This document shows, in pieces, positions 1 to 64,000 of a DNA stretch of 64,000 nt. Positions within the stretch are counted from its first letter, which is position 1, and the number at the start of each line of letters is the position of its first letter. A program made the position numbers and the translations under genes. The DNA comes from Candidatus Multivoradales bacterium (lineage in GTDB: Bacteria; Acidobacteriota; Thermoanaerobaculia; Multivoradales; JAHEKO01). The DNA is taken from contig CBDCVR010000015.1 of NCBI GenBank assembly GCA_965223155.1, positions 448,001 through 512,000 of the forward strand, in the 5' to 3' direction. The notes under the pieces were generated by a model. The model had not been told where the DNA came from, did not search any database, and worked only from the letters and a program-made list of their open reading frames with translations.

Positions 1-465
1 CACCCGCCGGTTGGGATACCGGCCCTTGGCCCGATCGAAGAGCCGGATGACCTTGTCCGTCGACCAGCCGGAGTGCCGGATGACCTTGTCCAGCATCACG
101 TTCTCGCGCCGGATGTAGTAGCCGTTGAACTGCCGGGGCCGTTCCAGCAAGGTCCGGATCTCCTGGGCGAGCTCCTCGGTCACCCGCTCGTCGGCATCCA
201 GGATGAGCACCCACTGGTGGGCCACCCGATCCAGCGACCAGTTCTTCTGCGCCGCCGAACCAAAGTATTCGCGCTGCAGAAGCGTGACCGGGTACTGCTT
301 GACGATCTCCACTGTCCGATCGGTGGAGTAGGAATCCACCACCAGGATCTCGTCCGCCCACAGCACGGACTCGATGCACGCCGCGATGTTCGCGTCTTCG
401 TTGAAGGTGGTGATTACCACCGAAAGCGGGCGCGGCTCGACCGGTTCCTGCTTCTTAGGCGACAT
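1..465 (-). CDS. Glycosyltransferase family 2 (runs off the window edge, 3' end missing)
   Basis: Own translation from ATG at 465: [51 protein letters not shown]...VLILDADERV. Shows GT2 N-terminal motifs and DxD. Not in the ORF track because it is truncated. Confidence 0.9.
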   Translation of the reverse strand, partial: MSPKKQEPVEPRPLSVVITTFNEDANIAACIESVLWADEILVVDSYSTDRTVEIVKQYPVTLLQREYFGSAAQKNWSLDRVAHQWVLILDADERVTEELAQEIRTLLERPRQFNGYYIRRENVMLDKVIRHSGWSTDKVIRLFDRAKGRYPNRRV

Positions 466-1237
466 GCACCATGATCCTTTCTATCGCTTCCGCGCGGCCG
501 GTGGCCTCGTCCACGGTCACGACACAGCCGGCCACGCGCACGTCCCTCTTGGCGATGTCGAAGGGAGTCGGCGTTTGCATGAGGAACCGCTCGATGATCT
601 TGTCCCGGCGCACGCCGATCACCGACTCATAGGGACCGGTCATGCCGGCGTCGGTTTGAAAGGCGGTGCCCTCGGGCAAGATGCGCTCGTCGGCCGTCGG
701 GATATGGGTGTGGGTCCCGACAACCGCGCTGACCCGGCCGTCGAGATAGAACCCGAAGGCCTGCTTCTCGCTGGTGGCCTCGGCGTGGAAGTCCACGAAG
801 ATGACCTGCACTTCGCCCTCGAGCGACGCCAGCAGGCGATCCGCGGTTCGGAAAGGACATTCCAGCGAGGCCATGAAGACCCGTCCCTGGAGGTTCAGGG
901 TCGCGACCCGGATCCCGGCTGCCGTCTCGCCGACGTAGAGGCCGGAGCCCGGATTGCCTTCTGGGAAGTTAGCCGGCCGCAGCAGGCGGGGTTCCTCCTC
1001 GAGCAGATCCTTCACCTCGCGCTTGTCCCAGACGTGATTGCCGGTCGAAAAGCAGTCGATGGGGAGCTCGGCCAGCTCTTCGAATACCGCGCGCGTCACT
1101 CCGAAGCCGCCGGCCGCGTTCTCGACGTTGACGATGACGTAGTCGGCGCGGTGGCGGTCGATGAGTCCGGCAAGCTCGCCCGCCAGAGCCCGCCTGCCGG
1201 GCTTGCCCACCACGTCGCCAACAAACAGGATCTTCAT
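455..1237 (-). CDS. ymdB: YmdB/TIGR00282 metallophosphoesterase
   Basis: [35 protein letters not shown] motifs; directly downstream of rny. Confidence 0.95.
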
Positions 1238-2793
1238 TTTGCGTACTCGATGGACCGGGTCTCGCGGATCACCGTGACCTTGATCTGACCCGGGTAGGTG
1301 AGCTCGGATTCGACCTTCTTGGCGATGTCCCGGGACAGCCAGATGGCCTCCTCGTCGCCGATCTTCTCGCTGTCCACGATCACGCGAATCTCCCGGCCGG
1401 CTTGAATCGCGTAGCTCTTCTGCACTCCCTTGAAGCCCGAAGCCAGCTCCTCGAGCGACTCCAGCCGCTTGACGTAGGTCTCTAGAATCTCCCGGCGGGC
1501 GCCCGGCCGCGCCGCCGACAGCGCGTCGGCGGCGGTTACCAGAACCGCCTCCACGGTTTCCGGATCGTAGTCGCCGTGGTGACAGGCCATGGCATGAACG
1601 ACGTCTTCGCGCTCGCCGTGCTTGCGCAGGAGGTCGATGCCGATTTCGAGATGGGTGCCCTCCATCTCGCGGTCCACCGCCTTGCCGATGTCGTGCAGCA
1701 GGCCGGCCCGCTTGGCAACCGGCACGTTGGCCTTGAGCTCGCCCGCCATGTTCCCGGCCAGGAAGGCAACTTCCTTCGAGTGCTGGAGCACGTTCTGGCC
1801 GTACGAGGTCCGGTAGCGCAACCGGCCCAGGAGCTTCACCAGCTCCGGGTGGACGGTCGGGATGTTGAGCTCCAGCAGCGCCGCCTCGCCCTCCTGCTTG
1901 ATCTTCTCGTCGAACTCGGCCTTGACCTTGCCGACCACTTCTTCGATGCGGGCGGGATGGATGCGGCCATCGGCGACCAGCCGCTCCAGAGCGACCCGCG
2001 CCATCTCCCGGCGGTAGGGATCAAAGCCCGAGATGATGACCGCCTCGGGGGTGTCGTCCACGATCAGATCGACTCCGGTGGCGGCCTCGATGGCCCGGAT
2101 GTTCCGGCCTTCCCGCCCGATAATCCGGCCCTTCATCTCGTCGGACGGCAGCATGACCACCGAGACCGTGGTCTCGGAGACGTAGTCGGACGCCGCCCGT
2201 TGCACCGCCATGCCGACGATGCGCTGGGCCTCGGCGCTGGCCTTCTCACGAGCTTCGTCCTCGATGCGCTTGACCATGTGGGCCGCCTCCATGCGGGCTT
2301 CGGTCTCGAGCCCCTGGATCAGCTCGTCCTTGGCCTGCTGCGCCGTCAGGCCGGCCACCTGCTCCAACTTGCCGCGTTGAACAGCGACCAGCTCCTCGAG
2401 CTCAGTGTGCCGGTCTTCCACCGAACGCTCGCGCCTCGAGAGCTTCTTTTCACGCCGGCCGAACTGCTTTTCGCGCTGCCGCAGCTCCTGGCCGGTGGCT
2501 TGGAGCGTGTCTTCTTTTTGGAGGAGGCGGTTCTCGAGCTGTTCGAGCTCCTTACGCTGCTTGCGCGAGGCCTTCTCGAACTCGCCACGGGCCTGGAGGA
2601 GCTTCTCGCGGGCGGCCAGCTCGGCTTCCTTCAGCTTGGCCTCGCTGTCGCGCTCGGCCGCGTCCTGAAGGCGCTTGGCGTCTCCCTTGGCTCGAGCGAT
2701 CACTCCGCTCGCCGCCCGCCGCACGAAGAGCCACCACAGGACCGCCGTGAGGAGAATCGCGCCGCCCAGTCCGATCAGGACTTGTTCCGTCAT
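1234..2793 (-). CDS. rny: Ribonuclease Y
   Basis: N-terminal TM, coiled coil, KH ([13 protein letters not shown]), HD domain (LLHDIGK), C-terminal [11 protein letters not shown]. Confidence 0.97.
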
Positions 2794-2860
2794 GTTGCCC
2801 CCCTATCTCAGAACAGGTGGGCCGGGTAACTAGAGGAGTGGCGTTCGCCGGAAAAAACCG

Positions 2861-3051
2861 GGCATCCCCCGCGCGGCCGTGTGGGTTGCTACTTAGAACC
2901 TGATTTCCACCAGGTGGGTGTCCGCTCCCAGGGCCGTTAGCGTCCCCGTACGAGCGGGGCTGGCACAGGCCACAGGGATGAAAGACTCCCGAAAACGAAC
3001 TGTTGGTTCTACAACTGCTAAGCCCATCACGAATACCACACAGGGGATGCC
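2861..3051 (-). ncRNA. ssrS: 6S RNA
   Basis: ~190 nt non-coding interval with complementary ends (ggcatcccc...ggggatgcc) closing a long rod; canonical zapA-6S-rny position. Confidence 0.85.
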
Positions 3052-3101
3052 AAGTTCGGTGTTTTCTTCACGAAGCGAAGCGCGCTAACCGGAGTTTGCG
3101 G

Positions 3102-3398
3102 TTACGTATCAAGAGCCTTTTCGAGTTTCCTGGTCAGCGTCGCCACCCTCTCCTGGATATCTACCCGTTCCCCTTCCTGCTGCTGTCGACACCGATGCAG
3201 ATCATCGGCAAGATTGAGCGCCGCCAGGATCGCTATCTTCGCCGTGTCCACCGTGGCGACTTGCTGCGCCACTTCGCGCATGCGCCGGTCCACAACGTCG
3301 GCAACTTCCTGAAGGTGCTCCGGATTATCGTTTCCCCGGACGTGGTAGACGGTCCCGAAAATCTCGACCTGAGTTGTGGTCTGCGCTTTCGATTCCAT
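3102..3398 (-). CDS. zapA: Cell division protein ZapA
   Basis: VEIFGTVYHV...VDRRMREV...AILAALNLADDL pattern; upstream of 6S RNA. Confidence 0.93.
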   Translation of the reverse strand: MESKAQTTTQVEIFGTVYHVRGNDNPEHLQEVADVVDRRMREVAQQVATVDTAKIAILAALNLADDLHRCRQQQEGERVDIQERVATLTRKLEKALDT

Positions 3399-3540
3399 AC
3401 CGACCTCGCCGGACCTAATTCTCCTCTCGAACTTTGTTACGTGTCCGAGAGCAGCCTTGGCGCGGCGAACTATAGCACAGCGCCATGGGCCGAAAGAGCA
3501 GTCCGGAATTGCGGAAACGCCGTCTTTCGGGGGCGCCGGA

Positions 3541-4032
3541 CTAGGACGAGACGAGGCGCCGGTAGTCGCGATTCCAGTAGATCAAGGGCTCGTCGTCGGG
3601 CCGCCCGATCCCGGAAGCCTGCACTTCACCGACGTAGACCGTGTGGGTGCCGGCGGGGAACCGATCGTGAATCGTGCAGTCCAGCCAAGCCAGGCCGTCG
3701 ACCAGAACCGGAGCCCCGGTCGCCGCCGTCGACCAGTTGCCCACGGCGAAGCGATCCTCGGTCTTGACCCAGGCGAACCGGTTGGACAGCTCGTCCTGGT
3801 CGGCGGCCAGGATGTTGACGGCAAAGGTCGCACCCTCCCGCTCCAGAAGACCGTAGGCCCGATGCCGGTGGTCGATCATGACCGCCACCAGCGGCGGCTC
3901 CGGGGACACCGAGGCAAACGCCGACACGGTAAGCCCGTGGACGTCGTCCCCGACCTTGACCGTGACGATGGTGACGCCCGAAGGAAAGTGCCGCAGGGCG
4001 TCACGGTAGGCCTCGGAGCTGACCGGCATCAC
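3541..4032 (-). CDS. Flavin reductase-like family protein
   Basis: FPSGVTIVT, GLTVSAFASVSPEPP, AGTHTVYVGEV, PLIYW. Confidence 0.9.
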   Translation of the reverse strand: MMPVSSEAYRDALRHFPSGVTIVTVKVGDDVHGLTVSAFASVSPEPPLVAVMIDHRHRAYGLLEREGATFAVNILAADQDELSNRFAWVKTEDRFAVGNWSTAATGAPVLVDGLAWLDCTIHDRFPAGTHTVYVGEVQASGIGRPDDEPLIYWNRDYRRLVSS

Positions 4033-4101
4033 CGGATCTTAGCAAGAGCTCTCCGCGTCAGAATTCGCGCTGTCAATCCGTCTCCAGGTTCGAGGGCACG
4101 C

Positions 4102-4455
4102 ATGATCGAGATCGCACCAACAGCCACACCCGCGCCGAACGCGCACAGCAAGACGGCCCCGGCCTCCTTCGGGGAGCCGGCCGGGCCGGACCGCCGCCGG
4201 AGCTCCCGGCGGCCGGCATCTTCGGCCGGCGAGCTCGTGCCCGGCACCGCGTGCCGACTGGTCAACGTCGGTCTCGGCGGAGTCGCGATCACGACCGAGT
4301 GGGCGCTCCGGGTGGGCGGGACCTACCGGCTCCGCTGGGCGAAAGGCGAGACCGAAGGCGAGGTCCGCTGGAGCCGCTTGACGGCGACCCGCCGCGGCCA
4401 GGGAGGCGACGTCGTGCCGATCTTCGTCTCGGGCATCCGGTTCGGGGCTAATTGA
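4102..4455 (+). CDS. Single-domain PilZ-like protein
   Basis: ATG at 4102 within ORF 3376..4455; RRSSR (RxxxR), NVGLGG (variant of D/NxSxxG), GEVRW, GIRF. Confidence 0.6.
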   Translation: MIEIAPTATPAPNAHSKTAPASFGEPAGPDRRRSSRRPASSAGELVPGTACRLVNVGLGGVAITTEWALRVGGTYRLRWAKGETEGEVRWSRLTATRRGQGGDVVPIFVSGIRFGAN

Positions 4456-4504
4456 GCCAGCGGAGGCAGCGGGCCTGCGCCCAGCCTCGACGAGATGCGC
4501 GGGC

Positions 4505-6325
4505 TCAGTCGCCGGGCGCCAGATGCGCCCGATCCGAGTCGCCCATCTCGACCCCCGAGGGGAAGTACTCGCGCCAGCGGCGGGTGACCCGCTCGGCAAT
4601 CTCCTCGGCGCAGAAGAGCTCGTCCGGGAAGTCCGGCTTGCGCCGGGCGTCGATCAGGATCGGAGCCCGGTAGGCGACGTGGTTGCGCTCGATCGCGGTC
4701 GCGCGGGCGTAGACGTCGCGCGCGGGCTCGAACTTGGTGAACGTCGACCAGAGGAAGTTCATCGACGACGCCAGGGTGCGCTCGGGCTCATCGGTCAGGA
4801 CCAGGAGAGGCCAATCCGAGAAGGCCGCCGCGGCCACGATCCGCTCCGGCAGACCCGCATCGTCGGCGGCGCCGCCCACGACCAGGCAGCCGCGGCAGAA
4901 CGGCTCGGCGTGCGTCGCCCCCGCCGGCAGCTCGGCCGGAGCCAAGGCCGACGGCAGCTCGCGCACCGGGTCGCCCAAGCCCAGCCAGATGCCCTTCGAG
5001 CCCTCGTTGACCACCGGACCGGTGTAGTCCAGTGTATCCATCGCCAGATTGGCAAGGACGAACAGGTCGGTCTCGGTCCGCGTGCGCTCGAGCACGTGCT
5101 CCAGGGTCGTCCGAAAGTCGGTGAGATCCACCGGCCGATCGGTCACCAGCAGGAACTTGGTGAGGGACAGTTGACCCTCACCCAGAATGCGGAAGGCGCT
5201 GGCCATGGCCTCGCGCTTGTAGCGCTCCTGGACGACCGCGGCCGCCAGCGAGTGATAGCCGGTCTCCCCATACGACCACAGGCTCCGGACGCCCGGCATG
5301 ACCAACGGAAACAACGGCGACAGGAGCTCCTGGAGCAGATCGCCGATGTAGAAGTCCTCCTGCCTGGGCTTGCCCACCACTGTCGCCGGGTAGATGGCGC
5401 CGTCACGGTGCGCCAAGGCGTCGATCTCGAACACCGGGTAGTCGTGGCGCAGTGAATAGTAGCCGTAGTGATCCCCGAACGGTCCCTCGGGACGGCGCTC
5501 GCCCGGCGGCACCTTGCCGATCAGGGCGAACTCGGCTTCGGCCAGCAGAGGATGGGCCCCGGGGCCGGCACACAGCGGCAGCCGGCCGCCGGTCAAGAGC
5601 GAGGCCAGGAGCAACTCGGGCACGTTCTCCGGCAGCGGCGCGATCGCCGCCAGGATCGCGGCAGGCGGCCCGCCGAGAAAGACCGTCGCCGGCAGGGCTT
5701 GCCCGCGCTCTTCGGCCACCGCGTAGTGGTACCCGCCACCCTTGCCGATCTGCCAGTGCATGCCGGTGGTGCGCCGATCGTGGACGTGCAGCCGGTACAT
5801 CCCCAGGTTATGCCGCCGCCGCTCACCCTCCGCCGTGGCCGGCTCCTCGGTATAGACGAGGGGCAAGGTCACGAACGGCCCGCCGTCTTCCGGCCAGGTC
5901 GTCAGAACCGGCAGCCGGTCCAGGCGCACGTCGGTCGTGACATTGGCGGTCACCGGTCCGCGCGCACGCCGCTTGAGACCCACACGCGCGAGCTGTCCGA
6001 GAGCGCCACGCGCCTGCCACAGCCGCGCGGCGCTCGGCGGCAGCAAGGTCTCGGCCAGCTCCACCGCTTGCTGGAGGAGCTCGAAGGGGCGGCTGCCAAA
6101 GGCCATCTCCGCCCGAGACCGGGTGCCGAAGAAATTCGTGGCGCAGCGAAATCGGCTTCCCCGAACCTTGTTGAAAACCAGGGCCGGACCACCGGCGGCG
6201 ATAACGCGGCGATGGATCTCCGCGATCTCCTGATCGGCATCGACCTCGACGTCGATCTCGACCAGATCGCCACGGCGGCGAAGCTCCGCTAGAAAGCTGC
6301 CCAGGTTTGGGAAGGTGACCGCCAT
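4505..6325 (-). CDS. UbiD-family (prFMN-dependent) decarboxylase
   Basis: Start at MAVTFPNL (6325); EIAEIHRRV, NLGMYR, PEGPFGDHYGYY catalytic motif. Confidence 0.9.
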   Translation of the reverse strand: MAVTFPNLGSFLAELRRRGDLVEIDVEVDADQEIAEIHRRVIAAGGPALVFNKVRGSRFRCATNFFGTRSRAEMAFGSRPFELLQQAVELAETLLPPSAARLWQARGALGQLARVGLKRRARGPVTANVTTDVRLDRLPVLTTWPEDGGPFVTLPLVYTEEPATAEGERRRHNLGMYRLHVHDRRTTGMHWQIGKGGGYHYAVAEERGQALPATVFLGGPPAAILAAIAPLPENVPELLLASLLTGGRLPLCAGPGAHPLLAEAEFALIGKVPPGERRPEGPFGDHYGYYSLRHDYPVFEIDALAHRDGAIYPATVVGKPRQEDFYIGDLLQELLSPLFPLVMPGVRSLWSYGETGYHSLAAAVVQERYKREAMASAFRILGEGQLSLTKFLLVTDRPVDLTDFRTTLEHVLERTRTETDLFVLANLAMDTLDYTGPVVNEGSKGIWLGLGDPVRELPSALAPAELPAGATHAEPFCRGCLVVGGAADDAGLPERIVAAAAFSDWPLLVLTDEPERTLASSMNFLWSTFTKFEPARDVYARATAIERNHVAYRAPILIDARRKPDFPDELFCAEEIAERVTRRWREYFPSGVEMGDSDRAHLAPGD

Positions 6326-6333
6326 GGTGACGA

Positions 6334-7353
6334 CTAGCCGGCCGCGCGCTCGAGTACCGGACGTCCCTTCGCGATGCGCGAATGGATGTCGTGGTAGATG
6401 GCGAAGACCCGGGCGCGGGAGATCTTGGAGCCCGGCCCCTTGGCCTCGACCCGATCCAGCGTCGCCCAAGCCAGCTCCACCGGCAGGGCGGTAAAGGCGA
6501 TCACTCCGGGGGGTCCTCCCGCGGCCTGAATCGCCCGTGAATACTCGGCGGCCGAGCGAAGGTCGGCCCGGGCCAACGCGAACACCTCGTCCCGATCGAC
6601 CCCGGGCGGAAGGAAGTTTCGTCCCTCGTCGGCGTCCTCGACGCTGTCCTTGAGGATGTTGACGAGCTGTAGCCCCTCGCCGAACGCCGAGGCGCGCTCA
6701 CGCAGGTAGTCCGCGGCGGGCGTCAGCGCCTCGCTGCCCAGAAGAAACAAGTCCGTCAGCATCTCGCCCACGATCCCGGCAACCGCGTAGCAGTAGGCCC
6801 TCAGATCGTCCAGGTCCTCCAGGCGAAGGACGCCGCCGTCGTCGGTCTTGGTCACGAACTCGGCCATCAGACGCGTGGTCCGCCGGGTGTGCTTCCGGAT
6901 GGCCTCGGCCGCGGCCGGATCGAGGTCCAGCAGAGCTCCAAAAACCGCGGGAGTCTCCGTCAGCAACTCGAGATAGCCCGGATGCTCGGTCGGCGGCTCG
7001 GCAAGCCAGACCGCGACGCGGCTTTCGACTTCGCTCCGCGACGGCTCGGCCAGCAGGCGGTCGAACTCGTCCAGGGCCCGCAGGCGCTGCGGGCGGCGCC
7101 ACAACACGCTCGCGTCCTCGAAAGTGTCCGCGATCCGGAACAGCAGATAGGAGATCGTGACCTCGCCCCGCGTCGGGTCTGGCAACTGAGGGATGGCCAG
7201 CGCGAAGGTGCGGCTGGTCTTGACCAGGAGATCCTGGAGGCGCTCGCCCCGAGCGGTGGCAAAGAGCTCGACGGCTCGGTCTCCCCCGCTTCTTCCGTTT
7301 CCCCCGTTTCCCCTGTTTCCGAAACCTCCGGATGGTGTCGCGACGTCCTTCAT
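6334..7353 (-). CDS. Squalene synthase (single-enzyme, FDFT1-like head-to-head synthase)
   Basis: SRTFALAI, YLLFRIADTFED, YCYAVAGIVGEMLT, GLQLVNILKD; start uncertain (7353 chosen). Confidence 0.8.
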   Translation of the reverse strand: MKDVATPSGGFGNRGNGGNGRSGGDRAVELFATARGERLQDLLVKTSRTFALAIPQLPDPTRGEVTISYLLFRIADTFEDASVLWRRPQRLRALDEFDRLLAEPSRSEVESRVAVWLAEPPTEHPGYLELLTETPAVFGALLDLDPAAAEAIRKHTRRTTRLMAEFVTKTDDGGVLRLEDLDDLRAYCYAVAGIVGEMLTDLFLLGSEALTPAADYLRERASAFGEGLQLVNILKDSVEDADEGRNFLPPGVDRDEVFALARADLRSAAEYSRAIQAAGGPPGVIAFTALPVELAWATLDRVEAKGPGSKISRARVFAIYHDIHSRIAKGRPVLERAAG

Positions 7354-7390
7354 ACCCGACGCCGATCCTAGCCTGGATCGGCGCAAGCGC

Positions 7391-8272
7391 TCACCCGTCG
7401 CGGCCGTCCCGCGACCGGGTCGAGTCCAAGCCGGCCGGGACCCGAGTCGCCCCGGCTTCCGCGCCCGCTGTCGCCGCGACTCTCGCCGCTTCCTCTGGCT
7501 CCGCGCAGCCGGAGGCCTCGAGAGCCGCCACCGCGGCCGCCAGGGCTCCGGCGCGATCCCCGTTTCCGATCCATGAAGGCACGCCGAACCGACTCAGTTC
7601 GAGGGCAGTTTCCAGCCGCAGCCGCATGCCGCCGGTGACGTCGCCGGCCGAGCCCACCGCGGCCGCCCGGACCGCGTCCAGGTTCGCCGCCGTGACCCGA
7701 TCCACCGGCGCGCCGGCGCCGTCCAGAATGCCCTCCGACCGGCCCAGCCAGATCGCTCCGGCAACCCCATGCCCCCGAGCCAGCAACCCCGGCAGCAGCG
7801 ACCTCAGCACGGTCTCGGTCGAGACGATACGAGGCTCGCCTTCTTCGGTCAGCGCCACGTCACCGTAGAGAACCGGCAGGTGGCCCGCGTCCAAAGCCGC
7901 CGCCACGGTCACCGCGCCGGCTCCACCCGCGGCCGGGCCGGTCATGAAGCTGCCCGGCGCCAGCGAGAACGGCTCGAGACCGGCTTCCAGAAGCGCGGCG
8001 ACGACGACGCGATGGAGCCGCGCCGCCGCGTCCTGGGTTCGCGAGACCGCCGAGATCTGCTGCGGCCGGCTCCGGCCGTCCCAGCCCGACTCGAGGGCGG
8101 CCCGGTGGCCGAACGAACCGCTGCCATGACCTAGAACGAAGCGTGCGGACGCGCCGGCCAGCTCAACCGCGAGCCGGTCCACGACCTCCCGGCGCACGGC
8201 CTCGTTTCCGGCCTTGTCGGTAATCAGGCTCCCGCCCCACTTGACCAGGAAGACCGGCGGACGCGGGCTCAT
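7391..8272 (-). CDS. ipk: Isopentenyl phosphate kinase (amino-acid-kinase family)
   Basis: C-terminal part of ORF 7391..9589 from ATG 8272: KWGGSLITDK, GHGSGSFGH (IPK His), PVLYGDV, DVTGGM; overlaps upstream stop by 4 nt. Confidence 0.88.
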   Translation of the reverse strand: MSPRPPVFLVKWGGSLITDKAGNEAVRREVVDRLAVELAGASARFVLGHGSGSFGHRAALESGWDGRSRPQQISAVSRTQDAAARLHRVVVAALLEAGLEPFSLAPGSFMTGPAAGGAGAVTVAAALDAGHLPVLYGDVALTEEGEPRIVSTETVLRSLLPGLLARGHGVAGAIWLGRSEGILDGAGAPVDRVTAANLDAVRAAAVGSAGDVTGGMRLRLETALELSRFGVPSWIGNGDRAGALAAAVAALEASGCAEPEEAARVAATAGAEAGATRVPAGLDSTRSRDGRDG

Positions 8273-9306
8273 TGCCGCCCCTCCCGGCCGGGCTCGCCGT
8301 CGCGCTCCAGATGGCGCTCGCTTGCGCGCGGCCCGGTGCCCACCCGGTCGGCCAGCACCCGGACGACGCCGTCCAGCTCCGCAAGAGCGGCGCTCACCCG
8401 GACTTCGACGTCCGCCGGACAAAGAGCGTGGACGTTTGGCCCGGCATCGATCGTGGCGTAGACCGGGACGCCTTCCGCGCGCAGCTCGCGAATCCGCCAC
8501 AACACTTCGAGTGTGCCACCCTTCCAATAGTAGGTGGGCGGAGTCGAGGACATGGCAACGCGATGCAGATCCACCGCCTCGTCTTCGACCACCGCGCCCA
8601 GCTTCTGAATGTCGCGCTCGCGGATGGCTTCTTCGACGGCCCGGAGCCGATCCGGCAGCTCGGCCAGCCGCGGCTCGAACCTGGGACTGGTCGGCGCCCG
8701 CCGGTGGCCCTCGCGCGATGGCACGTCCTTGGCCGACTCGTCCACGATCGCGACCAAATCGCACAGAGCCCAATGATCGGCACCTGCCAGGACCTCGATA
8801 CCGTCGCCGCCGGCCGCCGCCGGCCAGCGCACGTAACCTCCAGCGACCGAGCGGGCCGCCGAGCCCGAACCGCTGAGCCGGGCCCAGCGGGACGCCTCGT
8901 TCAGATCCTCGGGCGGCGTTCCCAGAGCCTCGAGCGCCGCCAGGGTCAGGGCCGCGAACCCCGAGGCCGACGAGGCGATGCCGGCACCGGTCGGGAACGA
9001 GTTCTCGGTCAGGACCTCGAAGGAGCCGGCGCGGCCCGCCCGATCCCGCAGTCTGTTCAGATGGCGACGAACAGGGGCCACGAAACCCTCCGACGCCGGC
9101 TCGAAACCACCGCCCTCGCGCCGGAACCAGACCCGGTCCCGGCCGCCACCCCCGGGGTGGAAGGTCGCGGTACACGTCGAAACACAGCGGTCCAGGGTCA
9201 TCGAGATTGAAGGGTTGAACGGCTCGACGGTCTCGGCGTCGCGTGTGCCCCAGTACTTGATGAAGGCGATGTTCGACGGAGCGATGACGGTCGCTTGGGT
9301 AGGCAT
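8269..9306 (-). CDS. Mevalonate (mono/di)phosphate decarboxylase, probably mevalonate-5-phosphate decarboxylase
   Basis: SNIAFIKYWG, SISMTL, GIASSASGFAAL, SGSGSAARS, DAGPNVH; next to ipk, no phosphomevalonate kinase in cluster. Confidence 0.88.
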   Translation of the reverse strand: MPTQATVIAPSNIAFIKYWGTRDAETVEPFNPSISMTLDRCVSTCTATFHPGGGGRDRVWFRREGGGFEPASEGFVAPVRRHLNRLRDRAGRAGSFEVLTENSFPTGAGIASSASGFAALTLAALEALGTPPEDLNEASRWARLSGSGSAARSVAGGYVRWPAAAGGDGIEVLAGADHWALCDLVAIVDESAKDVPSREGHRRAPTSPRFEPRLAELPDRLRAVEEAIRERDIQKLGAVVEDEAVDLHRVAMSSTPPTYYWKGGTLEVLWRIRELRAEGVPVYATIDAGPNVHALCPADVEVRVSAALAELDGVVRVLADRVGTGPRASERHLERDGEPGREGRQ

Positions 9307-9309
9307 CGG

Positions 9310-10452
9310 TCAGGTTTCCCAGCGCAGTCCGGGGCCGCCGAAGCCGCCCGGCACGGGAACGGTACCAGCCGGAAGAAGAGAGTCGGGATCGGGAAGGTCC
9401 CGGTAGCGGGGCCGAAAGACGATCAACATGCCGGCCGCCGCGCCGCTCAGGGCGCCGGCGCCCGAGATCTTGGCCGCGGCACCGGCCGCCTCGATCTCGA
9501 CGATGGCACGGGCCACCGGCTCCGGCACCACTCCGATCCGCTCCAAACATCGCTCGAAGCGCTTGACCGCGTCGAGCAGGTCCGGCCACCGGGACTCGCC
9601 TGCGGCGAGCGCCTCGGCGGCGGCGAGCGTCGCCTCGCCCATCCGGTCAAGCAAGGCGTCGAATTCCGAATCCTGGTCCTTGCGTGCGCGTACAGCCGCC
9701 ACCACCTCCCCAGTGGTCTCCACCGGCGTTCCCGTGTTGAAAGCCGCCAGACAGCCGTCGAGCCAGGAGGGCACTTCGAGCCGGGTCGACACCTCGAGAT
9801 AACTCGCCTCAGAGGCTCCGGAGCCGCCGGTCTCCATCCGACCGGCCGAGGCAGCCCCGGGCCGAAAGAGCTGCCAGCCGCCCTTCAAGACCGTTCGATG
9901 ATCCACGCCCGACGGCGTGCCGTGCTGGCGGCGCTCGGCTTCCTCCGCGATCACGGCCACCAGGTCGGGGTCGGGCCGGCCATCGGTCGCCACCACGAAG
10001 GCTCCGGCTACCGCCACCGCGACCGAGGCCGAGCTTCCCAGGCCGGCACCCACCGGTAGCTCCGAGCCGAGGTGCACGTCAAGGGACGGCAGCTCGGCGG
10101 CGGGCCTCTCGGTCGCCTGGACCGACTCGGCTAGAACGATCTTGACCACGCTCGCCGGATCGGTCGTGCGCAAGGCCTCGAACCGCTCCGGGCTGGGATC
10201 GGCTCGGTACCGGCGCCAGCATTCACGCCGCTCGGCGCCGAAGCGCAAGATCTCGGCCCAGGCCACGGTTTCCTCGTGGCCGAAGGTCTCCAGGCAAAGC
10301 CGCACTGCAGCATCGGTCCCGCTCTTGTCCCCGCGCCTCGCGATCCGGCACCGGGTACGCAGATCCAGCGCCGCCACCAGGGCCGGCCGGCCGTAGACCG
10401 CCGCGTGCTCGCCCATCACGATGAGCTTGCCGGGTGCGCTGGCGACGGTCAT
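9310..10452 (-). CDS. mvk: Mevalonate kinase
   Basis: APGKLIVMGEHAAVYG, PVGAGLGSSA, HGTPSGVD, KISGAG GHMP motifs. Confidence 0.92.
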   Translation of the reverse strand: MTVASAPGKLIVMGEHAAVYGRPALVAALDLRTRCRIARRGDKSGTDAAVRLCLETFGHEETVAWAEILRFGAERRECWRRYRADPSPERFEALRTTDPASVVKIVLAESVQATERPAAELPSLDVHLGSELPVGAGLGSSASVAVAVAGAFVVATDGRPDPDLVAVIAEEAERRQHGTPSGVDHRTVLKGGWQLFRPGAASAGRMETGGSGASEASYLEVSTRLEVPSWLDGCLAAFNTGTPVETTGEVVAAVRARKDQDSEFDALLDRMGEATLAAAEALAAGESRWPDLLDAVKRFERCLERIGVVPEPVARAIVEIEAAGAAAKISGAGALSGAAAGMLIVFRPRYRDLPDPDSLLPAGTVPVPGGFGGPGLRWET

Positions 10453-10461
10453 CGCTGGCAG

Positions 10462-11733
10462 CTAGCGCTCGACGGAACCGCGCCCGAGCTCCTGATGGGC
10501 CCTCGCCAGATCTCGCGTGGTGAAGGCGGCCATCAGCGAGAGTTCGCCCGCCAGCACCGCGGCCCCGAGAATCTCGGCCAGACGCATCACCGCCTCGCCC
10601 GGACGTTTGGGCACGGCCGGGATGCCGAGCAGGTCCAGCGCCTCGCGCTGGGTATCGAGCGAGGTTCCGCCGCCGACGGCCCCCAGGGGCAAGTCGGGCA
10701 AGAACACCGACGCCCGCACCCCGTCCTCGCCGTGCGGCTCGATGCTGGTGACGCCCATGGCTCCTTCCACGACCTGCGCCGGATCCTGGCCGGTGGCGAT
10801 GAAGAAGGCGGCCAGCACATTGGCGAAGTGGGCGTTGAATCCCATCGACCCGGCGGCGATCGAGCCCATCAGGTTCTTCCGGTATTGCACCTCGCGCAGC
10901 GCGGCCGCCGTCGTCTTGAGCCGCTCCCGAAGCACTTCGGCTTCCAGAACCACGTCGGCGTGAACCCGCTTGCCCCGGCCCTCCAGGAAGTTGACCGCCG
11001 AGGGCTTCTTGTCGACGCAAAAATTTCCGGAGAGCGCAATGCACGGCAGGCCGGTCTCGGGCTCGATCAGATCCGAGACCACCCGATCGCAGGCCACCGT
11101 GGCCATGTTCATGCCCATGGCGTCGCCGCAGCGAAAGCGGAAGCGCAGATAGATCGACGAACCGATGACCTGCGGCCGCAGATCTTGGAGCTTCAGGAAG
11201 CGGCTGGTGCTCTCGGCTACCTCCCGAATCCGGTCTTCGTGCTCCGCCACCCAACTCAGGAATCCCTGGGTCGCGTCGAGCCCCTCGGAACGGAACACCG
11301 GTGCCCTCGTGATGCCCACGTCCTCGACGGCGACGGTCGCGCCGCCGGCATCGCGGATCGCACGGCAGCCGCGGTTGGCGCTTGCCAGGAGCGCGCCTTC
11401 GGTGGTCGCCATCGGCACGTAGATCGACTCCTCGGGCGAGACGAAGCGCCCGCGCACAGAGAGTGGGCCGATCACGCCGATCGGCACCTGCGCCGCCCCG
11501 ATGAAGTTCTCGCAATGGCGGGCCGCCGCGCGAGCCGCGTCCAGGCCGTAGCCGCCGGTAGCCTCGAGCGACGTTCCGGTCAGCCGCTCGAGCGCGGTGC
11601 GGCGGACCCAGGCAGCATCGTCGGGCTCGAGATCTCCCGGCAGCTCGTGGAGCCGGCGGGAGCCCTCCACCACCTCAGTGACCAGGGATTCCAAGTGTTC
11701 CGTTGCGCTCGCGCCAGCTCGCTTCCCAGCCAT
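10462..11733 (-). CDS. hmgA: HMG-CoA reductase, class I (NADPH-dependent)
   Basis: CENFIG, PMATTEGALLAS, DAMGMNM, SGNFCVDKKPSAVN, GQDPAQ, C-terminal catalytic His (RAHQ). Confidence 0.95.
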   Translation of the reverse strand: MAGKRAGASATEHLESLVTEVVEGSRRLHELPGDLEPDDAAWVRRTALERLTGTSLEATGGYGLDAARAAARHCENFIGAAQVPIGVIGPLSVRGRFVSPEESIYVPMATTEGALLASANRGCRAIRDAGGATVAVEDVGITRAPVFRSEGLDATQGFLSWVAEHEDRIREVAESTSRFLKLQDLRPQVIGSSIYLRFRFRCGDAMGMNMATVACDRVVSDLIEPETGLPCIALSGNFCVDKKPSAVNFLEGRGKRVHADVVLEAEVLRERLKTTAAALREVQYRKNLMGSIAAGSMGFNAHFANVLAAFFIATGQDPAQVVEGAMGVTSIEPHGEDGVRASVFLPDLPLGAVGGGTSLDTQREALDLLGIPAVPKRPGEAVMRLAEILGAAVLAGELSLMAAFTTRDLARAHQELGRGSVER

Positions 11734-12761
11734 CAGTCCCAGCCCTCCACCAGCGGCGTCTCTTGGAGCTCGCTCACCGAGCCGGCGCCGGCGCAGAACA
11801 TCGCGATTCTGAGCTCCCGCACGAAGGCCCGCGCCCGCGCCACCGTTTCCTCGGCGGAGACGTCGGCGCCCTGCAGAAAGGGCTTGGCGGCGCCGACGAG
11901 ATCGGCGCCGAGGGCGATCGCTTTGGCCGCGTCGATGCCGTTACGTACCCCGCCGCTGCCAATCACGGTCAGGCCGCCGAGGGCACGCAGCTCACGAATC
12001 GACCGCGGCGTGGGCACGCCCCAGCCGGCGAAAAGCTCGCCGAGCGCGAAGTCGTCGGCCCGGCTCGCCTCGATCCGGGCCCAGCTCGTACCTCCCAGTC
12101 CCGACGTGTCCAGAATCGTGAACCCGGCCTCCCGCAAACGCCGGCCGACGTCGCGCGACAGGCCGCAGCCCACTTCCTTGACGATCACCGGCGCGTCGAG
12201 CGCCGCGGCCACCTCCGCCATCTGGGCCAGCAGACTCGAGAAGTCGCACTGCCCCTCCGGCTGAATGGCTTCTTGGAGGGGATTCAAGTGAAAGACGAGG
12301 GCGTCGGCCTCGATCATGTCGACCGCCCGCCGGCACTCGTCGAGACCGAATCCGTAGTTGAGCTGCACCGCGCCCAGATTGGCCAGGAGGGGCACGCTCG
12401 GGACGAGCTCGCGAATCCGGAAGCTCTCGGCCTGGGAGGGATCCTCGATCGCCTTGCGCTGCGATCCCACGCCGATCGCGATGCCCACCTCCTCGGCGGC
12501 CAGCGCCAGATTGCGATTGATGCGGCCGGCTTCTTCGGTCCCGCCGGTCATGCACGAGATCAGAAGCGGAGCTGCGAGCTCGCGCTCCAGGAAGCGCACG
12601 CCGAGATCGATCGCCCCCATGTCCAGCTCGGGCAGGGCATCGTGCTCGAAACGCAGGCCATCGAAGAAGTGCCCGTCGAGCTGCATGCGATCGTCGAGCG
12701 CAAGCTGGATGTGCTCCTGCTTGCGGTCGCGCTCGCCGGCGTCGCCTCGGTGCCCGGTCAA
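11733..12761 (-). CDS. fni: Type 2 isopentenyl-diphosphate isomerase (FMN)
   Basis: RKQEHI, SCMTGG, GSQR, NLGAVQL, HLNPLQEAIQPEG, KEVGCG, GGTSW; probable TTG start overlapping the upstream TGA. Confidence 0.93.
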   Translation of the reverse strand: MTGHRGDAGERDRKQEHIQLALDDRMQLDGHFFDGLRFEHDALPELDMGAIDLGVRFLERELAAPLLISCMTGGTEEAGRINRNLALAAEEVGIAIGVGSQRKAIEDPSQAESFRIRELVPSVPLLANLGAVQLNYGFGLDECRRAVDMIEADALVFHLNPLQEAIQPEGQCDFSSLLAQMAEVAAALDAPVIVKEVGCGLSRDVGRRLREAGFTILDTSGLGGTSWARIEASRADDFALGELFAGWGVPTPRSIRELRALGGLTVIGSGGVRNGIDAAKAIALGADLVGAAKPFLQGADVSAEETVARARAFVRELRIAMFCAGAGSVSELQETPLVEGWD

Positions 12762-13858
12762 TAGTCGCGGTCTCCGAGAAAATCGACCAGCGCCTCCAGA
12801 AAGGCCCGACCCTGAGCCTCCAGGGTCAACGCCACCAGAGCCTCGCGGGCGATGTCGAGCCGTTCGGCGACCATCATCTCCACCGCCAGCTTGGCGCCGC
12901 TCGAGGCCACGACGGCGCGCACGCGATCCAGCGTCTCGGCCGTCACCTCGGGGTCCCCGAGGGCCTCGAGCACCACCTGCCGTTCGGGCCCCGCTGTCCG
13001 TTCCAAAGTCTGCTGAATCAAGACCGTGTGTTTGCCCTCGGCGATGTCCGAGTCGACCGACTTGCCCACGGTCTCGCTGCTGCCAAAGACACCGAGCAGG
13101 TCGTCGCGGAGCTGGAAGGCCTCGCCCAAGACCCGCCCGTAGCGGGCCAGGCCCTGGCGGTTCTCCGGTGAAGCGCCCGCGGCCAGAACACCCAGCTCCA
13201 GCGGCCGCTCGACCGAGTAGCGGCCGGACTTGAGTCGCAGGATTTGAAGTAGGGCATCGCGATCGAGCGCGCCGCGAAACGGCGCCGTCATCTCCAGATA
13301 CTGTCCCAGCACCACTTCCTGGCACATCGCGGCGAAGGTGCGGCCGAGCTCGGGAACCGCAAAGGGCCGGGAACCCTCCAGAAAGAGCTCCACGGCGTAG
13401 GCGTGCGCCAGATCCCCAAGCAGAATCGCGACCGATTCGCCATGCCTGGCGGCGTCTCCCGGCCAGCCCCGATCCCGATGGTCCTGCTCGAAGGCCCGGT
13501 GAGCGGTGGGCTTGCCGCGCCGCACCTCGGCATCGTCCATGATGTCGTCGTGCATCAGCAAGTACGCTTGGAGGAGTTCGGTGGAAAGCGCCAGCGGCAG
13601 GATCGCCTCTTCGTCTTCGCCGCCGGTCGCCCGGTAGCCGAAAGAGACCAGCGCCGGTCGCAGTCGCTTGCCGCCCCGCCCCACGAATTCCCTGAGCCTC
13701 GAAGTCAGCTCCAGGACGTCTTGGTTGGACTCCGCCAGCGCCCTCTGCTCGCGCTCGGCGAGCCAGGCGTCAATCCGCTGGGTAGCCGTGTCCCGGAAGT
13801 CCGCCAGCAGGGGCTCCAGAGCGGGCGCTACGTTGGCCTTGAGGGTTGGGCTCGACAA
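12758..13858 (-). CDS. Short-chain polyprenyl diphosphate synthase (FPP/GGPP synthase)
   Basis: GGKRLRP, FARM HDDIMD..RRG with Tyr at -5, GQYLE, AFQLRDDLL. Confidence 0.92.
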   Translation of the reverse strand: MSSPTLKANVAPALEPLLADFRDTATQRIDAWLAEREQRALAESNQDVLELTSRLREFVGRGGKRLRPALVSFGYRATGGEDEEAILPLALSTELLQAYLLMHDDIMDDAEVRRGKPTAHRAFEQDHRDRGWPGDAARHGESVAILLGDLAHAYAVELFLEGSRPFAVPELGRTFAAMCQEVVLGQYLEMTAPFRGALDRDALLQILRLKSGRYSVERPLELGVLAAGASPENRQGLARYGRVLGEAFQLRDDLLGVFGSSETVGKSVDSDIAEGKHTVLIQQTLERTAGPERQVVLEALGDPEVTAETLDRVRAVVASSGAKLAVEMMVAERLDIAREALVALTLEAQGRAFLEALVDFLGDRDY

Positions 13859-13989
13859 GTCTCAGTCCTGGTTGCAATCCCCGGCGACGGTCTTCTTCGG
13901 AGACGGCCCGGTGCCGGGCTCACACCGGCAGGAACGCCGGACTGGCCGGCTCGACCCGGTCCGGATCCGTCCGATCCGCTGCGAACTCA

Positions 13990-15549
13990 TCATTTTATCT
14001 TCTGGCCGCTCTCTGGGCTCGGCGTGGATGGCGGCCCCAGTCCAGACCCCAGTCCAAGCCCGACCCCGGCCGTCGCCGAACCCGCCGCCAGGAACATCTC
14101 CGACAAGCGCACCGGCAGGCCTTCCGACGGTTGCCCTCTCGGGACAGCCAGGCCGGCTGGATCGGCCAGGACGGCCAGATCGGAAAGCAGAAAGCCGACC
14201 GAGGCCTCGCGCGATAGGGCCCCGTGCGTCCAGCGCAGGCGGCCGCCGGTCAGCCGCGCCGCCCGCTCGGTCGCGCGCGCGCCGTACATGTAGCCGGTCG
14301 CCGTCGAGCACACCACGGTCGCCGGATTCTCGACCCGCTCGAAGCTGGAGTGAATCCGCGCAAGGCCGTCCGGGAACGCCGCCGCGGTCGTCTCGCGGAG
14401 CCAGTCCCGGTCCGCGAACCAACCCGGACGCTCCAGGTCGTCCTTCGAGCCACCACGACCCAAGCGCTCGAGCACGACCCGGTAGCCCAGGGGGTCTCCG
14501 GCAACCGGCACGTAGGACCAGGCGGCCGCCGATTTCCGGATCGTGGCGAGACCGCCGCTGCTGACGACCCGCACCGCATCGTTCCCATCGTCCTTATCGT
14601 CCTCATCGTTGGCCGAGCGGTGAGCGCAGAGCTCTACGCCCTCAACCGAAGCCAGGATGGTCGCCAGCTTGGCGCCCAACTCGGGCGCCGAGTAGGCCTC
14701 GAAGCTCGAGACCAGGCCGTACGGAGTGAGCACGACGTCTCCGCGCGCCAGGCTCTCGCCGGCCCGGAGGCCGTGCTCCACGAAGGCGCGACGGACACCC
14801 GGCAGCACGTTGACCAGGGGCCGCCCCCCGGACATACCGTGATCCGAAAAGACAACAAATCGGAGCCGGCGGCCGCTGTCGCTCCGGGCCTTCGCGATCG
14901 CCCGCCCCAGCCGGATGAAGGTCTCGTCCAAGGACTCCGGACCCTTCAAGTGCGCCGCGGTGTCGGTGGTCTCGACGTACGCGAAGTAGCGCGGTTGGGT
15001 GGAGGCCACGAAGTCCCGCACGGCTCGCTCGACCCGGCGCTCGCTGGCCTTGACCGGCCTCAGGCTGGCCACGGCGCTCCGCGCCACGCCCTTCTTGCTC
15101 CAGTCGAAGAAGTCCCGCCAAGGAAACGCAATCTTGAAATAGCTGACCGGCCCGCCGCCCCGAGCCTTGCGCCGGCGCCAGTCGAAGAAGCGAGCCTCAT
15201 AACCCGGTGAGCGCTCGAGGCCCAGAGGTTCGAAGGCCGCCGCCAGGGCGACGCTGGTGGTCGAGGGAAAGGTGCTGACCAGCGGTCGGGGGCCGCCCAG
15301 CTCGGCAAAAAGCTCGGCGGCGACGCCACGCCGCTCGAGATCGACGACATACGAGTAGGGCACGGCGTCGAGGGTCAGGTACAGGACCGCGGGCGGAGCG
15401 GCGGGTTCCGGTCCGGGCGATCCGCGACCTTCGACCTCCGACGACGAGGCGGCTACCGCCATCCAGACCGAGACCAGGATGGCGATCGCGGCAACCCGGG
15501 TCCCGGCCAGCGCCCACGGTGGCCTCCCGTCTCGGATCGGCCGGATCAC
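13990..15549 (-). CDS. Exported alkaline phosphatase/nucleotide pyrophosphatase superfamily protein
   Basis: GTG at 15549 overlapping hpnG stop; hydrophobic leader; LTLDAVPY, STFPSTT, DTAAH, SDHGM, THG metal-binding motifs. Confidence 0.75.
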   Translation of the reverse strand: MIRPIRDGRPPWALAGTRVAAIAILVSVWMAVAASSSEVEGRGSPGPEPAAPPAVLYLTLDAVPYSYVVDLERRGVAAELFAELGGPRPLVSTFPSTTSVALAAAFEPLGLERSPGYEARFFDWRRRKARGGGPVSYFKIAFPWRDFFDWSKKGVARSAVASLRPVKASERRVERAVRDFVASTQPRYFAYVETTDTAAHLKGPESLDETFIRLGRAIAKARSDSGRRLRFVVFSDHGMSGGRPLVNVLPGVRRAFVEHGLRAGESLARGDVVLTPYGLVSSFEAYSAPELGAKLATILASVEGVELCAHRSANDEDDKDDGNDAVRVVSSGGLATIRKSAAAWSYVPVAGDPLGYRVVLERLGRGGSKDDLERPGWFADRDWLRETTAAAFPDGLARIHSSFERVENPATVVCSTATGYMYGARATERAARLTGGRLRWTHGALSREASVGFLLSDLAVLADPAGLAVPRGQPSEGLPVRLSEMFLAAGSATAGVGLGLGSGLGPPSTPSPESGQKIK

Positions 15550-16283
15550 GCCCAGACCTCGTCGATCGTGCGGGCCAGGCCCGCCATCAGGCCTCGAGCC
15601 CTCGCCCGGAACTCGACGAGAGCCGGCACGGTCCAGGGCCGGGCCAGAGCCGCCGCCAGTACCCGGCCACGCGAGAGCCGCCCCCGTCGATCGACCGCCC
15701 GGGCCACGGGTCCGGGCAGCGACTCGTCGAGTGTGTCGCTCACGACTCGGAGAACAACGTAGGGCACTTCCGCCCGATTCGCCAGAGCCGCCCAGCGACC
15801 GCTCTCCATGTCCACGACCGCTGTCTCGCCGGCACCGAATCTCGCTCCCAGCTCGCGCTTGTCGCGGGCGCGGGCGACGATCGTCGGAGAGGTCACGAAG
15901 ACCCCTTCGCGGGCACCGGCCGCCAGAAGCGCCTGCCGGCGCTCGGGCCGCGGATCCGCGAGCTCGTGGCCTCCGACTCGGGGCAGGGCGGCTCCCGCCA
16001 GGGCGGCGGCGAGGACCCGGTCGCCGGTGGCAAGATCGGGAGTCAGAGCACCGGCCAAGCCGGTGAAGAGCACTTCCGAAGCCGAGGCCAGCGCCCGATC
16101 CAGACCCTGGGGCGCGGCCGCGGCTCCCGCCCCGGCCCGCACCATGAGCACGCTTCCCCCGGGGCACTCGCCCCGCCAGGCCGGCAAGCCCTCGATCCGA
16201 GCCGGCCTCAGGCCCCAATGCCCGACCAACGGCCCGGCCTCCTCAGGAAGGGCACAGACCACAGCCAGGTCCGCCGAGCTCAT
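15546..16283 (-). CDS. hpnG: Hopanoid-associated nucleoside phosphorylase/nucleosidase HpnG-like
   Basis: GLAGAL, VDMES, VLRVVSD (PNP/MTAN fold); in hpnH-hpnA operon. Confidence 0.8.
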   Translation of the reverse strand: MSSADLAVVCALPEEAGPLVGHWGLRPARIEGLPAWRGECPGGSVLMVRAGAGAAAAPQGLDRALASASEVLFTGLAGALTPDLATGDRVLAAALAGAALPRVGGHELADPRPERRQALLAAGAREGVFVTSPTIVARARDKRELGARFGAGETAVVDMESGRWAALANRAEVPYVVLRVVSDTLDESLPGPVARAVDRRGRLSRGRVLAAALARPWTVPALVEFRARARGLMAGLARTIDEVWA

Positions 16284-17284
16284 CGCTGCCCCGCGCCGGC
16301 CGTGACGTAGCCGTTCTCACGAAACCAGGCTACCGCCCGCCCGAGCGCTTCCCGGACCGGCGTTTGCGGCAGGCCCAGCTCCCGCACCGCCTTGCCGGCG
16401 TCGAAGTACATCCTGTGCCGGGCCATGCGCGCGGCCTCCAGCGAGACCCGCGGCTCGCCGCCGAAGACCCGCGCGCGGGCAGTGTCGAGGGCGCCGGCGG
16501 CGATCGCCACCGCGTGAGGCAAGCGCAAGCTCGGCGCCCGCAAGCCGGTGAGCTCTTCCAGCCGTCCGAAGAGCTCGGCCAGGGACAGGTTCTCGTTGCC
16601 CAGAATGTACTTCTCTCCGATCTCGCCCCTCTCCGCCGCGAGCAGATGCCCGGCAGCCACGTCTCGAACGTCCACGAAGTTGAGTCCGGTATCCACATAG
16701 GCGGGAGTCTTCCGGTTCAAGAAGTCAAGAACAATCCTCCCGGTCGCGGTCGGCTTGAGGTCGCCCTCGCCCACCGGCGTCGAAGGGTTGACGATGACCA
16801 CGGGCAGACCGCGGCCGGCCAGCTCCTCGGCGACGCGCTCGGCCAGGAACTTCGAGCGTTTGTAATGGCCGATCATGTCCTGAAACCGTACCGGAGTCGT
16901 CTCGCGGGCGGGAGAGCCGTCGGCGTGGAGCCCGAGGGCCCCCACCGAGCTCGTGTACACCACCCGCGAGACCGAAGCGTCGAGGGCCGCTTCCAGGAGC
17001 CGGCGGGTACCTTCCACGTTCGCCCGGTAAATGGCCTCCGGACGCTGGGCGAAGAGCCGGTAGTCGGCGGCGCAGTGATAGACCTCATCGACCTCCGACA
17101 GCGCCGGCCGGTAGCCCTCCGGCCTGAGCAGGTCGCCGACCACGACCTGGGCGGCGCTCGCGCCCAAGTTGCGCCGGTCGCTCGAAGGACGCACCAGACA
17201 GGTCACGTCCCTGCCCGCGCGCTCGAGCGCGCGCAAGAGGTGGCCGCCCACGAACCCGGTGGCTCCGGTCAGGAAGGCCTTCAT
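16280..17284 (-). CDS. hpnA: Hopanoid-associated sugar epimerase HpnA
   Basis: TGATGFVG, HCAADYRL, YKRSK, NPSTPVGEGDLKPTATG. Confidence 0.92.
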   Translation of the reverse strand: MKAFLTGATGFVGGHLLRALERAGRDVTCLVRPSSDRRNLGASAAQVVVGDLLRPEGYRPALSEVDEVYHCAADYRLFAQRPEAIYRANVEGTRRLLEAALDASVSRVVYTSSVGALGLHADGSPARETTPVRFQDMIGHYKRSKFLAERVAEELAGRGLPVVIVNPSTPVGEGDLKPTATGRIVLDFLNRKTPAYVDTGLNFVDVRDVAAGHLLAAERGEIGEKYILGNENLSLAELFGRLEELTGLRAPSLRLPHAVAIAAGALDTARARVFGGEPRVSLEAARMARHRMYFDAGKAVRELGLPQTPVREALGRAVAWFRENGYVTAGAGQR

Positions 17285-17318
17285 CCGCCGGCGCTCGCCT
17301 TCGTCGAGACCTGCGGCC

Positions 17319-18320
17319 TCAGCCCAACAGGTTCCAGGCGGCCATGCGCACCAAGTCGGCCGGCCGCCGCTTGAGGTCCGTCACCACCGAGGCTTCGAAG
17401 CCCGAATGCATGGCGCAGTTCTGGCAAAGCCGGTCGCTTCGGGACTCCCAGTAGCTCCAATCGGTCCCATTCCAGAACTCGTCCCAACTGTCGTAGTACT
17501 GCTTGCCGATGAGATAGCACGGCCCCTTCCAGCCCAAAGGCGTGAAGGTCACCGTACTCCAAGGAGAGCAGTCATAGTCGCGCAGGCCGGCCGCGAACTC
17601 CAGAAACATGGGCGTTGAGTGCAAACGGTACTTCTTCGAGATCCCGAGCACCTTGCGGAACTTCTCCTGGATGTCCCGCCGGGTCATGAAGATGTCCCGA
17701 TCCACCGACTCGTATTGGTAGCCGGGCGAGATCAGCATGCCGTCGACGCCCATCGCCGCCAGCTTCGCGCACAGCTCTTCGACCTCTTCGATGTCGGTCT
17801 CCTTGAAGACGGTCGTGTTGGTGACGACGTGGTACCCGCGCTTCTTCGACTCCCGAATCATCTCGATCGCCTTGTCGAAGACCCCGTCCCGAGCGCAGAC
17901 GTAGTCGTGAGTCTCGCGCATGCCGTCCAGGTGGACGTTGATCGACAGGCGCTTGTGCGGAGGGACCAAGTCGAAGACCTTCTCATCCAGAAGCAGCGCG
18001 TTGGTGCACAGGTAGATGTGCCGTCGGCGCTCGATGATGCCAGCGAGCAACTCGGGTAGCTCCGGATAGATCGTGGGCTCGCCGCCACAAATCGAAACCG
18101 CCGGCGCCCCGCACAGATCGACCGCCTCGAGGCAGGTAGCCACCGGCAGGCGATCCTTGAGCTTGCCGGTGTGGCGCTCCGTGGCACAGCCCAGGCACGC
18201 CAGATTGCAGGTATAGAGAGGCTCGAGCATGAGCACGAACGGATAGCGGCTCGTGCCCCGCCAGGCCTGCTTGGCCTGATGCCGGACCATGTCGGTGGTG
18301 ATGTGGAGCGGGAAGCGCAC
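17319..18320 (-). CDS. hpnH: Adenosyl-hopene transferase HpnH (radical SAM)
   Basis: YPFVLMLEPLYTCNLACLGC, GGEP, CTNA, PCYL, CQNCAMHSGFE. Confidence 0.93.
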   Translation of the reverse strand: MRFPLHITTDMVRHQAKQAWRGTSRYPFVLMLEPLYTCNLACLGCATERHTGKLKDRLPVATCLEAVDLCGAPAVSICGGEPTIYPELPELLAGIIERRRHIYLCTNALLLDEKVFDLVPPHKRLSINVHLDGMRETHDYVCARDGVFDKAIEMIRESKKRGYHVVTNTTVFKETDIEEVEELCAKLAAMGVDGMLISPGYQYESVDRDIFMTRRDIQEKFRKVLGISKKYRLHSTPMFLEFAAGLRDYDCSPWSTVTFTPLGWKGPCYLIGKQYYDSWDEFWNGTDWSYWESRSDRLCQNCAMHSGFEASVVTDLKRRPADLVRMAAWNLLG

Positions 18321-18377
18321 GGGTCGGAGTTAGCGGGTCGGAGTTCGTGGATCAGAGCAATCGGTCAGGGTTGCCGG

Positions 18378-20468
18378 TCAGGACACTCCCGCGCCGGAGC
18401 GGTTCCCGGCCCGGTCCAGCCGGCGGAACTCCGCCAGCGCCTGCAGCGGAAAGTAGACGGGGTAGTTGTGGTACTTCAAGTAGAAGACCTTCGGAAATCC
18501 GGTTCCGGTCCAGGCCTCGTCGGTCCAGGTGCCGTCCGGGAGCTGCCGTTCGAGCAGGTAGGCGATGCCCAGCTCAATCTCGGACCCGCGGTGGCCGGCG
18601 GCCAGCAGGCCCAGGAGCGCCCACGCGGTCTGGCTGGGCGTGCTCGTCCCCCTGCCTTTGAGCTCCGGATCCTCGTACGAGGCAAGCGTCTCACCCCATC
18701 CCCCATCGGGGTTTTGCCGAGACCGGATCCAGTCACGGGCGGCCACACCCCAGGGCTCGGCCACCAGGTCCACGCCGGCCGCCGCCAGGCCGGTCAGCGC
18801 CAGCCAGGTGCCGTAGAGGTAGTTGCAGCCCCAACGGCCGTACCAGGAGCCGTCGGGTTCCTGCATCGAGCGCACGAACCCGATCGCCCGTTCCATCCTC
18901 GCCTCGCTCGAATCGGCGCCCAGCGCGGCCAGCGCCTCCAGAGCCCGGCCGGTGATATCGACCGTCGACGGATCAATCATGGCATTGTGATCTGCAAAGG
19001 GAATGTAGGTCAGGATTTCCCGGTCACAGCCCCGATCGAACGAGGCCCAGCCGCCGTCCCGGTTCTGCATCGAGACCAGCCAGGCCCTGCCCCGATCGAT
19101 CGCGGCGGCCACCCCGTCTCCGCGACTCGAAGGCGCCGTCAACGCTAACGCCTTGAGCACTTCGGCGGTGTCGTCGCAATCGGGATAGAACTCGTTGGCG
19201 TATTCGAAGTACCAGCCACCCACCGGACCCTTCGGGTTGTTGTTGCGCCAATCGCCCGGACGCCGCACTTCGCGCGCCAGGAGCCACTCGGCCGCCCGCT
19301 CCAGAGCCCGGACCTCCGGATCGCCGTCGCCACCCGCGGGCGTCGAGCTGGCGAGCGCCGTCATCGCCAGAGCCGTGTCCCAGACCGGCGACTTGCATGG
19401 TTGGACCCGAAGGGTCTCGTCGTCCTCTATCTCGAGCTTCTCGAGCTCGCGGATCTGGGCGGCCAGCACCGGATGGCCCTGCGCGTAGCCCAAGCTCTCG
19501 AGAGCGATGATGGTGTTGACGATCGGCGGGAAGATCGCCCCCAGGCCGTCGCTCGCCTCGAGCCGCTCCAAGATCCAGCGCTCGGCGGCCTCGACCGCGC
19601 CTTGGCGGAGCGGATGGAACGGGACCGCCTGATAGGCCTTGATGAACCGGTCGATGGTGGTGAACAAACGGCCCCAGGCACGAGAGCGAAAACCTCCCAA
19701 GGCCGGATGGCGGATCGCCGCGGGACCGGCATCCAGCTCGTCCAAGGTGACCGGAAGCTCGCGGCGTGGCTTCCGTGCCCAGATGATGCTGAGGGGCACC
19801 ACGATCGCGCGCGACCAGGACGACATCTCGTACAGGTTGCACGGGAACCATCCGGGCAAGAGCACTAGCTCGGGCGGAACCGCCGGAGCCGCGTCCCACC
19901 GGTACAGGCCAAAGATCGAAAGGTAGATCTTGGTGAAGGAGTTCGCCGCTTCGAGCCCCCCGCCGTCGAGGATCGCTTCGCGAGCGCGGGTCATCGGCTC
20001 GGCGGCGGGATCGTCACCCATGAGCTTGAGGACCAGGTAGGCCTTGATCGAAGCGCTGACGTCGGCGGGGCCGTCCGGATAGAGGCTCCAGCCGCCTTCG
20101 GGCCGTTGCGCCCGGCGCAACGCCTCCGCCGCCTTGCCGACCTTGGGATCCTCACCGCGTCCCAGATAGACCTTGGTCAGGACGTACTCCGACTCCAAGA
20201 TAGAGTCGCCTTCCAGCCTGGCGCACCAATGCCCGTCCGGTTGCTGCTGGTCCAGGAGCGCTTGGCGGGCGGCGGCGATTGCGCGGTCGATCCGCGTCCA
20301 GAGGGCGTCGGCAGGCGGGACTTCGGTGGGGCTCGGCGCCGGCGTCACCGGAGCCGCCGGTACCGCCGGAGCAGACGGTCCGATGGCCGCAGCGCCGGCG
20401 GTACCCGTAGTGCCAGTGGCGCCAGCCGGGCCAGCGAACGACTTGGGTGGGCGAGGAAATCGCGACAT
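18378..20468 (-). CDS. shc: Squalene-hopene cyclase
   Basis: DCDDTA (DxDD), multiple QW repeats (QQPDGHW, QNRDGGW, QEPDGSWYGRWG, QNPDGGWGE), TGTGFPKVFYL; start uncertain. Confidence 0.95.
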   Translation of the reverse strand: MSRFPRPPKSFAGPAGATGTTGTAGAAAIGPSAPAVPAAPVTPAPSPTEVPPADALWTRIDRAIAAARQALLDQQQPDGHWCARLEGDSILESEYVLTKVYLGRGEDPKVGKAAEALRRAQRPEGGWSLYPDGPADVSASIKAYLVLKLMGDDPAAEPMTRAREAILDGGGLEAANSFTKIYLSIFGLYRWDAAPAVPPELVLLPGWFPCNLYEMSSWSRAIVVPLSIIWARKPRRELPVTLDELDAGPAAIRHPALGGFRSRAWGRLFTTIDRFIKAYQAVPFHPLRQGAVEAAERWILERLEASDGLGAIFPPIVNTIIALESLGYAQGHPVLAAQIRELEKLEIEDDETLRVQPCKSPVWDTALAMTALASSTPAGGDGDPEVRALERAAEWLLAREVRRPGDWRNNNPKGPVGGWYFEYANEFYPDCDDTAEVLKALALTAPSSRGDGVAAAIDRGRAWLVSMQNRDGGWASFDRGCDREILTYIPFADHNAMIDPSTVDITGRALEALAALGADSSEARMERAIGFVRSMQEPDGSWYGRWGCNYLYGTWLALTGLAAAGVDLVAEPWGVAARDWIRSRQNPDGGWGETLASYEDPELKGRGTSTPSQTAWALLGLLAAGHRGSEIELGIAYLLERQLPDGTWTDEAWTGTGFPKVFYLKYHNYPVYFPLQALAEFRRLDRAGNRSGAGVS

Positions 20469-20641
20469 CGAACGGCGCATTCTATGCAAGGTTCTCCGAA
20501 CGGTACGAAAGTCCTTCCTGCTTGCATGGTACGGACCAGGCTGGGGCCGAGATTCGAGGCGTCGGCCCGGGCTTCGAACCGGTCCGCGCCGCACCTTCCA
20601 CACACCGTCCCCCTCGTGTCCATTCAACATAGAATGGCCCG

Positions 20642-21520
20642 ATGCAGCGTCGTTTGGGAGCCTTCCTCGGGATTCTGGGCCTTTGCCTCGCTCCGATGCC
20701 GGCACCGCTTCACGCCGCCGAGGTAGAGGAGTTTCTGGCGGCCGGCCGCGAGGCCTTTGCAGCCCGAGCCTTGGGCCGGCAGGACATCCGAGCCGTCGCC
20801 GGCCCGATCGACACGGCGATCGAGTCCTTCGAAGCGGCGCTCGACCTCGATCCGGCGAGCTTTGAAGCCCGCGTCGCTCTGCTGAAGGCGCTCTTCTTCA
20901 AGGGCGAGCATGTCTTGACCGACCGGGACGCCAAGCTGGCTGTCTTCGAACGCGGCCGCGCCCTGGCGGAAGAGGGCATTCAGATCCTGACCCGCAACAC
21001 GGACCTCGATCCGACCGGCGCCAAGAACCGCGACTCTTTGGTCGCACACCTCGGGCACGAGCCGGACGCGGTCGGGGTCTATTTCTTCGCCGCCGTTCAC
21101 TGGGGCCTTTGGGGCCGGTACCGGGGCAAGATCGCGGCCGCGCGCAAGGGCGTCGCGGGCAAGATCCGGGACTACGCCGCGGTCGTTCTGGCCCTGGATC
21201 CAGACTACGAGTCCGGCGGCGGGCATCGCATCCTGGGCCGGCTGCACGCCGAGGCTCCCAAGCTGCCGTTCGTAACGTCGTGGATCGACCGCGACATCGC
21301 GATCCGGGAGCTCGAGCTGGCCCACCGCGCCGACCCTGAAGACGCCCTGTCACTCCTCTACCTCGCCGAGGCTCTGCTCGAGCACGACTCCTCGCGCCGG
21401 GCCGAGGCCCGGACGCTGCTCGAGAAGCTCGTCGGCAAGGCACCCAATCCCGAGTATCTGGTCGAAGAGCTCCAGGCCATCGCCGATGGCCGCGAAGTCC
21501 TGGCCAGAATCGGCTCCTGA
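20642..21520 (+). CDS. Exported TPR-like helical protein
   Basis: Signal peptide; helical repeats (LDLDPAS, LALDPDYESGGGHRILGRLH); divergent from shc. Confidence 0.7.
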   Translation: MQRRLGAFLGILGLCLAPMPAPLHAAEVEEFLAAGREAFAARALGRQDIRAVAGPIDTAIESFEAALDLDPASFEARVALLKALFFKGEHVLTDRDAKLAVFERGRALAEEGIQILTRNTDLDPTGAKNRDSLVAHLGHEPDAVGVYFFAAVHWGLWGRYRGKIAAARKGVAGKIRDYAAVVLALDPDYESGGGHRILGRLHAEAPKLPFVTSWIDRDIAIRELELAHRADPEDALSLLYLAEALLEHDSSRRAEARTLLEKLVGKAPNPEYLVEELQAIADGREVLARIGS

Positions 21521-21522
21521 TC

Positions 21523-22506
21523 TTGCCGCTGCCGATCTCGCGAGCCTGGATCGAGGCTGAGATCGAGGCCGCCGCAAGGCGCCTGGCGGGAGTGGCGCAC
21601 CGAACGCCGGTCCATACCTCGAGCTCGCTCGACCGCCATCTGGGCGCCGAGGTCTTCTTGAAGTGCGAGTCCTTTCAGCGAATCGGCGCCTTCAAGCTCC
21701 GGGGTGCCTACAACGCCATCGCCAAGCGCCACGCAGACGCAGGCTCGATCGGCGCCGCGGGAGTCCTCACCTATTCCTCCGGCAACCACGCCCAGGCAGT
21801 CGCGCTGGTGGGCAAGCTCCTCGACGTTCCGACCACGATCGTCATGCCCACCGACGCTCCCCGGGTCAAACGAGCCGCCACCGAGGGCTACGGCGCCCGG
21901 GTCGTCGCCTACGACCCCCAAACCACCTCGCGCAAGGAGATCGCCGAAGGATTGGCGCGAGACGGCGACTACACGATGATTCCACCGTTCGATCACCCGG
22001 ACGTCATCGCCGGGCAGGCCACCGTGGCCGTGGAGCTGCACGAATCCGTCGAGAACCTGGACACCTTGCTGGTTCCCTGCGGCGGTGGCGGATTGCTCTC
22101 GGGCTGCGCCGCGGCCACCCGGGCTCGAGCCCCGACCTGCCGGGTGGTCGGTGTCGAGCCCGAGTTGGCGGACGACGCGGTCCGCTCCTTTCGGACCGGC
22201 ACCCTCCAGACGGTTCGAAACCCGCCCACGATCGCCGACGGCACCCGCACCGCGTCCCTCGGCGAGTACACCTTCCCGCTGATCCTGGAAACGGTCGATG
22301 ACATGGTCACGGTCAGCGAAGCGGCGATCCGTACGGCGATGCGCTACCTCTTCGAGCGCCTGAAGTTGGTGATCGAGCCCTCGGGAGCCCTCGGCGTCGC
22401 CGCCCTGCTTTCCGGCGCGATCCAGCCGGACGGACGGATCGGTGTGGTCTTGAGCGGCGGCAATGTGGACCCGAGCACCTTCGCCGAACTCGTGGCCGCC
22501 GATTGA
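21523..22506 (+). CDS. PLP-dependent threonine/serine dehydratase family (serine racemase-like)
   Basis: FKLRGA (PLP Lys), SSGNHAQAVA, CGGGGLLSG, SGGN. Confidence 0.92.
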   Translation: MPLPISRAWIEAEIEAAARRLAGVAHRTPVHTSSSLDRHLGAEVFLKCESFQRIGAFKLRGAYNAIAKRHADAGSIGAAGVLTYSSGNHAQAVALVGKLLDVPTTIVMPTDAPRVKRAATEGYGARVVAYDPQTTSRKEIAEGLARDGDYTMIPPFDHPDVIAGQATVAVELHESVENLDTLLVPCGGGGLLSGCAAATRARAPTCRVVGVEPELADDAVRSFRTGTLQTVRNPPTIADGTRTASLGEYTFPLILETVDDMVTVSEAAIRTAMRYLFERLKLVIEPSGALGVAALLSGAIQPDGRIGVVLSGGNVDPSTFAELVAAD

Positions 22507-22516
22507 CCCCAGCCGC

Positions 22517-23125
22517 TTACAGGTCCGTCTCGGAAGGATCCCCGCCCGCGCCTCTCTCCTGCCAGCCCTTGAAGGCAAGGTAGGCGCCGAAGACGACGAG
22601 CGCCAGCGGCCACCAGTCCTCGATCCAGTCGAGCGACACGCCGAAGCGGGTGTGAGCCAAGAGCACGGAGCCCACCGCCGCCAGGATCGCTCCCCCCAGG
22701 ACCGATCCCCGGAATCCGGGCTCGCCGAAGTCCGCGGGCAGCTGGATCTCCTGGCCGCCGGCCAGAGCCTGGTTGTAGAGGGCGGCCCGGCGCCCGGCAT
22801 CGACCATGTTGTAGAGCCAGAAGAACGCCAGAAAGACCGACGCCAGCGGCGTCAGCGGTCCGAGCGCGCCCGCCGTGGACAGAAGCGTCAGCAGCGTCGC
22901 CACCACCAGCGCATGGATGAAGGCCCGCTTGTAGTAGCCGACGTAGACCTGGCCGAGGCCGGGCATCGCCGAGAGAACCACGGCGAGTAGCGGAGCCTTC
23001 CGGCGCGGATCCCGCAGCAGAGGCGCCCGGCGAGGGTGCGGCGGCGCTGCGTGGTCCTGGGACTCGTGGACGGATTCGTAGTGAGCTCGCGAGCTCTCTT
23101 CGGCGGCTGGGATCTCTACGGTCAT
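22517..23125 (-). CDS. Membrane protein (LiaI/LiaF-like C-terminal TM region)
   Basis: PGLGQVYVG TM hairpin; WWPLALVVFG; third gene of ECF operon. Confidence 0.7.
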   Translation of the reverse strand: MTVEIPAAEESSRAHYESVHESQDHAAPPHPRRAPLLRDPRRKAPLLAVVLSAMPGLGQVYVGYYKRAFIHALVVATLLTLLSTAGALGPLTPLASVFLAFFWLYNMVDAGRRAALYNQALAGGQEIQLPADFGEPGFRGSVLGGAILAAVGSVLLAHTRFGVSLDWIEDWWPLALVVFGAYLAFKGWQERGAGGDPSETDL

Positions 23126-23991
23126 GGTGTCTCCTTCGCGTCTTCTCTGGTCTCGTCTTCCGGAACGGAGGCGGGTTCGGAATCGTCTCCGTCCGTGAAG
23201 AAGGACGCAGTTCCGGCAGCGACGGTTCCCGCGAGCTCGACGCTTTCGGCCAGACCGGCCGCAACCTGCTCGCCCACGGCCTCAGCGACACGGCCGGCGC
23301 GACTCGAAAACTCGACAGCCAGCTCGCCCTCCTCGACCTTCGCCAGAGTCTCGAGCCGTACCGACTCCAAGGCCTCGATGGGATTCGTGCCGACCGCAGT
23401 AAGGGCCGTGCTCGACATGGCGGCCAGCGGCGAGCCCGGAAGCGACGCCAGGAGCACCAGCACCAGGGTCGCGGCGAAGGCCAGCTCGGAAGCAAGGCGA
23501 GGCCGCGCCAGCCACCGCCCTCGCAGCTCCTGCCATCGGCGACGGAGGCGAAGATCCCAAGGGAGCGTCGCCCGCAACACCTCGGGCGCCAGACTCGGTA
23601 CCGGCGCGAGCTCAGCCAGATCCGGCAGCTCGCGAAGGAAGTCCTCGAGCCGCGCCCGGAACGCGGCGCATCCTGGACACGCCTTGACGTGCTCCTCGAT
23701 CCTGCGAAGCCCACCGGCGTCCAGGTCGGCTCGCGTCTCGGGTTCGGCGGCACGGGCGATCTGGAGCTTGACTCTCTGGCAGTCCGAGCCCACCGTCTGC
23801 GAGAGCACTCCGGCCTTGAGCTCGAACGGAACCTCTGCCGACTCATGCGAGGCCAGCGCGAAGAGCTCGGCACAGGCCGCGCATCCGCCAGCGTGCCGCT
23901 CGAGCGCGGTCACGCTCTCGGCCTCGAAGCGCCCGTCCAGGTAGACGTCGAGCGCGGCTTCGAAGTCTTGGCAAGCCTGGGGACGAGTCAT
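23122..23991 (-). CDS. Anti-sigma factor with two zf-HC2 motifs and a TM helix
   Basis: HAGGCAAC and HVKACPGC (HxxxCxxC), TM helix; overlaps sigma gene stop. Confidence 0.8.
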   Translation of the reverse strand: MTRPQACQDFEAALDVYLDGRFEAESVTALERHAGGCAACAELFALASHESAEVPFELKAGVLSQTVGSDCQRVKLQIARAAEPETRADLDAGGLRRIEEHVKACPGCAAFRARLEDFLRELPDLAELAPVPSLAPEVLRATLPWDLRLRRRWQELRGRWLARPRLASELAFAATLVLVLLASLPGSPLAAMSSTALTAVGTNPIEALESVRLETLAKVEEGELAVEFSSRAGRVAEAVGEQVAAGLAESVELAGTVAAGTASFFTDGDDSEPASVPEDETREDAKETP

Positions 23992-24569
23992 GACGCCCCT
24001 CCCGCGGAGCTGGCCGCCTCGATGCGGCCCAGTACCCGGCCCAGCTCGGCACGGGCTCTGCTGGTCCGAGACTTCACCGTGCCCAGCGGCAAGTCCAGCA
24101 TGCTCGCGATCTCCTCAAGCTTGAGTTCCTGAATGTCCTTGAGCAGGATCATCTCGCGGTTGACCTCGGTCAGAGCTCCTAGGGCCCGGTACAGCAATCG
24201 CTGCCGGGCGGTGCGCAAGCAGTCCTCTTCGGGCGTCGTCACCGGGTCGGCGAGATCCTGAGCCCCTTCGACCGGGACCGACTCCGGAGGAGTCCGGACC
24301 TTGAGCCGCCGCAATCGATCGATCGAGCAATTACGGGCCAGACGCAGGAACCAGGCCATGAAAGGCACGTCGTCGCGTACGGTGTGCAGCTTCTGGAAGA
24401 CCCGCACAAAAATCTCCTGAGCGGCGTCGCGGGCTTCTTCCCGGTCCCGCAGGTAGTGGAACGCGATCGCGAAGACCCTGCCCTGGAGGCGCTCGACCAG
24501 CGCTTCCCACGCCAGATCATCGCCCAGCCGGCAGCGCGCCACGAGCTCGGAAAGTTCTAGCTCCCGCAT
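23988..24569 (-). CDS. ECF RNA polymerase sigma factor
   Basis: DAAQEIFVR, WFLRLARNCSID, EIASMLDLPLGTVKSRTSRAR. Confidence 0.92.
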   Translation of the reverse strand: MRELELSELVARCRLGDDLAWEALVERLQGRVFAIAFHYLRDREEARDAAQEIFVRVFQKLHTVRDDVPFMAWFLRLARNCSIDRLRRLKVRTPPESVPVEGAQDLADPVTTPEEDCLRTARQRLLYRALGALTEVNREMILLKDIQELKLEEIASMLDLPLGTVKSRTSRARAELGRVLGRIEAASSAGGAS

Positions 24570-24619
24570 CGCCCTACGACACAAGACGCAGCGGCGGCGA
24601 GAAGGGTTCCATCGGCCGG

Positions 24620-26218
24620 TCAGTCGAGCTTGCCGAGTCCGCGCAGCCGGATGAGGTGGGCCTCGAGCTGCCGGGCGGCGAGCGGCCAGGCGCGCCGGTC
24701 CACGTCGCCGTAGGCGGCCTCCAAGAGCGACTCGGTATCACGTGCTCCCGTCAGAGCCGCGGCCAGAATCTTGCCTTCGCGCCAGGCACGGTGGTCCAGG
24801 TATTCCTGGAGCTTGGCGCGAGCGTTGACCGTGGGCGGCCCGTGCCCCGGGAAGAGTGCGGCGACTCCCAGATCCCGGACCCGAGCAAGCGAAGTCAAGT
24901 AGTCGTCCATGTCGCCATCCGAGGGGTCCACCACGATCGTGCCGATGCCGGCCGTTAGATCGCCACTGACCAGGGAGCCCAGATCCTCGTCCAGGAAGGC
25001 GAGGTGGCCGCCAGCGTGGCCCGGCGTATGGAGAACGCGAAAGCGCATCCGGGGCGACCCCTCGAGGGTCAGCAGGTCGCCGTCCTCGAGGCGGCGATCC
25101 ACCCGCAGTCCCCGCGGCCGGAGCAGGCGCTCGGTCTTCAAGTGCGCCGCTACCGGCACGTCGTGGACCTCCAGGATCCTCCGGACGGCGCCGACGTGGT
25201 CCGAGTGGTGATGGGTCAGCCAGATGGCGGTGAGCTTTCGTCCCAGGCCTTGGAGCCCGGCAATACCCTCGAGCAGAGCTTCCTGCATCTTGGGATAGGG
25301 TGAGCCCGGATCGACCAGGGCCATCTCGCCATGTCCCAGGAGATAGGCATTGGTGTAGGCCGCGGGCGGCAGCGTGGGGGTGCGCAACGGGAACATAAGG
25401 ACCCCCGGCCGGAACTCGATCTTGCGAAAGGGGCCGGCGTTGGCTTCGGCCGGGGCCCGCAGCCGGTCGAGACCGGAGGGCAAGCCCTCCTCGGCCAGCA
25501 CCTCGAGGATATGGAGGATGGGGGGCGCGGTCGTAACCTCGCCCGAGCGCCACCGTTCGAGCCCCGCTCCGGGATCGATCCACTCCCCGGCGACCAGCTC
25601 ACCCGGCACGACCGACGGCTGGAAGGGCCGATCCGCGGGCCATTCGAGGGCAAAGAACCGGTTGTCGAAACGAACGGGCCCCAGAGGCGGGGTGAGCCAG
25701 CGGCCGGCGTAGACCAGCTCGGACAGGTCGAGATCGAGCTCCAACTCGGCCAGAACCTCCGTGAAATCCAGCGGATCGTCTGGATCCACGAGCCGCGCCC
25801 TCAGCCCGTCCACGACCGCCGGATCGCAAGAGACATCCGATCCCGCCAGCAGGACTCCGGTTTCCTCGAAGAGCTCGCGCGCGGCGCAGACCGCCAGACC
25901 GGGCTCCAGGATGGGCTGCAGATCGACCCCGTCCAGAACCGTGGCGGGCATAGCCGCCCGGGGATCGGCGCCCTTGACGCCGCCTGGCCGGTCCCCGCTG
26001 GCCAGCCGCTCGAGCTCGGCGTCGCTTCTTGCCAGACCGCCTCCCGGGAAGGCATGGAATCCCGCCATGAAGGCCAGCCGGCGGGAACGCTCGACCCAGT
26101 AGGTCTCGAGAGACGAGCCCGTCCGGCGCCAGAGGACCACGCCGGCCGAGGCTCGGACCCGAGGTCTCGGCGCCTCAAGGCCCATCTCCAGAACCCGTTC
26201 GTACAGACCGCTACTCAC
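24620..26218 (-). CDS. NUDIX hydrolase / metallo-beta-lactamase fusion
   Basis: N-term FPGG...AARELFEETGV, WLTP, RFDNRFF; C-term THHHSDH, TPGHAGGH, PGHG. Confidence 0.85.
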   Translation of the reverse strand: MSSGLYERVLEMGLEAPRPRVRASAGVVLWRRTGSSLETYWVERSRRLAFMAGFHAFPGGGLARSDAELERLASGDRPGGVKGADPRAAMPATVLDGVDLQPILEPGLAVCAARELFEETGVLLAGSDVSCDPAVVDGLRARLVDPDDPLDFTEVLAELELDLDLSELVYAGRWLTPPLGPVRFDNRFFALEWPADRPFQPSVVPGELVAGEWIDPGAGLERWRSGEVTTAPPILHILEVLAEEGLPSGLDRLRAPAEANAGPFRKIEFRPGVLMFPLRTPTLPPAAYTNAYLLGHGEMALVDPGSPYPKMQEALLEGIAGLQGLGRKLTAIWLTHHHSDHVGAVRRILEVHDVPVAAHLKTERLLRPRGLRVDRRLEDGDLLTLEGSPRMRFRVLHTPGHAGGHLAFLDEDLGSLVSGDLTAGIGTIVVDPSDGDMDDYLTSLARVRDLGVAALFPGHGPPTVNARAKLQEYLDHRAWREGKILAAALTGARDTESLLEAAYGDVDRRAWPLAARQLEAHLIRLRGLGKLD

Positions 26219-26288
26219 GAGGCGTGCTTATAGCACACCGCGCTGGCGCGCCGGCCGGCAACGCGATAGCTTCGACGCCACCCTCTCG

Positions 26289-27440
26289 ATGCCCCGGTAT
26301 CCCGACATCGCGCCTTCGATCGAAGCCATGACCGGCTCGGTGTACTCGTCGCTCGCACACCGGCTTCGCGAAGTCGCCGGGGAAGTCTATCCGTTTCACA
26401 TCGGCGACACCTGGATGGAGCCGGCCGAGGAGACGCGCATGGAGAGCCTGTCGGTCGCCGACTACCCCGGCATGCATCGCTACGCTCCCGTCCAGGGGCG
26501 GGCCGATCTGCTGGAAGCGATCGCTCACCGAGTGGAGGGCCGGACCGGCGTCGCCACCTCGCCGGCCAACGTCCTGGTCGCCGCCGGCGCGACCGGTGCC
26601 CTGGGCGCCGTCGTTGGGGCACTTGTCGAGCCCGGGGACGAGGTGCTCTTGATCGCACCGTACTGGCCGCTCATCGCCGGCATCGTCCGGGCTTTTCGGG
26701 CGGCTCCAGTGGACGTGCCGATCCTGGGCCAAGTCGACAACGTCGAAACCCTCATGGACGAGGTCACCCGGGCTCTGAGCCCGCGCACGGTGGCGATCTA
26801 CTGGAGCTCGCCCAACAATCCCACCGGCCAGACCTTGCCTAGGGAGTGGATCGAGGCGCTGTGCGCGTTCGCTCGTTCCCACGATCTCTGGGTGCTGGCC
26901 GATGAGGTCTACGAGGACTACGTCTTCGAGGGCGACCAGCCGTACGCTTTGCCGCTCGCCTCTGAACGGACGTTCTCGGTGCACTCGTTCTCCAAGGCCT
27001 TCGGCATGGCCGGCAACCGCTGCGGCTACGTAGTCGGTCCCGAGGACCGGCTGGGCCAGGTGCGGAAGGTCGCAACTCACACCTTCTATGCAACCCCCAC
27101 CGCGGCCCAGATCGCCGCCCGGCGCGCCCTGGAGGGCCCAGGCGACCGCTGGGTAGCCGAGGCGCTCCCTCTCTACCGCGATCTCGGCTACCAGGTCGCC
27201 GAACGGCTCGGCACCGAGCCCCCAGGCGGATCCACTTTCCTCTTTCTGGACGTCACCGAACATCTCGACGGCGGCGACTTGCTGGGGTTTCTCACCCGTT
27301 GCGTCGAGAACGGCCTGCTCTTGGCCCCCGGACCCAGCTTCGGTCCCTACCCCCGCCACGTACGGCTCTGCTACACGGCAACGCCGCCCGAAACCACCCT
27401 GCGGGGCGTCGAGATCCTGGCCGGTCTACTCGGACGCTAG
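26289..27440 (+). CDS. PLP-dependent aminotransferase class I/II
   Basis: SPNNPTG, DEVY, SFSKAFGMAGNRCG. Confidence 0.92.
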   Translation: MPRYPDIAPSIEAMTGSVYSSLAHRLREVAGEVYPFHIGDTWMEPAEETRMESLSVADYPGMHRYAPVQGRADLLEAIAHRVEGRTGVATSPANVLVAAGATGALGAVVGALVEPGDEVLLIAPYWPLIAGIVRAFRAAPVDVPILGQVDNVETLMDEVTRALSPRTVAIYWSSPNNPTGQTLPREWIEALCAFARSHDLWVLADEVYEDYVFEGDQPYALPLASERTFSVHSFSKAFGMAGNRCGYVVGPEDRLGQVRKVATHTFYATPTAAQIAARRALEGPGDRWVAEALPLYRDLGYQVAERLGTEPPGGSTFLFLDVTEHLDGGDLLGFLTRCVENGLLLAPGPSFGPYPRHVRLCYTATPPETTLRGVEILAGLLGR

Positions 27441-27455
27441 CCGGAACCGCAGCGG

Positions 27456-28304
27456 CTAGGCCTCGGGAGCCGGCCGCGGCACCACGTCGAAGCGGCGGTG
27501 CTCCTCGACCGGCATGGAGGCGCGGATCGATCGGAGGCGTTCGAGGTCCAGATCTGCCGCGATCCGGTCCGGCTCCTCGCCCGCCGTCACCACCACCTCG
27601 CCCCAGGGATCCACGATCGCCGAGTGCCCCCAGCTCTCGCGCAGGCCCTCGTCATCGTGGCGGCCGCATTGCGCCGGAGCCACGACCCAGCACTGGGTCT
27701 CGACGGCGCGGGCGCGCAGCAGGGTCTCCCAGTGGACGCGGCCGGTCGTCCGGGTAAACGCCGCCGGCACGAACAGGATCTCGGCACCCAGAGTGCGGAG
27801 ACACCCATAGAGGCCAGGAAACCGCAAGTCGTAGCAGATCGACAGGCCCAGCCGGCCCAGGTCGGTCGCGGCCACGATCGGTTCGGTGCCGGGGATCACG
27901 GTGTCTGACTCCCGGAACCGGACTTCGTCGGAGAGATCCACGTCGAAGAGGTGGATCTTGCGATAGGCCGCCAAACGAGCACCGTCCGGACCGAAAAGCA
28001 CCGAGGTGTTGGCACAGCGACCAGGATCCTCCAAGCGCTCGTTGAACGACCCCAGAAGCATGAAGACGCCGAGCTCCTCCGCCAGGCCCGCGAAACGCTG
28101 GCAGGTCGGACCGTCCAGAGACTCAGCCAGCCGGACCTTGTCCTCGTGCGGCCCCAGAAAATTCGTATTCTCCGGGGTCGCGATGAGCTCCGCGCCGTCC
28201 TCGGCCGCCGCCCGGATCAGGGACTCGGCCGCGGTCCAGTTGCGCTCGGCGTTGCTTCCCGAGTTGAGCTGAATGGCCGCGGCTCGCGGACGGGATCCGG
28301 GCAT
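27456..28304 (-). CDS. Carbon-nitrogen hydrolase (Nit1/deaminated glutathione amidase-like)
   Basis: TPEN, YRKIHLFDV, ICYDLRFP, RARAVE, WGHS. Confidence 0.92.
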   Translation of the reverse strand: MPGSRPRAAAIQLNSGSNAERNWTAAESLIRAAAEDGAELIATPENTNFLGPHEDKVRLAESLDGPTCQRFAGLAEELGVFMLLGSFNERLEDPGRCANTSVLFGPDGARLAAYRKIHLFDVDLSDEVRFRESDTVIPGTEPIVAATDLGRLGLSICYDLRFPGLYGCLRTLGAEILFVPAAFTRTTGRVHWETLLRARAVETQCWVVAPAQCGRHDDEGLRESWGHSAIVDPWGEVVVTAGEEPDRIAADLDLERLRSIRASMPVEEHRRFDVVPRPAPEA

Positions 28305-28369
28305 GCGCCGATTCTACGACCTGCCCAGCCGGCACGGCCCCCCGAGGCGCGAATTCACCCGGGGCTCGG

Positions 28370-28948
28370 CTAGGGCGCGACGAAGATCTGAGTGATCCAG
28401 AACGAGTCGCCGCGGCGGGCAACGCCAACGCCCAGTATCCCGAAGCGGTCGTCCAGGATGTTGGACCGGTGGCTGGGGCTCTGCATGAGCTGCTGATGAG
28501 CCAGGCCGGCGGGCGAGGTCGGATGCTGCACCAGGGCCAGGTTCTCGGCCGCCGCCGTGAAGACGACGCCGCTACCACGCAGCCGCTGGCGCAGGCCGCT
28601 GCTGGTCGGACCGGAATGGCCGAAGAAGTTGCCGTCGCGCATTGCCTCGCTATGCAGGCGAGCGACCCGGCTAAGCTCGGCGTTGAACTCGAGCTCGCCC
28701 AGGCGCTCGTCCTTGCGGGCGCCGTTGACCAGGGCGAAGCTTTCCGCCGCGATCGACGCCTCCGAGATCTGCTTGGGCGCGGTCGGACTGCTGCCGCCGC
28801 CGCTGCAGCCGGCGAGCAGGGTGGCTGCCAAGAGCGTGGCGGTCGCGGCGACCACTTCGACGAGGCCGGGGCGACGCCGCGCCGGCAGCGCCACGGAGGA
28901 CGTCTTCGAAGGCACGCCCAGGACGGATACAGGACGGGTCGAACTCAT
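28370..28948 (-). CDS. CAP (SCP) domain lipoprotein
   Basis: Lipobox LLAGC; HSEAM, FFGH, AENLA, SPSHRSNIL, GVG, TQIF. Confidence 0.85.
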   Translation of the reverse strand: MSSTRPVSVLGVPSKTSSVALPARRRPGLVEVVAATATLLAATLLAGCSGGGSSPTAPKQISEASIAAESFALVNGARKDERLGELEFNAELSRVARLHSEAMRDGNFFGHSGPTSSGLRQRLRGSGVVFTAAAENLALVQHPTSPAGLAHQQLMQSPSHRSNILDDRFGILGVGVARRGDSFWITQIFVAP

Positions 28949-29121
28949 GGACGGAATGGTACGGACCTACGCTCGCTTTGTCTGTGACGCGGCTCACACG
29001 ATCACGAATCTCACGCGCTGCCCGGGGCGACCGGGGACCTTCCGAATAGCGCCCGAGAACTTCTCGGCCCGCGAGCACCCCGGCCGGCCCGGAGATTCAG
29101 CGTGAATACTGGGCCACGACC

Positions 29122-29796
29122 TCAAAAGGGCCCTCCCGAGTCCGTTACCAGAGGCCGGCGCTTCACGGCCAGGGCCAAGCCGTCTCCCAGCGGCAGCACC
29201 GAGACACCCAACTGCGGGTGGATGACGAGGTAGTCGTTAAATGTCCTCAAGGCTTCGGCCTCGGCATCGACTTGCCGATCGGGATCGTCCAGCCCGGCCA
29301 CCTGGCCGCTCCAAAGCACGTTGTCCGCGACTACCAATCCGCCCACCGGCACCAGGCCGAGGCTGAGATCAAGGAGCCGCCGGTACTGGCTCTTGTCACA
29401 ATCGAGGTAGACGAGATCGAAACCGCCGGCCGGCAGCTCACTCAGCACCTCGCCGGCCTCCCCACAGCGGACCTCGACCCGGTCGTCCAGCCCGGCCCGG
29501 GCGAGGTTCCGGGTCGCCTGTTCGGCGAGCTGCGGGTCCCTCTCGACGGTCACGACCGGAACCTCCGGATTGCCGCGCGCCAACCGGATCGCGCCGTAGC
29601 CGATCGCGGCCCCGATCTCGAGAATCCCGACCCTGGCCGTCGCCGCCAAGACCCCGAGTAATGCTCCGACCTCGGGCTTCGAGATCGGGATGCGCCTCTG
29701 GGCGGCGGTCTCCTCGAGCTCAGCCAGCAGAGGATCGCGCGGGCGCAAGAGGCTCTGGAGATAGACCTGTTGCTCAGGCTGAAGAATGTCGGACAT
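29122..29796 (-). CDS. SAM-dependent O-methyltransferase
   Basis: LEIGAAIGYG, FDLVYLDCDK, DNVLWSG, PLGDGL; start at MSDILQ. Confidence 0.9.
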   Translation of the reverse strand: MSDILQPEQQVYLQSLLRPRDPLLAELEETAAQRRIPISKPEVGALLGVLAATARVGILEIGAAIGYGAIRLARGNPEVPVVTVERDPQLAEQATRNLARAGLDDRVEVRCGEAGEVLSELPAGGFDLVYLDCDKSQYRRLLDLSLGLVPVGGLVVADNVLWSGQVAGLDDPDRQVDAEAEALRTFNDYLVIHPQLGVSVLPLGDGLALAVKRRPLVTDSGGPF

Positions 29797-29937
29797 GGCG
29801 CTTCGGCGCGGCCGAAGCCGGCGCCGGGAGCCGTCCATGGCATCGAACCTGCTTGGAAACTCTCCGGACGGCGGCGGCCGAGCCGGCTGCTAGAGTACGG
29901 CTCGCGAAGGACGCGGATCAAGCCCTTTCGCTGCTCG

Positions 29938-29983
29938 GTTCCGACCAGTTTCGCCCAGTTCCGCCCAGTTCCGCCCAGTTCCG
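29938..29983. repeat. Tandem 10-bp repeat (gttccgccca x4.6)
   Basis: gttccgacca gtttcgccca gttccgccca gttccgccca gttccg, ending at the RBS of 29996. Confidence 0.85.
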
Positions 29984-29995
29984 GAGAACCACACG

Positions 29996-30586
29996 ATGAG
30001 CACTGACGGATTTCCTCTTCGACCCGCTGCTGCCCGCCCCGGCGCGCCGGACGGTGGCAGCCGGCTTTCGCGGCCTCTGGGCCTGCTCAGCATGCTCGGC
30101 AGACTCGGCTTGCTGGCCTTGCTGGCCCTTGGCAGCGGGCCGCTCCCGGCCCTGGCTCAAGACGGCACTCCGGCCGAGAGCCAACCCACCCTCAAGATCG
30201 CCGAGGTCCGGGTCGAACCCGCCAACCCGGCGGCCGATACCCTGTGCCGGCTTACGGTGGCTCTCGAGAACACCGACGAACGCATCGCCTCCCAGCTCGG
30301 CTTCACGATCACGATCAACGGCCAGGAGCTGCCCGTCTACCGGAACCATCTCTTCATGTTTCGAGCCGACCCGGGCGGCACCAGCGAGCTGCCGCTCTAC
30401 AACTTCTGGAGCACCGAGACGTCCCGGCCGATGCCCGAGTCGGGAAAGCTCGAGATCGAGGTCAGCCTGCGTGAAGCTCGCTGGATGACGATCGAGACCA
30501 TCGACGGCACCGAGACCTGGACGCCGATCGGTGACGTCGAGGGGCTGCCCGTGGCGCGCAGCGTCACCCTCGAAATGACGAAGTAG
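29996..30586 (+). CDS. Exported hypothetical protein
   Basis: Signal peptide ending ALA-Q, beta-rich mature part, GGAGA RBS. Confidence 0.7.
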   Translation: MSTDGFPLRPAAARPGAPDGGSRLSRPLGLLSMLGRLGLLALLALGSGPLPALAQDGTPAESQPTLKIAEVRVEPANPAADTLCRLTVALENTDERIASQLGFTITINGQELPVYRNHLFMFRADPGGTSELPLYNFWSTETSRPMPESGKLEIEVSLREARWMTIETIDGTETWTPIGDVEGLPVARSVTLEMTK

Positions 30587-30733
30587 CAGCCGGAAAGCAA
30601 GCGGGTTCTCCCGTGGCACGGCTGCGACCGCCGCACCAAAGCCGGCGGCCTACCCGTGCGCGCCCAAGCGCTTGGAAGCCCTGCGGGAGCAGCGCGGCGT
30701 CCCGGTCAGATCGCTTCGTCCCCCTCGACCGGG

Positions 30734-31642
30734 CTACCGGACTACCGGACGGGCGGGAGACCAGGACAGCTCTTCCAAGAGCGCCGTGCGGTGCTCGTCG
30801 CTGTCGAGCGACGGCAAGGTGTAGTTCGAGTCAAACGAGATCTCGCAGGGCTCACCCACCGTGACCGGTTCTAGCGGCAGCAGCACCGTGTGCCGGCCGG
30901 ATCCGGTAACGACGGCTTCAGCGCCGCCGCAGGTGGTCGCGACCGTCACGCTCTGCTGGGTCGCGCCTTCCTCCACGATCGGATTCTGCAGGCGGCCCCC
31001 GCCCTCGACAATGGCCACGACGATTCGCAGAGTCCCCCTGCGGCGCAGCCGGCCGACCCGCAGAGTCGCGTCACCCGACATCCAGCGGCGGGCCAGCACC
31101 TGAAGATCGGTTCCTCCCTCCACCGCCAGCCAGCTTGACGAGAACGAGATCCGTGGCACTCCGCGCACGTTTTCGATGGCGCGCACTTCGGCCACCTGAT
31201 ACTCACCCCCTGCGACCTCCGGACCCTCGGTGGCAAGAGCGAACCGTTCGCCGGCGCTGTCGTAGAGCCCGGCCGTCAGCCGATAGGTGCCCTCCGTCAG
31301 GGGCGGCGCCAAGAGCGACTGAGACAGAGTCAGCGAGTAGCGCTGCTCCGTTCCCGGCTGCCAGGGCTTGGGCAGAGGATGATCGAACGTCCGGACCACC
31401 TTGCCTTCTTGATCCACAAGATGGACGAAGACCAGTGGGGCTCCGGAGAGGGGCTCCAGAGCCTTGTCCATCTGCCAAGCGAATTCGACGCCGGCGTGCG
31501 TCGGGTAGCCCAGCTCGAGCTCGTCAGGAGACACGGTCAGCCGGCCCGCCGGCTCGGGCTTGGCCGCGCAAGCGCCGACGGCCACGAGGGCGAAGAGCGC
31601 TCCGAGGGAGCTCCAGGTGCGCGTAATGGATCGTTGGTTCAT
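30734..31642 (-). CDS. Hypothetical lipoprotein
   Basis: Lipobox-like VGAC; VFVHLVD...DHPLP...AGLYD beta-sandwich-like region; GGAGG RBS. Confidence 0.7.
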   Translation of the reverse strand: MNQRSITRTWSSLGALFALVAVGACAAKPEPAGRLTVSPDELELGYPTHAGVEFAWQMDKALEPLSGAPLVFVHLVDQEGKVVRTFDHPLPKPWQPGTEQRYSLTLSQSLLAPPLTEGTYRLTAGLYDSAGERFALATEGPEVAGGEYQVAEVRAIENVRGVPRISFSSSWLAVEGGTDLQVLARRWMSGDATLRVGRLRRRGTLRIVVAIVEGGGRLQNPIVEEGATQQSVTVATTCGGAEAVVTGSGRHTVLLPLEPVTVGEPCEISFDSNYTLPSLDSDEHRTALLEELSWSPARPVVR

Positions 31643-31745
31643 GTTCCCCTCCTACGTCGTTCCGAATCGGCGAGCATAATAGACCAAGGTCCGCCTTGCT
31701 ACACTCCAAAGCGCCTTTCGGTTCGGAACCCGACGTCGCGACGCC

Positions 31746-33524
31746 ATGAGTAGTGGAATCCTCATTCTCTCCGGGATCATTGTCTTCGCGGTACTGGCCT
31801 TTGTCCGCGAGTGGTTGCCGATGGACGTGGTCGCCCTGGTCACCCTGGGGCTGCTACTGGTCTTCGATCTGGTCTCGGCCGAGGAGGCGATCTCCGGATT
31901 CAGCAACCCGGCGGTGGTGACCGTGATGATGATGTTCATCCTGAGCGCGGGATTCGTCGATACCGGCCTCGTCACCAAGCTCGCCTACCGCATCTCGGAC
32001 TGGACCGGCGGCGGCCAATGGCAGGCCGCCCTGCTGCTGCTACTGCTGGCCGGGGTCATCTCGGCGTTTCTCAACAACACGGCCGCCGTCGCGGTGTTCA
32101 TGCCGGTCGCCATCCACCTTGCCCGCCATCACCGCTTCAGCCCGACGCGCCTGCTGATGCCGCTGTCGTTTGTCGCCATCTTCGGCGGAACGTGTACGTT
32201 GCTGGGTACCTCGACCAATCTGCTGGTCGGCTCGCTGGCCGAGGAATCCGGCCTCGAACCGTTCACGATGTTCGAGTTCGCGGCTCTCGGCGGCGTCCTC
32301 TTCTTGACCGGATTCGCCTATACGGCCCTCGTGCCGATGCGCCTTCTGGAGTCCCGCAGCACACCCTCGAACCTGACCCGCAAGTACCACCTAGGCGGTT
32401 TCCTGACCGAGCTCAAGGTGGCTCCGGACTCGAAGCTCCTACACCGCACGGTCTTAGACGAGAAGGTGAGTGAGCGCTACGACCTGACCGTGCTCGAGAT
32501 CCTGCGCGGCAAGACCAAGATCGCGGCCGACATCCGCAACACGCCGCTGCTGCTCGACGACGTTCTCATCGTGCGCGGCTCGGTCGACGACATCGTCGCC
32601 TTCAAAGAACAACAAGGCCTGTTGCTGCTGACCGACATCAAGCTCAGCGACAAGGACCTGAGTGACGCCAACACGGTGCTGTCCGAGCTCCAGTTGTCCC
32701 CAACCTCGAGGCTAGTCGGCTCGTCTCTCAAGGACATCGACTTCCGCCGCCAGTTCGGCGCTTTCGTCCTGGCCTTGAGCCGCACCGGCGGGCTGGTGCA
32801 GGACAAGATCGCCACCATTCCACTGCGTGCCTGGGACACGCTCCTGGTCTTCGGGCCCAAGTCTCGCGTCGAAGCGCTCTACGACCGGGAGGAGTTCGTC
32901 CCGCTCGGAGAACGCGAGGTGCGCCTGCGCCTGGCCAAGCGCTGGTGGATCAGCGCTCTGACTGTGCCCCTGGTGGTTTTCTTTGCCGCCCTCGGCATCA
33001 TGTCGATTCTCAAGGCCTCGATTCTGGGCGCCGTCTTCCTGCTGGCGACCCGGACCATCACCATCCAGCAAGCGTACCGGGCGATCGACTGGACGGTCTT
33101 TTTCCTGCTGGCCGCGATCCTGCCGCTGGGAACCGCGATGCAGAACACGGGCCTGGCCGAAGTCATCGCCTCCTGGATCGAGCCCGTCGGCGTTCACTTC
33201 GGCCCGCTTGCGATGCTGTCGTTTCTCTATCTCAGCACCACGCTCTTGACGTCGATGTTCTCGAACAACGCCACCGCGGTCTTGATGGTGCCCATCGCCA
33301 TGGGTGCCGCGGCCAATCTCGGCGTCAACGTCAAGCCGTTCCTGATGGCCATCACCTACGCCGCCTCCACCAGCTTCATGACCCCGGTCGGCTACCAGAC
33401 CAACGCCATGGTCTTCGGTCCGGGAGCCTATCGATTCAACGACTTCCTGAAGTTCGGCACGCCGCTTACGCTCCTCTTCTGGATCCTCTCGACCTGGCTG
33501 ATTCCGATCTTCTGGCCGTTCTGA
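31746..33524 (+). CDS. SLC13/DASS permease with TrkA-C domains
   Basis: SAFLNNT, GTSTNLLV, two TrkA-C regions, SNNATA, TPVGYQTN. Confidence 0.93.
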   Translation: MSSGILILSGIIVFAVLAFVREWLPMDVVALVTLGLLLVFDLVSAEEAISGFSNPAVVTVMMMFILSAGFVDTGLVTKLAYRISDWTGGGQWQAALLLLLLAGVISAFLNNTAAVAVFMPVAIHLARHHRFSPTRLLMPLSFVAIFGGTCTLLGTSTNLLVGSLAEESGLEPFTMFEFAALGGVLFLTGFAYTALVPMRLLESRSTPSNLTRKYHLGGFLTELKVAPDSKLLHRTVLDEKVSERYDLTVLEILRGKTKIAADIRNTPLLLDDVLIVRGSVDDIVAFKEQQGLLLLTDIKLSDKDLSDANTVLSELQLSPTSRLVGSSLKDIDFRRQFGAFVLALSRTGGLVQDKIATIPLRAWDTLLVFGPKSRVEALYDREEFVPLGEREVRLRLAKRWWISALTVPLVVFFAALGIMSILKASILGAVFLLATRTITIQQAYRAIDWTVFFLLAAILPLGTAMQNTGLAEVIASWIEPVGVHFGPLAMLSFLYLSTTLLTSMFSNNATAVLMVPIAMGAAANLGVNVKPFLMAITYAASTSFMTPVGYQTNAMVFGPGAYRFNDFLKFGTPLTLLFWILSTWLIPIFWPF

Positions 33525-33529
33525 CCGGC

Positions 33530-34156
33530 CTACAGCGATCGGTCCAGTAGCTGCTCGACACGAGCCACGACCATCGCCAGCGCCACCTGGTTCTCGCCTC
33601 CCTGGGGCACGATCACATCAGCCCAGCGCTTGGATGGCTCGACGAATTCGAGATGCATGGGCCGCACGCTGTCGAGATACTGACGGATGACCGAATCCAG
33701 GCTGCGGCCGCGCTCCCGCAGGTCCCGCTCCAAGCGGCGAATAAAGCGCACGTCGGCGTCGGTATCGACGAAGATCTTGAAATCCAGGAGCCGACGAAGG
33801 CGAGGCTCCGCGAAAAGCAGAATGCCCTCCACCAAGACCACCGGGTGCGGCTCGACCGTACGGGTCTCGGTGGTTCGGCGGTGGGTCACGAAGTCGTAGA
33901 TCGGAGCTTCGACCAGCTGGCCGCTCTTCAGGGCGGCCACGTGGGTCAGCAACAGCTCGTGGTCCAGCGCTTCCGGATGGTCGAAGTTGTGCTCGGCGAG
34001 CTCCTCCGGGCCGGTCCAGTCGACGTCTCGATAGTAGGCGTCCTGCTCGAGCCAGGCGATGCGATCGGCGCCCACGGCGTCCAGAATCGCTCGGGCCACC
34101 GTCGTCTTACCCGACCCCGTGCCGCCGGCAACGCCCAAGACCACCGCTTCGCCCAT
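33530..34156 (-). CDS. udk: Uridine kinase
   Basis: GVAGGTGSGKTT, NFDHPEA, RRLERDLRERGR, VRPMHLEFVEPSK. Confidence 0.95.
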   Translation of the reverse strand: MGEAVVLGVAGGTGSGKTTVARAILDAVGADRIAWLEQDAYYRDVDWTGPEELAEHNFDHPEALDHELLLTHVAALKSGQLVEAPIYDFVTHRRTTETRTVEPHPVVLVEGILLFAEPRLRRLLDFKIFVDTDADVRFIRRLERDLRERGRSLDSVIRQYLDSVRPMHLEFVEPSKRWADVIVPQGGENQVALAMVVARVEQLLDRSL

Positions 34157-34166
34157 CGTTTCGACT

Positions 34167-34922
34167 CTACCCGGAGCGCGAGGCGCGGAGAAGTTCCGAG
34201 AGCTCGGACAAGCTGCCGATGACCCCGTCTGGCGCCGGACCGCCCCCGTCGGCGCTTCGCAGCCAGACCGTGCGGACCGCCGCCGCCCGGCCCGCCACGA
34301 CGTCGGTAGCCCGGCGATCCCCAACGAACACGGCCCGCGCCGCCTCGACCTCCAGGGCGGCCAAGACCGAGCGCACCATCGCCGGCGAGGGCTTGCGGCT
34401 GCCCGAGTCGTAGCTGAACCGGGTCGCGCCGAAGGAGTCCAAGAGCTCGTGCCGGGCCAGCACCTCCCGGTAGAGCGCGCCCGGAAGCGGCACGTTCGAG
34501 ACCAGGCCCAGCTTGCATCCCAGTGCCACCGCCGCCGACACCGTCTGGCGCGCGCCCGGGATCCTCGGCACACTCTCGCCGAAGGGCCGGAACCAGCGGC
34601 CGAGGAGGCTTGCGGCCGGCGTCCGGATCCCGCCCGCGGCCCGCCGCAGCCTGGTCAGGTGGGGACCCCAGTCGGCCTCCCGGCCCTGCTCGGCCCGGCG
34701 CTCGTAGGACTGGCGCCACGGACCGAAGAGCAGCCGCTCCAGGTCTTCCTCGCCGAGAGCCGGCTTGCCCTTCGCCCGCCGGTCGTTGACGAAATCCAGA
34801 AGCGCCTCGCGGCCGCGCCAGTCGGCCCTGCCTTGGGGCAGGCCCCGGCTCCCTCCAAAGTCCAGCAGCACGCCGCCCATGTCGAAGAGCACCGCTTCGA
34901 TGGGGCCCCGCCCCAAGCTCAC
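34167..34922 (-). CDS. HAD-family hydrolase
   Basis: FDMGGVL, VSN, RKP, FVGD...D; probable GTG start overlapping mutM stop. Confidence 0.85.
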   Translation of the reverse strand: MSLGRGPIEAVLFDMGGVLLDFGGSRGLPQGRADWRGREALLDFVNDRRAKGKPALGEEDLERLLFGPWRQSYERRAEQGREADWGPHLTRLRRAAGGIRTPAASLLGRWFRPFGESVPRIPGARQTVSAAVALGCKLGLVSNVPLPGALYREVLARHELLDSFGATRFSYDSGSRKPSPAMVRSVLAALEVEAARAVFVGDRRATDVVAGRAAAVRTVWLRSADGGGPAPDGVIGSLSELSELLRASRSG

Positions 34923-35743
34923 CGCTGGCACCCCGGGCAGTAGAAGGTTCCGCGATTCGACAGGGTCTTGCGCCGGAGCGTCCGGCCGCACCGGGAACAG
35001 TCTTCACCCTCACGGCCGTAAACGTCGAGGGCCACCTGAAAGTAGCCGGCCTCGCCGCTACCGTCGGCGAAATCGTTGAGAGTCGTGCCGCCCTCGGCGA
35101 TGGCCTCGGCCAGGACCTCGCGGATCGAGGCGGCGATCCGATCCCAGCGCGGACGCGCGATCCGACCCGCCCGGCGCCAGGGATGGACCCCCGCGCGGAA
35201 TAGCGCCTCGCAGACGTAGATATTGCCGACGCCCACCACGTTGCGCGCGTCCATCAGAAACGACTTGATCGGCGCCTTCCGGCCGGCGGCGAGCTCGGCC
35301 AGGTAGGCGCCGTCGAAGGCTCCGTCCAGCGGTTCGACTCCGAGGTGGCAGAAATGGCGGTCTCGCTCGAGCAACCGGGTGGGCGCCGAAAAGACGAGGC
35401 CGAAACGGCGGGGGTCCCGGAAGCGGAGTTCGCCGTCGTCTTCGACTTCGATCGCCACGTGCTCGTGCGCCTCCTCTGGCCGCCCCTTCGGGCCAAGCGT
35501 CAACCGGCCGCTCATTCCCAGGTGGACCACCAGGGTCTTGTCTCCTGTCAGATCCACGAGCAGGTACTTGGCCCGGCGCCGCAAGTCCAGGACCCGCTGC
35601 CGCGAGCAGTCCCGGCGCAGCTTCGCCACCGACACCGGCTCGCGAAGCCGGGACTCGCGCACCACCACCCGCCCCAGCCTGCGGCCCTCGAGCCTGGGCG
35701 CCAGGCTCCGCCGCAGAACTTCGACCTCGGGCAACTCCGGCAT
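34919..35743 (-). CDS. mutM: Formamidopyrimidine-DNA glycosylase
   Basis: MPELPEVE, HLGMSG, DPRRFG, GVGNIY, C-terminal Zn finger CSRC...CPGCQ. Confidence 0.97.
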   Translation of the reverse strand: MPELPEVEVLRRSLAPRLEGRRLGRVVVRESRLREPVSVAKLRRDCSRQRVLDLRRRAKYLLVDLTGDKTLVVHLGMSGRLTLGPKGRPEEAHEHVAIEVEDDGELRFRDPRRFGLVFSAPTRLLERDRHFCHLGVEPLDGAFDGAYLAELAAGRKAPIKSFLMDARNVVGVGNIYVCEALFRAGVHPWRRAGRIARPRWDRIAASIREVLAEAIAEGGTTLNDFADGSGEAGYFQVALDVYGREGEDCSRCGRTLRRKTLSNRGTFYCPGCQR

Positions 35744-35791
35744 CGCTCGGGATTCTACTCAGACGCCAGCGGCCCGCTCTTGTGCCCAGGC

Positions 35792-35820
35792 TTGACAGCG
35801 CAGCCTCGGTAGGCGAAAAT
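35792..35820 (+). promoter_or_regulatory. Possible sigma70 promoter for 35829
   Basis: TTGACA-N17-GAAAAT (perfect -35, weak -10). Confidence 0.35.
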
Positions 35821-35828
35821 GGAGCGTA

Positions 35829-36647
35829 ATGTCGAATCTCAACCAAGCAACCCTGCCTCTTCCGTTCGCTCAAACCTCCGGACGCTTTCCGCCGCCGGCC
35901 GCCACCCCTCTCACTCGAATCGACGGTACCGAGTACCGCATCGTCCGGGTCCGCCGCGCTCTCGGCAGAGACGGGTCCGGCGCGGCGTCCTATCGACTCG
36001 ATCCCTATCGCGCCAACGGCGACCCGGCCCGCGGCCGGATCGTGCTGGTCCGCAATGGTCTGCCCGACCGGCTCCGGGCCGAGCTCGCCCGGCGCGACCT
36101 GCGAGGCACGGCGCTCCGGCTCGGCGCCGGCATGGATCCGTATCCGCCGGGTGAGGCCAAGTTCTTTGTCGTCGCGCGAACGCTGGCGGCATTGGGCTGG
36201 CTTCGGGAAGTCGATCTGACGCTCCAGACCCGTTCGGCTCTCGTCCTGCGCGACCTCGAGATGCTGAAGACCCTCGATCTCGGCAACACGGTGCGGGTGA
36301 TCGTACCGCTGGCGACGACCGACCCTGAAGAAGCGAGCCGGCTCGAGCCGGGAGCGCCCCGGCCCGAAGCTCGTCTCGCCACCGTGCGCGCGCTGGCAGC
36401 CGAAGGCCTGTCGGTCCACCTTGTGTGCGCACCGGAGCTCGGTGCGCTCGACGAGCTGGAGGCTGTCTTCCGGCAGGCCCGAATGGCCGGGGCGACCGAC
36501 GTTCGCCTGGCCCCGCGCCGGCTGCCCTTTGGGAACCCTGCCGGCGCGGCGCGGATACGAGACGGCAATGAGAGCCGCCTCGACAACCTGCTCCACCGGC
36601 TGCGCATGGCCTACGGCTTTCCGGCGCGCCGGATCGGCCGCGGCTAG
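35829..36647 (+). CDS. SplB/Rv2578c-like radical SAM homolog lacking the CxxxCxxC motif
   Basis: LDPYR, DPYPPGE, TRSALVLRDL, LEPGAPRPEARL match the family pattern; only one Cys in the protein. Confidence 0.7.
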   Translation: MSNLNQATLPLPFAQTSGRFPPPAATPLTRIDGTEYRIVRVRRALGRDGSGAASYRLDPYRANGDPARGRIVLVRNGLPDRLRAELARRDLRGTALRLGAGMDPYPPGEAKFFVVARTLAALGWLREVDLTLQTRSALVLRDLEMLKTLDLGNTVRVIVPLATTDPEEASRLEPGAPRPEARLATVRALAAEGLSVHLVCAPELGALDELEAVFRQARMAGATDVRLAPRRLPFGNPAGAARIRDGNESRLDNLLHRLRMAYGFPARRIGRG

Positions 36648-36654
36648 CGGCCCG

Positions 36655-38133
36655 CTAACGCCGCGTGGCCAGGCCGCCGGCGAGGCCGGTGACAAAGGCG
36701 GTCAGCACCAGATCGGGGCTCCCCGAGCCACCCTTGAGCTGCTCCTCGACCTCGAGAACCCGGGCCGGCAACGCCTCACGCGCCCGCGCGGCCATCCGCC
36801 CAGAGGCGAGATACGCCTTGTGCAAACGGTAGGGATGAAGCGACGCCAGCGGATTCGCGGCTCCCGACTCCAGCGAGGCCTGAAGCTTGGGAGCGACCGC
36901 CGACTTGAAGCGCTGAAAATTCGACTCGCCGGCGCGCACGCGACCGCTTTCGATCGCTCCGCCGATCGCGGTGAGGTGCCGGCAGAAACCCGCCAGGAGC
37001 GCCCACAGTGAAAGACGGGCCGCCATCGTGTCCTCGGCCACCTCGAGGTAGCGGCTGACCCGAGCCGAGGCCTCGCCTGGCTGGCCGGCGCCGATCGCGT
37101 CCAGCACCGCCCAAACATCTTCGTCTCCGCGGTCGGCAATGGTCTCGCGCACCAGCTCCAAGCTGATCCTGCCTTCGGGTGCCAGGGAGGCGAGCTTGCG
37201 AAATTCGGCGGCGAAGCGAGCGCTACTGTCGACCTGAACGGCCTCTCCGGGCTTGGAGAAAGCCTTCCCCTTGCGTAGCGTTCGCCGGGCCAACTCGGCC
37301 GTCGCCCGGGGCTCGATCGAGGCTCCGGTCTGGCGAGACAGCTCGGCCGCCAGCACCTCGACGCCCTCGAAGCCCTTGCGTCCGGAGGTGACTTGGGCGA
37401 GCTCCACGTACGCGCCGGCGCGCTCCAGAGTGCCCACCAGGGGGTGCTCGGCAGCCACCGAGCTCTCGGCCAGAACCAGATGATGGCCTTCGGGCAGGCC
37501 CCTCCGAGCGAGGTCCGCCAGGGTCTCGACCGCGCCCTCGGAGGCACCCTCGAGCTCCGCCTCCCGGCCCGCCACGAGCAAGGACGTGAAGCCCTCCCGC
37601 AGCTTCGCGATCTGCGGTTTCGTGCGCTTGCGGGAGCCGCGGCGGCCACGCCCCCCGGCCTTGGCACCGGCGAAGACCCAGTCAGGAAGCTTCTGGAGCA
37701 GGCGCGCCGGCTCGGTGCCGTACGGATCCAACTCGAAAAGACGCAGGGTCTGGAACAGGCGGCTTGCTGCCCGGCGTTCCCGACCAGTGAGCTCGTCGCC
37801 GCCGCTGTCAAAGGGCAGCACCTCCGCCGCCTCGTCGACGAGAGCCGCCGCCGCCTGGCGCTCGGCCAGCACCACGGTCTCGACGGCGACGATCACCTTG
37901 CCCGGATCGAACAACGAATAGGTTTGAAGATCGGCCAGGATATCGGCGAGCGACTCGGGCCGGCGGCGCACTTCCGCCGGACAGCCCACCCGCTGGGCCA
38001 AGGCCTCACCCAACCGAACCGCGCCCGGCTCCGCCACGACGCGGTCTCCCGACACCAAAAATACGGGCGCGGCGGGACCCGCGCCGTCGAGTCTTTCGAG
38101 GAGCATGTCCAGGGCGCTGGTTGCGGCCGGCAT
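36655..38133 (-). CDS. holA: DNA polymerase III delta subunit-like, with insertion
   Basis: VFLVSGD, TYSLFDPGKVIV, EFRKLA, DVWAVLDAI, EEQLKG. Confidence 0.7.
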   Translation of the reverse strand: MPAATSALDMLLERLDGAGPAAPVFLVSGDRVVAEPGAVRLGEALAQRVGCPAEVRRRPESLADILADLQTYSLFDPGKVIVAVETVVLAERQAAAALVDEAAEVLPFDSGGDELTGRERRAASRLFQTLRLFELDPYGTEPARLLQKLPDWVFAGAKAGGRGRRGSRKRTKPQIAKLREGFTSLLVAGREAELEGASEGAVETLADLARRGLPEGHHLVLAESSVAAEHPLVGTLERAGAYVELAQVTSGRKGFEGVEVLAAELSRQTGASIEPRATAELARRTLRKGKAFSKPGEAVQVDSSARFAAEFRKLASLAPEGRISLELVRETIADRGDEDVWAVLDAIGAGQPGEASARVSRYLEVAEDTMAARLSLWALLAGFCRHLTAIGGAIESGRVRAGESNFQRFKSAVAPKLQASLESGAANPLASLHPYRLHKAYLASGRMAARAREALPARVLEVEEQLKGGSGSPDLVLTAFVTGLAGGLATRR

Positions 38134-38162
38134 CGTGTGTTCGCGGTCCCGGGAGGCCCCGG

Positions 38163-39623
38163 TCAGGAACCGGCTTTCGGCGAGCCGTCGGGGGCCGTCT
38201 GGGGTGCCGACTCGAGGGGAGCCTCACTCCAGGCGCGGTAGCGATCATAGATGGCCCGCACCGGCGCCAGCCGCACGCCCAGCTCCTCTGCCGTATACGG
38301 CCCTTGCTCGAAGTCCAAGTCGATCGAGTTCCAGGACCCGCACTCGACGCAGCGGTCGCTCCATTCGGCGTGGCTCCGCTGGCACACGCGGCAGACAAAA
38401 TCCGTGTGCGTCACCCCCGCACGCTGCATGCCCGTGCGAAAGGCCGCCAGCGCCTCCTCGGACCGACCCAGCTTCTCCTGGATACGGCCCATGAGAAAGT
38501 GATACGTCGGGGACTCTTCCAACTCTTCGGCGAGTCCCGCGAGGCTGCGCTGCGCTTCTTCGTGCATCTCCAGCCGGTAGTACAGCCGGCCGAGAAAGAA
38601 CCGCGGCAGAACGTTGCTCGCGGCGGCGTCCCGGAGCGCGTGAAGCGTCGAGATCGCCTCGAGCGGCTCGTTGCGCTCGATGAAATGGTCTTCGATCCGC
38701 AGCAGGAAGACCGGACTACCGGTCGCCTCGAAACCGCGGCACCAGGCCGCCACCGCTCCGTCCGGATCGTCCTTCAGGCGCTCGACCTCACCCGCCAGGA
38801 TCAGGGCGGGGACGAACCGAGGCTCGCGCGCCAGAATCTTGTCCAGAAGCTTGCCCGCCTCGTCGAAACGGTCCTCTTCCAGGAGCGAGACCGCGCGCTG
38901 ATACTCGAGACCGGCGACCACCGCCAGTTCCTGGTCCCTCTCGGCGGGCACCTCTTGATCCCCCAGGAGCTTCTCGATGGCCTCGTGCGCCTCGCGCGCC
39001 TCGCGCCAGGACTCGGCGCCCAGATGAGCCGCCCGCCGGCTGCGAAGCTCGGCCAGGCCCTGCGCCGGGAAGTCCCGCAGGATCCGATCCCGGATCTGCT
39101 CGGCCACCTCCAGATCGCCCCGGGCCGCGTAGTCCTGGGAGAGTTGATAAAGAACCGCGACGCTTTGCGGATAGAGCACCGAGGCCCGCCGGTGGACCTC
39201 CATGGCTTCCTCGGTCCGGCCCAGCCGACGCAGCACCTCGCCGTAGCGGACGAGGGTCGAAAAGTCCTCGGGCCGCTCGGCCAGGACGTTTTCGAGCTCG
39301 GCGGCCGCCCTCTGGAAGAGGCCGTCAGCCTCGTAGTCCACCGCCCTGCGGAAGCTCATGTCCAGGCTCTTGGCCTGCCGTTCGAGCCGCCGCGCCCGTC
39401 GCGCCGCCAGGTCGCGGCGTAGCGTCTGAGTCAGGAGAGCGCTTACGACCGGCAAGAAGCCGGCCAGAAACGCGACCAGCAGTGCCGTATGGAGCGGCAC
39501 CGAGGTTTGCGGCGTCACCGCGAAGCGCGTCGCCAGCAGGTCAGAGTTGAGATTGGACAGGTAGGCGACCGCGATCGCAACGACCACGGCGAGCAAGACG
39601 CCTAGAAACGTTCGAAATCGCAC
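38163..39623 (-). CDS. lapB: LapA/LapB-like TPR protein with rubredoxin-type Zn site
   Basis: Two N-terminal TMs, TPR repeats, CRVC...CVECGSW. Confidence 0.75.
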   Translation of the reverse strand: MRFRTFLGVLLAVVVAIAVAYLSNLNSDLLATRFAVTPQTSVPLHTALLVAFLAGFLPVVSALLTQTLRRDLAARRARRLERQAKSLDMSFRRAVDYEADGLFQRAAAELENVLAERPEDFSTLVRYGEVLRRLGRTEEAMEVHRRASVLYPQSVAVLYQLSQDYAARGDLEVAEQIRDRILRDFPAQGLAELRSRRAAHLGAESWREAREAHEAIEKLLGDQEVPAERDQELAVVAGLEYQRAVSLLEEDRFDEAGKLLDKILAREPRFVPALILAGEVERLKDDPDGAVAAWCRGFEATGSPVFLLRIEDHFIERNEPLEAISTLHALRDAAASNVLPRFFLGRLYYRLEMHEEAQRSLAGLAEELEESPTYHFLMGRIQEKLGRSEEALAAFRTGMQRAGVTHTDFVCRVCQRSHAEWSDRCVECGSWNSIDLDFEQGPYTAEELGVRLAPVRAIYDRYRAWSEAPLESAPQTAPDGSPKAGS

Positions 39624-39651
39624 CGGCTGCCTATGCCGGGCAGCCGCCTAG

Positions 39652-40038
39652 CTACTCCTGTAGAAGACCCTGCTCGGCCAACTCCTGACAATCGATACAG
39701 TACCTCGCCCATGGAACGGCCTGCAAGCGGCGGACTGGGATCTTGGCGCTGCACTCGGCGCAAACTCCGTACTCTCCCGAATCGAGCCGATCCAAGGCCG
39801 AATCGATCTCGACGAGCGTGTCCCGCTCGGTGCCGGAAAGCGAAAGCATGAACTCACGCTCGTAGGCGTCGTTCGCCCGATCCACCAGGTCCTCGGCGCC
39901 GGCGTCGGCCATGCCCTGGCCCACCTTGAGGTCGTGCGTGTAAAGCGCCCTGATTTCCTCGCGCTTCTCGAGGAGTTTCTTGCGCGCGATCTCCACGCTC
40001 TTGCCAGCCTTACTCGCTGTCTTGGTTGCTCTCGCCAC
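39652..40038 (-). CDS. TraR/DksA family zinc-finger protein
   Basis: DLVDRA, YGVCAEC...IPVRRLQAVPWARYCIDCQE. Confidence 0.9.
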   Translation of the reverse strand: MARATKTASKAGKSVEIARKKLLEKREEIRALYTHDLKVGQGMADAGAEDLVDRANDAYEREFMLSLSGTERDTLVEIDSALDRLDSGEYGVCAECSAKIPVRRLQAVPWARYCIDCQELAEQGLLQE

Positions 40039-40106
40039 GTTCGCTGCTCCTTGCTCCCTAGAAACGACGGTCTTGGGGCGGTTTTCGCCGCGTCAAACGA
40101 CGACCG

Positions 40107-40604
40107 TCATCCCTGTAACGGCTGGCGATGGTACTTCATTCCACCCAAAATGGACAGACAGCGGAAGACCTGTTCGTAGAGCACCAGGCGCGCCATCTCG
40201 TGGGGCAGCGTCATAGGCCCGAAGGAGATGACTTCGTCGGCTCGGGCGCGCACTGCGGGCGACAATCCGAGGTCGGAGCCCAAGACGAAAGCGAGGGTCC
40301 GGTCCGACTCGAGACGGCGGCCTAGCCAGGCTGCCAGCCGGTCCGACGAGCGGGCCGTCCCGCGCGAGTCCAGAGCCACAAGCCGGCTCCCGGCCGGCAC
40401 CGCGGCCAGGAGCTGCCGCCCCTCGGCCTCGAGCCTGGAGGCCTCGGCCGCGCTCGACCCGCCTCCCGCCCGCACCGTGACGTCGTCGATCGCCACCTGA
40501 CGCCGAATGCGCGTCCGGTAGGCGTCGATCAGCGTTTCCCAGTCATTGCGGCGACGGCGTCCGGCCCACAGCACCAACAGTCGATTCTTCGGGAACTTAC
40601 GCAC
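40107..40604 (-). CDS. rlmH: 23S rRNA pseudouridine-1915 N3-methyltransferase
   Basis: LDSRG, FVLGSDLGL, SFGPMTLPHEMARLVLYEQVFR, YHR. Confidence 0.92.
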   Translation of the reverse strand: MRKFPKNRLLVLWAGRRRRNDWETLIDAYRTRIRRQVAIDDVTVRAGGGSSAAEASRLEAEGRQLLAAVPAGSRLVALDSRGTARSSDRLAAWLGRRLESDRTLAFVLGSDLGLSPAVRARADEVISFGPMTLPHEMARLVLYEQVFRCLSILGGMKYHRQPLQG

Positions 40605-40641
40605 ACAGGCCTCGCCGGTCGGTTGCTATTATCTCCGCCCC

Positions 40642-41637
40642 ATGACCGCACGCGAGCGATCTCAGAACCGCCGCCGCAAGCGGCGCCGGCACCTATGGCG
40701 CGCCCTGGTCCTGGGAGGCGCGGCAGTCGGGATTCCGGCGGCGGCAAACGCCTTGATCGCGCGCCGCAACCAGAGACTGCGGCGGCCGGGCTGGGGCCGC
40801 GGGCACCGCTATGCGTGGCGGCACGGCGAGATCGCCTTTCAGCGACTGGGCAAGGGGCCGGCGGTCGTCTGCCTGCATTCGTTCGGACCGGGTCACGACA
40901 ACGAGACCTGGAAGGAGACCGCAGAGAACCTGGCGGCGGGGTACGAGGTCTTCGCGCCGGATTTTCTGGGCTGGGGCCGCTCGGACAAGCCGCGTGTCAC
41001 CTACGACGGCGAGCTCTACTTGGAGCTGGTCGCCGATTTTCTGGAAGACGTGGTTCGCCAACCGGCCGTCCTTGCCGCCGCCGGGCTTCCGGCCGCCTAC
41101 GCCGTCCAAACCGCTGCCGATCACCCCGAAGCCGTGCGGGCCCTGGCCCTCGCCGTACCGTGCGGCATCGAACTAAGCGGTGAAGAGCCCGATCTCCAGG
41201 ACGCCCTGGTCAACCGCCTCCTGCGCTTTCCGATTCTGGGCACCTCGGCCTTGAACCTCTACACCAGCCAGGCCGCGATCGGCTCGTACTTGCGCCGCGA
41301 GGCGTTCGCCGCCGCCGATCGAGTCGATGCCGCGCGCGTCGAACATCACTACCGGTCCAGCCATCAGCCGGGATCCCACCTGGGACTCGCGGCGCTCCTG
41401 AGCGGCTATCTCAACCACCGAGTCGAAGACGTCCTCGCGCGAGTCGCCGTCCCGATCTGGCTGGGCTGGGGCCGGCAAGCCAGCCTGCCGCCGCTCGAGA
41501 TCGCCGATCTCTGGCTGGAACGACAGCCACGCGCCCACCTAGAGGTCTTCGAGGGCACGGGCAACATGCCCTACGCCGAGATTCCGGCCCGCTTCGCCGC
41601 CTCCCTGCGGGACTTCCTGGGCCGCCTCGAAGCCTGA
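40642..41637 (+). CDS. Alpha/beta-hydrolase-fold protein (catalytic Ser/His apparently absent)
   Basis: CLHSFG, APDFLGWGRSDKP; elbow reads LAAAGLP; N-terminal TM. Confidence 0.8.
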   Translation: MTARERSQNRRRKRRRHLWRALVLGGAAVGIPAAANALIARRNQRLRRPGWGRGHRYAWRHGEIAFQRLGKGPAVVCLHSFGPGHDNETWKETAENLAAGYEVFAPDFLGWGRSDKPRVTYDGELYLELVADFLEDVVRQPAVLAAAGLPAAYAVQTAADHPEAVRALALAVPCGIELSGEEPDLQDALVNRLLRFPILGTSALNLYTSQAAIGSYLRREAFAAADRVDAARVEHHYRSSHQPGSHLGLAALLSGYLNHRVEDVLARVAVPIWLGWGRQASLPPLEIADLWLERQPRAHLEVFEGTGNMPYAEIPARFAASLRDFLGRLEA

Positions 41638-41689
41638 CGGCGAGGCTCGAGCGCAAGTACAATACCGCGACCTCGAAGGGTCCTTGCCG

Positions 41690-44600
41690 ATGACTGACGC
41701 CTTTCCTCAGATGCCCTCCGGCTACCCGTTTCCCGAACTGGAACGGGAGATCCTGGATTTCTGGGAGGCGGAGCGCATCTTCGAGAAGACCCTCGAGGCG
41801 ACCCGGGCCGGCGAGCGCTTCGTTTTCTACGAAGGGCCGCCAACAGCCAACAACAAGCCTCACATCGGCCACGTCGTGACCCGCGTGGTCAAGGACCTGC
41901 TGCCGCGCTACAAGACCATGCAAGGTCTTCACGTTGCCCGCAAAGCCGGATGGGACACGCATGGGCTCCCGGTAGAGATCGAAGTCGAAAAGGCGCTCGG
42001 ATTCTCGGGCAAGAAGGACATCGAACGCTACGGCGTCGAGCGCTTCAACCGAGCCTGCCTGGAGAGCGTCCATACCTACGAGCGCCAATGGCGTGAGATG
42101 ACCCGCCGAGTGGGCTTCTGGGTCGATCTGGACGAGGCCTATTTCACCTACACCAACGAGTATGTCGAATCCGTCTGGTGGGCGCTCGCCGAGCTCGATC
42201 GCAAGGGCCTGCTGAGCAAAGGCCACAAGATCCAGCCCTATTGCGCGCGCTGCGGCACGACGCTCTCGAGCCACGAGGTCGCCCAGAACTACCAGGAAGC
42301 CGAGGACCCGTCGATCTGGACCCTGTTTCGCGTCCGCCAGGGCCAGGAGCGCGCCGGGCTCGACGGCAACTCCCACGACCTGTCCGGGGTCGGGCTCGTG
42401 GGCTGGACCACGACACCCTGGACCACTCTCGCCAACGCGGCGGTCGCCGTGCATCCCGAGCTGGTCTACCGGTTGGTCGCCAGCCCCCGGGACCCGGACG
42501 AGAGGCTGCTCATCGGAGACGATCTCGCAACAGCGGTGCCGGTCGAGATCCGGAGCGACGCCGGTACCGAGCGGCTCGACCTTCGGGACCAGCCGGCGCT
42601 AGCTCGCTTTCGGGGAGCCGATCTGGAGGATTTGGCCTACGCCCGCCTCTTCGAGTACTTCGAGCCCGGGCTGGACGGACGGGTGGTCCTGGCCGACCAC
42701 GTCACCGCCACCGAGGGCACGGGCATGGTCCACACCGCGCCTCCCTTCGGCGACGACGACTACCGAACGGGACAACGCTACGAGCTACCCATGATGCTCA
42801 CGGTCACCGCCGAAGGCCGCATCGCCGACGGCGCCGGCGAGCTTGGTGGCCTCTGGTTCAAGGACGCGGACCGGCCGATCCTGCGCGACCTCCGGCAACG
42901 CGGTCTCTTGCTCCACGCGGAGCGCTACCGGCACAACTACCCGTTCTGCTGGCGCTGCGACCAGCCGCTTCTCTACTACGCCTCCGAGAGCTGGTTCGTC
43001 CGCACCACCAAGCACCAAGAGGATCTGATCGCGGCCAACGCCGATGAGATCCGGTGGTCGCCGGAGCACGTGGGCACGGGACGGTTCGGCAACTGGCTCG
43101 AAACCCTCGTCGATTGGGCTCTGTCCCGCAAACGCTACTGGGGCACGCCGTTGCCGGTCTGGGAATGCGACTCCTGTTCGGCGACCCGTGTGATCGGCTC
43201 GTACCGAGAACTCTTCGAAGCGGCCGGGTGCAAGCTTCCCGCCGACCCCTACGACCGTGAGCAGTTCGATCCGCACCGTCCCTTCGTGGACCGCGACCAC
43301 GAGAGGTTCACCTGGTCCTGCCCCGAGTGCGAAGACGGGAGCATGGGCCGGGTCGAAGACGTGATCGACGCCTGGTTCGACTCGGGATCGATGCCCTTCG
43401 CCCAGCACCACTACATGGGTGAGAGCCTGGCCGAGTTCGCCCCGGACGCCGGACGGGGCTTTCCGGCCGATTTCATCTCAGAGGCCGTGGATCAGACTCG
43501 CGGCTGGTTCTACACCCTCCACGCCCTGGGCGTCCTGCTTTTCGGCCGGGCCGCGTACCGCAACTGCGTCGTTCTGGGCCACGTCAACGACGAGACCGGG
43601 CGCAAGATGTCGAAGCGGCTGGGCAACGTGGTCGATCCGATGGAGGTCCTCGAGCAAACCGGCGCCGACGCTTTGCGCTGGTACTTCTTCGTGTCGAACC
43701 CCGAGGTCAACTCTCGATTCTCGGCCCGCCTCGTGCGCGAGGCGGCGCAGAAGTTCCTCATCCCGCTCTGGAACGCGGCCTCCTTCTTCTCGATCTACGC
43801 CAACTTGGACGGCTGGCGGCCTACCTCCGAGAGCTCCGAGGGCTCCGAGGCGCCGGCATTCGAGCACCGGCCGGCCCTGGATCGCTGGATCCTGCTCCGG
43901 CTCGAGCGCCTCACCGCAACGGTTTCCGGACGCCTCGACGGCTACGCGATCGCCGAGGCCGCCCGCGAGATCGAGCGCTTCGTGGATCAGCTCACCAACT
44001 GGTACATCCGCAGGTCCCGGGATCGATTCTGGGCGCCCGCCGAGCGCGACCCGGCCGACAAGGAAAGCGCCTACCAAACGCTCTATTCGGTCCTGCGCCG
44101 CCTCACCATCTTGGTCGCGCCCTTTACCCCGTTCGTGGCCGAGGCTCTGCACCGGCGGCTGGTCTTCGAACGGCTGGCCGGGAGCTCCGAATCGGTCCAC
44201 CTGGAATCCTGGCCCGAAGCCGACGCCGGCCTCAGCGAGCCGGACCTGGAACGTGCCATGGACGCCGTCCTGGACATCGTGGCGCTCGGCCGGGCCGCGC
44301 GCAACGACCACCAGCTCAAGACCCGCCAGCCCCTGGCTTCGGTCACGGTGGTCACGGCCGACGTGGCGCTGCGCCCGCTTCTGGACGGCTTCCTGGACAT
44401 CCTGCGCGAGGAGCTCAACGTCCACGACGTGCGCTGGGCCGACGATCGCGCCGACTACGTGCACCACGAGGTGCGTCCGAATTTCTCGAAGTGCGGACCT
44501 CGCTTCGGCAAGCAGATGAAGGCCGTCCAGCGCGCCCTGGCCGAGGCGGACGGCGACGAGCTCGCGGCCGGTCTCGAGGCCCAGGGCTCGATCGCGATCT

Positions 44601-45007
44601 CGGTGGACGGCGAGGAGGTTGTCTTGCGGGCCGATGAGCTCGAGATCCGGTTGATCGAGAAAGAGGGGCTCGCCACCGCCGCCGACCGCAACTTCCTCGT
44701 CGCCCTCGATACTCGATTGACCGAGACGCTGATCGCCGAAGGCCGCGCCCGGGAAATCGTCCACCGGGTTCAAGCTCGGCGCAAGGAACTGGACCTCGAC
44801 TACGCCGATCGCATCCAGATTCGGTACCGGGCGGACGGCGAGATCGAGCGCGTCCTGGACGACCATCGCGACTGGATCTCGGGCGAGACCCTGGCGACCG
44901 GCTGGAGCCGGGCACGCGAAGATGAAGAACTGACCCCGGCTGCCGTCGAGGGTCTCGAGTTCGCCTTCGAGCTTGAGGTCACGACCCGCGCCGAACCAAC
45001 ACCCTAG
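41690..45007 (+). CDS. ileS: Isoleucine--tRNA ligase (IleRS2 type)
   Basis: EGPPTAN.KPHIGH, GWDTHGLPVE, WTTTPWT, DQTRGWF, KMSKRLGN, NWYIRRSRDRFW, long C-terminal extension. Confidence 0.97.
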   Translation: MTDAFPQMPSGYPFPELEREILDFWEAERIFEKTLEATRAGERFVFYEGPPTANNKPHIGHVVTRVVKDLLPRYKTMQGLHVARKAGWDTHGLPVEIEVEKALGFSGKKDIERYGVERFNRACLESVHTYERQWREMTRRVGFWVDLDEAYFTYTNEYVESVWWALAELDRKGLLSKGHKIQPYCARCGTTLSSHEVAQNYQEAEDPSIWTLFRVRQGQERAGLDGNSHDLSGVGLVGWTTTPWTTLANAAVAVHPELVYRLVASPRDPDERLLIGDDLATAVPVEIRSDAGTERLDLRDQPALARFRGADLEDLAYARLFEYFEPGLDGRVVLADHVTATEGTGMVHTAPPFGDDDYRTGQRYELPMMLTVTAEGRIADGAGELGGLWFKDADRPILRDLRQRGLLLHAERYRHNYPFCWRCDQPLLYYASESWFVRTTKHQEDLIAANADEIRWSPEHVGTGRFGNWLETLVDWALSRKRYWGTPLPVWECDSCSATRVIGSYRELFEAAGCKLPADPYDREQFDPHRPFVDRDHERFTWSCPECEDGSMGRVEDVIDAWFDSGSMPFAQHHYMGESLAEFAPDAGRGFPADFISEAVDQTRGWFYTLHALGVLLFGRAAYRNCVVLGHVNDETGRKMSKRLGNVVDPMEVLEQTGADALRWYFFVSNPEVNSRFSARLVREAAQKFLIPLWNAASFFSIYANLDGWRPTSESSEGSEAPAFEHRPALDRWILLRLERLTATVSGRLDGYAIAEAAREIERFVDQLTNWYIRRSRDRFWAPAERDPADKESAYQTLYSVLRRLTILVAPFTPFVAEALHRRLVFERLAGSSESVHLESWPEADAGLSEPDLERAMDAVLDIVALGRAARNDHQLKTRQPLASVTVVTADVALRPLLDGFLDILREELNVHDVRWADDRADYVHHEVRPNFSKCGPRFGKQMKAVQRALAEADGDELAAGLEAQGSIAISVDGEEVVLRADELEIRLIEKEGLATAADRNFLVALDTRLTETLIAEGRAREIVHRVQARRKELDLDYADRIQIRYRADGEIERVLDDHRDWISGETLATGWSRAREDEELTPAAVEGLEFAFELEVTTRAEPTP

Positions 45008-45018
45008 GAAACCAGCTC

Positions 45019-46389
45019 ATGGCAGGAATTTTCAAAGCGTACGACGTGCGCGGCATTTATCCGGATCAGCTCGACGAAGCCATCGCCGAGAAGGTAGGAC
45101 GCGCCTTCCCGGCGGTTCTGGACCCAGATCGTCTGGCGACGGACCCCCGAGTAGTCGTCAGCCGGGACATGCGCCCGCACAGCAAGCCGCTGTCCGAGGC
45201 CCTCATCGCCGGCCTGCTTTCAAGCGGCCTGGACGTCGTCGACGTCGGCATGGTGACGACGCCCACGAACTACTTTGCCGTGGGACATCTCGGTGCCACC
45301 GGCGGCATCCAAGTCACGGCGAGCCACAACCCGGCACGCTACAACGGCCTCAAGTTCAGCCTCCACGAGGCTCGTCCGGTAAGCGGCGACGACGGCATTC
45401 CTCTGCTCGAGCGCATCGTCGCCTCCGGCGACTTCCCGGCGGCGCAGCGCACCGGCCGGCGCTCCCAGGCCGACGTGCGCGAGGCCTACGGCGACCACGT
45501 CCTCTCCTATCTGGCTCCCGAATCGGAGGACGGACGGCTCAAGGTCGTCGTGGACGCCGCCAACGGCATGGGAGTCACCTACGGACCGTGGCTCGAACGG
45601 CTCGGCATCGAGCTCGTACCGCTCTACTTCGAGCTCGACGGCTCCTTTCCCAACCACGAGGCCAACCCCCTCAAGCTCGAGAACCTCCGCGATCTCTCGG
45701 AGGCGATCCGCCGCGAAGGCGCCGACCTCGGCATATCGTTCGACGGCGACGCCGACCGCGCCGCCTTCGTGGATGAGACCGGCGAGCCCATCGGCAGCGA
45801 TCTGGCCACAGCGCTTATCGCCGGCGAGCTCCTGGACCGGACCCCCGGTTCCCATGTCCTCTACGACTTGCGCTCGTCCCGCGCGGTCGCCGAGTACATC
45901 GAAGAGCGTGGCGGCAAGCCGGTACGAGAACGGGTCGGCCACTCCTTCATGAAGGCCACCCTGCGCCGCAAGGACGGAGTCTTCGGCGGCGAGCTCGCCG
46001 GCCATTACTACTTCCGCGACAACTACTACGCCGACTGCGCGCTGATGGCGGTGGTCGAGGTTCTAAACCTGCTGCGGACGCGGCGAGCCGCGGCTCCCGA
46101 GACCACGCTCTCGGGCATCGTCGCACCGCTCCTGCGCTACGCCAAGAGCCCCGAGATCAACTTCGAGGTCGAGGACAAGGCCGCCAAGATTCGCGAGCTG
46201 GCCAGCCGGTATGCCGAGGGCGAGATCGACTACCTGGACGGCATCACCGTCCAGTTCGAAAACTGGTGGTGCAACGTTCGGCCGTCGAACACCGAGCCCT
46301 ACCTGCGACTCGTCCTCGAGGCCGCGACTCAGGAAGCACTGGCCGAGCGCCGGGCCGAGCTCGAGGCTCTCCTAGGCGATCCCGTCTAG
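45019..46389 (+). CDS. Phosphomannomutase/phosphoglucomutase
   Basis: FKAYDVRG, TASHNP, FDGDADR, GELAGH, RPSNTEP. Confidence 0.95.
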   Translation: MAGIFKAYDVRGIYPDQLDEAIAEKVGRAFPAVLDPDRLATDPRVVVSRDMRPHSKPLSEALIAGLLSSGLDVVDVGMVTTPTNYFAVGHLGATGGIQVTASHNPARYNGLKFSLHEARPVSGDDGIPLLERIVASGDFPAAQRTGRRSQADVREAYGDHVLSYLAPESEDGRLKVVVDAANGMGVTYGPWLERLGIELVPLYFELDGSFPNHEANPLKLENLRDLSEAIRREGADLGISFDGDADRAAFVDETGEPIGSDLATALIAGELLDRTPGSHVLYDLRSSRAVAEYIEERGGKPVRERVGHSFMKATLRRKDGVFGGELAGHYYFRDNYYADCALMAVVEVLNLLRTRRAAAPETTLSGIVAPLLRYAKSPEINFEVEDKAAKIRELASRYAEGEIDYLDGITVQFENWWCNVRPSNTEPYLRLVLEAATQEALAERRAELEALLGDPV

Positions 46390-46410
46390 GGGCTTGCCGC
46401 AAGGACCGCG

Positions 46411-47127
46411 CTAATTGCGCCGTCCGCCCAGTATTCCGGCCCGCATGAGCCAGTAGAGGAGCTGGGACAGGCTCGCGACCGCGGCCGCGACATAGGTCAG
46501 CGCCGCGGCGTTCAGCACCTTGTCCATCCCGACCCGCTCCTGCTCGACGACGATGCCGTTCTCGACCGCGAGGCGTTTGGCCCGGGAAGTGGCGTCGAAC
46601 TCCACCGGCAGCGTCACGAGCTGGAAGAGCAGCACCGACGAGAACAGGATCGCTCCGACGACGAACACCTTCATCCCGAAGCCGCCACCGCCGCCCGACA
46701 TCAGCGCCAGGCCCGCGATCATGACGAAAAAGCCCAACTTCGAGCCAATGTTGGCGGTCGGCACCAGGGCCGAGCGCAGCCACAGGGGCGAGTAGTTCCG
46801 GGCATGCTGGATGGCGTGACCGGCCTCATGGCAGGCGACGCCGACCGCCGCGATCGAGCGCGAACCATGTACCGGCTCGGAAAGAGCCAGCGTCTTGGTC
46901 ATCGGATTGTAGTGATCCGAAAGGTATCCGGAGGTACTGACGACCTTGACGTCTGCGATGCCCGCGGAATCCAGCAGGCGCTGAGCCGCCTGGGCCCCGG
47001 TCAGGCCGGTGGCGGTCGCCACTTTCGAGTACTTGCCGAAAGCGCTCTTGGTCTTCCAGCTCGCCCACAGCGACAACAACATCGGGGGCGCCAGAAACAT
47101 CAAATACATCGGGTCCATGTACATCAT
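46411..47127 (-). CDS. YugP-family neutral zinc metallopeptidase (membrane)
   Basis: SDHYNP, ACHEAGHAIQH, TLPVEFDATSRA, AAALTYVA. Confidence 0.92.
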   Translation of the reverse strand: MMYMDPMYLMFLAPPMLLSLWASWKTKSAFGKYSKVATATGLTGAQAAQRLLDSAGIADVKVVSTSGYLSDHYNPMTKTLALSEPVHGSRSIAAVGVACHEAGHAIQHARNYSPLWLRSALVPTANIGSKLGFFVMIAGLALMSGGGGGFGMKVFVVGAILFSSVLLFQLVTLPVEFDATSRAKRLAVENGIVVEQERVGMDKVLNAAALTYVAAAVASLSQLLYWLMRAGILGGRRN

Positions 47128-47434
47128 TCTCTCCCAGTCCGAAAATCGATCCGGGCTGGCAGGCCCGGTGCTCATCGGCTTTGAGAACCGTCCGGGACGA
47201 GCCTCTATTCCGGCTCCCTCCAGCCGGGGGCGATTGTACCGCTAGCCCGGCCGCCCCACCGGAATCACCGCGCCAAGCCTCCGAGCAGCCCGCGGCAAAC
47301 GTCCGAGCTGCGGCGCGATGAGGTCTGCAATCGGCTTCCAGGGCGCGACAGGCGGTACGGCGGCGGTGTTGACCACGAGCAACACCCCAGAAGCGCCGGG
47401 ACCCCGGCCTCATCTGAGCTCCGACTACGGGCCG

Positions 47435-48373
47435 CTACAGAAGCTGCATGCGCTCGTCGCCGTAGAGCACCGGCTCGCCGGTCGGCTCGTTCGGCGTCTC
47501 GTCCGCCTCGAGCGTGATCATCACCGCACCGATGCCCGCCGGCCGGCCCGAGCCCAGCACCTCGACCGGCGCGCCTCCCGCCTTGACCTGGAAGATCGCC
47601 GCCGGCACCTTGCCTTCGTCGGTCACGAACCAGATGACGTAGCGCCGACCTTGATCGCACGGTTCGAGACCCTCCGCCCGCAGAAACCAGTTCGAGTCAG
47701 CCGCGTGCATCACCAGGGTGGCGTGGGCACCCGGCGCCGGCGCTCCTTCGGGAGCCTTGAGGGCGCAATACTGCGCTCCGGGCCGCGTCGCCATGGCCAG
47801 CCGAGCCTTCAGGTCGCGCAACAGCCCTTCGGAGCTGGCCAGGGCCGCGGTCGCCTCCCGCGCCCGGCTCAGATCCTCCGAAAGCTGGACGATCTCGGCG
47901 TGCTGGCGCTCAACCCGAACGACCAGCCAGCCCGTGACCGCGGCCATCGCCAGAATGGCGCTGGCGGCCAGGGGCATCAGCCAACGCGTCGGTCCCGAGT
48001 GGTCGGCCGGGGGTGGGTACGTCAAAAGCCTGGCGCCTTCCGCGTCTTCCGCGGTCGGAGCCGGTCCCCCGGAGGACCGCGCCCCGGTCGCCTCGACATC
48101 CGCCGAGGCGATCCCGGCCAGGATTCGGTCCTTGACCTCCGGCGCCGGAACGACGGTCTCGTGACTCCACGGCAGCAGGCCCAAGACCTCGAGGTCGGCC
48201 TTCAGGCGCTCCGCCTCCTCGACACCGAGCTCGGCCAGGAGCGCGTCGATCTCGGCTGCTGGATCGGCGGTTTCGGCCGCATCGGCCGCTGTGTCAGCCT
48301 GTCGAGCCAGCCGGTCCAGCAGACGTAGAGTCGCCCGATCTCGGGATGTATCTTCGGAAGTCCTGTCGCTCAC
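47435..48373 (-). CDS. RskA-type anti-sigma factor
   Basis: PAPEVKDRILA, TM helix, RYVIWF, ITLE..PTG; downstream of sigma. Confidence 0.8.
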   Translation of the reverse strand: MSDRTSEDTSRDRATLRLLDRLARQADTAADAAETADPAAEIDALLAELGVEEAERLKADLEVLGLLPWSHETVVPAPEVKDRILAGIASADVEATGARSSGGPAPTAEDAEGARLLTYPPPADHSGPTRWLMPLAASAILAMAAVTGWLVVRVERQHAEIVQLSEDLSRAREATAALASSEGLLRDLKARLAMATRPGAQYCALKAPEGAPAPGAHATLVMHAADSNWFLRAEGLEPCDQGRRYVIWFVTDEGKVPAAIFQVKAGGAPVEVLGSGRPAGIGAVMITLEADETPNEPTGEPVLYGDERMQLL

Positions 48374-48960
48374 AGTAGATCCTCGATGTCGTCCCGCAAT
48401 GCGCGGCGCAGCTTCTTCATGGCCAGTAGGGTTCTCGTCTTGACGGTTCCCAGCGGGGTCTCGGTGGCCTGGGCGATCTCGTTCTGGGTCATGCCACCGA
48501 AGAACGCCATCTCCAACACCTGCCTCTGCTCCACCGGAAGCCGGGCCAGCTCTTCGTCGAGACGCCGGCGCCGTTCACCCAGGAATACGGCACCGACTCC
48601 CTCGGGGGATGTATGCAGATTGCGCTTCTCGCGCTGCACCTCCTGAACGGTCCGGTCCTTGACCTTGCGGCTGCGCAGCCGGTCGATGGCCCTGCTGCGC
48701 GTGATCAGAACCAACCAGGTCGAAACCGACGCGCGGCCCGTATCGTAGCGCTGCGCCTGTCTCCAGACCTGGAGAAACACCTCCTGGAGAATCTCCTCCC
48801 CATCCGAGCGGTTCCCCAGGATCTTGGTGGCAAGTCCCAGGAGCATGCCCGAGTACCGGTCGTAGAGTTCGGCGAGCGCGCCCGCGTCTCCCGCCGCCAA
48901 ACGCCGCACCAACTCCGCTTCCGGCGAAGCTTCACGATCCGCCGGTTTCGAAGTCGTCAT
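48370..48960 (-). CDS. ECF sigma factor (SigK-like)
   Basis: LYDRYS, QEVFLQVW, RSRAIDRLR, PLGTVKTR. Confidence 0.92.
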   Translation of the reverse strand: MTTSKPADREASPEAELVRRLAAGDAGALAELYDRYSGMLLGLATKILGNRSDGEEILQEVFLQVWRQAQRYDTGRASVSTWLVLITRSRAIDRLRSRKVKDRTVQEVQREKRNLHTSPEGVGAVFLGERRRRLDEELARLPVEQRQVLEMAFFGGMTQNEIAQATETPLGTVKTRTLLAMKKLRRALRDDIEDLL

Positions 48961-49001
48961 CCGGATTCCGGGTCCCGTTTCGGTACGATAGCATGCAGAA
49001 A

Positions 49002-49538
49002 ATGAGCGCGAGAAAGCCGCCGATCGCGGTCGTGGGAGGGGCATCGGCGGACGCGGAAACCGCTGCTCTCGCCTTCCAGGTAGGCCGGGGAATCGTCGAT
49101 CGAGGAGGCGTGGTGCTCTGCGGCGGCCGGAGCGGGGTCATGGAACACGCCGCCCGGGGCGCGGCCGAGGCCGGCGGCCAAGCCGTGGGCATCCTGCCGG
49201 GGCGCAACGCCCGGGAGTCGCCGCCGAACCCCCACCTTTCGCTGGCTCTCTTCACCGGTCTCGGCCAGGCTCGCAATCAGGTCCTCGTGCTCTCGGCGGG
49301 CGCCGTCATCGCCATCGGCGGCGGCTGGGGTACCGTTTCGGAGATCGCCCTGGCCTCGAAACACGGCATTCCCGTGGTCGCGCTCGGCGCTCCCGAGATT
49401 CGGTTCGGTCCGGCCTCGAACAACCCGGTGGACGCGCACCCCGATGCCTCCTCGGCTCCCGACTCACTACCGGCTCGGGCGGCCAGCGCCGCCGAAGCCG
49501 TCGATCTGGCCTTCAGCCTCTTGGAGACCTCCCGATGA
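49002..49538 (+). CDS. TIGR00725/LOG-like family protein
   Basis: [33 protein letters not shown]. Confidence 0.88.
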
Positions 49539-49981
49539 ACGATCGCGCGTCTTCCCGACCCGGCGGCGACCGCCGCCAGCCGGCCATCCGAGTGATGATG
49601 ATGCCTCGCGACACCAACGCGCTGGGCACGATCTTCGGCGGCATCATCCTGTCCTACATCGACCAGGCCGGAGCGGTCGATGCCTACCGGTTCGCCGATT
49701 GCCGCCTGGTCACCGTCGCCATGCGCGAGGTCGAGTTCCACCAGCCGGTGTTCGTGGGCGATCTGGTCAGCTTCTACGCCGACGTGACGCGGCTCGGGCG
49801 CACCTCGATCACGGTCAAGGTGGTCGTCGAAGCCGAGCGCCGGATTGACGAGATCGCCATCTCCGACAAGCAGCGGGTGCAGGTCACCAAGGCCGAAGTG
49901 GTCTACGTCCACGTGGACGAAGACGGCCGGCCGCGCCCCCTTCCCGAAGACGCCCACGACTCGTTCGACCGGACCGATTAG
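49535..49981 (+). CDS. Acyl-CoA thioesterase (hotdog, YciA-like)
   Basis: [26 protein letters not shown]. Confidence 0.9.
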
Positions 49982-49998
49982 ACCTGGGCCCGAAGCCG

Positions 49999-50028
49999 TC
50001 AGAGCTACTCAGAGCCAGTCAGAGCCAG
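49999..50028. repeat. Tandem 10-bp repeat (tcagagccag x3)
   Basis: tcagagctac tcagagccag tcagagccag between convergent genes. Confidence 0.7.
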
Positions 50029-50059
50029 CGGCGATCGCGTGTCTGCCGGGACGCGCCGG

Positions 50060-50641
50060 CTAGTTCTCGCAGCCGCTCGAGTAGGGGACATAGCACTGCC
50101 GGCAGCGGGCCTCGTAGGCCTCGATGTCCCCGACCAGCACCTGCGAGTCGCCACCCGCCGTGCGCTGGCTGTAGTGCGCGGCACCGCCGCATCGCACGCA
50201 AACCGCATGGGTCTTGTCGACGAACTCGGCCAGAGCCATGAGCTGCGGCATGGGACCGAAAGGCCGGCGCAGATAGTCCTGGTCGAGCCCGGCGACGATC
50301 ACCCGCAGGCCGGAATCGGCGAGCTCGGTGACCAGCTCGACCAGCTCCTCGTCGAAAAACTGGGCCTCATCGATGCCCACGACCTCGGTGTCGCCTTCCA
50401 GTGCGTCACGCAGATTGGCCGCACAGCTGACGCTTACCGCCGGGACCTCGCGGTCGTCTCGGGTAATGAGGCGCTCGGGCGGATGCCGGGTGTCTGAGGT
50501 GGGCTTGAAGACCTGGACCTTCTGCTGAGCGATCAACGCCCGCCCCAGCCGGCGGACGAGCTCCTCGCTCTTGCCCGAGAACATGCCCCCGGTGATGACT
50601 TCGATACGCCCGCTGGATCGATCGTGAAAGGTTCTCATCAT
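50060..50641 (-). CDS. tdk: Thymidine kinase
   Basis: GGMFSGKSEEL, IDEAQFF, AGLDQDY, CVRC, YEARCRQC. Confidence 0.95.
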   Translation of the reverse strand: MMRTFHDRSSGRIEVITGGMFSGKSEELVRRLGRALIAQQKVQVFKPTSDTRHPPERLITRDDREVPAVSVSCAANLRDALEGDTEVVGIDEAQFFDEELVELVTELADSGLRVIVAGLDQDYLRRPFGPMPQLMALAEFVDKTHAVCVRCGGAAHYSQRTAGGDSQVLVGDIEAYEARCRQCYVPYSSGCEN

Positions 50642-50773
50642 GGCGGCCGACTCCTCCTACCGGTCGGCGCGGCCGGGATGCTATCGCAGCCGTTCGACGG
50701 TGACCACGCCCCGGGGCCGCGCGCGAGAGCCCGGCCCAGCCCAAGACGAACGGGCCGTTCCCGATCCAATCGG

Positions 50774-50802
50774 TTGACTTGCCGGCGGGCGCTGGCTATC
50801 TT
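50774..50802 (+). promoter_or_regulatory. Probable sigma70 promoter of the A-type Fe-S carrier gene
   Basis: TTGACT-N17-TATCTT, then GAGGAG RBS and ATG at 50821. Confidence 0.55.
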
Positions 50803-50820
50803 GATCGCGAGGAGCATGCC

Positions 50821-51171
50821 ATGAGCGCCGTTACCACCGAGTTTCCGCTGCTGATCACGTCCAAGGCCGTCCAGATGGTGCGCGCGACCCTGGACTCCGA
50901 GGGCCTCGATCCGTCGTCCGGTCTGCGCGTCGCCGTCCGGGGCGGCGGCTGTAGCGGGTTCGAGTACGCCCTCGACTTCGAGATGGAGCCCCGCGAGAAC
51001 GACCTGACCAGTGATTTCGACGGCCTTCGGGTCTACGTGGATCCGGTGAGCGCCCGCTACCTCACGGGCACCGAGATCGACTACGTCCTGGGCCCGACCG
51101 GATCCGGCTTCAAGTTCAACAACCCCAACGCCAGCGGCAACTGCGGCTGCGGCTCGTCGTTTTCGGTCTAG
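50821..51171 (+). CDS. A-type Fe-S cluster carrier (IscA/ErpA/HesB)
   Basis: GGGCSGFEY, IDY, FKFNNPNA, CGCGSSF. Confidence 0.95.
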   Translation: MSAVTTEFPLLITSKAVQMVRATLDSEGLDPSSGLRVAVRGGGCSGFEYALDFEMEPRENDLTSDFDGLRVYVDPVSARYLTGTEIDYVLGPTGSGFKFNNPNASGNCGCGSSFSV

Positions 51172-51198
51172 CCGCTCCGGCTCTTGGAGCCTGGCCGC

Positions 51199-51227
51199 AG
51201 GGTCCCGGCCAGTAGGGTCCCGGCCAG
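51199..51227. repeat. Tandem duplication, 14-bp unit at 15-bp period
   Basis: agggtcccggccag-t-agggtcccggccag between convergent genes. Confidence 0.7.
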
Positions 51228-51236
51228 AAGATCCGG

Positions 51237-52391
51237 CTAGCCCGGGGGCTCGGCAGCGAACGAGACCACCCGGCACTCCAACTCGCCGGCCCGCAGGCGC
51301 GCGCCCTCGGCCAGGTGCCGGTGCGCGACCGCCAGGCCGAGCCAGGCGCCGCGCTCGGCCGACCAGGCCCAGGAGCCGAGCTCCACGCTGGACGTCTCCT
51401 TCGGGGTGGATGTCTCGGACCCTTCGGCGGATTCCTCGGCGGGGTCGTCACTAGGCTCGTCGGCAGCCGCTTCGGAGCCCTCTTCGTCACCGGCCGCGGG
51501 CTCTTCGATCGCGCTGAATCGAGTCGCAGGATCGAGCTCGGCCAACGGCGACCCCGCGCCGGCTTCCAGATCGAACTCGAGCCCCACCAAGCGCCGGTTG
51601 ACCTTGCCGCGGTAGTGGATCCGTGCGACCACCTCCTGTCCCAGGTAGCAGCCCTTCTGGTAGCTCACCGCCCGGTCTTCGAGGCCGGTCTCCTGGGGGA
51701 AATGGCGCCGGTCGAAGTCCACACCCCAGAGACCGACGCCACGTTCGACCCGGAGGCCTGTCGCGGCGGCGCCGCCGATCGGCGCCGCTCCGAGATCGGC
51801 GGCCGTGGCGGCGAGCGACCGGACCGACTCGGCCGGACCGGCCACCAGAATCGACGGCAGTCCGGTCCGAGCCCTCCCGGCCGGTCCTACGAAGAGGTCC
51901 TCGAACCCATCCGCCGCGGTCAGGACTCGCTCTCGTTCGGGCCCCACACACCGGATAGCGGCCCAGCCGGCGACCGCCTCGAGCGCCACGTCGTCGGTGA
52001 CCACGTACCTCGAGGCATGGGTTTGGATGGTGGCGGCGGTGCCCGGCGGAAGCTCGATCCAAAGCTCGTCCGAGGTCGCCAGGAAGAGACCCGACGCGAG
52101 AATCTTGCCCTTGGGGTCGGTGAGGAAACCGTACCGGGCCGCACCGGCCTCGAGCTCGCGCAAGTCACAGGTCACGAGACCGTTCAGGAACCGGTGCCGG
52201 TCGCGCCCGCGCACCCGGATCCAGTCGCCGAAGATCTCGAGCAGGCCCCAGGCCTCCAGAGCGGCGCTCCGCTCGTCCGCCAGGCGGGAACAAACCGTCG
52301 GCGGGGTCCAGAGACCGGCGAAGGCGCCGGCCGGGTCCACGGACGACTCCGGCCGGCACAGCTGACCCAAGACTGAGGCTGGTTGCTCCAT
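51237..52391 (-). CDS. ygfZ: YgfZ/GcvT-family folate-binding protein
   Basis: GRDRHRFLNGLVT, PQE, KGCYLGQEVVAR signature; start uncertain. Confidence 0.88.
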   Translation of the reverse strand: MEQPASVLGQLCRPESSVDPAGAFAGLWTPPTVCSRLADERSAALEAWGLLEIFGDWIRVRGRDRHRFLNGLVTCDLRELEAGAARYGFLTDPKGKILASGLFLATSDELWIELPPGTAATIQTHASRYVVTDDVALEAVAGWAAIRCVGPERERVLTAADGFEDLFVGPAGRARTGLPSILVAGPAESVRSLAATAADLGAAPIGGAAATGLRVERGVGLWGVDFDRRHFPQETGLEDRAVSYQKGCYLGQEVVARIHYRGKVNRRLVGLEFDLEAGAGSPLAELDPATRFSAIEEPAAGDEEGSEAAADEPSDDPAEESAEGSETSTPKETSSVELGSWAWSAERGAWLGLAVAHRHLAEGARLRAGELECRVVSFAAEPPG

Positions 52392-52523
52392 CGCGTGCGC
52401 CGCGCCGTCGGGCCGCTTCGCGCGTGCTTCCGACTCCGGTCCCGGCTCCGAAGCGAAGTCTACCCGCTCGGTCGTCGGCAGCGGCCGAGTTCCCCTTCGA
52501 GTTCGCCTACAATAGGCGCCGCC

Positions 52524-53396
52524 ATGGCCTCGAACGGAGTCCCCTTCGTCCTCGAACCGGTCGGCGATGCCGATGGGATCCAGGGCCCAATCCACGGCGC
52601 GATCCACCTACCCGAGACCGGGGAGCCGCGCCCGGCGGTCGTCGTCTGCCACGGCTTCAAGGGCTTCATGGATTGGGGCTTTCACCCGTATCTTGCGGAG
52701 CTCATCGCCGCGCGAGGCTATGTGGTGGTGCGCTGGAACCAGCCGAGCTCTGGCATGCGCCCGGGCGACGAGCGGGTCACCGACCTCGAAGCCTTTCACG
52801 ATCAGACCGTGAGTGCCGACGTCGAGGCTCTCGTGCGCGTCCTGGACGTACTCGGTACGGACCTGGCCCCCGGCCGCTTCGACGGGCGGATCGCGCTTGT
52901 CGGTCACAGCCGAGGAGGGGGCATCGCGCTTCTCGGCGCCGCCAACCCACGCCAGGCGGACCGGGTACGGGCGCTCGTCACCTGGGCTTCTCTTGCCACG
53001 TTCGATCGGCTCGACGCCGCCGAGAAGGACGCTTGGCGGGAAAGCGGCATCCTGACCATCGTCAATGGCCGCACAGGGCAGCGGCTCCCGATCGGACTCG
53101 CTGCCCTGGAGGACTTGGAACGTAACGCCGAGGCCCTGGACCTCGGAGCCGCAGCGAGCCGCCGCACAGCGCCCTGGTTGATCGTCCACGGCACCAACGA
53201 TGAGACGGTCCAGGTTCGGGAAGCCGACCTCTTGAACGACTCGGGAACCGGAACCATCGAGCTCTTGCGAATTCCGGAGGCATCCCACACCTTAGGTGCG
53301 GTGCATCCGTTTCGCGGCCCTACGCCGCATCTCATTCAAGCCATGAACGCAACCCAGACTTGGCTTCGGCGCCATCTGCCGACCGGCCAGGCCTGA
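52524..53396 (+). CDS. Alpha/beta hydrolase
   Basis: CHGFKGFMDWG, GHSRGG, HGTNDETV, ASHTL (complete triad). Confidence 0.9.
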   Translation: MASNGVPFVLEPVGDADGIQGPIHGAIHLPETGEPRPAVVVCHGFKGFMDWGFHPYLAELIAARGYVVVRWNQPSSGMRPGDERVTDLEAFHDQTVSADVEALVRVLDVLGTDLAPGRFDGRIALVGHSRGGGIALLGAANPRQADRVRALVTWASLATFDRLDAAEKDAWRESGILTIVNGRTGQRLPIGLAALEDLERNAEALDLGAAASRRTAPWLIVHGTNDETVQVREADLLNDSGTGTIELLRIPEASHTLGAVHPFRGPTPHLIQAMNATQTWLRRHLPTGQA

Positions 53397-53420
53397 AACC
53401 TCGCACGATCGGAGCTCTCC

Positions 53421-53762
53421 ATGGACATGCATCTCGACGGAGTCATCTTCCAGGGCCACGCGGCCGAGTTGGGACGCCGGATACACCACCCCCACCCGCC
53501 TTTCGCGGTGCTGGACATTCGTCCGGACGACGACTTCCGGAAGGCTCGCGTTCCCGGCAGCCGGCGAATCGCGCCGGGCGGCCTCGACGCTCTGCCCGAG
53601 GGCACGGACTCATCGACCGAGTTCTTCATCCTGGGGTCCGGTCCGGACGGGCTCCGGCCGGTCTCGACGGCCCTGCGGAACCTGGGAGCCCGGCGAGTCG
53701 TCGAGGTCCCGGGCGGGCTCTTGGAGTGGGCGCGCGAAGGCTTGCCTGTGGAAGACGGCTAG
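53421..53762 (+). CDS. Rhodanese-like domain protein (no catalytic Cys)
   Basis: VLDIR, VPGS, PGGLLEW..EGLPV. Confidence 0.8.
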   Translation: MDMHLDGVIFQGHAAELGRRIHHPHPPFAVLDIRPDDDFRKARVPGSRRIAPGGLDALPEGTDSSTEFFILGSGPDGLRPVSTALRNLGARRVVEVPGGLLEWAREGLPVEDG

Positions 53763-53790
53763 CGCGGCCGTCTCACGAGCATTCGCCCTG

Positions 53791-53850
53791 ACAGGCCTGA
53801 ATCGTCCGGGTCAGGCCGCGTCAGGCCGCGTCAGGCCGGGTCAGGCCTGT
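53791..53850. repeat. 10-bp tandem repeat plus inverted copy (possible bidirectional terminator)
   Basis: tcaggccgcg tcaggccgcg tcaggccggg tcaggcctgt; acaggcctga at 53791 is the exact reverse complement of the last unit. Confidence 0.7.
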
Positions 53851-54137
53851 TCCAGGCCGTACAGCGCGAGGATTTCGACTCCGGCGCCCCGGAGCCGGTA
53901 GCGGACGGTCACCCGGCGCAACTCGGCGGTTTCGAGATCTTCCAGCCGAGGCACCGGCAGAACTGCCAGCACCTCGCCCGTTTCGGCGTCCGCGAGGTCG
54001 GGTACCGGGCGTTTCGAAAGCTCCTGCCGCAGGACGTCGACAAGATCGCGCTCGTCCAGGAATGCGGCACGCAGGCGAGCCCGGATCTCGTCCGGAACCA
54101 ACACCTCCAACCGGCCCGCGCTCGCGCCGCCGGTCAC
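53841..54137 (-). CDS. Hypothetical protein
   Basis: 98 aa ORF starting 1 nt after the enoyl-CoA hydratase stop; normal composition. Confidence 0.55.
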   Translation of the reverse strand: MTGGASAGRLEVLVPDEIRARLRAAFLDERDLVDVLRQELSKRPVPDLADAETGEVLAVLPVPRLEDLETAELRRVTVRYRLRGAGVEILALYGLEQA

Positions 54138-54138
54138 G

Positions 54139-54933
54139 CTACGACTCTCTCCAGTTGGGGGCCGCCTTGCTCTCGAGAAAGGAAGCGATGCCCTTGCGGC
54201 AATCCGGCGTCGCCCGGGCGGCGGCGTTTTCCCGGGCCGCCAGCTCCAAGGCCTCGTCCAACGAGCGGCCCAAGAGGCTCAGGAGCAACGCCTTGGTGCG
54301 GGCGATCGACTCCGAGCTCGCCCGCGTCAGAATCTCGGTGGCCAGGGCCTCCGCCGCCTCGCCCTGGGTGCCTTCGTCCACGACCCGGTTGACCAGGCCG
54401 ATCTCGAGCGCCCTCTCGGCGCTCAAGAAAGCCGGACTGAGAAGTACTTCTCGTAGGTCGGAACCGCGCAGGCGCAACGGTAAGAACGTCGCCACCAGCG
54501 CAGCCACGAAGCCGATCCGCACCTCGCTGTACAGGAAGCGGGCATCCCGAGACGCCACCACGAAGTCGTGGGCCGTGGCCAGGCCGCAGCCTCCGGCTAC
54601 GCAAGCTCCCTGCACCGCGGCCACGGTCAGCGCCTCCTGGCGAAGAACCGCCTCGAAAAGCGAGCGCAGGGTCTGCGAGTCCTCGAGGTTGCGGCCGGGG
54701 CCGGCATCGCGCAGTGAGCGCAGGTGATCCAGATCGGCGCCAGCCGAAAAATGCTTGCCCGCGCCCTCCAAGATGACCGCCCGGATCCCCTCGCCGCGCA
54801 GATCCCGGCTGTAAAGCTCGGTCAGCCCGGCGACGAGCGCCGGAGACAGAGCATTGGCCCGCTCGGGATCGTTGAGGCGTACGAACAGCAGGTCGTCCGC
54901 GCGGCGTTCCAGGAGGCTGCCGGGTGAGCTCAT
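54139..54933 (-). CDS. liuC: Enoyl-CoA hydratase, probably methylglutaconyl-CoA hydratase
   Basis: FSAGADL, AGGCGL, SEVRIGF, EIGLVN; liu context. Confidence 0.85.
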   Translation of the reverse strand: MSSPGSLLERRADDLLFVRLNDPERANALSPALVAGLTELYSRDLRGEGIRAVILEGAGKHFSAGADLDHLRSLRDAGPGRNLEDSQTLRSLFEAVLRQEALTVAAVQGACVAGGCGLATAHDFVVASRDARFLYSEVRIGFVAALVATFLPLRLRGSDLREVLLSPAFLSAERALEIGLVNRVVDEGTQGEAAEALATEILTRASSESIARTKALLLSLLGRSLDEALELAARENAAARATPDCRKGIASFLESKAAPNWRES

Positions 54934-54940
54934 CCGTTCG

Positions 54941-55309
54941 CTACCGGATCAGCGACCAGAACACGCTGAAGATGCCCAGAAAACCGATCGCCACATAGGC
55001 GACCGCGGTCCAGGGATTCGGATCGCCGCTCAGCATCTCGGCCGTGAAGCCCTGGACAAAAACGCCCAGCAGTCCCGCGCCGATGAACTGCAAGAAGACG
55101 CCGCGCCGGCTGCGTCCCGCCGACCGGAGCCGGTGGTAGGAGTACTGGACGTCCTTCTTGAGCACGATGGGATGCTCCCGATCGCGGGCGGCGCCGACCG
55201 CGTCACGGATCAGCCTCTCGCCGTAGCGGCGGGTGTACTGAATCGTGAGATCGCGGGCGTTCTCGTGAAAGTTGATCTCGGGGTCTTCGCCCAGCAGGGG
55301 TACGCGCAC
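54941..55309 (-). CDS. Small protein with histone-fold-like N-terminus and two C-terminal TM helices
   Basis: FHENARDLTIQYTRRYGERLIRDAVGAARDREHPIVLKKDVQYS resembles histone alpha2-L2-alpha3; two hydrophobic segments follow; GAGGTG RBS. Confidence 0.6.
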   Translation of the reverse strand: MRVPLLGEDPEINFHENARDLTIQYTRRYGERLIRDAVGAARDREHPIVLKKDVQYSYHRLRSAGRSRRGVFLQFIGAGLLGVFVQGFTAEMLSGDPNPWTAVAYVAIGFLGIFSVFWSLIR

Positions 55310-55312
55310 GTT

Positions 55313-56707
55313 CTACACCTCGTAACGCCGAACCGGTGTCGCCGGCAGCGGCAGTTCCTCCGCGACCTGCTCGACGGCTCGGCGCAAGATATCTCGCTCG
55401 GTCCGGTTCAGATCCCGGGGCAAGCGCACTCCTCCCGAGACTTGGACCATGGTCAGAAGGATACCCAACAAGACGACCATCGCCAGGCTGAAGAGCGTGA
55501 TCGCGACCACCTCGCTACGAGCCGCCCACGCCGCCGGCAGGATCCGGACGAAGAGCGCCGCGATGCCCGAGGCCATCAGCATCGAAAACAAGCTAAACAA
55601 CACGGCGGCCCGGTTGGTCGGAGCGCGCAGAAACAAGCTCACCTGCTCCCGAGCCTCGTCGATGCGCTCGCCCATCGACAGCTCGCTCGGATGCTCCCCG
55701 CGCCCGATGAGCGACAACAACGAGCCCACCAGGTCGCTCAAGTTGAGATCTGCGACCACTCCCTCCGTGGCCTCGATCTCGGCGCGCCGCTGGGCCAGCT
55801 CGTCCAGGATGATCTTCGAAGGCGGCGGCGGGTCTCCCACGAAATTGGCCATCTGCGAAACCCGGCAGCCGGCCTCGATCAGCGGGGTGACGTCCATTCC
55901 GGTTTCGACTCCCAGACTCTGGAACATGCTCGCCAACTCTTCGGTGGCGATGTTACCGACCGAGTGGCGAACCGTGATGGCGCCGCCGATACCGCCGATC
56001 GAGGCGTCGAAAACACGCACCCCGGCCCGGTAGGCGACGTAGGCGTTGGTCACTCCCAGACCGCGCCGGTCGTGCAAGTGCACGCCGATCGGATCGAGAC
56101 CGAGGGTCGGCTCCAAAGAGCCCACGGTGCGCTCGATATCGACCGGAGTCGCCATGCCATCGGTATCCGAAAGAGCGATGGTCTCGCAACCCATCTCGAC
56201 CAACCGGCGACAGATGGCTTCCACCCGAGCCACCGGCATCAGACCGTCCGGCTCGTTCTTGTCACGGAAGGCATACGAAAGGTATCCGCGCAGCCGGTAG
56301 CCATCTCCCACCGCGGCTCGAGCCACCTCCTCGGCCGCGTCCAGGGCCTCGTCGACGCTCATTCGAGTATTGGCGCGCGAATAGGCTTCGGAGGCGGCGA
56401 CGAAGAGCGCCACGGTGTCGACGCGTTCCGCCTTGCGCAACTGCTCGTAGTACTCGAGCGTCGGCGCCAGAGCCGCGATCTGGCCGTCGTAGGCCGGCAT
56501 GCGACGCAGCAGCTCCGCCGTGTCCCGCATCGCCGGCACCACCCGCGGGTTCACGAAGGAGCCCACCTCGATATAGGGAACGCCGGATCGGATCAGAGCC
56601 TCGACCAACTGCAGCCGGGCCTCGATCGGAATCGCGGCATGACGGTTGAGAATCTGCATGCCGTCGCGCAACGACACATCGCAGATCTTGACTTCCGGAA
56701 CCGGCAT
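55313..56707 (-). CDS. HMG-CoA lyase-like (DRE-TIM) protein with C-terminal two-TM extension
   Basis: DVSLRDGMQ, EVGSFVNP, SDTDG, HLHD, GNIATE; GCP motifs absent; ~170 aa extension with two TM helices. Confidence 0.85.
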   Translation of the reverse strand: MPVPEVKICDVSLRDGMQILNRHAAIPIEARLQLVEALIRSGVPYIEVGSFVNPRVVPAMRDTAELLRRMPAYDGQIAALAPTLEYYEQLRKAERVDTVALFVAASEAYSRANTRMSVDEALDAAEEVARAAVGDGYRLRGYLSYAFRDKNEPDGLMPVARVEAICRRLVEMGCETIALSDTDGMATPVDIERTVGSLEPTLGLDPIGVHLHDRRGLGVTNAYVAYRAGVRVFDASIGGIGGAITVRHSVGNIATEELASMFQSLGVETGMDVTPLIEAGCRVSQMANFVGDPPPPSKIILDELAQRRAEIEATEGVVADLNLSDLVGSLLSLIGRGEHPSELSMGERIDEAREQVSLFLRAPTNRAAVLFSLFSMLMASGIAALFVRILPAAWAARSEVVAITLFSLAMVVLLGILLTMVQVSGGVRLPRDLNRTERDILRRAVEQVAEELPLPATPVRRYEV

Positions 56708-56962
56708 CTCAGGTTGCCGAGTCCCGCGCCGATCCCTACAAGGGCGCGAGCCCGGACCTGCGATCTTACCCCGGCCCGCGTCTCGAACCGGCATGGCCGG
56801 CGCGCCGCGCCGGGGCACGATTCCAAGGTGGCAAGTGGCGAACGATCAGGACCTGGGGTCGAGGGCAAGACGGACGGACTCCTTCCTACCGTCGAGGCTT
56901 CCCACGGAGCGAAACCACAGAATCCTGGGAGCGTCCGGCCGGGCCCAGGCAAGAGCGGGCGG

Positions 56963-58627
56963 CTAGGTCTGAAACACGCCAGTACGGAATTCCGGCAGCT
57001 CGGGATTCGCCGCCGCCGCCGCCAGCGACCGCGACAGCACGTCCCGGGTCTCGGCCGGATCGATGATCGCGTCCACCCAGAGCCGCGCCGCCGCATAGCG
57101 CGGGTCCATGGCGTCCGCGTAGCGCTTCTGTATGCGCTCCAGGAGCTCGGCTCGTTCGGCCTCGCCCAGCTCGTCGCCGCGGTTCTTGAGCTGAATCGAG
57201 AGCAAGGTCTTGGACGCTTGCTCGCCGCCCATCACGGCGATCGCCGCCGAAGGCCAAGCGTAGACGAACCGAGCTCCGTAGGCCTTGCCGCACATGGCGT
57301 AGTTGCCGGCGCCGTAAGAGTTGCCCACGAAGACCGTGATCTTGGGCACGACCGAGTTGGCGACGGCGTTGACCATCTTCGCGCCGTCCTTGATGATGCC
57401 GCCGCGCTCGGCCCGGCTGCCAACCATGAAGCCGGTCACGTCCTGCAGAAACACCAGCGGGATGCCCTTCTGGTTGCAAAGCTCGACAAAGCGGGCACCC
57501 TTGTCGGCCGAGTCCGAGTAGATGACGCCGCCGATCTGGAGCTCGCGGTCTGCCTGACCGGTACCGGTCTTGCGCCGCACGATGGAACGTTGGTTGGCGA
57601 CGATGCCCACCGCCCAACCGTCGATCCAGCCGGTGCCGCACAGTAGAGTCTGGCCGTAGTTGGCCTTGAACTCGTCGAACTCGCCTCCGTCCAGAAGCCG
57701 GAGCAGCAGCTCGCGGCCCTCGTACGGCCGGGTACGGTCGATTGGCATGACGCCGTAGAGCTCGTCGGACGGCCGTCCCGGCGGTTGCGGCTCGCGCCGC
57801 GCGAAGGGAGCGGTCTCAGAGCGCGCCAGTTGGGCGAACTGACGACGGATGGCTTCCAGGCAGGTGCGGTCGTCCGGGTGCCGGTGATCCACGACGCCCG
57901 AAACATCCGCCTGCACCAGCGCTCCGCCCAGCTCTTCGTTGTCGATTTCCTCGCCGATGGCCGCCTTGACCAGATGCGAGCCGGCCAGGAAGATCGATCC
58001 AGTGGTCTCGACGATATGGGACTCGTCGCTCATGATCGGCAGGTAGGCACCGCCCGCCACGCACGGCCCCATAACCGCCGCGGACTGGAAGATCCCGGCC
58101 GCGGACAGGCGGGCGTTGTTGTAGAAGGCGCGGCCGAAGTGCTCGCGATCCGGAAAGATCTCGTCCTGCATGGGCAGGAAGACGCCCGCCGAGTCCACGA
58201 GATACACGACAGGCAGACGGTTTTCGAGGGCGATCTCCTGGGCGCGCAACACCTTCTTGCAGGTGAGCGGAAACCAGGCGCCGGCCTTGACCGTGGCGTC
58301 GTTGGCGACGACCACGGCGTCGCGTCCGGCGATGGCTCCAATTCCGACCACCACGCCCGCCGCGGGGGCGCCACCGTATTCCGAATAGAAGCCGTGCGCC
58401 GCCCACAGGCCGAGCTCCAAGAAGGGGGTGTCCGGATCGCACAGGACGGCGATCCTCTCGCGGGCCGAGAGCTTGCCCTTGGCCGCCTGCCGGGCGTGCC
58501 GCTTGGCCCCGCCGCCCTCGCGCAGCTTGGCCTCCTCGTGGCGCAGCGCCTCTAACGCTTCACGCCAGTGGCTCGACCTGGCCTCGAAGGTCTCGTCCGC
58601 GTCGATCCTGCTGGTAAGAACGCTCAT
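56963..58627 (-). CDS. liuB: Methylcrotonyl-CoA carboxylase beta subunit (acyl-CoA carboxyltransferase)
   Basis: ANDATVKAGAW, DSAGVFLPMQDEIFPD, CVAGGAYLP, GAGNYAMCGKAY, ARLWVD. Confidence 0.9.
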   Translation of the reverse strand: MSVLTSRIDADETFEARSSHWREALEALRHEEAKLREGGGAKRHARQAAKGKLSARERIAVLCDPDTPFLELGLWAAHGFYSEYGGAPAAGVVVGIGAIAGRDAVVVANDATVKAGAWFPLTCKKVLRAQEIALENRLPVVYLVDSAGVFLPMQDEIFPDREHFGRAFYNNARLSAAGIFQSAAVMGPCVAGGAYLPIMSDESHIVETTGSIFLAGSHLVKAAIGEEIDNEELGGALVQADVSGVVDHRHPDDRTCLEAIRRQFAQLARSETAPFARREPQPPGRPSDELYGVMPIDRTRPYEGRELLLRLLDGGEFDEFKANYGQTLLCGTGWIDGWAVGIVANQRSIVRRKTGTGQADRELQIGGVIYSDSADKGARFVELCNQKGIPLVFLQDVTGFMVGSRAERGGIIKDGAKMVNAVANSVVPKITVFVGNSYGAGNYAMCGKAYGARFVYAWPSAAIAVMGGEQASKTLLSIQLKNRGDELGEAERAELLERIQKRYADAMDPRYAAARLWVDAIIDPAETRDVLSRSLAAAAANPELPEFRTGVFQT

Positions 58628-58676
58628 CCCCGGCTGAGGACGATATCAGCGTCCCAGGCCCTGCTAGCATTCCAAC

Positions 58677-59348
58677 GTGCGGATTCGGATCCTGGCCTTC
58701 GCGACCGCCGCCGAGGCGCTTGGTGGCCGCGAACACGACCTCGAGCTTCCGGACGGCGGCACCGTGGGCGATCTCCTCGAGCGCCTGGCGGGCCAGGCGC
58801 CCGAGCTGGCTGAGCTCTCCTCGCGGCTGGCGCTCGCCATCGACGGCGAGCTGGTGGGACCGGAAGCGGCGCTTACTGACGGCTGTGAGCTGGCCCTCCT
58901 ACCGCCGGTCTCCGGCGGCGGCCCCAGGCTGGTACGCGAGCCGATCGATCCCGCCTCGATCTTTCAGCCCAATCCCGCCTGCGGCGCCGAGGTGGTGTTT
59001 CTCGGGCGCGTGCGCGATCACTCCTCCGGCCGCGCCGTGGTCCGCATCACCTACGACGGCTACGAAGCGATGGCCGACCATGGACTCGACCGCATCGCCC
59101 GGGAGCTGACCCGGGACGGAGTCGAAGTCGAGATCGTTCACCGGCTGGGCGAGGTCGAGGTCGGCGAGGCCAGCGTCGCCATCGCGGCCCGCTCCGCCCA
59201 CCGCGAAGAGGCTTTTGCCGCTTGCCGGCGGGCGCTCGAACGGATCAAGAGCGAAGTTCCAATCTGGAAGCTCGAGCACTACGCCGACGGCTCGGCCGCC
59301 TGGCGCGAGGAAGAACGCCTCGGGCCTACTCGACCACCTGAACTCTGA
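58677..59348 (+). CDS. moaE: MoaD-MoaE fusion molybdopterin synthase (MoaX-type)
   Basis: MoaD part ending LLPPVSGG, then MoaE FLGRVRD, HRLG, SAHR, VPIWKLE. Confidence 0.9.
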   Translation: MRIRILAFATAAEALGGREHDLELPDGGTVGDLLERLAGQAPELAELSSRLALAIDGELVGPEAALTDGCELALLPPVSGGGPRLVREPIDPASIFQPNPACGAEVVFLGRVRDHSSGRAVVRITYDGYEAMADHGLDRIARELTRDGVEVEIVHRLGEVEVGEASVAIAARSAHREEAFAACRRALERIKSEVPIWKLEHYADGSAAWREEERLGPTRPPEL

Positions 59349-60681
59349 CGTAGGCGGCAAGCCAACCGTCCAAGGCTTGCCAGTCGCGGTCCAGCGCGTT
59401 CCGGAGAGCTTCCCCGTCGGCGGGACCGCCGGCGGCGACGCCCGCGAGGAACCGGCGCAGCCCCCGGCCCAGGTCCGGCTGACTGCCGTCCAACAAGGAC
59501 CGGATCCAGAAGGAAGCCTGAGCGTAGCGGAGGCTTCGGGCCCGCTCGTCGCCGTCTGCGCTCCACTCGGAGCCGACCAGATCGGATAGGGACGGCAGTT
59601 CCTCTCGATCCAGGGCACGGCGGAGCTGGATCGCCGCGGCCCGCCCGCCCCGCCACTCGATCGAGTCCAACCGCCGCCTGTAGGCGCCGCCCAGACGATC
59701 CGCTTCGAGTACGCCGGTAGCGCCGATCCGCGCTTGCCCGAGATCATCAGCCAAGCCCTCCTCGAGCCACGCCGGCAAGGCCGGGCCCAAGGCGCGCCGG
59801 TTGAGCAGATGCACCAGCTCGTGCACCAGAGTCGCGGCGACTTCAGCGGCGGTCCGGTCCTGGACGTAGCTCGCCACGATGCCGGCATGGGCGAAGCCCG
59901 GCGCGTCCGGACGGGAGATGCCGTCGTTCGCCTCCTGGAACCGGGCATACGATTCGTAGCCGGCAAAGAGGACGATCGTCTCGGCCGGATGGCCGATCGG
60001 CTCGACGCCGTAGCCGGCGGCGTACGCCGGCTCGACCTGGCCCACGACCCGGTCGAGGTAGGCCAGGAGCTCGGCATCCCGAACGTCGGCGACGAGAGCG
60101 TACGGGCCGAGCGCGGTTACTGTGCCGGCGGTGCCGGTAGCACGGGCTGCCGGATCCAGCAGCCGGCGAGCCGCTGCCAGAAGATCCGGGTCGGCGGGCC
60201 TCGCGGGAACCGGCAGCGGCGGGCTGGGCGCGCTTCCCAGCGGAGGCTCCGATCCCGCGGCCGGCTGCGGGAAGAGCTCGACCCAGGCTTCCAGATTCCG
60301 ATAGCCGACCCGGTACCAGGAGCCCCGGCGCTCCAGGACCGGCAGGTTGCTCGCCGCTTCGGTAGTCGCGAGCGGAGTCGTACCGGCGTCGGGGACCTGA
60401 AAGAGCGCGGAGTCCTGAGGAACCCAGACTCGGGGCCTCAGCTCGTAGCTTCCCGGAACGATCTCGTAGAGGATCTCGACGCCGGTCTCTTCATCCTCGA
60501 GCGAGGTCGCGGGAGCCGCCCGGTACCGCTCGGCCAGGCGTTCGATCCAGGGGCCCACGAGCGGCCAGCTCGCCGCCGTGCGCACGGCGGCCGCATCCGG
60601 AGCGCGCGTGATTCCGGCGAAACCGCCGGCCAGGCCCAAGAGCCCGAGCAGAACGCAGATTCCCAACGGATCCCGCCGCAC
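59326..60681 (-). CDS. Membrane-anchored protein with SH3-like region and HEXXH gluzincin domain
   Basis: N-terminal hydrophobic segment; WYRV...AWV; VHELVH...WLEEGLA; YAQA. Confidence 0.7.
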   Translation of the reverse strand: MRRDPLGICVLLGLLGLAGGFAGITRAPDAAAVRTAASWPLVGPWIERLAERYRAAPATSLEDEETGVEILYEIVPGSYELRPRVWVPQDSALFQVPDAGTTPLATTEAASNLPVLERRGSWYRVGYRNLEAWVELFPQPAAGSEPPLGSAPSPPLPVPARPADPDLLAAARRLLDPAARATGTAGTVTALGPYALVADVRDAELLAYLDRVVGQVEPAYAAGYGVEPIGHPAETIVLFAGYESYARFQEANDGISRPDAPGFAHAGIVASYVQDRTAAEVAATLVHELVHLLNRRALGPALPAWLEEGLADDLGQARIGATGVLEADRLGGAYRRRLDSIEWRGGRAAAIQLRRALDREELPSLSDLVGSEWSADGDERARSLRYAQASFWIRSLLDGSQPDLGRGLRRFLAGVAAGGPADGEALRNALDRDWQALDGWLAAYVRVQVVE

Positions 60682-60699
60682 CGATCCGATCTCCGCCGC

Positions 60700-61896
60700 T
60701 CAGTAGCGCGGCATCGCTGGATCCACCTCGCGGCTCCAAGCGTCGATCCCACCAGACAAATTCCAAACGCGATCGAATCCCTGGGCACGCAGGAAGTGAA
60801 CCGCCTGGGCCGAGCGAATGCCGTGATGGCAGTAGACGATCACCGGCCGGTCGCGGTCGATCTCCTCGAATCGTCCCGGGAGCTGGTCCAGCGGCAGCCA
60901 CCGCGACTCGGCCAGGCAGCAGACGTCGCGTTCGATCCGGTTGCGGACGTCCACGAGGTCGAGTCCCTCGCCCGCCTCCCGCCACGAGGCCACCTGGCGC
61001 ACCGTGACGTCGAAGCTCTCGAGGTTCAATTCGGATAGGTCAGCACTGGCGGCCCTCTCCGGCGCTCCGGACAACTCCTCGGGTTCGCACGCCGCGGCCG
61101 AGTTCTCGAGAGTGGTTCGGGTCGGGGCATCGCCGCAGATCGAGCACTCCGGATCCCGGGGCAGCCGCAATTCCCGGAAGCCTCCCTTGAGCGCGTCGAA
61201 AAGCAGCAGCCTGCCGATGAGCGGCTCGCCTTCGCCCAGAATCAGCTTGATCGCCTCGCTGGCCTGGAGCGAGCCCACGATCCCCGGAAGAACGCCCAGA
61301 ACGCCGGCTTCGGCACAGGACGGGACCGCGCCCGGTGGCGGCGGCTCCGGGAACAGGCACCGATAGCAAGGGCCGCCTTCGGCGCCGAACACCGAGACCT
61401 GGCCCTCGAACCGGTAGATCGATCCGTACACATTGGGCCGGCCGGTCAGAACGCAAGCGTCGTTGACGAGATAGCGCGTCGAGAAATTGTCGCTACCGTC
61501 GACCACGAGATCGAACCGGGCGAAGAGGTCGAGCGCGTTGGCTGCGTCGATTCTCACGGACACCAGCTCGACCTCGACGTGGGGATTGATCTGGGCGATC
61601 CGATCACGCGCGGCCTCGACCTTGGGCCGGCCGACGTCGCTCGAGGAATAGAGGATCTGGCGCTGAAGATTCGACTCGTCCACCCGGTCGAAATCCGCCA
61701 CGCCCAGGCGGCCGACGCCGGCCGCGGCCAGGTAGAGCGCGGCCGGAGAGCCCAGTCCACCCGCGCCGACCAGGAGCACGCTGGCTCGTTTCAAGCGCAG
61801 CTGTCCCGAGCGGCCGACCTCGGGCAGGATCAAGTGCCGGCCGTAGCGACGCTTCTCGGCCTGGGTCAGCTCATCGGCAACCGGCACCGTCACCAC
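60700..61896 (-). CDS. moeB: MoeB/MoeZ adenylyltransferase with C-terminal rhodanese domain
   Basis: RYGRH, GAGGLGSP, SNLQRQ, CYRC, SCAEAGVLG, CSIC, VYCHHGIRS. Confidence 0.95.
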   Translation of the reverse strand: MVTVPVADELTQAEKRRYGRHLILPEVGRSGQLRLKRASVLLVGAGGLGSPAALYLAAAGVGRLGVADFDRVDESNLQRQILYSSSDVGRPKVEAARDRIAQINPHVEVELVSVRIDAANALDLFARFDLVVDGSDNFSTRYLVNDACVLTGRPNVYGSIYRFEGQVSVFGAEGGPCYRCLFPEPPPPGAVPSCAEAGVLGVLPGIVGSLQASEAIKLILGEGEPLIGRLLLFDALKGGFRELRLPRDPECSICGDAPTRTTLENSAAACEPEELSGAPERAASADLSELNLESFDVTVRQVASWREAGEGLDLVDVRNRIERDVCCLAESRWLPLDQLPGRFEEIDRDRPVIVYCHHGIRSAQAVHFLRAQGFDRVWNLSGGIDAWSREVDPAMPRY

Positions 61897-61899
61897 GCT

Positions 61900-62376
61900 C
61901 TAGGGACGCTCCGCGCCGGAAACCTCGACCGGAACGATCGTCTGTTCCTCGAACCTCGGACCGCCCGGCGAGCCGTCAGATAGGCGCCAACAACGCAATT
62001 CGGTGAGCGCGTTGCCGTCGAATCCCAGGATGACATAGCTGGTCTCGGGCCAGGCCGCCTCCCGGTCGCTCCCGCTCGGCCGGGCGGCCCCGGCGGGATG
62101 CGAATGATAGTACCCGACAATCTCCTGCCCCGCCGCTCGCGCCCGGCGGTGGGCGGCCACGAGCTCGCGGGGTCGGATCTCATAGGCGTTCCGCGCGTCG
62201 GCGCTGGCGTTCGCGGCGGGATGAATCGAACGGACCCGGACTGCCTTCGCTTCGCGATCACTCCCGGCATGCCCAAGCAAGACGCCACAACATTCCTCGG
62301 GAAGGCTGGCCTCGGCCAGGAAGCGTAACCTGGCCAGGAGCCGGGCAGGAATCCGGATCGAGTCTCGACCCGCCAC
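61900..62376 (-). CDS. JAB/MPN (M67, Mec-like) metalloprotease
   Basis: PEECCGVLLG, YHSHP...PSGSD JAMM motif; probable GTG start at 62376. Confidence 0.88.
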   Translation of the reverse strand: MAGRDSIRIPARLLARLRFLAEASLPEECCGVLLGHAGSDREAKAVRVRSIHPAANASADARNAYEIRPRELVAAHRRARAAGQEIVGYYHSHPAGAARPSGSDREAAWPETSYVILGFDGNALTELRCWRLSDGSPGGPRFEEQTIVPVEVSGAERP

Positions 62377-62378
62377 GA

Positions 62379-63233
62379 TCAGGGCAGTCCGACGATCAGC
62401 GACATCGCAATCGATGCCACCGTCGCGACCAGCAGACCCAGAGCCAGAGCCACGTGGTCGGCGCCTTCGGGCCGGTGCGGGTTCAAGACCGCGGCGAGCG
62501 CGTAACCGCCGACGAAGCCGCCCAGGTGGGCCCAGTTGTCGACGCCCGGAACCAGGAGGCCGAACACGAAGAGCGCCAGAGCGTAGCCCCAGGCCTGGCG
62601 GCCGAGCTGGCTCGCGACGCCCTTGCGGCCGGCATAGACGAGAGCGCCCAGCAGGCCGAAGACCGCCGCCGACGCCCCCACCGAGATCGCGTAGGGATGG
62701 CCACCCATCAGGAAGCTCAGCGGCTGTAGAAAGGCGCCGCCGAACGAGCTGGCCAGGAAGCCCACGACCGACGAAATCAAGTAGACGACCAGCATTCTTC
62801 CGGGGCCGAAGACCATCGAGGTCGCGGGCGCCAGCTGGCGCACCCACATCATGTTGAACAGGATGTGAATCGCGCCGCCGTGGAGCCAGCCGGCGCTCAG
62901 CACCGTCCACCAGCGGCCCGCCTGGACCACCGGCAGCGCGCCGCTCGCGCCCAGGCGAAAGAGCGATTCCCGACCCGGCGACAGCAGGCCGAAAAGACCC
63001 TGGAAGCCAATGGCGGCAGGATCCAGGACCAGGCTCAGGACGTAAAGGGCGGCGCAGCCGGCGACGATGACCTTGGTGGCAGCCTCGTCCAGATTCAGAC
63101 GCTTGAGGACGCCGGCAAACCCCCACATGCCGGGGTTCTTGCGGCCACAGTTCAGGCACACGTCCTGACCAACACCGACCAGGCGGCCGCAGGACGGACA
63201 CACCACCGAACCGGTCTTCTGACGGCGGAGCAA
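62379..63233 (-). CDS. Rhomboid family intramembrane serine protease
   Basis: N-terminal CPSC...CLNC; HILFNM, GASAAVFG, AHLGG. Confidence 0.92.
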   Translation of the reverse strand: MLRRQKTGSVVCPSCGRLVGVGQDVCLNCGRKNPGMWGFAGVLKRLNLDEAATKVIVAGCAALYVLSLVLDPAAIGFQGLFGLLSPGRESLFRLGASGALPVVQAGRWWTVLSAGWLHGGAIHILFNMMWVRQLAPATSMVFGPGRMLVVYLISSVVGFLASSFGGAFLQPLSFLMGGHPYAISVGASAAVFGLLGALVYAGRKGVASQLGRQAWGYALALFVFGLLVPGVDNWAHLGGFVGGYALAAVLNPHRPEGADHVALALGLLVATVASIAMSLIVGLP

Positions 63234-63239
63234 GGTCTG

Positions 63240-63485
63240 CTAGTCCTCGCCGCCCGACTCGGGCGCGCCCGAGTCGTCTTCGTCGAGGTCGTCTACGATC
63301 TGACGCACCTCGAGCTCCGCCTTGCGAATCTTTCCCCGGCACAGCTCCAAGAGGCCGGCGGCCTTCTTGAGCTGGCCGGCCAGCTCGTCCAGGTCGATTT
63401 CCTCGCCCTCGATACGCTTCAGGATCGTCTCCAGCTCGGCGATGGCTGAGCTGAAGGACGGTTCGGCTTCGGCAATGTCGTTCAT
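63240..63485 (-). CDS. xseB: Exodeoxyribonuclease VII small subunit
   Basis: SFSSAIAELETIL..IE..EIDLDEL...C..KIRKAE. Confidence 0.9.
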   Translation of the reverse strand: MNDIAEAEPSFSSAIAELETILKRIEGEEIDLDELAGQLKKAAGLLELCRGKIRKAELEVRQIVDDLDEDDSGAPESGGED

Positions 63486-64000
63486 AGATCTCCCTCGGCC
63501 TCGACTCGACTCGAGATCGTACCCCGAGCCAGCTCTGTTTCGAGCCTCGCTCCCGGCTCGACGTCCGCCGGCGAACGCACCAGCCGGCCGTCACTCCGAG
63601 TCACCGAAAAGCCCCGCCGGAGCGTCCGGGCAGGCGCTAGCTCGACACACAGCCGGCTCATCCCCTCCAGGCGCTCGCCAGCCAGTCCCAACCGGTGGCC
63701 GATGCGCTCGCCGATGGTCGTGACCAGGCGGCCGGCAACGGGACCCCGGCTCGCGATCATCGCCAGAGCCGCACCGCGGAGCTCGAGCGCCAACCTCTCC
63801 CGCCGGCGCCGGGCGCTCCGGCTCCGGGCCCCGGCGCGCTCCACGAGGCCGCGCTGGACCCTCTCGAGCCGCCGCGCCGCACGGTCAACCGTTGCCGAGG
63901 CCCGTTCCAGTCCATGGCCGAGCCGAGCCAGGGTCTCCCGGGCCCCGAACAAGGGTTCGCTAGTAGCGGCGACGAGCCGGCTGCGTCCGGCGTCGAGCAA
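63482..64000 (-). CDS. xseA: Exodeoxyribonuclease VII large subunit, C-terminal part (starts outside window)
   Basis: LAPARTLRRGFSV...LARGTI; overlaps xseB start. Confidence 0.85.
   Translation of the reverse strand: MLDAGRSRLVAATSEPLFGARETLARLGHGLERASATVDRAARRLERVQRGLVERAGARSRSARRRRERLALELRGAALAMIASRGPVAGRLVTTIGERIGHRLGLAGERLEGMSRLCVELAPARTLRRGFSVTRSDGRLVRSPADVEPGARLETELARGTISSRVEAEGDL

Follow-up and report, generated by a model that had tools for sequence, protein, structure and literature searches.

A conserved acidobacterial gene cluster in which a haloarchaea-type mevalonate pathway probably feeds the synthesis of squalene and C35 hopanoids

Organization of the locus

Within the window analysed here, a stretch of 64,000 nt, Pfam and NCBIfam scans and a survey of start codons placed thirteen genes, all co-oriented on the minus strand, between positions 4505 and 20468, in the order shc, hpnH, hpnA, hpnG, an NPP-like gene, an FPP-synthase-like gene, idi2, hmgR, mvk, an MVD-like gene, ipk, sqs and ubiD (Table 1). 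With the starts chosen here, on which overlaps and gaps depend and several of which are unproven longest-ORF choices (TTG for the prenyl synthase gene, idi2 and sqs; GTG for hpnH and the NPP-like gene), five junctions overlap (4 nt at hpnA/hpnG, hpnG/NPP-like gene, prenyl synthase gene/idi2 and MVD-like gene/ipk, and 1 nt at idi2/hmgR), while the remaining gaps measure 57, 34, 131, 9, 3, 4 and 8 nt, the largest lying between the NPP-like and prenyl synthase genes. These coordinates agree with a sequence-only reading of this DNA, which had described thirteen co-oriented genes, five overlaps of 1-4 nt and a largest gap of 131 nt. Upstream of shc the run stops because the next gene, across a divergent intergenic region of 173 nt, lies on the plus strand.

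Table 1. Genes of the run, from shc to ubiD, and the divergent neighbour of shc
Feature	Position	Strand	Evidence and remarks
BstC/TatT-like periplasmic helical-repeat protein, 292 aa	20642-21520	+	Signal peptide; divergent from shc
shc, squalene-hopene cyclase, 696 aa	18378-20468	-	TIGR01507 645 bits (cut-off 431); second ATG at 20480
hpnH, radical-SAM adenosylhopane synthase	17319-18320	-	TIGR03470 372.8 bits (cut-off 225)
hpnA, hopanoid-associated SDR/sugar epimerase (putative role)	16280-17284	-	TIGR03466 444 bits (cut-off 368)
hpnG-like nucleoside phosphorylase/hydrolase	15546-16283	-	PF01048 81.5 bits
NPP-like (alkaline phosphatase superfamily) phosphodiesterase/phosphatase, exported, 519 aa	13990-15549	-	PF01663 23.7 bits (cut-off 23)
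Short-chain (E)-prenyl diphosphate synthase (IDS)	12758-13858	-	PF00348 178 bits
idi2 (fni), type 2 IPP isomerase	11733-12761	-	TIGR02151 374 bits (cut-off 281)
hmgR, class I NADPH HMG-CoA reductase	10462-11733	-	TIGR00533 442.8 bits (cut-off 441.8); PF00368 390 bits
mvk, mevalonate kinase	9310-10452	-	Best NCBIfam match TIGR00549, 133 bits, below cut-off 163
MVD-like decarboxylase, read as phosphomevalonate decarboxylase (PMD)	8269-9306	-	PDB matches and signature residues
ipk, isopentenyl phosphate kinase (IPK)	7391-8272	-	NF040647 102 bits, below cut-off 120; best PDB matches are IPKs
sqs, single-enzyme squalene synthase	6334-7386	-	PF00494 124 bits; alternative ATG at 7353
ubiD-family decarboxylase, 606 aa	4505-6325	-	TIGR00148 281 bits (cut-off 245); TIGR03701 445 bits (cut-off 496)

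Genes for hopanoid synthesis and the cell envelope

The cyclase matches both SQHop_cyclase Pfam domains and carries a DCDDTA motif at residue 430, and HpnH has a CxxxCxxC motif at residue 38 and shares 69-80% identity with its relatives. For the HpnG-like protein, whose ATGA start shares 4 nt with the hpnA stop, the best NCBIfam match is HpnG at 101.6 bits, below the cut-off of 187, and its assignment is carried mainly by position. One might argue from this low score, and from the report that tested subdivision 23 strains yielded no detectable BHPs or C30 hopenes (PMC5462960, accessible text), that the cyclase and side-chain genes make another triterpenoid or are silent, and that the locus has no bearing on biomarkers. 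We regard this as very improbable: SHC and HpnH both exceed their equivalog cut-offs with catalytic motifs intact, the reading frames of the run are all open with a GC3 typical of coding sequence, and identities of 52-80% across genera indicate purifying selection.

The product of the NPP-like gene begins with a hydrophobic helix and its residues D61, D196, H200, D236, H237 and H442 are unchanged in 13 of 13 sequences; its best Foldseek matches are Xac NPP, ENPP6 and phosphonoacetate hydrolase. The divergent gene, which sits beyond the interval (4505-20468) covered by the sequence-only reading, is kept upstream of shc in nine genomes. BstC is the sole NCBIfam match of its product (E 4.4e-9) and the best natural PDB sequence match (7t1s), and an AF2 model (pLDDT 86.6) gave as top Foldseek matches the TPAT transporter 8g52 (TM 0.68/0.71), BstC 7t1s (0.58/0.72) and TatT 3u64 (0.60/0.64). 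Like BstC of the BstABC sterol transport system of Methylococcus capsulatus and TatT of Treponema (Zhai et al. 2024, PMC10942540, accessible text), the protein is predicted to be secreted, all-helical and TPR-like, its model superposing on BstC, TatT and a TPAT-family chain, and its gene, as does bstC, adjoins a triterpenoid cyclase gene. It differs from BstC in its weak sequence similarity (36 bits, cut-off 350) and in its candidate ligand, a hopanoid rather than a sterol, and none of the genes adjoining its own resembled BstA or BstB. The protein is a candidate hopanoid carrier, and together with the NPP-like enzyme it belongs to what are putative accessory envelope proteins.

Mevalonate, prenyl and squalene genes

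The prenyl synthase found its best NCBIfam match in the mycobacterial FPP/GPP synthase (218 bits, below its cut-off) and has a DDIMD motif preceded at five residues by a Tyr, which we take to be a chain-length marker; by these features it is probably an FPP synthase. The place of mvk between hmgR and the decarboxylase gene is kept across relatives. As mvk, ipk, sqs and hpnG fall below NCBIfam curated cut-offs, their names are putative ones, drawn from best matches, motifs and position.

In line with the proposal that squalene is made here by one SQS enzyme in the stead of HpnCDE, sqs is the only strong SQS_PSY gene of the genome, the second match reaching 26 bits, and 21 bits to HpnD. Its product, with DTFED and DSVED motifs, has squalene synthase as its best NCBIfam match (89.9 bits, below the cut-off) and scores 46 bits against squalene synthases in the PDB but 28-31 bits against phytoene and dehydrosqualene synthases.

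Among PDB entries, the MVD-like protein is closest to 6n0x/6n0y (229 bits), as against 157 bits for the best DMD; 6n0x is the PMD of Anaerolinea (PMC9254496, accessible text). Where DMDs carry Lys21 it has Thr, and their Met is replaced by His; chain 6n0z departs from 6n0x at these same two positions. The third of the signature positions in Table 4 of PMC3857490 (accessible text), Ile27 in DMD and Arg/Thr in PMD, is occupied by Val, with Thr one residue earlier, and the Ser139 and Ser192 positions resemble both classes. The adjoining IPK retains KWGGS, the histidine motif GSFGH and DVTGG, and its ATGA start shares 4 nt with the decarboxylase stop. PDB ranking, signature residues and the GSFGH histidine thus bear out an archaeal-style decarboxylase/IPK pair of the haloarchaea type.

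The source of IPP

Searches of the draft genome (15 contigs, 98.66% complete) for Dxr, IspG and IspH gave no match. The genome has four GHMP-kinase genes, encoding a galactokinase, a sugar-kinase-like protein, Mvk and the MVD-like protein; because there are just these four, neither IspE nor PMK is present. The search of MEP genes thereby agrees with the mevalonate origin proposed earlier: with no Dxr, IspG, IspH, IspE-like kinase or PMK, IPP must come from mevalonate via the haloarchaea-type branch, and the mevalonate genes of the cluster are thus the sole recognisable IPP source of the genome.

In a classical route, the MVD-like protein would instead be a true diphosphomevalonate decarboxylase, an unrecognised kinase would supply mevalonate diphosphate, and IPK would merely salvage isopentenyl phosphate. 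The protein does exceed the NCBIfam cut-off for diphosphomevalonate decarboxylase (194 against 171 bits) and falls far under that of the PMD model NF040704 (124 against 475 bits), its Ser139/Ser141/Ser192 positions are DMD-like, and a fourth GHMP kinase of uncertain role is encoded at C15:579954. This kinase, however, is sugar-kinase-like and lies beside a peptidoglycan endopeptidase gene, and a genome search with the PMK model TIGR01220 found none (PF04275 likewise had no match in the genome, but its control matched nowhere either). Furthermore, among solved relatives a proven PMD leads by far; the Lys serving the second phosphate in DMDs is replaced by Thr and the Met by His, the residue found in the PMD; and ipk is translationally coupled to the decarboxylase gene and adjacent to it in every examined locus with the pair. 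We therefore judge the classical route improbable and keep to the PMD/IPK branch.

Contrary to the sequence-only reading, the module is not self-contained: HMG-CoA synthase is encoded by a lone gene about 53 kb from the run, on the same contig and outside the window, and there is no thiolase gene within the thirteen-gene run.

Conservation and unity of the run

The twelve-gene block from shc to sqs is complete and in identical order in L005, L006, L007, L009 and L014 and partial, cut by contig ends, in L008, L010 and L011; the order is also found in G121 and G015. The block was identified in at least eight other genomes, from other projects, with records titled Acidobacteriota or Thermoanaerobaculia. 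The synteny that the earlier proposal suggested comparing is thus found across related genomes, and misassembly, which it had named as a way to be wrong, is therefore excluded in practice. An assembly artefact, for which the 15-contig draft state might speak, has next to no probability; in addition, two contigs from public runs (6665 nt and 4427 nt), possibly derived from the source sample itself, span the junction of the NPP-like and prenyl synthase genes.

Within its own order, HMGR is present in 37 of 37 genomes, SHC in 25 and Dxr in 25. Six relatives (G010, G121, G151-G154) have the same cluster plus Dxr, which contradicts any general link between the cluster and MEP loss, so that the cluster alone is no proof of mevalonate-derived hopanoids outside MEP-less genomes.

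The run could also consist of independent units placed side by side by lineage accident, namely one block for hopanoids, a second for mevalonate and squalene, and a menaquinone gene, each driven by its own promoter and none co-regulated. In G065 and G113 the two blocks are widely separated, five of ten loci from other classes of the phylum have the mevalonate-sqs core without shc, the largest gap falls exactly at the block boundary, and ubiD is a late addition at genus level. On the other hand, fusion of the blocks recurs in several families and classes with order and strand unchanged, the core being joined to shc-hpnH in three of the ten loci; junctions within blocks are overlaps of 1-4 nt or gaps of less than 60 nt; the triterpenoid-specific sqs accompanies the mevalonate genes in eight of the ten, where the idi2-hmgR-mvk-mvd-ipk-sqs core is complete; and a scan of the junctions, albeit a weak one, found no promoter-like or convincing terminator-like site. 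Mere juxtaposition thus seems unlikely to us. We infer co-transcription, the run probably working as a single operon or as two, one reaching from shc to the NPP-like gene and the other from the prenyl synthase gene to sqs/ubiD. That the hopanoid and mevalonate halves occur apart in G065 and G113, and are parted by 131 nt here, suggests that each can form a unit of its own.

The last gene stands apart from this block. UbiD, single-copy in the genome, has E. coli UbiD as its best PDB match (213 bits) and carries a conserved C-terminal extension of roughly 160 aa, and the genome encodes the futalosine route with two MqnA/D genes and one UbiX gene. Resembling quinone-type decarboxylases in sequence, it is probably the menaquinone (futalosine-route) decarboxylase. 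Its gene follows sqs only within its own genus (G015) and lies near mevalonate genes in one sister genus (G053), and its earlier inclusion in the hopanoid module is not upheld. Overall, the sequence-only reading stands for mevalonate-derived IPP, the archaeal-style pair and the single SQS, and fails for self-containment, UbiD membership and a general tie to MEP loss.

Proposed pathway and comparison with known systems

It seems reasonable to suggest, with good though not full confidence, that this is a conserved acidobacterial supercluster in which a haloarchaea-type mevalonate pathway leads on to the synthesis of farnesyl diphosphate, squalene and C35 hopanoids; enzyme specificities and hopanoid production are, like co-transcription, what we infer from the genes. 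HMG-CoA from the separate synthase elsewhere on the contig would be reduced to mevalonate by class I HmgR, phosphorylated to mevalonate 5-phosphate by Mvk, converted to isopentenyl phosphate by the MVD-like enzyme acting as phosphomevalonate decarboxylase, and then to IPP by IPK, with Idi2 equilibrating IPP and DMAPP. The prenyl synthase would supply FPP and the single SQS enzyme squalene, which SHC would cyclise to hopene before HpnH attaches the adenosyl side chain and HpnG takes off adenine; UbiD would be a menaquinone gene riding along in this genus. Since the MEP pathway is lacking, hopanoids, menaquinone and carrier lipids should all be of mevalonate origin. A soil-type bacterium without the usual bacterial isoprenoid route thus has its archaeal-style mevalonate genes and those for squalene and hopanoids together in one tight run.

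The gene arrangement is common to many relatives and has been in print before only briefly. In Mor1, a subdivision-22 acidobacterial MAG, mevalonate genes were described together with shc and hpnH, an SQS-like gene taking the place of hpnCDE (Sinninghe Damste et al. 2017, Front Microbiol 8:968, PMC5462960), with idi type II, hmgcR, mvK and mvD in Table S1, and its authors concluded that BHPs may be made 'in a rather different way'; this kind of gene set has therefore been in print since 2017. As far as the accessible text goes, that report concerns one MAG of another class, enters the decarboxylase as diphosphate decarboxylase, and in supplementary file 1 has ispE and mvK as its only kinases, with no IPK; it does not deal with how widespread the gene set is, with its occurrence alongside MEP, or with genes of the NPP-like, BstC-like and UbiD kinds. 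The present cluster additionally has hpnA, hpnG, the NPP-like gene and FPP synthase. In the searchable literature we did not find the PMD/IPK nature of the cluster or its spread.

The MPD/PMD and IPK pathway is known from Chloroflexi and haloarchaea (Dellas et al. 2013, PMC3857490; Aoki et al. 2022, PMC9254496; Hoshino and Gaucher 2018, PMC6107057; accessible text). As in the haloarchaea-type pathway, we find Mvk, an MVD homologue nearest the Anaerolinea PMD, the IPK signature histidine and no PMK, whereas here the genes belong to Acidobacteriota, form a tight cluster with a class I HMG-CoA reductase and are linked with sqs and shc. Canonical hpn loci of Proteobacteria and subdivision 1/3 Acidobacteria (hpnC-hpnD-hpnE-shc, ispA-shc-hpnH and hpnA-hpnG; PMC5462960, accessible text) share the adjacency of shc to hpnH and of hpnA to hpnG and a prenyl synthase in the locus, but have HpnCDE in place of one SQS, and here the precursor supply from idi2 to ipk lies inside the locus. 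The NPP-like gene stands after hpnG, where Table S1 has 'ug1', a Zn-dependent alcohol dehydrogenase.

In Streptomyces, mevalonate gene clusters occur beside terpenoid antibiotic clusters and follow the classical PMK/DMD route, serving secondary metabolites. Similarly, relatives that possibly keep MEP (the six Dxr-bearing genomes) would have a second, clustered IPP supply joined to one terpenoid class; unlike Streptomyces, the route is of the PMD/IPK type, the product would be a membrane lipid and, in the present genome, the supply would be the only one. In its accessible text, PMC13001223 introduces the topic of dual pathways with Streptomyces.

Organization of the gene run

Open reading frames, a survey of start codons and matches to Pfam and NCBIfam models together identify 13 consecutive genes, all on the minus strand, running from shc to ubiD (see the table). 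Given the starts chosen in that survey, neighbouring genes overlap by 1-4 nt at five junctions, and the widest gap, between the alkaline-phosphatase-superfamily gene (AP) and the prenyl synthase gene (IDS), is 131 nt, exactly as a sequence-only reading of this DNA had described. Catalytic motifs are intact in SHC, HpnH, the prenyl synthase, SQS and IPK. The upstream end of the run is a divergent intergenic region, and the run stops there because the next coding frame, which is BstC/TatT-like, sits on the opposite strand. The sequence-only reading had further proposed a self-contained module that begins at HMG-CoA. The starting point holds and the self-containment does not: HMG-CoA synthase is encoded by a lone gene with unrelated neighbours ~53 kb from the cluster, outside the window, and the run therefore starts at HMG-CoA.

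Two contigs of 6665 nt (9250-15914) and 4427 nt (11348-15774), the longest from four public DNA runs whose contigs are otherwise short and which may be the source sample, span the AP-IDS junction. No RNA run was among the public runs listed for the locus. An Rfam scan of 3000-25000 returned no family at gathering score, and a scan for promoter-like (0 vs 0.8 expected) and terminator-like (8 vs 7.9 expected) sites was uninformative.

Features of the gene run and its surroundings (positions within the window; scores in bits)
Feature	Position	Strand	Assignment and evidence
Flavin-reductase-like gene	3541-4032	-	~470 nt downstream of ubiD
Gene run	4505-20468	-	13 consecutive genes, shc to ubiD
ubiD		-	UbiD-family decarboxylase, 606 aa; TIGR00148 281 vs cut-off 245
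UbiD C-terminal stretch	4505-5000	-	~160 residues past model end (~residue 444); no Pfam match
sqs		-	SQS-type squalene/phytoene synthase; TIGR01559 89.9, far below cut-off 287; DTFED and DSVED
ipk		-	Isopentenyl-phosphate-kinase-like amino-acid kinase; NF040647 102, below cut-off 120; GSFGH
mvd	8269-9306	-	MVD-like decarboxylase
mvk		-	Mevalonate-kinase-like GHMP kinase; best NCBIfam TIGR00549 133.3, below cut-off 163
hmgR		-	Class I HMG-CoA reductase
idi2		-	Type 2 IPP isomerase
IDS	12758-13858	-	Polyprenyl synthase; DDIMD
AP	13990-15549	-	519-aa alkaline-phosphatase-superfamily protein; PF01663 23.7 vs cut-off 23
hpnG-like		-	PNP_UDP_1 protein; TIGR03468 101.6, below cut-off 187
hpnA		-	NCBIfam 444 vs cut-off 368
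hpnH		-	Adenosylhopane synthase; TIGR03470 372.8 vs cut-off 225; CxxxCxxC
shc		-	TIGR01507 645 vs cut-off 431; DxDD motif as DCDDTA
BstC/TatT-like gene	20642-21520	+	Secreted helical-repeat protein, divergent from shc
PLP enzyme gene	21523-22506	+	Threo-3-hydroxy-L-aspartate ammonia-lyase model 453.5 vs cut-off 452
Sigma, anti-sigma and LiaF-like genes	22517-24584	-	ECF sigma factor, zf-HC2 anti-sigma factor, LiaF-like membrane protein

Source of isopentenyl diphosphate

The host genome (4.0 Mb in 15 contigs, rated 98.66% complete) yielded no match anywhere to the three MEP enzymes covered by profile search, Dxr (TIGR00243), IspG (TIGR00612) and IspH (TIGR00216), the control search for each of which was positive in 9 of 14 reference genomes. 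Only four genes in the genome encode GHMP kinases. Besides the two cluster members, these are a galactokinase and a sugar-kinase-like gene adjoining a peptidoglycan endopeptidase, so that IspE is absent, as is any phosphomevalonate kinase (PMK) of the GHMP type. PMK was likewise not matched in the genome by TIGR01220, nor by the animal-type family PF04275, a result of little weight given that its control was positive nowhere. With these MEP enzymes missing, the mevalonate genes of the cluster are thus the only recognisable IPP route in this genome.

The mevalonate branch

The nearest solved relative of the MVD-like decarboxylase is 6n0x/6n0y (229 bits, vs 157 for the best diphosphomevalonate decarboxylase, DMD), and 6n0x is the phosphomevalonate decarboxylase (PMD) of Anaerolinea thermophila (PMC9254496). 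In the printed alignments, Thr takes the place of the Lys21 listed for DMDs (PMC3857490, Table 4) and His the place of the DMD Met. These are the two sites at which the deposited chain 6n0z departs from 6n0x, and 6n0z is presumably the specificity-switch variant mentioned in PMC9254496. Further signature positions (Val at 27, Ser at 139 and 192) are non-discriminating or fit poorly, and by NCBIfam the protein would be named a diphosphate decarboxylase, the PMD model NF040704 giving only 124 bits vs a cut-off of 475. At the level of sequence, the MVD homologue appears to be of the PMD (monophosphate) type and not of the DMD (diphosphate) type.

The predicted isopentenyl phosphate kinase (IPK) retains the invariant motifs KWGGS, GSFGH (with the signature His, residue 52) and DVTGG described in PMC3857490; its best PDB matches are IPKs, and the start of its gene overlaps the decarboxylase stop. 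The mevalonate-kinase-like protein scores below its NCBIfam cut-off, and the place of its gene between hmgR and the decarboxylase gene is conserved among relatives. Taken together, the PMD features, the IPK motifs, the overlapping decarboxylase and ipk genes and the absence of PMK point to a haloarchaea-type route, in which Mvk would be followed by PMD and IPK. The archaeal style first suggested for the pathway is upheld by the same evidence, that is, the 6n0x match, the Thr and His sites, the IPK motifs and the lack of PMK. This would extend the PMD/IPK 'archaeal' branch to a second bacterial phylum, Chloroflexi being the only one named in the available text of a 2018 survey (PMC6107057).

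Squalene and hopanoid steps

Only the sqs product is a strong SQS_PSY match in this genome; the runner-up reaches 26 bits, and scores 21 bits against HpnD. Its best solved relatives in the PDB are squalene synthases (46 bits, vs 28-31 for phytoene and dehydrosqualene synthases), although it falls below the TIGR01559 cut-off. With only one strong SQS_PSY gene, an HpnC/HpnD pair is probably absent, and the sqs product is a putative single-enzyme squalene synthase. SHC, HpnH and HpnA pass their NCBIfam equivalog cut-offs. The identity of the hpnG product to its relatives is just 30-40%, and its assignment is based mostly on position. Judged by gene content, the central proposal that this run would make hopanoids from mevalonate stands for the present genome.

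Conservation within the order and class

Using the AP protein as bait we recovered 22 loci, eight of which, from records titled Thermoanaerobaculia or Acidobacteriota MAGs, hold the cluster. Five are complete (L005, L006, L007, L009 and L014) and three are cut by contig ends (L008, L010 and L011); L028, from genome G010, duplicates L007 and was counted once. All eight share gene order and strand (shc-hpnH-hpnA-hpnG-AP-IDS-idi2-hmgR-mvk-mvd-ipk-sqs), an order found again in genomes G121 and G015, so that the synteny from shc to sqs is kept across related genomes. Protein identities across the eight loci range from 30% (hpnG) to 78% (hpnH).

We then tallied 151 genomes of the class, 37 from the own order and 114 from the rest; these include the unpublished genomes G004, G104 and G135, on which nothing else here rests. 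HMGR was detected in 37/37 own-order genomes and in 28/114 of the others (3 of them by weak partial matches only), SHC in 25/37 and 24/114, and Dxr in 25/37 and 106/114, respectively. SHC and HMGR occur without Dxr in six genomes of the own order (G000, G015, G065, G089, G093 and G113). The full cluster and Dxr are found together in G010, G121 and G151-G154, the last four of which hold L005, L006, L011 and L014. Relatives of this kind, which have both pathways and whose mevalonate genes are tied to sqs and shc, are a natural setting in which to ask whether a bacterium reserves one pathway for one lipid class. Elsewhere in the own order the hopanoid and mevalonate halves are fused without the AP and IDS genes (G093, G037 and G089) or lie far apart (G065 and G113).

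Genome G065 also carries two sqs copies ~1.9 Mb apart on one contig (L034, L035), one after shc-hpnH-hpnA and the other after the mevalonate genes. Separately, in family f12 of the own class, open frames of ~750-850 aa (G074:C9, G150:C35 and others) weakly and partially match the HMG-CoA reductase model, and in G074 and G150 these frames lie within ~10 kb of shc.

The core module beyond the class

Of 401 genomes searched across the phylum, 34 encode an IPK homologue. In the own order 17 of 18 genomes have one, whereas all 21 from the remaining families of the own class were negative; the other 17 positive genomes belong to five families of other classes. Ten loci from these other classes were compared. 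The segment idi2-hmgR-mvk-mvd-ipk-sqs is complete in eight of the ten, and shc-hpnH(-hpnA)-hpnG lies directly upstream of it in three (those of G242, G415 and G307). The G493 locus, at a contig end, reads mvd-ipk-sqs followed by an AP gene, and the G194 locus has no such module. Genomes G242, G307, G192 and G493 lack Dxr, and G415 has it. What stays constant is therefore the mevalonate-to-squalene module, and its fusion to hopanoid genes is frequent, not universal.

UbiD and the gene downstream

The run as first described counted ubiD as a member of the hopanoid module, and this assignment does not hold up. Among the relatives, only G015, of the same genus, has ubiD after sqs (71% identity); in G053, from a sister genus, it lies ~2 kb from ipk at a locus with no sqs. 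Elsewhere among the cluster-bearing loci, sqs is followed by an unrelated gene. The protein resembles menaquinone and quinone decarboxylases: its best PDB match, at 213 bits vs 85 for the next family, is E. coli UbiD, and it scores 445 bits against the 'menaquinone biosynthesis decarboxylase' model TIGR03701, under the cut-off of 496. It is the only UbiD homologue in a genome that carries two MqnA/MqnD-family genes and one UbiX. From these matches, the single copy, the MqnA/MqnD and UbiX genes and the genus-limited position, we read ubiD as a probable menaquinone gene and late joiner of the isoprenoid operon, not as a hopanoid or mevalonate enzyme. An alternative role as the archaeal anhydromevalonate phosphate decarboxylase was considered and rejected, since the protein is closest to E. 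coli UbiD and the menaquinone model, is the sole UbiD of a futalosine genome, and would act at a step that PMD already fills.

The C-terminal stretch of UbiD beyond the model is conserved, the protein aligning at 71% identity over residues 7-604 in G015 and at 58% over residues 3-604 in G053. The flavin-reductase-like gene lies at an equal distance downstream in G015 (L032) and ~5 kb away in G053 (L052); a connection with UbiD's flavin cofactor is possible.

Exported accessory proteins

The AP protein and its cluster orthologues have an N-terminal hydrophobic helix preceded by arginines. Residues D61, D196, H200, D236, H237 and H442, which we take to be the bimetal ligands of NPP enzymes, are invariant in 13 sequences, and the top Foldseek matches of the predicted model are NPPs, including the lipid-directed ENPP6 and ENPP7, with modest TM scores (0.40/0.52). 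By fold and putative metal-site ligands, the protein would belong to the NPP branch of the alkaline phosphatase superfamily. A phosphatase was once proposed to act after HpnG; we disfavour the NPP-like enzyme for that step, since its charge-flanked helix is an export or anchor signal and HpnH and HpnG are without one.

NPP-like homologues in Pyrinomonadaceae were set aside as remote (27-31% identity), lacking a signal peptide and having unrelated neighbours. In three Pyrinomonadaceae MAG loci (L016, L020 and L025) they form a conserved trio with a PALP and a repeat protein, unrelated to hopanoid genes. The apparent PALP-TPR-AP link between these loci and the window is a coincidence, as there is no relationship between the TPR proteins and the identity of the PALP proteins is 27%.

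The BstC/TatT-like protein has a sole NCBIfam match, to sterol-binding BstC (36 bits vs a cut-off of 350). The top natural matches of its predicted model (pLDDT 86.6) are 8g52, a TPAT-family transporter chain, 7t1s (BstC) and 3u64 (TatT), with TM scores of 0.57-0.72, and we file it as a probable member of the BstC/TatT fold family, not as BstC itself. Nine genomes, all with AP in the cluster, carry an orthologue (42-59% identity) upstream of shc in divergent orientation, and none was found at six AP-less clusters for which 1.5 kb or more of sequence upstream is available (L029, L030, L031, L034, L037 and L045). BstC binds sterols, and bstC adjoins sterol synthesis genes (PMC10942540). Hypothetically, the BstC-like neighbour might have an envelope role in hopanoid handling, and it provides a concrete candidate for a hopanoid carrier.

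Relation to earlier reports

Such a locus has been noted once before in print: one subdivision-22 MAG has mevalonate genes together with shc, hpnH and an SQS-like gene, and its authors tentatively propose a different way of making BHPs (PMC5462960, Table S1). In the available text of the genome paper on the same MAG, the sole mention is of 'one terpene biosynthetic pathway' (PMC5006271). Apart from work on eukaryotic sterol phylogenomics, we found nothing further on hopanoids made via the mevalonate pathway, and nothing joining Thermoanaerobaculia with mevalonate in a search whose reach stopped short of subscription journals and figures; as judged by titles and the opening lines of abstracts, no report on Acidobacteria with isopentenyl phosphate kinase concerned such a pathway. 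The present analysis adds the prediction that the route is of the PMD/IPK type, a mevalonate-squalene core found across the phylum, the coexistence of the cluster and the MEP pathway in close relatives, the demotion of ubiD, and two candidate envelope partners (NPP-like and BstC-like).

Few bacterial biomarkers are used as much as hopanes, whose C and H isotope ratios are interpreted assuming MEP-pathway producers. In this widespread soil and sediment phylum, the predicted hopanoids of some lineages must derive from mevalonate and those of others may, and mevalonate-derived hopanoids would show a different isotopic offset from biomass. We put forward a broader scenario tentatively, and regard it as rather unlikely in its entirety. 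Acidobacteriota would have a long-standing, dedicated line of haloarchaea-type mevalonate, squalene and hopanoid synthesis, in many members parallel to the MEP pathway, with triterpenoid carbon channelled separately, and MEP would later have been lost in some lineages, including the present one. At the fuller locus, the NPP-like and BstC/TatT-like proteins would make up an envelope module, so far undescribed, for processing or carrying hopanoids.

Upstream neighbours

Upstream of the locus, and on the strand of the cluster, are genes for an ECF sigma factor, an anti-sigma factor and a LiaF-like membrane protein; no counterpart of them was found at any of the relatives' loci compared. The PLP enzyme gene, which follows the BstC-like gene, is matched among the loci compared only by the same-genus locus L033.

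Follow-up and report, generated by a model that had tools for sequence, protein, structure and literature searches.

Organization of the locus

The window analysed here is a single stretch of 64,000 nt from a Candidatus Multivoradales bacterium. The genes under study lie on its minus strand, as follows:

55313..56707, minus strand: gene of a cysteine-less, predicted membrane-anchored HMGL-like protein (P0001), defined by the ORF and its translation, Pfam and 78 full-length homolog clusters
54941..55309, minus strand: gene of a 122-aa partner protein (P0002), with a GTG start 3 nt past the lyase stop codon; a histone-fold-like head is followed by two predicted transmembrane helices
56963..58627, minus strand: upstream carboxyltransferase gene of the methylcrotonyl-CoA carboxylase (MCC) beta-subunit type (Pfam Carboxyl_trans, E 1e-137)
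54139..54933, minus strand: downstream enoyl-CoA hydratase gene, a candidate 3-methylglutaconyl-CoA hydratase (Pfam ECH_1, E 8.7e-38)
53841..54137, minus strand: 98-aa ORF right after the hydratase gene, perhaps closing the operon, with weak tblastn matches in three loci (L003, L004 and L027)

The preliminary description of this DNA had reported the first of these reading frames, and it was recovered as a minus-strand ORF encoding 464 aa from an ATG start, with its stop codon at 55313-55315 (minus strand). A GTG at 56818 is a possible alternative start that would give a longer P0001; the orthologs start at the ATG position. The promoter and terminator scan returned background-level signals, and no RNA family was detected by an Rfam search of positions 53000-59500. 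Relatives of P0001 are named either 'hydroxymethylglutaryl-CoA lyase' or 'hypothetical protein' in the databases; both labels miss what is and what is not established about these proteins.

The best solved relative of the carboxyltransferase was P. aeruginosa MCC beta (3u9r, E 1e-160), and geranyl-CoA carboxylase beta was matched at E 3e-104. The hydratase gene starts 7 nt past the P0002 stop codon, and no family match was obtained for the 98-aa ORF in Pfam. Two observations at the locus run against a leucine-type pathway: comparison did not yield a specific methylglutaconyl-CoA hydratase identity for the hydratase, and no genes for an MCC alpha subunit or an isovaleryl-CoA dehydrogenase were found in the window. 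No second HMGL-like gene was present among the 59 ORFs of the window. HMG-CoA reductase and mevalonate and hopanoid genes are also encoded there, with the isoprenoid genes 35-45 kb from the lyase gene.

An HMG-CoA-lyase-type barrel that has lost the loop cysteine

The N-terminal part of P0001 is a predicted catalytic domain with replacements at two motif positions:

55823..56707, minus strand: catalytic TIM-barrel domain, residues 1-295 (AF2, Foldseek and phmmer)
56261..56266, minus strand: Arg148-Asp149 codons, in place of Gly173-Cys174 of the first GCP motif (alignment)
55979..55981, minus strand: Ala243 codon, at the site taken by catalytic Cys266 in human HMGCL (alignment to 2cw6)

The family of P0001 was assigned to Pfam HMGL-like (PF00682, E 4.4e-38), and the top NCBIfam model was HMG-CoA lyase (NF004283); the score of P0001 against this model, however, was 225.2 bits, under the curated cutoff of 246, which counts against a lyase assignment. 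When solved structures were searched with phmmer, the best relatives were HMG-CoA lyases, with E values from 1.5e-43 (2ftp) to 3e-36, and the identity to the bacterial and human enzymes was ~30-32%. The barrel was modelled by AF2 with pLDDT mostly >90, and Foldseek gave TM-scores (target-normalised) of 0.91-0.94 to the HMG-CoA lyases 2ftp, 3mp5, 2cw6 and 1ydn, and of 0.86 to 6nds.

Earlier, RDG (R14-D15), HLHD (H210, H212) and GNIATE (N252) had been described as retained and both GCP motifs as lost, and alignments to 2ftp and 2cw6 bore out both statements. In the solved lyases, the counterpart of the P0001 segment GGIGGAITVRHSVGN was GGLGGCPYAxGAxGN and that of SYAFRDK was SCALGCPY, with Ala243 and Arg148-Asp149 at the positions of Cys266 and Gly173-Cys174, respectively. 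Cysteine was absent from the Ala243 position in 119 of the 120 relatives listed, and an FR[DE] motif occupied the Arg148-Asp149 site in nearly all relatives listed.

Seven of the eight critical HMG-CoA lyase residues listed in the available parts of PMC6941031 and PMC3435538 were kept in P0001: human R41, D42, E72, Y167, H233, H235 and N275 correspond to R14, D15, E47, Y142, H210, H212 and N252, and the exception is Cys266, replaced by Ala243. The metal-ligand set D15, H210, H212 and N252 (human D42, H233, H235 and N275) was invariant in 110 aligned sequences, as were R14 and E47, and Y142 was conserved in at least 90% of them. In the 75 orthologs, 135 of the 295 barrel columns were at least 97% conserved. 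Three active-site loops were altered jointly (the CPYA loop, and those in which GCP becomes R-D/E and DT-I-G becomes DT-D-G), which makes it plausible that another group donates the proton or that the substrate has shifted; the cysteine-less subfamily also carries a two-residue insertion after RDGxQ. Cys9, invariant in the 110 sequences, was considered as a relocated catalytic cysteine but was rejected because it sits several residues down strand beta-1 and is also found in some cysteine-bearing lyases.

A conserved C-terminal extension with two hydrophobic helices

Past the barrel, P0001 continues for ~170 aa (residues 296-464), including two strongly hydrophobic helices:

55613..55822, minus strand: helical linker, residues 296-365, beginning within the conserved GDPPPPSK motif (residues 291-298) (AF2; column identity 0.70)
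55541..55612, minus strand: predicted transmembrane helix 1, residues 366-389 (hydropathy 2.26; AF2 helix; column identity 0.82)
55439..55516, minus strand: predicted transmembrane helix 2, residues 398-423 (hydropathy 2.89; AF2 helix; column identity 0.82)
55316..55438, minus strand: Arg-rich C-terminal tail with an AF2 helix at 435-451, predicted to be cytoplasmic (6 K/R in residues 424-445)

Hydropathy is the Kyte-Doolittle mean over a 19-residue window. The linker was modelled with helices at 298-315, 323-334 and 345-361 at low to moderate confidence. An extension of this length with two transmembrane helices had been noted before, and hydropathy and the AF2 helices agree on it. Both hydrophobic helices were present in 78/78 full-length homolog clusters (65-82% identity) and were encoded at 19/19 orthologous genome loci; these loci came from an alignment-based genome scan, and a scan with the single protein gave none. 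Across the 75 orthologs, the column identity of the two helices compared with 0.83 for the catalytic barrel, and by this measure the extension is under purifying selection.

The preliminary description had named normal lyase kinetics, with the extension missing from all orthologs (for example through a lost stop codon), as the outcome that would undo its reading; the extension was instead found in all 78 full-length homolog clusters and at all 19 orthologous loci, with helices conserved like the barrel, which refutes a lost-stop artefact. An assembly-error fusion or a mis-called ORF has just as little to recommend it, and an artefact of any of these kinds can practically be dismissed: the same architecture occurred in the 78 clusters, which come from several databases, and in 19 independent assemblies that include contigs of 1.9-6.8 Mb; selection acts on the extension; and the GC3 of the ORF (0.82) is typical for coding sequence here. 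The protein atlas gave no match >0.79 for the extension. A search for stand-alone copies returned 17 short proteins; 15 of them were on contigs ≤1.3 kb and resembled cut genes, so that a free-standing extension module is not evidenced.

Distribution and neighbourhoods of the cysteine-less subfamily

P0001 groups with cysteine-less HMGL proteins that make up a previously undescribed subfamily, with members in Acidobacteriota (Thermoanaerobaculia) and in Planctomycetota. In the tree, this subfamily was split from the cysteine-bearing and actinobacterial sequences with an SH-aLRT of 100%; the branching order of clades A, N and S was not resolved. Clade N comprised soluble positional orthologs without the extension, in the same neighbourhood and with no other lyase gene visible. 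One further protein (P0084, from a 1264-nt contig) looked chimeric, with an N-terminus of clade A joined to a C-terminus that bears the cysteine, and it indicates that assembly errors do happen in such data.

The hydratase gene adjoined the lyase gene in 7/19 loci of clade A, and in clades S and N it did so at every locus with a visible flank; a carboxyltransferase of the MCC-beta type accompanies the hydratase beside Thermoanaerobaculia clades S and N. The same two genes flanked cysteine-bearing lyases of Planctomycetota (L035-L037), and in Ignavibacteria (L044) they shared a locus with a cysteine-bearing lyase. Neither gene was found in the fetched flanks (≤7 kb per side) of 12/19 clade-A loci. 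The neighbourhoods of the cysteine-less Planctomycetota clade were variable, and a hydratase neighbour was seen in 1/5 loci examined there, which speaks against a leucine-type role.

A small membrane protein co-inherited with the lyase

The P0002 gene lay directly downstream of the lyase gene at 20/20 clade-A sites (the window and 19/19 orthologous loci), and next to other lyase types at 0/59 loci. The two genes were separated by ≤11 nt or overlapped in 14/17 measurable loci, and the pair was intact in the 12 loci with neither carboxyltransferase nor hydratase in the fetched flanks. The lyase had earlier been proposed to work with a downstream transmembrane histone-like protein, and this co-inheritance supports a functional tie between the two.

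The N-terminus of P0002 gave weak but consistent matches that hint at a histone fold. A PDB search with the P0002 family profile listed mostly histone-fold chains (E 1.5e-4 to 0.1); designed helical proteins and lid domains of AAA+ proteins also stood among the matches listed. Roughly 120 distant relatives of the partner were detected. Pfam CBFD_NFYB_HMF was matched below threshold in 7/55 distant relatives, and the Pfam matches of the family itself (MCM_lid, LonB lid, DUF378 and 8xMP) were all subthreshold. The AF2 model, with pLDDT of 55-72, showed a long helix at 11-43, a loop and a short helix at 51-63, without helix alpha-1 of the histone fold; Foldseek with this low-confidence monomer found nothing better than E 1.3. 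The protein atlas returned unnamed clusters only (scores 0.91-0.94).

The predicted C-terminal membrane helices of P0002 (hydropathy windows 70-88 and 103-121; AF2 helices 68-92 and 99-121) were extremely conserved, with invariant polar residues Q74, Q86, E91, W100 and Y105. When the extensions of clades A and S were compared profile against profile with each other and with the partner, no homology was detected (probabilities <2%). A complex prediction for lyase residues 296-464 and P0002, using separate alignments, scored 0.00; it was run without controls and gives no verdict.

Predicted function

HMG-CoA lyase is a textbook enzyme whose loop cysteine is regarded as indispensable and is thought to protonate the acetyl-CoA enolate. 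Mutation of Cys266 in the human enzyme reportedly lowers kcat by a factor of ~10^4 (Roberts et al. 1995), which speaks against activity of a protein with Ala at this site.

In our view, P0001 is probably a functional lyase anchored in the membrane, which serves leucine/isovalerate catabolism and takes its proton from another donor. It would carry out the lyase step in the conversion of methylcrotonyl-CoA into acetoacetate plus acetyl-CoA, after the carboxyltransferase and the hydratase. The cytoplasmic barrel would bind a divalent metal through its four conserved ligands, and R14, E47 and Y142 would polarise the substrate, both as in known HMG-CoA lyases. Since the loop cysteine is absent, the proton would need another source, for which the candidates are D149 and D183 (subfamily-specific acidic residues), H248 or water. 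The C-terminal helical hairpin would tether the enzyme to the cytoplasmic membrane, and the presumably co-transcribed P0002, with its histone-fold-like cytoplasmic head, most likely forms a complex with the lyase, with which it is co-inherited. We would guess that anchoring serves co-localisation with membrane-proximal steps or product handling and leaves the reaction unchanged.

The cysteine-less subfamily may instead have shifted its substrate or reaction, in line with the enzyme of altered chemistry that the preliminary description had offered as its other possibility; we regard this as rather unlikely. The substrate might then be another 3-hydroxy-3-alkylglutaryl-CoA, a citramalyl-CoA-type thioester, the other HMG-CoA stereoisomer or an isoprenoid-derived acyl-CoA, whose hydrophobicity would fit a membrane location. 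The coordinated change of three active-site loops, the insertion after RDGxQ, the fully supported split in the tree and the model score below cutoff are all in keeping with such a shift, as are the 12 clade-A loci with neither pathway gene in the fetched flanks. A natural (R)-specific HMG-CoA route exists, with an unrelated enzyme, according to the accessible part of PMC6689899. The mevalonate and hopanoid genes of the window point the same way, but they are distant from the lyase gene, and the carboxyltransferase is far nearer MCC beta than geranyl-CoA carboxylase beta. The three genes, moreover, represent consecutive steps of a known route, and cysteine-bearing lyases share the same operon partners.

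The sensor proposed in the preliminary description, here taken as a membrane-tethered protein without catalytic activity that senses acyl-CoA or regulates, signalling with P0002, would account for the loss of the cysteine, and a membrane hairpin beside a partner head that resembles a DNA- or protein-binding fold would suit it. It appears very improbable: across 110 sequences the metal ligands, and all but one of the four catalytic residues, vary little or not at all; no output or DNA-binding domain was found in the Pfam search; and the operon encodes enzymes rather than regulators. The soluble clade-N orthologs, which share this neighbourhood and have no further lyase gene in view, also argue against it. 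P0001 holds the operon slot that cysteine-bearing lyases hold elsewhere, which speaks for a lyase rather than a sensor.

If P0001 is the anchored leucine-pathway lyase that we favour, a cysteine-less subfamily in a normal pathway operon would show a cysteine-independent route to lyase chemistry, and enzymologists would have in it a test provided by nature of what the loop cysteine is proposed to do. Neither a membrane hairpin of its own nor a strictly co-inherited, histone-fold-like membrane partner is usual for a catabolic enzyme of the soluble type. A bolder and doubtful proposal is that the lyase and P0002 form an obligate membrane complex, with a 'transmembrane histone' as the subunit of a metabolic enzyme. 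The invariant polar residues in the P0002 helices would then have a role beyond anchoring and might transport an ion or the product acetoacetate, or act as a gate for the enzyme, while the barrel would cleave the C-C bond with a proton donor other than cysteine. If true, an orphan protein category would thereby gain its first functional context.

Comparison with known systems

P0001 shares the fold, the metal ligands and the R/E/Y residues with the HMG-CoA lyases (EC 4.1.3.4; LiuE/YngG/HMGCL; 2ftp, 1ydn, 1ydo, 2cw6, 3mp3), and MCC beta and enoyl-CoA hydratase are common operon partners. It differs from them in having Ala243 for the loop cysteine, R-D for the first GCP and DTDG for DTIG, as well as in its C-terminal extension, which holds two membrane helices, and in its dedicated small membrane partner. 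A literature search for a cysteine-less or membrane-bound bacterial HMG-CoA lyase gave no relevant description among the titles and abstract openings listed. A cysteine-less lyase-type enzyme with its own two-helix anchor and a histone-fold-like partner is an arrangement undescribed for HMG-CoA lyases.

The oxaloacetate decarboxylase Na+ pump (OadA/OadB/OadG) places a DRE-TIM enzyme in a membrane complex that includes a small membrane subunit. In sequence, OadA is weakly related to P0001 (E 1.7e-8, 2nx9), but P0001 has no biotin carrier or association domain in Pfam, and it carries the anchor within its own polypeptide. No pump subunit gene lay beside the lyase in the window or at the orthologous loci.

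The earlier premise that HMG-CoA lyases are soluble needs a qualification, because human HMGCLL1 (er-cHL) is associated with the ER membrane, an N-myristoylation motif being thought responsible (PMC6941031, available part). The same text presents HMGCLL1 as a membrane-held HMG-CoA lyase in a species where HMG-CoA also feeds the mevalonate pathway, as would hold for P0001, with an HMG-CoA reductase gene in the window; unlike P0001, HMGCLL1 is only weakly membrane-bound, keeps its catalytic Cys281 and is described there without a partner protein. The likeness is a functional analogy, and the two anchors have no common descent.

For the partner, the closest parallel is the 'transmembrane histone' category, which the accessible part of Schwab et al. 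2024 (PMC11390915) characterises as very diverse and without DNA-binding residues. P0002 resembles these proteins in its small size, possible histone-fold-like head, predicted C-terminal membrane helices and lack of an obvious DNA-binding role; it differs in the absence of helix alpha-1 and in its pairing with an enzyme, a kind of partner that the accessible part of PMC11390915 does not mention for the category. Together, the hairpin of the lyase and its pairing with P0002 give a concrete setting in which bacterial transmembrane histone-fold proteins, so far uncharacterised, can be put to the test.

Cysteine-less lyase-type barrel of P0001

The HMG-CoA lyase-like protein P0001 was encoded by an ORF of 464 residues with an ATG start (55313..56707, minus strand). 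An alternative GTG start at 56818 would add 37 residues, and the ATG position is where the orthologs begin. The ORF had a GC3 of 0.82 and a GC2 of 0.47, coding-typical for a window of 68% GC, and its closest relatives came from Thermoanaerobaculia/Acidobacteriota assemblies, which makes Thermoanaerobaculia the most likely source class of the window. Residues 6-279 matched the Pfam HMGL-like family (E = 4.4e-38), the top NCBIfam model was HMG-CoA lyase NF004283 (225.2 bits, below the curated cutoff of 246), and the best solved relatives were the HMG-CoA lyases of P. aeruginosa, human, Brucella, Bacillus and Acinetobacter (E = 1.5e-43 to 3e-36). The AlphaFold2 model, built from 110 sequences, had a mean pLDDT of 83, rising above 90 across the barrel. 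It yielded TM-scores (normalised to target) of 0.91-0.94 against the lyases 2ftp, 3mp5, 2cw6 and 1ydn and 0.86 against the Acinetobacter enzyme 6nds, while isopropylmalate, homocitrate and citramalate synthases and DmpG-type aldolases scored lower.

The available text of two sources (PMC6941031; PMC3435538) assigns R41, E72, Y167 and C266 of human HMGCL to catalysis and D42, H233, H235 and N275 to the metal. The counterparts in P0001 were located by residue-by-residue sequence alignment.

Human HMGCL residues and aligned P0001 residues
Catalysis: R41, R14; E72, E47; Y167, Y142; C266, A243
Metal: D42, D15; H233, H210; H235, H212; N275, N252
Other GCP motif: G173-C174-P175, R148-D149-K150

In P0001 the HMGL barrel keeps the whole metal site, together with three of four catalytic residues. 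The preliminary description had listed the motifs kept and the loss of both GCP motifs, and the alignment bore it out in every detail.

Membrane extension of P0001

No Pfam family was matched by residues 296-464. A 19-residue hydropathy scan gave hydrophobic windows at 369-387 (2.26) and 400-418 (2.89), and AlphaFold2 modelled helices at 366-389 and 398-423, joined by the short loop LPAAWAAR, with an Arg-rich tail carrying a modelled helix at 435-451. The topology is likely N-in, hairpin, C-in, since a CoA-using barrel must be cytoplasmic.

The best 120 P0001 relatives were taken from a 5.8-billion-protein set, and 78 of them were full-length (65-82% identity, 444-514 aa). Both hydrophobic helices, which had been proposed from the sequence alone, were present in P0001 and in 78/78 of these relatives, and the same P0001-type gene was found in 19/19 orthologous loci from separate genome assemblies. 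With the extension carried by all of them, its explanation as an artefact, missing from orthologs, is excluded. Mean column identity over 75 aligned orthologs was 0.83 in the barrel, 0.70 in the linker, 0.82 in TM1, 0.82 in TM2 and 0.58 in the tail. P0001 has a conserved, predicted membrane hairpin.

Clades of the cysteine-less subfamily

Cysteine-less relatives of P0001 formed three Acidobacteriota clades, and F-R-[DE] replaced G-C-P in nearly all of their members.

Acidobacteriota clades
Clade A: GGIGGAITV[RA]HS; two membrane helices; contains P0001
Clade S: GG[IV]GG[ST][KR]AV; 408-463 aa; two membrane helices
Clade N: GGLGGNKIV; 303-335 aa; without hydrophobic helix

The column of Cys266 (human numbering) lacked cysteine in 119/120 listed P0001 relatives. 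The sole exception, P0084 (308 aa, from a 1264-nt contig), was about 75-80% identical to P0001 to residue ~237 and carried GGLGGCPFA beyond; because its clade-A-like N-terminal part is followed by the usual cysteine-bearing sequence, an assembly chimera is probable, with the join in the conserved GG[IL]GG stretch. The loop position was also surveyed in 78 HMGL-like gene loci from other genomes (L-numbers), with scan patterns derived from the cysteine-less family, so that the proportions are biased.

Loop residue in the 78 loci (biased proportions)
Usual FGCPYE / GGLGGCP type, 22 loci: Cys
Actinomycetota, 19 loci: Ser (18 with Ser in the first motif too)
Planctomycetota, AFQ[DE] and longer loop, 6 loci: Ser
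L042 (Dehalococcoidia, Chloroflexota), 1 locus: Asp
Acidobacteriota clades A, S and N, 30 loci: Ala, Ser/Thr or Asn

In a quickly built maximum-likelihood tree with 59 rows (the window, nine database proteins and 49 of the 78 loci), a split with 100% SH-aLRT put the Planctomycetota FQ[DE] clade and clades A, S and N on one side, and the cysteine-bearing and actinobacterial sequences on the other. A phylogeny had been suggested as a check, and this tree placed P0001 in a cysteine-less group apart from the cysteine-bearing enzymes. Clades A, S and N were each monophyletic, their branching order not being fixed by the tree. Strand 6 ended in DT-D-G or DT-N-G in the cysteine-less subfamily compared with DT-I-G in the cysteine-bearing enzymes, and the subfamily also had a two-residue insertion after RDGxQ; given these further differences, three active-site loops have changed together.

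The Actinomycetota clade (Ilumatobacteraceae, Acidimicrobiia and Conexibacter; L039, L040, L043, L045, L047-L051, L053, L055-L058, L060, L061, L064, L070 and L071) carried GGLGGSPFA, with Ser for Cys; here the 'essential' cysteine was lost naturally for a second time, and independently. Its first motif was FGSPYE in 18/19 loci, HLHE replaced HxHD in 18/19, and an MCC-beta-like carboxyltransferase lay ~5 kb off in several. In the Planctomycetota loci L031-L034, L038 and L041, AFQ[DE] stood for FGCP and the loop was 4-7 residues longer; their neighbourhoods were variable, with a hydratase neighbour in L031 only among the five loci examined.

Operon and genomic context

The P0001 gene was flanked on the minus strand by genes for two other CoA enzymes and for a small membrane protein, the partner P0002.

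Features flanking the P0001 gene, in gene order
56963-58627, minus: carboxyltransferase, first in gene order
56708-56962: untranslated gap of 255 nt between carboxyltransferase and lyase, long for an operon
54941-55309, minus: 122-aa partner, 3-nt gap after the lyase
54139-54933, minus: enoyl-CoA hydratase, 7-nt gap after the partner gene
53841-54137, minus: 98-aa ORF, starting 1 nt past the hydratase stop codon

No Rfam family was found in the 255-nt gap, and promoter/terminator signals there were at background level. The 98-aa ORF, which matched no family and had weak relatives in L003, L004 and L027, may be a fifth operon gene. The best match of the carboxyltransferase was methylcrotonyl-CoA carboxylase beta of P. 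aeruginosa (E = 1e-160), compared with 3e-104 for geranyl-CoA carboxylase beta and about 1e-79 and weaker for classical propionyl-CoA carboxylase beta (1vrg, 6ybp and others); 9tps, a chain named propionyl-CoA carboxylase beta, gave 9e-154. The hydratase was a generic crotonase by the tests applied. Carboxylase, hydratase and lyase catalyze consecutive steps that convert methylcrotonyl-CoA into acetoacetate plus acetyl-CoA.

The window proteins were compared with the loci by tblastn. In clade S, the carboxyltransferase was directly upstream in 6/6 loci (L024-L028, L030) and the hydratase directly downstream in 4/4 with a visible downstream flank; clade N had a divergent hydratase upstream in 5/5. 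In clade A, the hydratase lay past the partner gene in 7/19 loci, and the carboxyltransferase directly upstream in 5/19 and 5.6 kb upstream in a sixth, L006. Synteny beyond the operon was common to loci of all three clades (MoaD-MoaE fusion, rhodanese, alpha/beta hydrolase and GcvT-like gene) and each assembly occurred once among the listed loci, so the clades look like positional orthologs, not paralogs. In the window, the operon was adjoined by genes for a fused MoaD(ThiS)-MoaE protein (58677-59348, plus) and a ThiF/MoeB protein ending in a rhodanese domain (60700-61896, minus).

Cysteine-bearing lyases of Planctomycetota (L035-L037) directly adjoined a hydratase and a carboxyltransferase, and in the Ignavibacteria locus L044 both genes lay ~2.5 kb upstream of the lyase. 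The operon slot of cysteine-bearing lyases is filled here by a cysteine-less gene, between the two preceding pathway enzymes.

The window also held a 654-aa UbiD-family decarboxylase (4505-6469, minus), its N-terminus unusually long, near a flavin reductase-like gene (3541-4032, minus).

The partner protein P0002

In the window, as in 19/19 clade-A loci, the partner gene came directly 3' of the lyase gene. When every ORF of at least 60 codons in the window and the 78 loci was searched with a profile, the family appeared at those 20 sites only, the other 59 loci giving no match better than E = 0.03. The gap was at most 11 nt, or an overlap, in 14/17 measured loci (L006 and L015 left out), with longer ones of 37 nt (L004) and 179 nt (L016). 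Carboxyltransferase and hydratase were both missing from the flanks of 12 clade-A loci (at most 7 kb on each side, some shorter), and the six of these examined had differing other neighbours (Nramp/Rrf2, AI-2E transporter, DUF3604 and others); lyase and partner genes were kept together there also. With the two genes adjacent at all 20 sites, the partner missing from the other 59 loci and the two together even outside the operon, the pair behaves as one unit with strict co-inheritance. Clade S had its own two-helix extension without the partner, and clade N had neither. The partner shared no detectable homology with the extension of clade A or of clade S, nor did the two extensions with each other.

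P0002 had no Pfam or NCBIfam match. Its model (pLDDT 68) showed a long helix at 11-43, a loop and a short helix at 51-63, with predicted membrane helices at 68-92 and 99-121. Close homologs formed 58 clusters, all of 89-135 aa, two of which a source named 'histone H3/H4'. Conservation is remarkable in the membrane part, where Q74, G77-A78-G79-L80-L81-G82, Q86-G87-F88, E91, P97, W100, Y105, G109, G112, W118-S119 and R122 were invariant in 52 sequences. A profile search of 1.84 billion representatives returned 129 proteins at E <= 1e-3, almost all of 115-140 aa and matched over their full length, which shows that the P0002 architecture belongs to a wider family. About 120 representative clusters (P0180-P0303; 115-140 aa) combined a histone-fold-like head with two membrane helices and the consensus GGALxGAFxxGFxxEL.

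Subthreshold matches to the histone-fold model CBFD_NFYB_HMF occurred in 7/55 distant relatives. A 101-member profile matched mostly histone-fold chains among PDB sequences (H2B, H3, HMfA, NF-YB, NC2 beta and viral histone doublets; E = 1.5e-4 to 0.1, alpha2-L2-alpha3 region), with designed helical proteins and AAA+ lid domains mixed in. These weak but consistent matches are suggestive, not conclusive, of a histone-fold-like head without helix alpha-1. The link first drawn to a downstream transmembrane histone-like protein held as co-inheritance at 20/20 sites, the histone-fold matches being weak. The available text of Schwab et al. (2024; PMC11390915) describes a 'transmembrane histone' category that is diverse and uncharacterised and lacks DNA-binding residues.

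Proposed function and comparison with known lyases

P0001 is probably an active lyase of the methylcrotonyl-CoA pathway, mainly because it shares the operon slot of cysteine-bearing lyases. A shifted substrate or reaction of the cysteine-less subfamily is the serious alternative, favoured by the remodelled active-site loops and the NCBIfam score below the curated cutoff. The acyl-CoA sensor of the preliminary description was not upheld: the catalytic set is conserved and soluble orthologs occupy the same genomic slot, which makes a dead sensor unlikely.

As an active lyase, P0001 would cleave HMG-CoA or a very similar compound on the cytoplasmic side of the membrane, and a donor other than cysteine would protonate the enolate; the candidates are water and the residues D149, D183 and H248, the last of them within loop 245-249, modelled at low confidence. 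The hairpin may pack against the P0002 helices, and the histone-fold-like heads may dimerise. Histone-type folds generally dimerise, and such pairing would be in keeping with known lyases, which are dimers. Anchoring would not be needed for catalysis itself, because clade N manages without an anchor.

A mevalonate cluster lay at 8269-13858 (minus), with diphosphomevalonate-decarboxylase-like (8269-9306), GHMP kinase (9310-10452), HMG-CoA reductase (10462-11733) and polyprenyl synthetase (12758-13858) genes, so HMG-CoA is both made and, if P0001 is an active lyase, cleaved in this genome. Hopanoid-type genes were at 16280-20705 (minus): squalene-hopene cyclase (18378-20705), radical SAM with DUF3463 (17319-18320) and NAD-dependent epimerase/dehydratase (16280-17284). 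HMG-CoA reductase and the other mevalonate-pathway and hopanoid genes were 35-45 kb from the lyase.

Databases name P0001-type proteins 'hydroxymethylglutaryl-CoA lyase' or 'hypothetical protein'. The literature searched, with most subscription journals outside its scope and absence therefore unproven, reported no cysteine-less or membrane-spanning bacterial HMG-CoA lyase. According to the available text of PMC6941031, human HMGCLL1, an ER-associated lyase, sits where HMG-CoA reductase acts; its likeness to P0001, whose window also encodes HMG-CoA reductase, is drawn as an analogy only.
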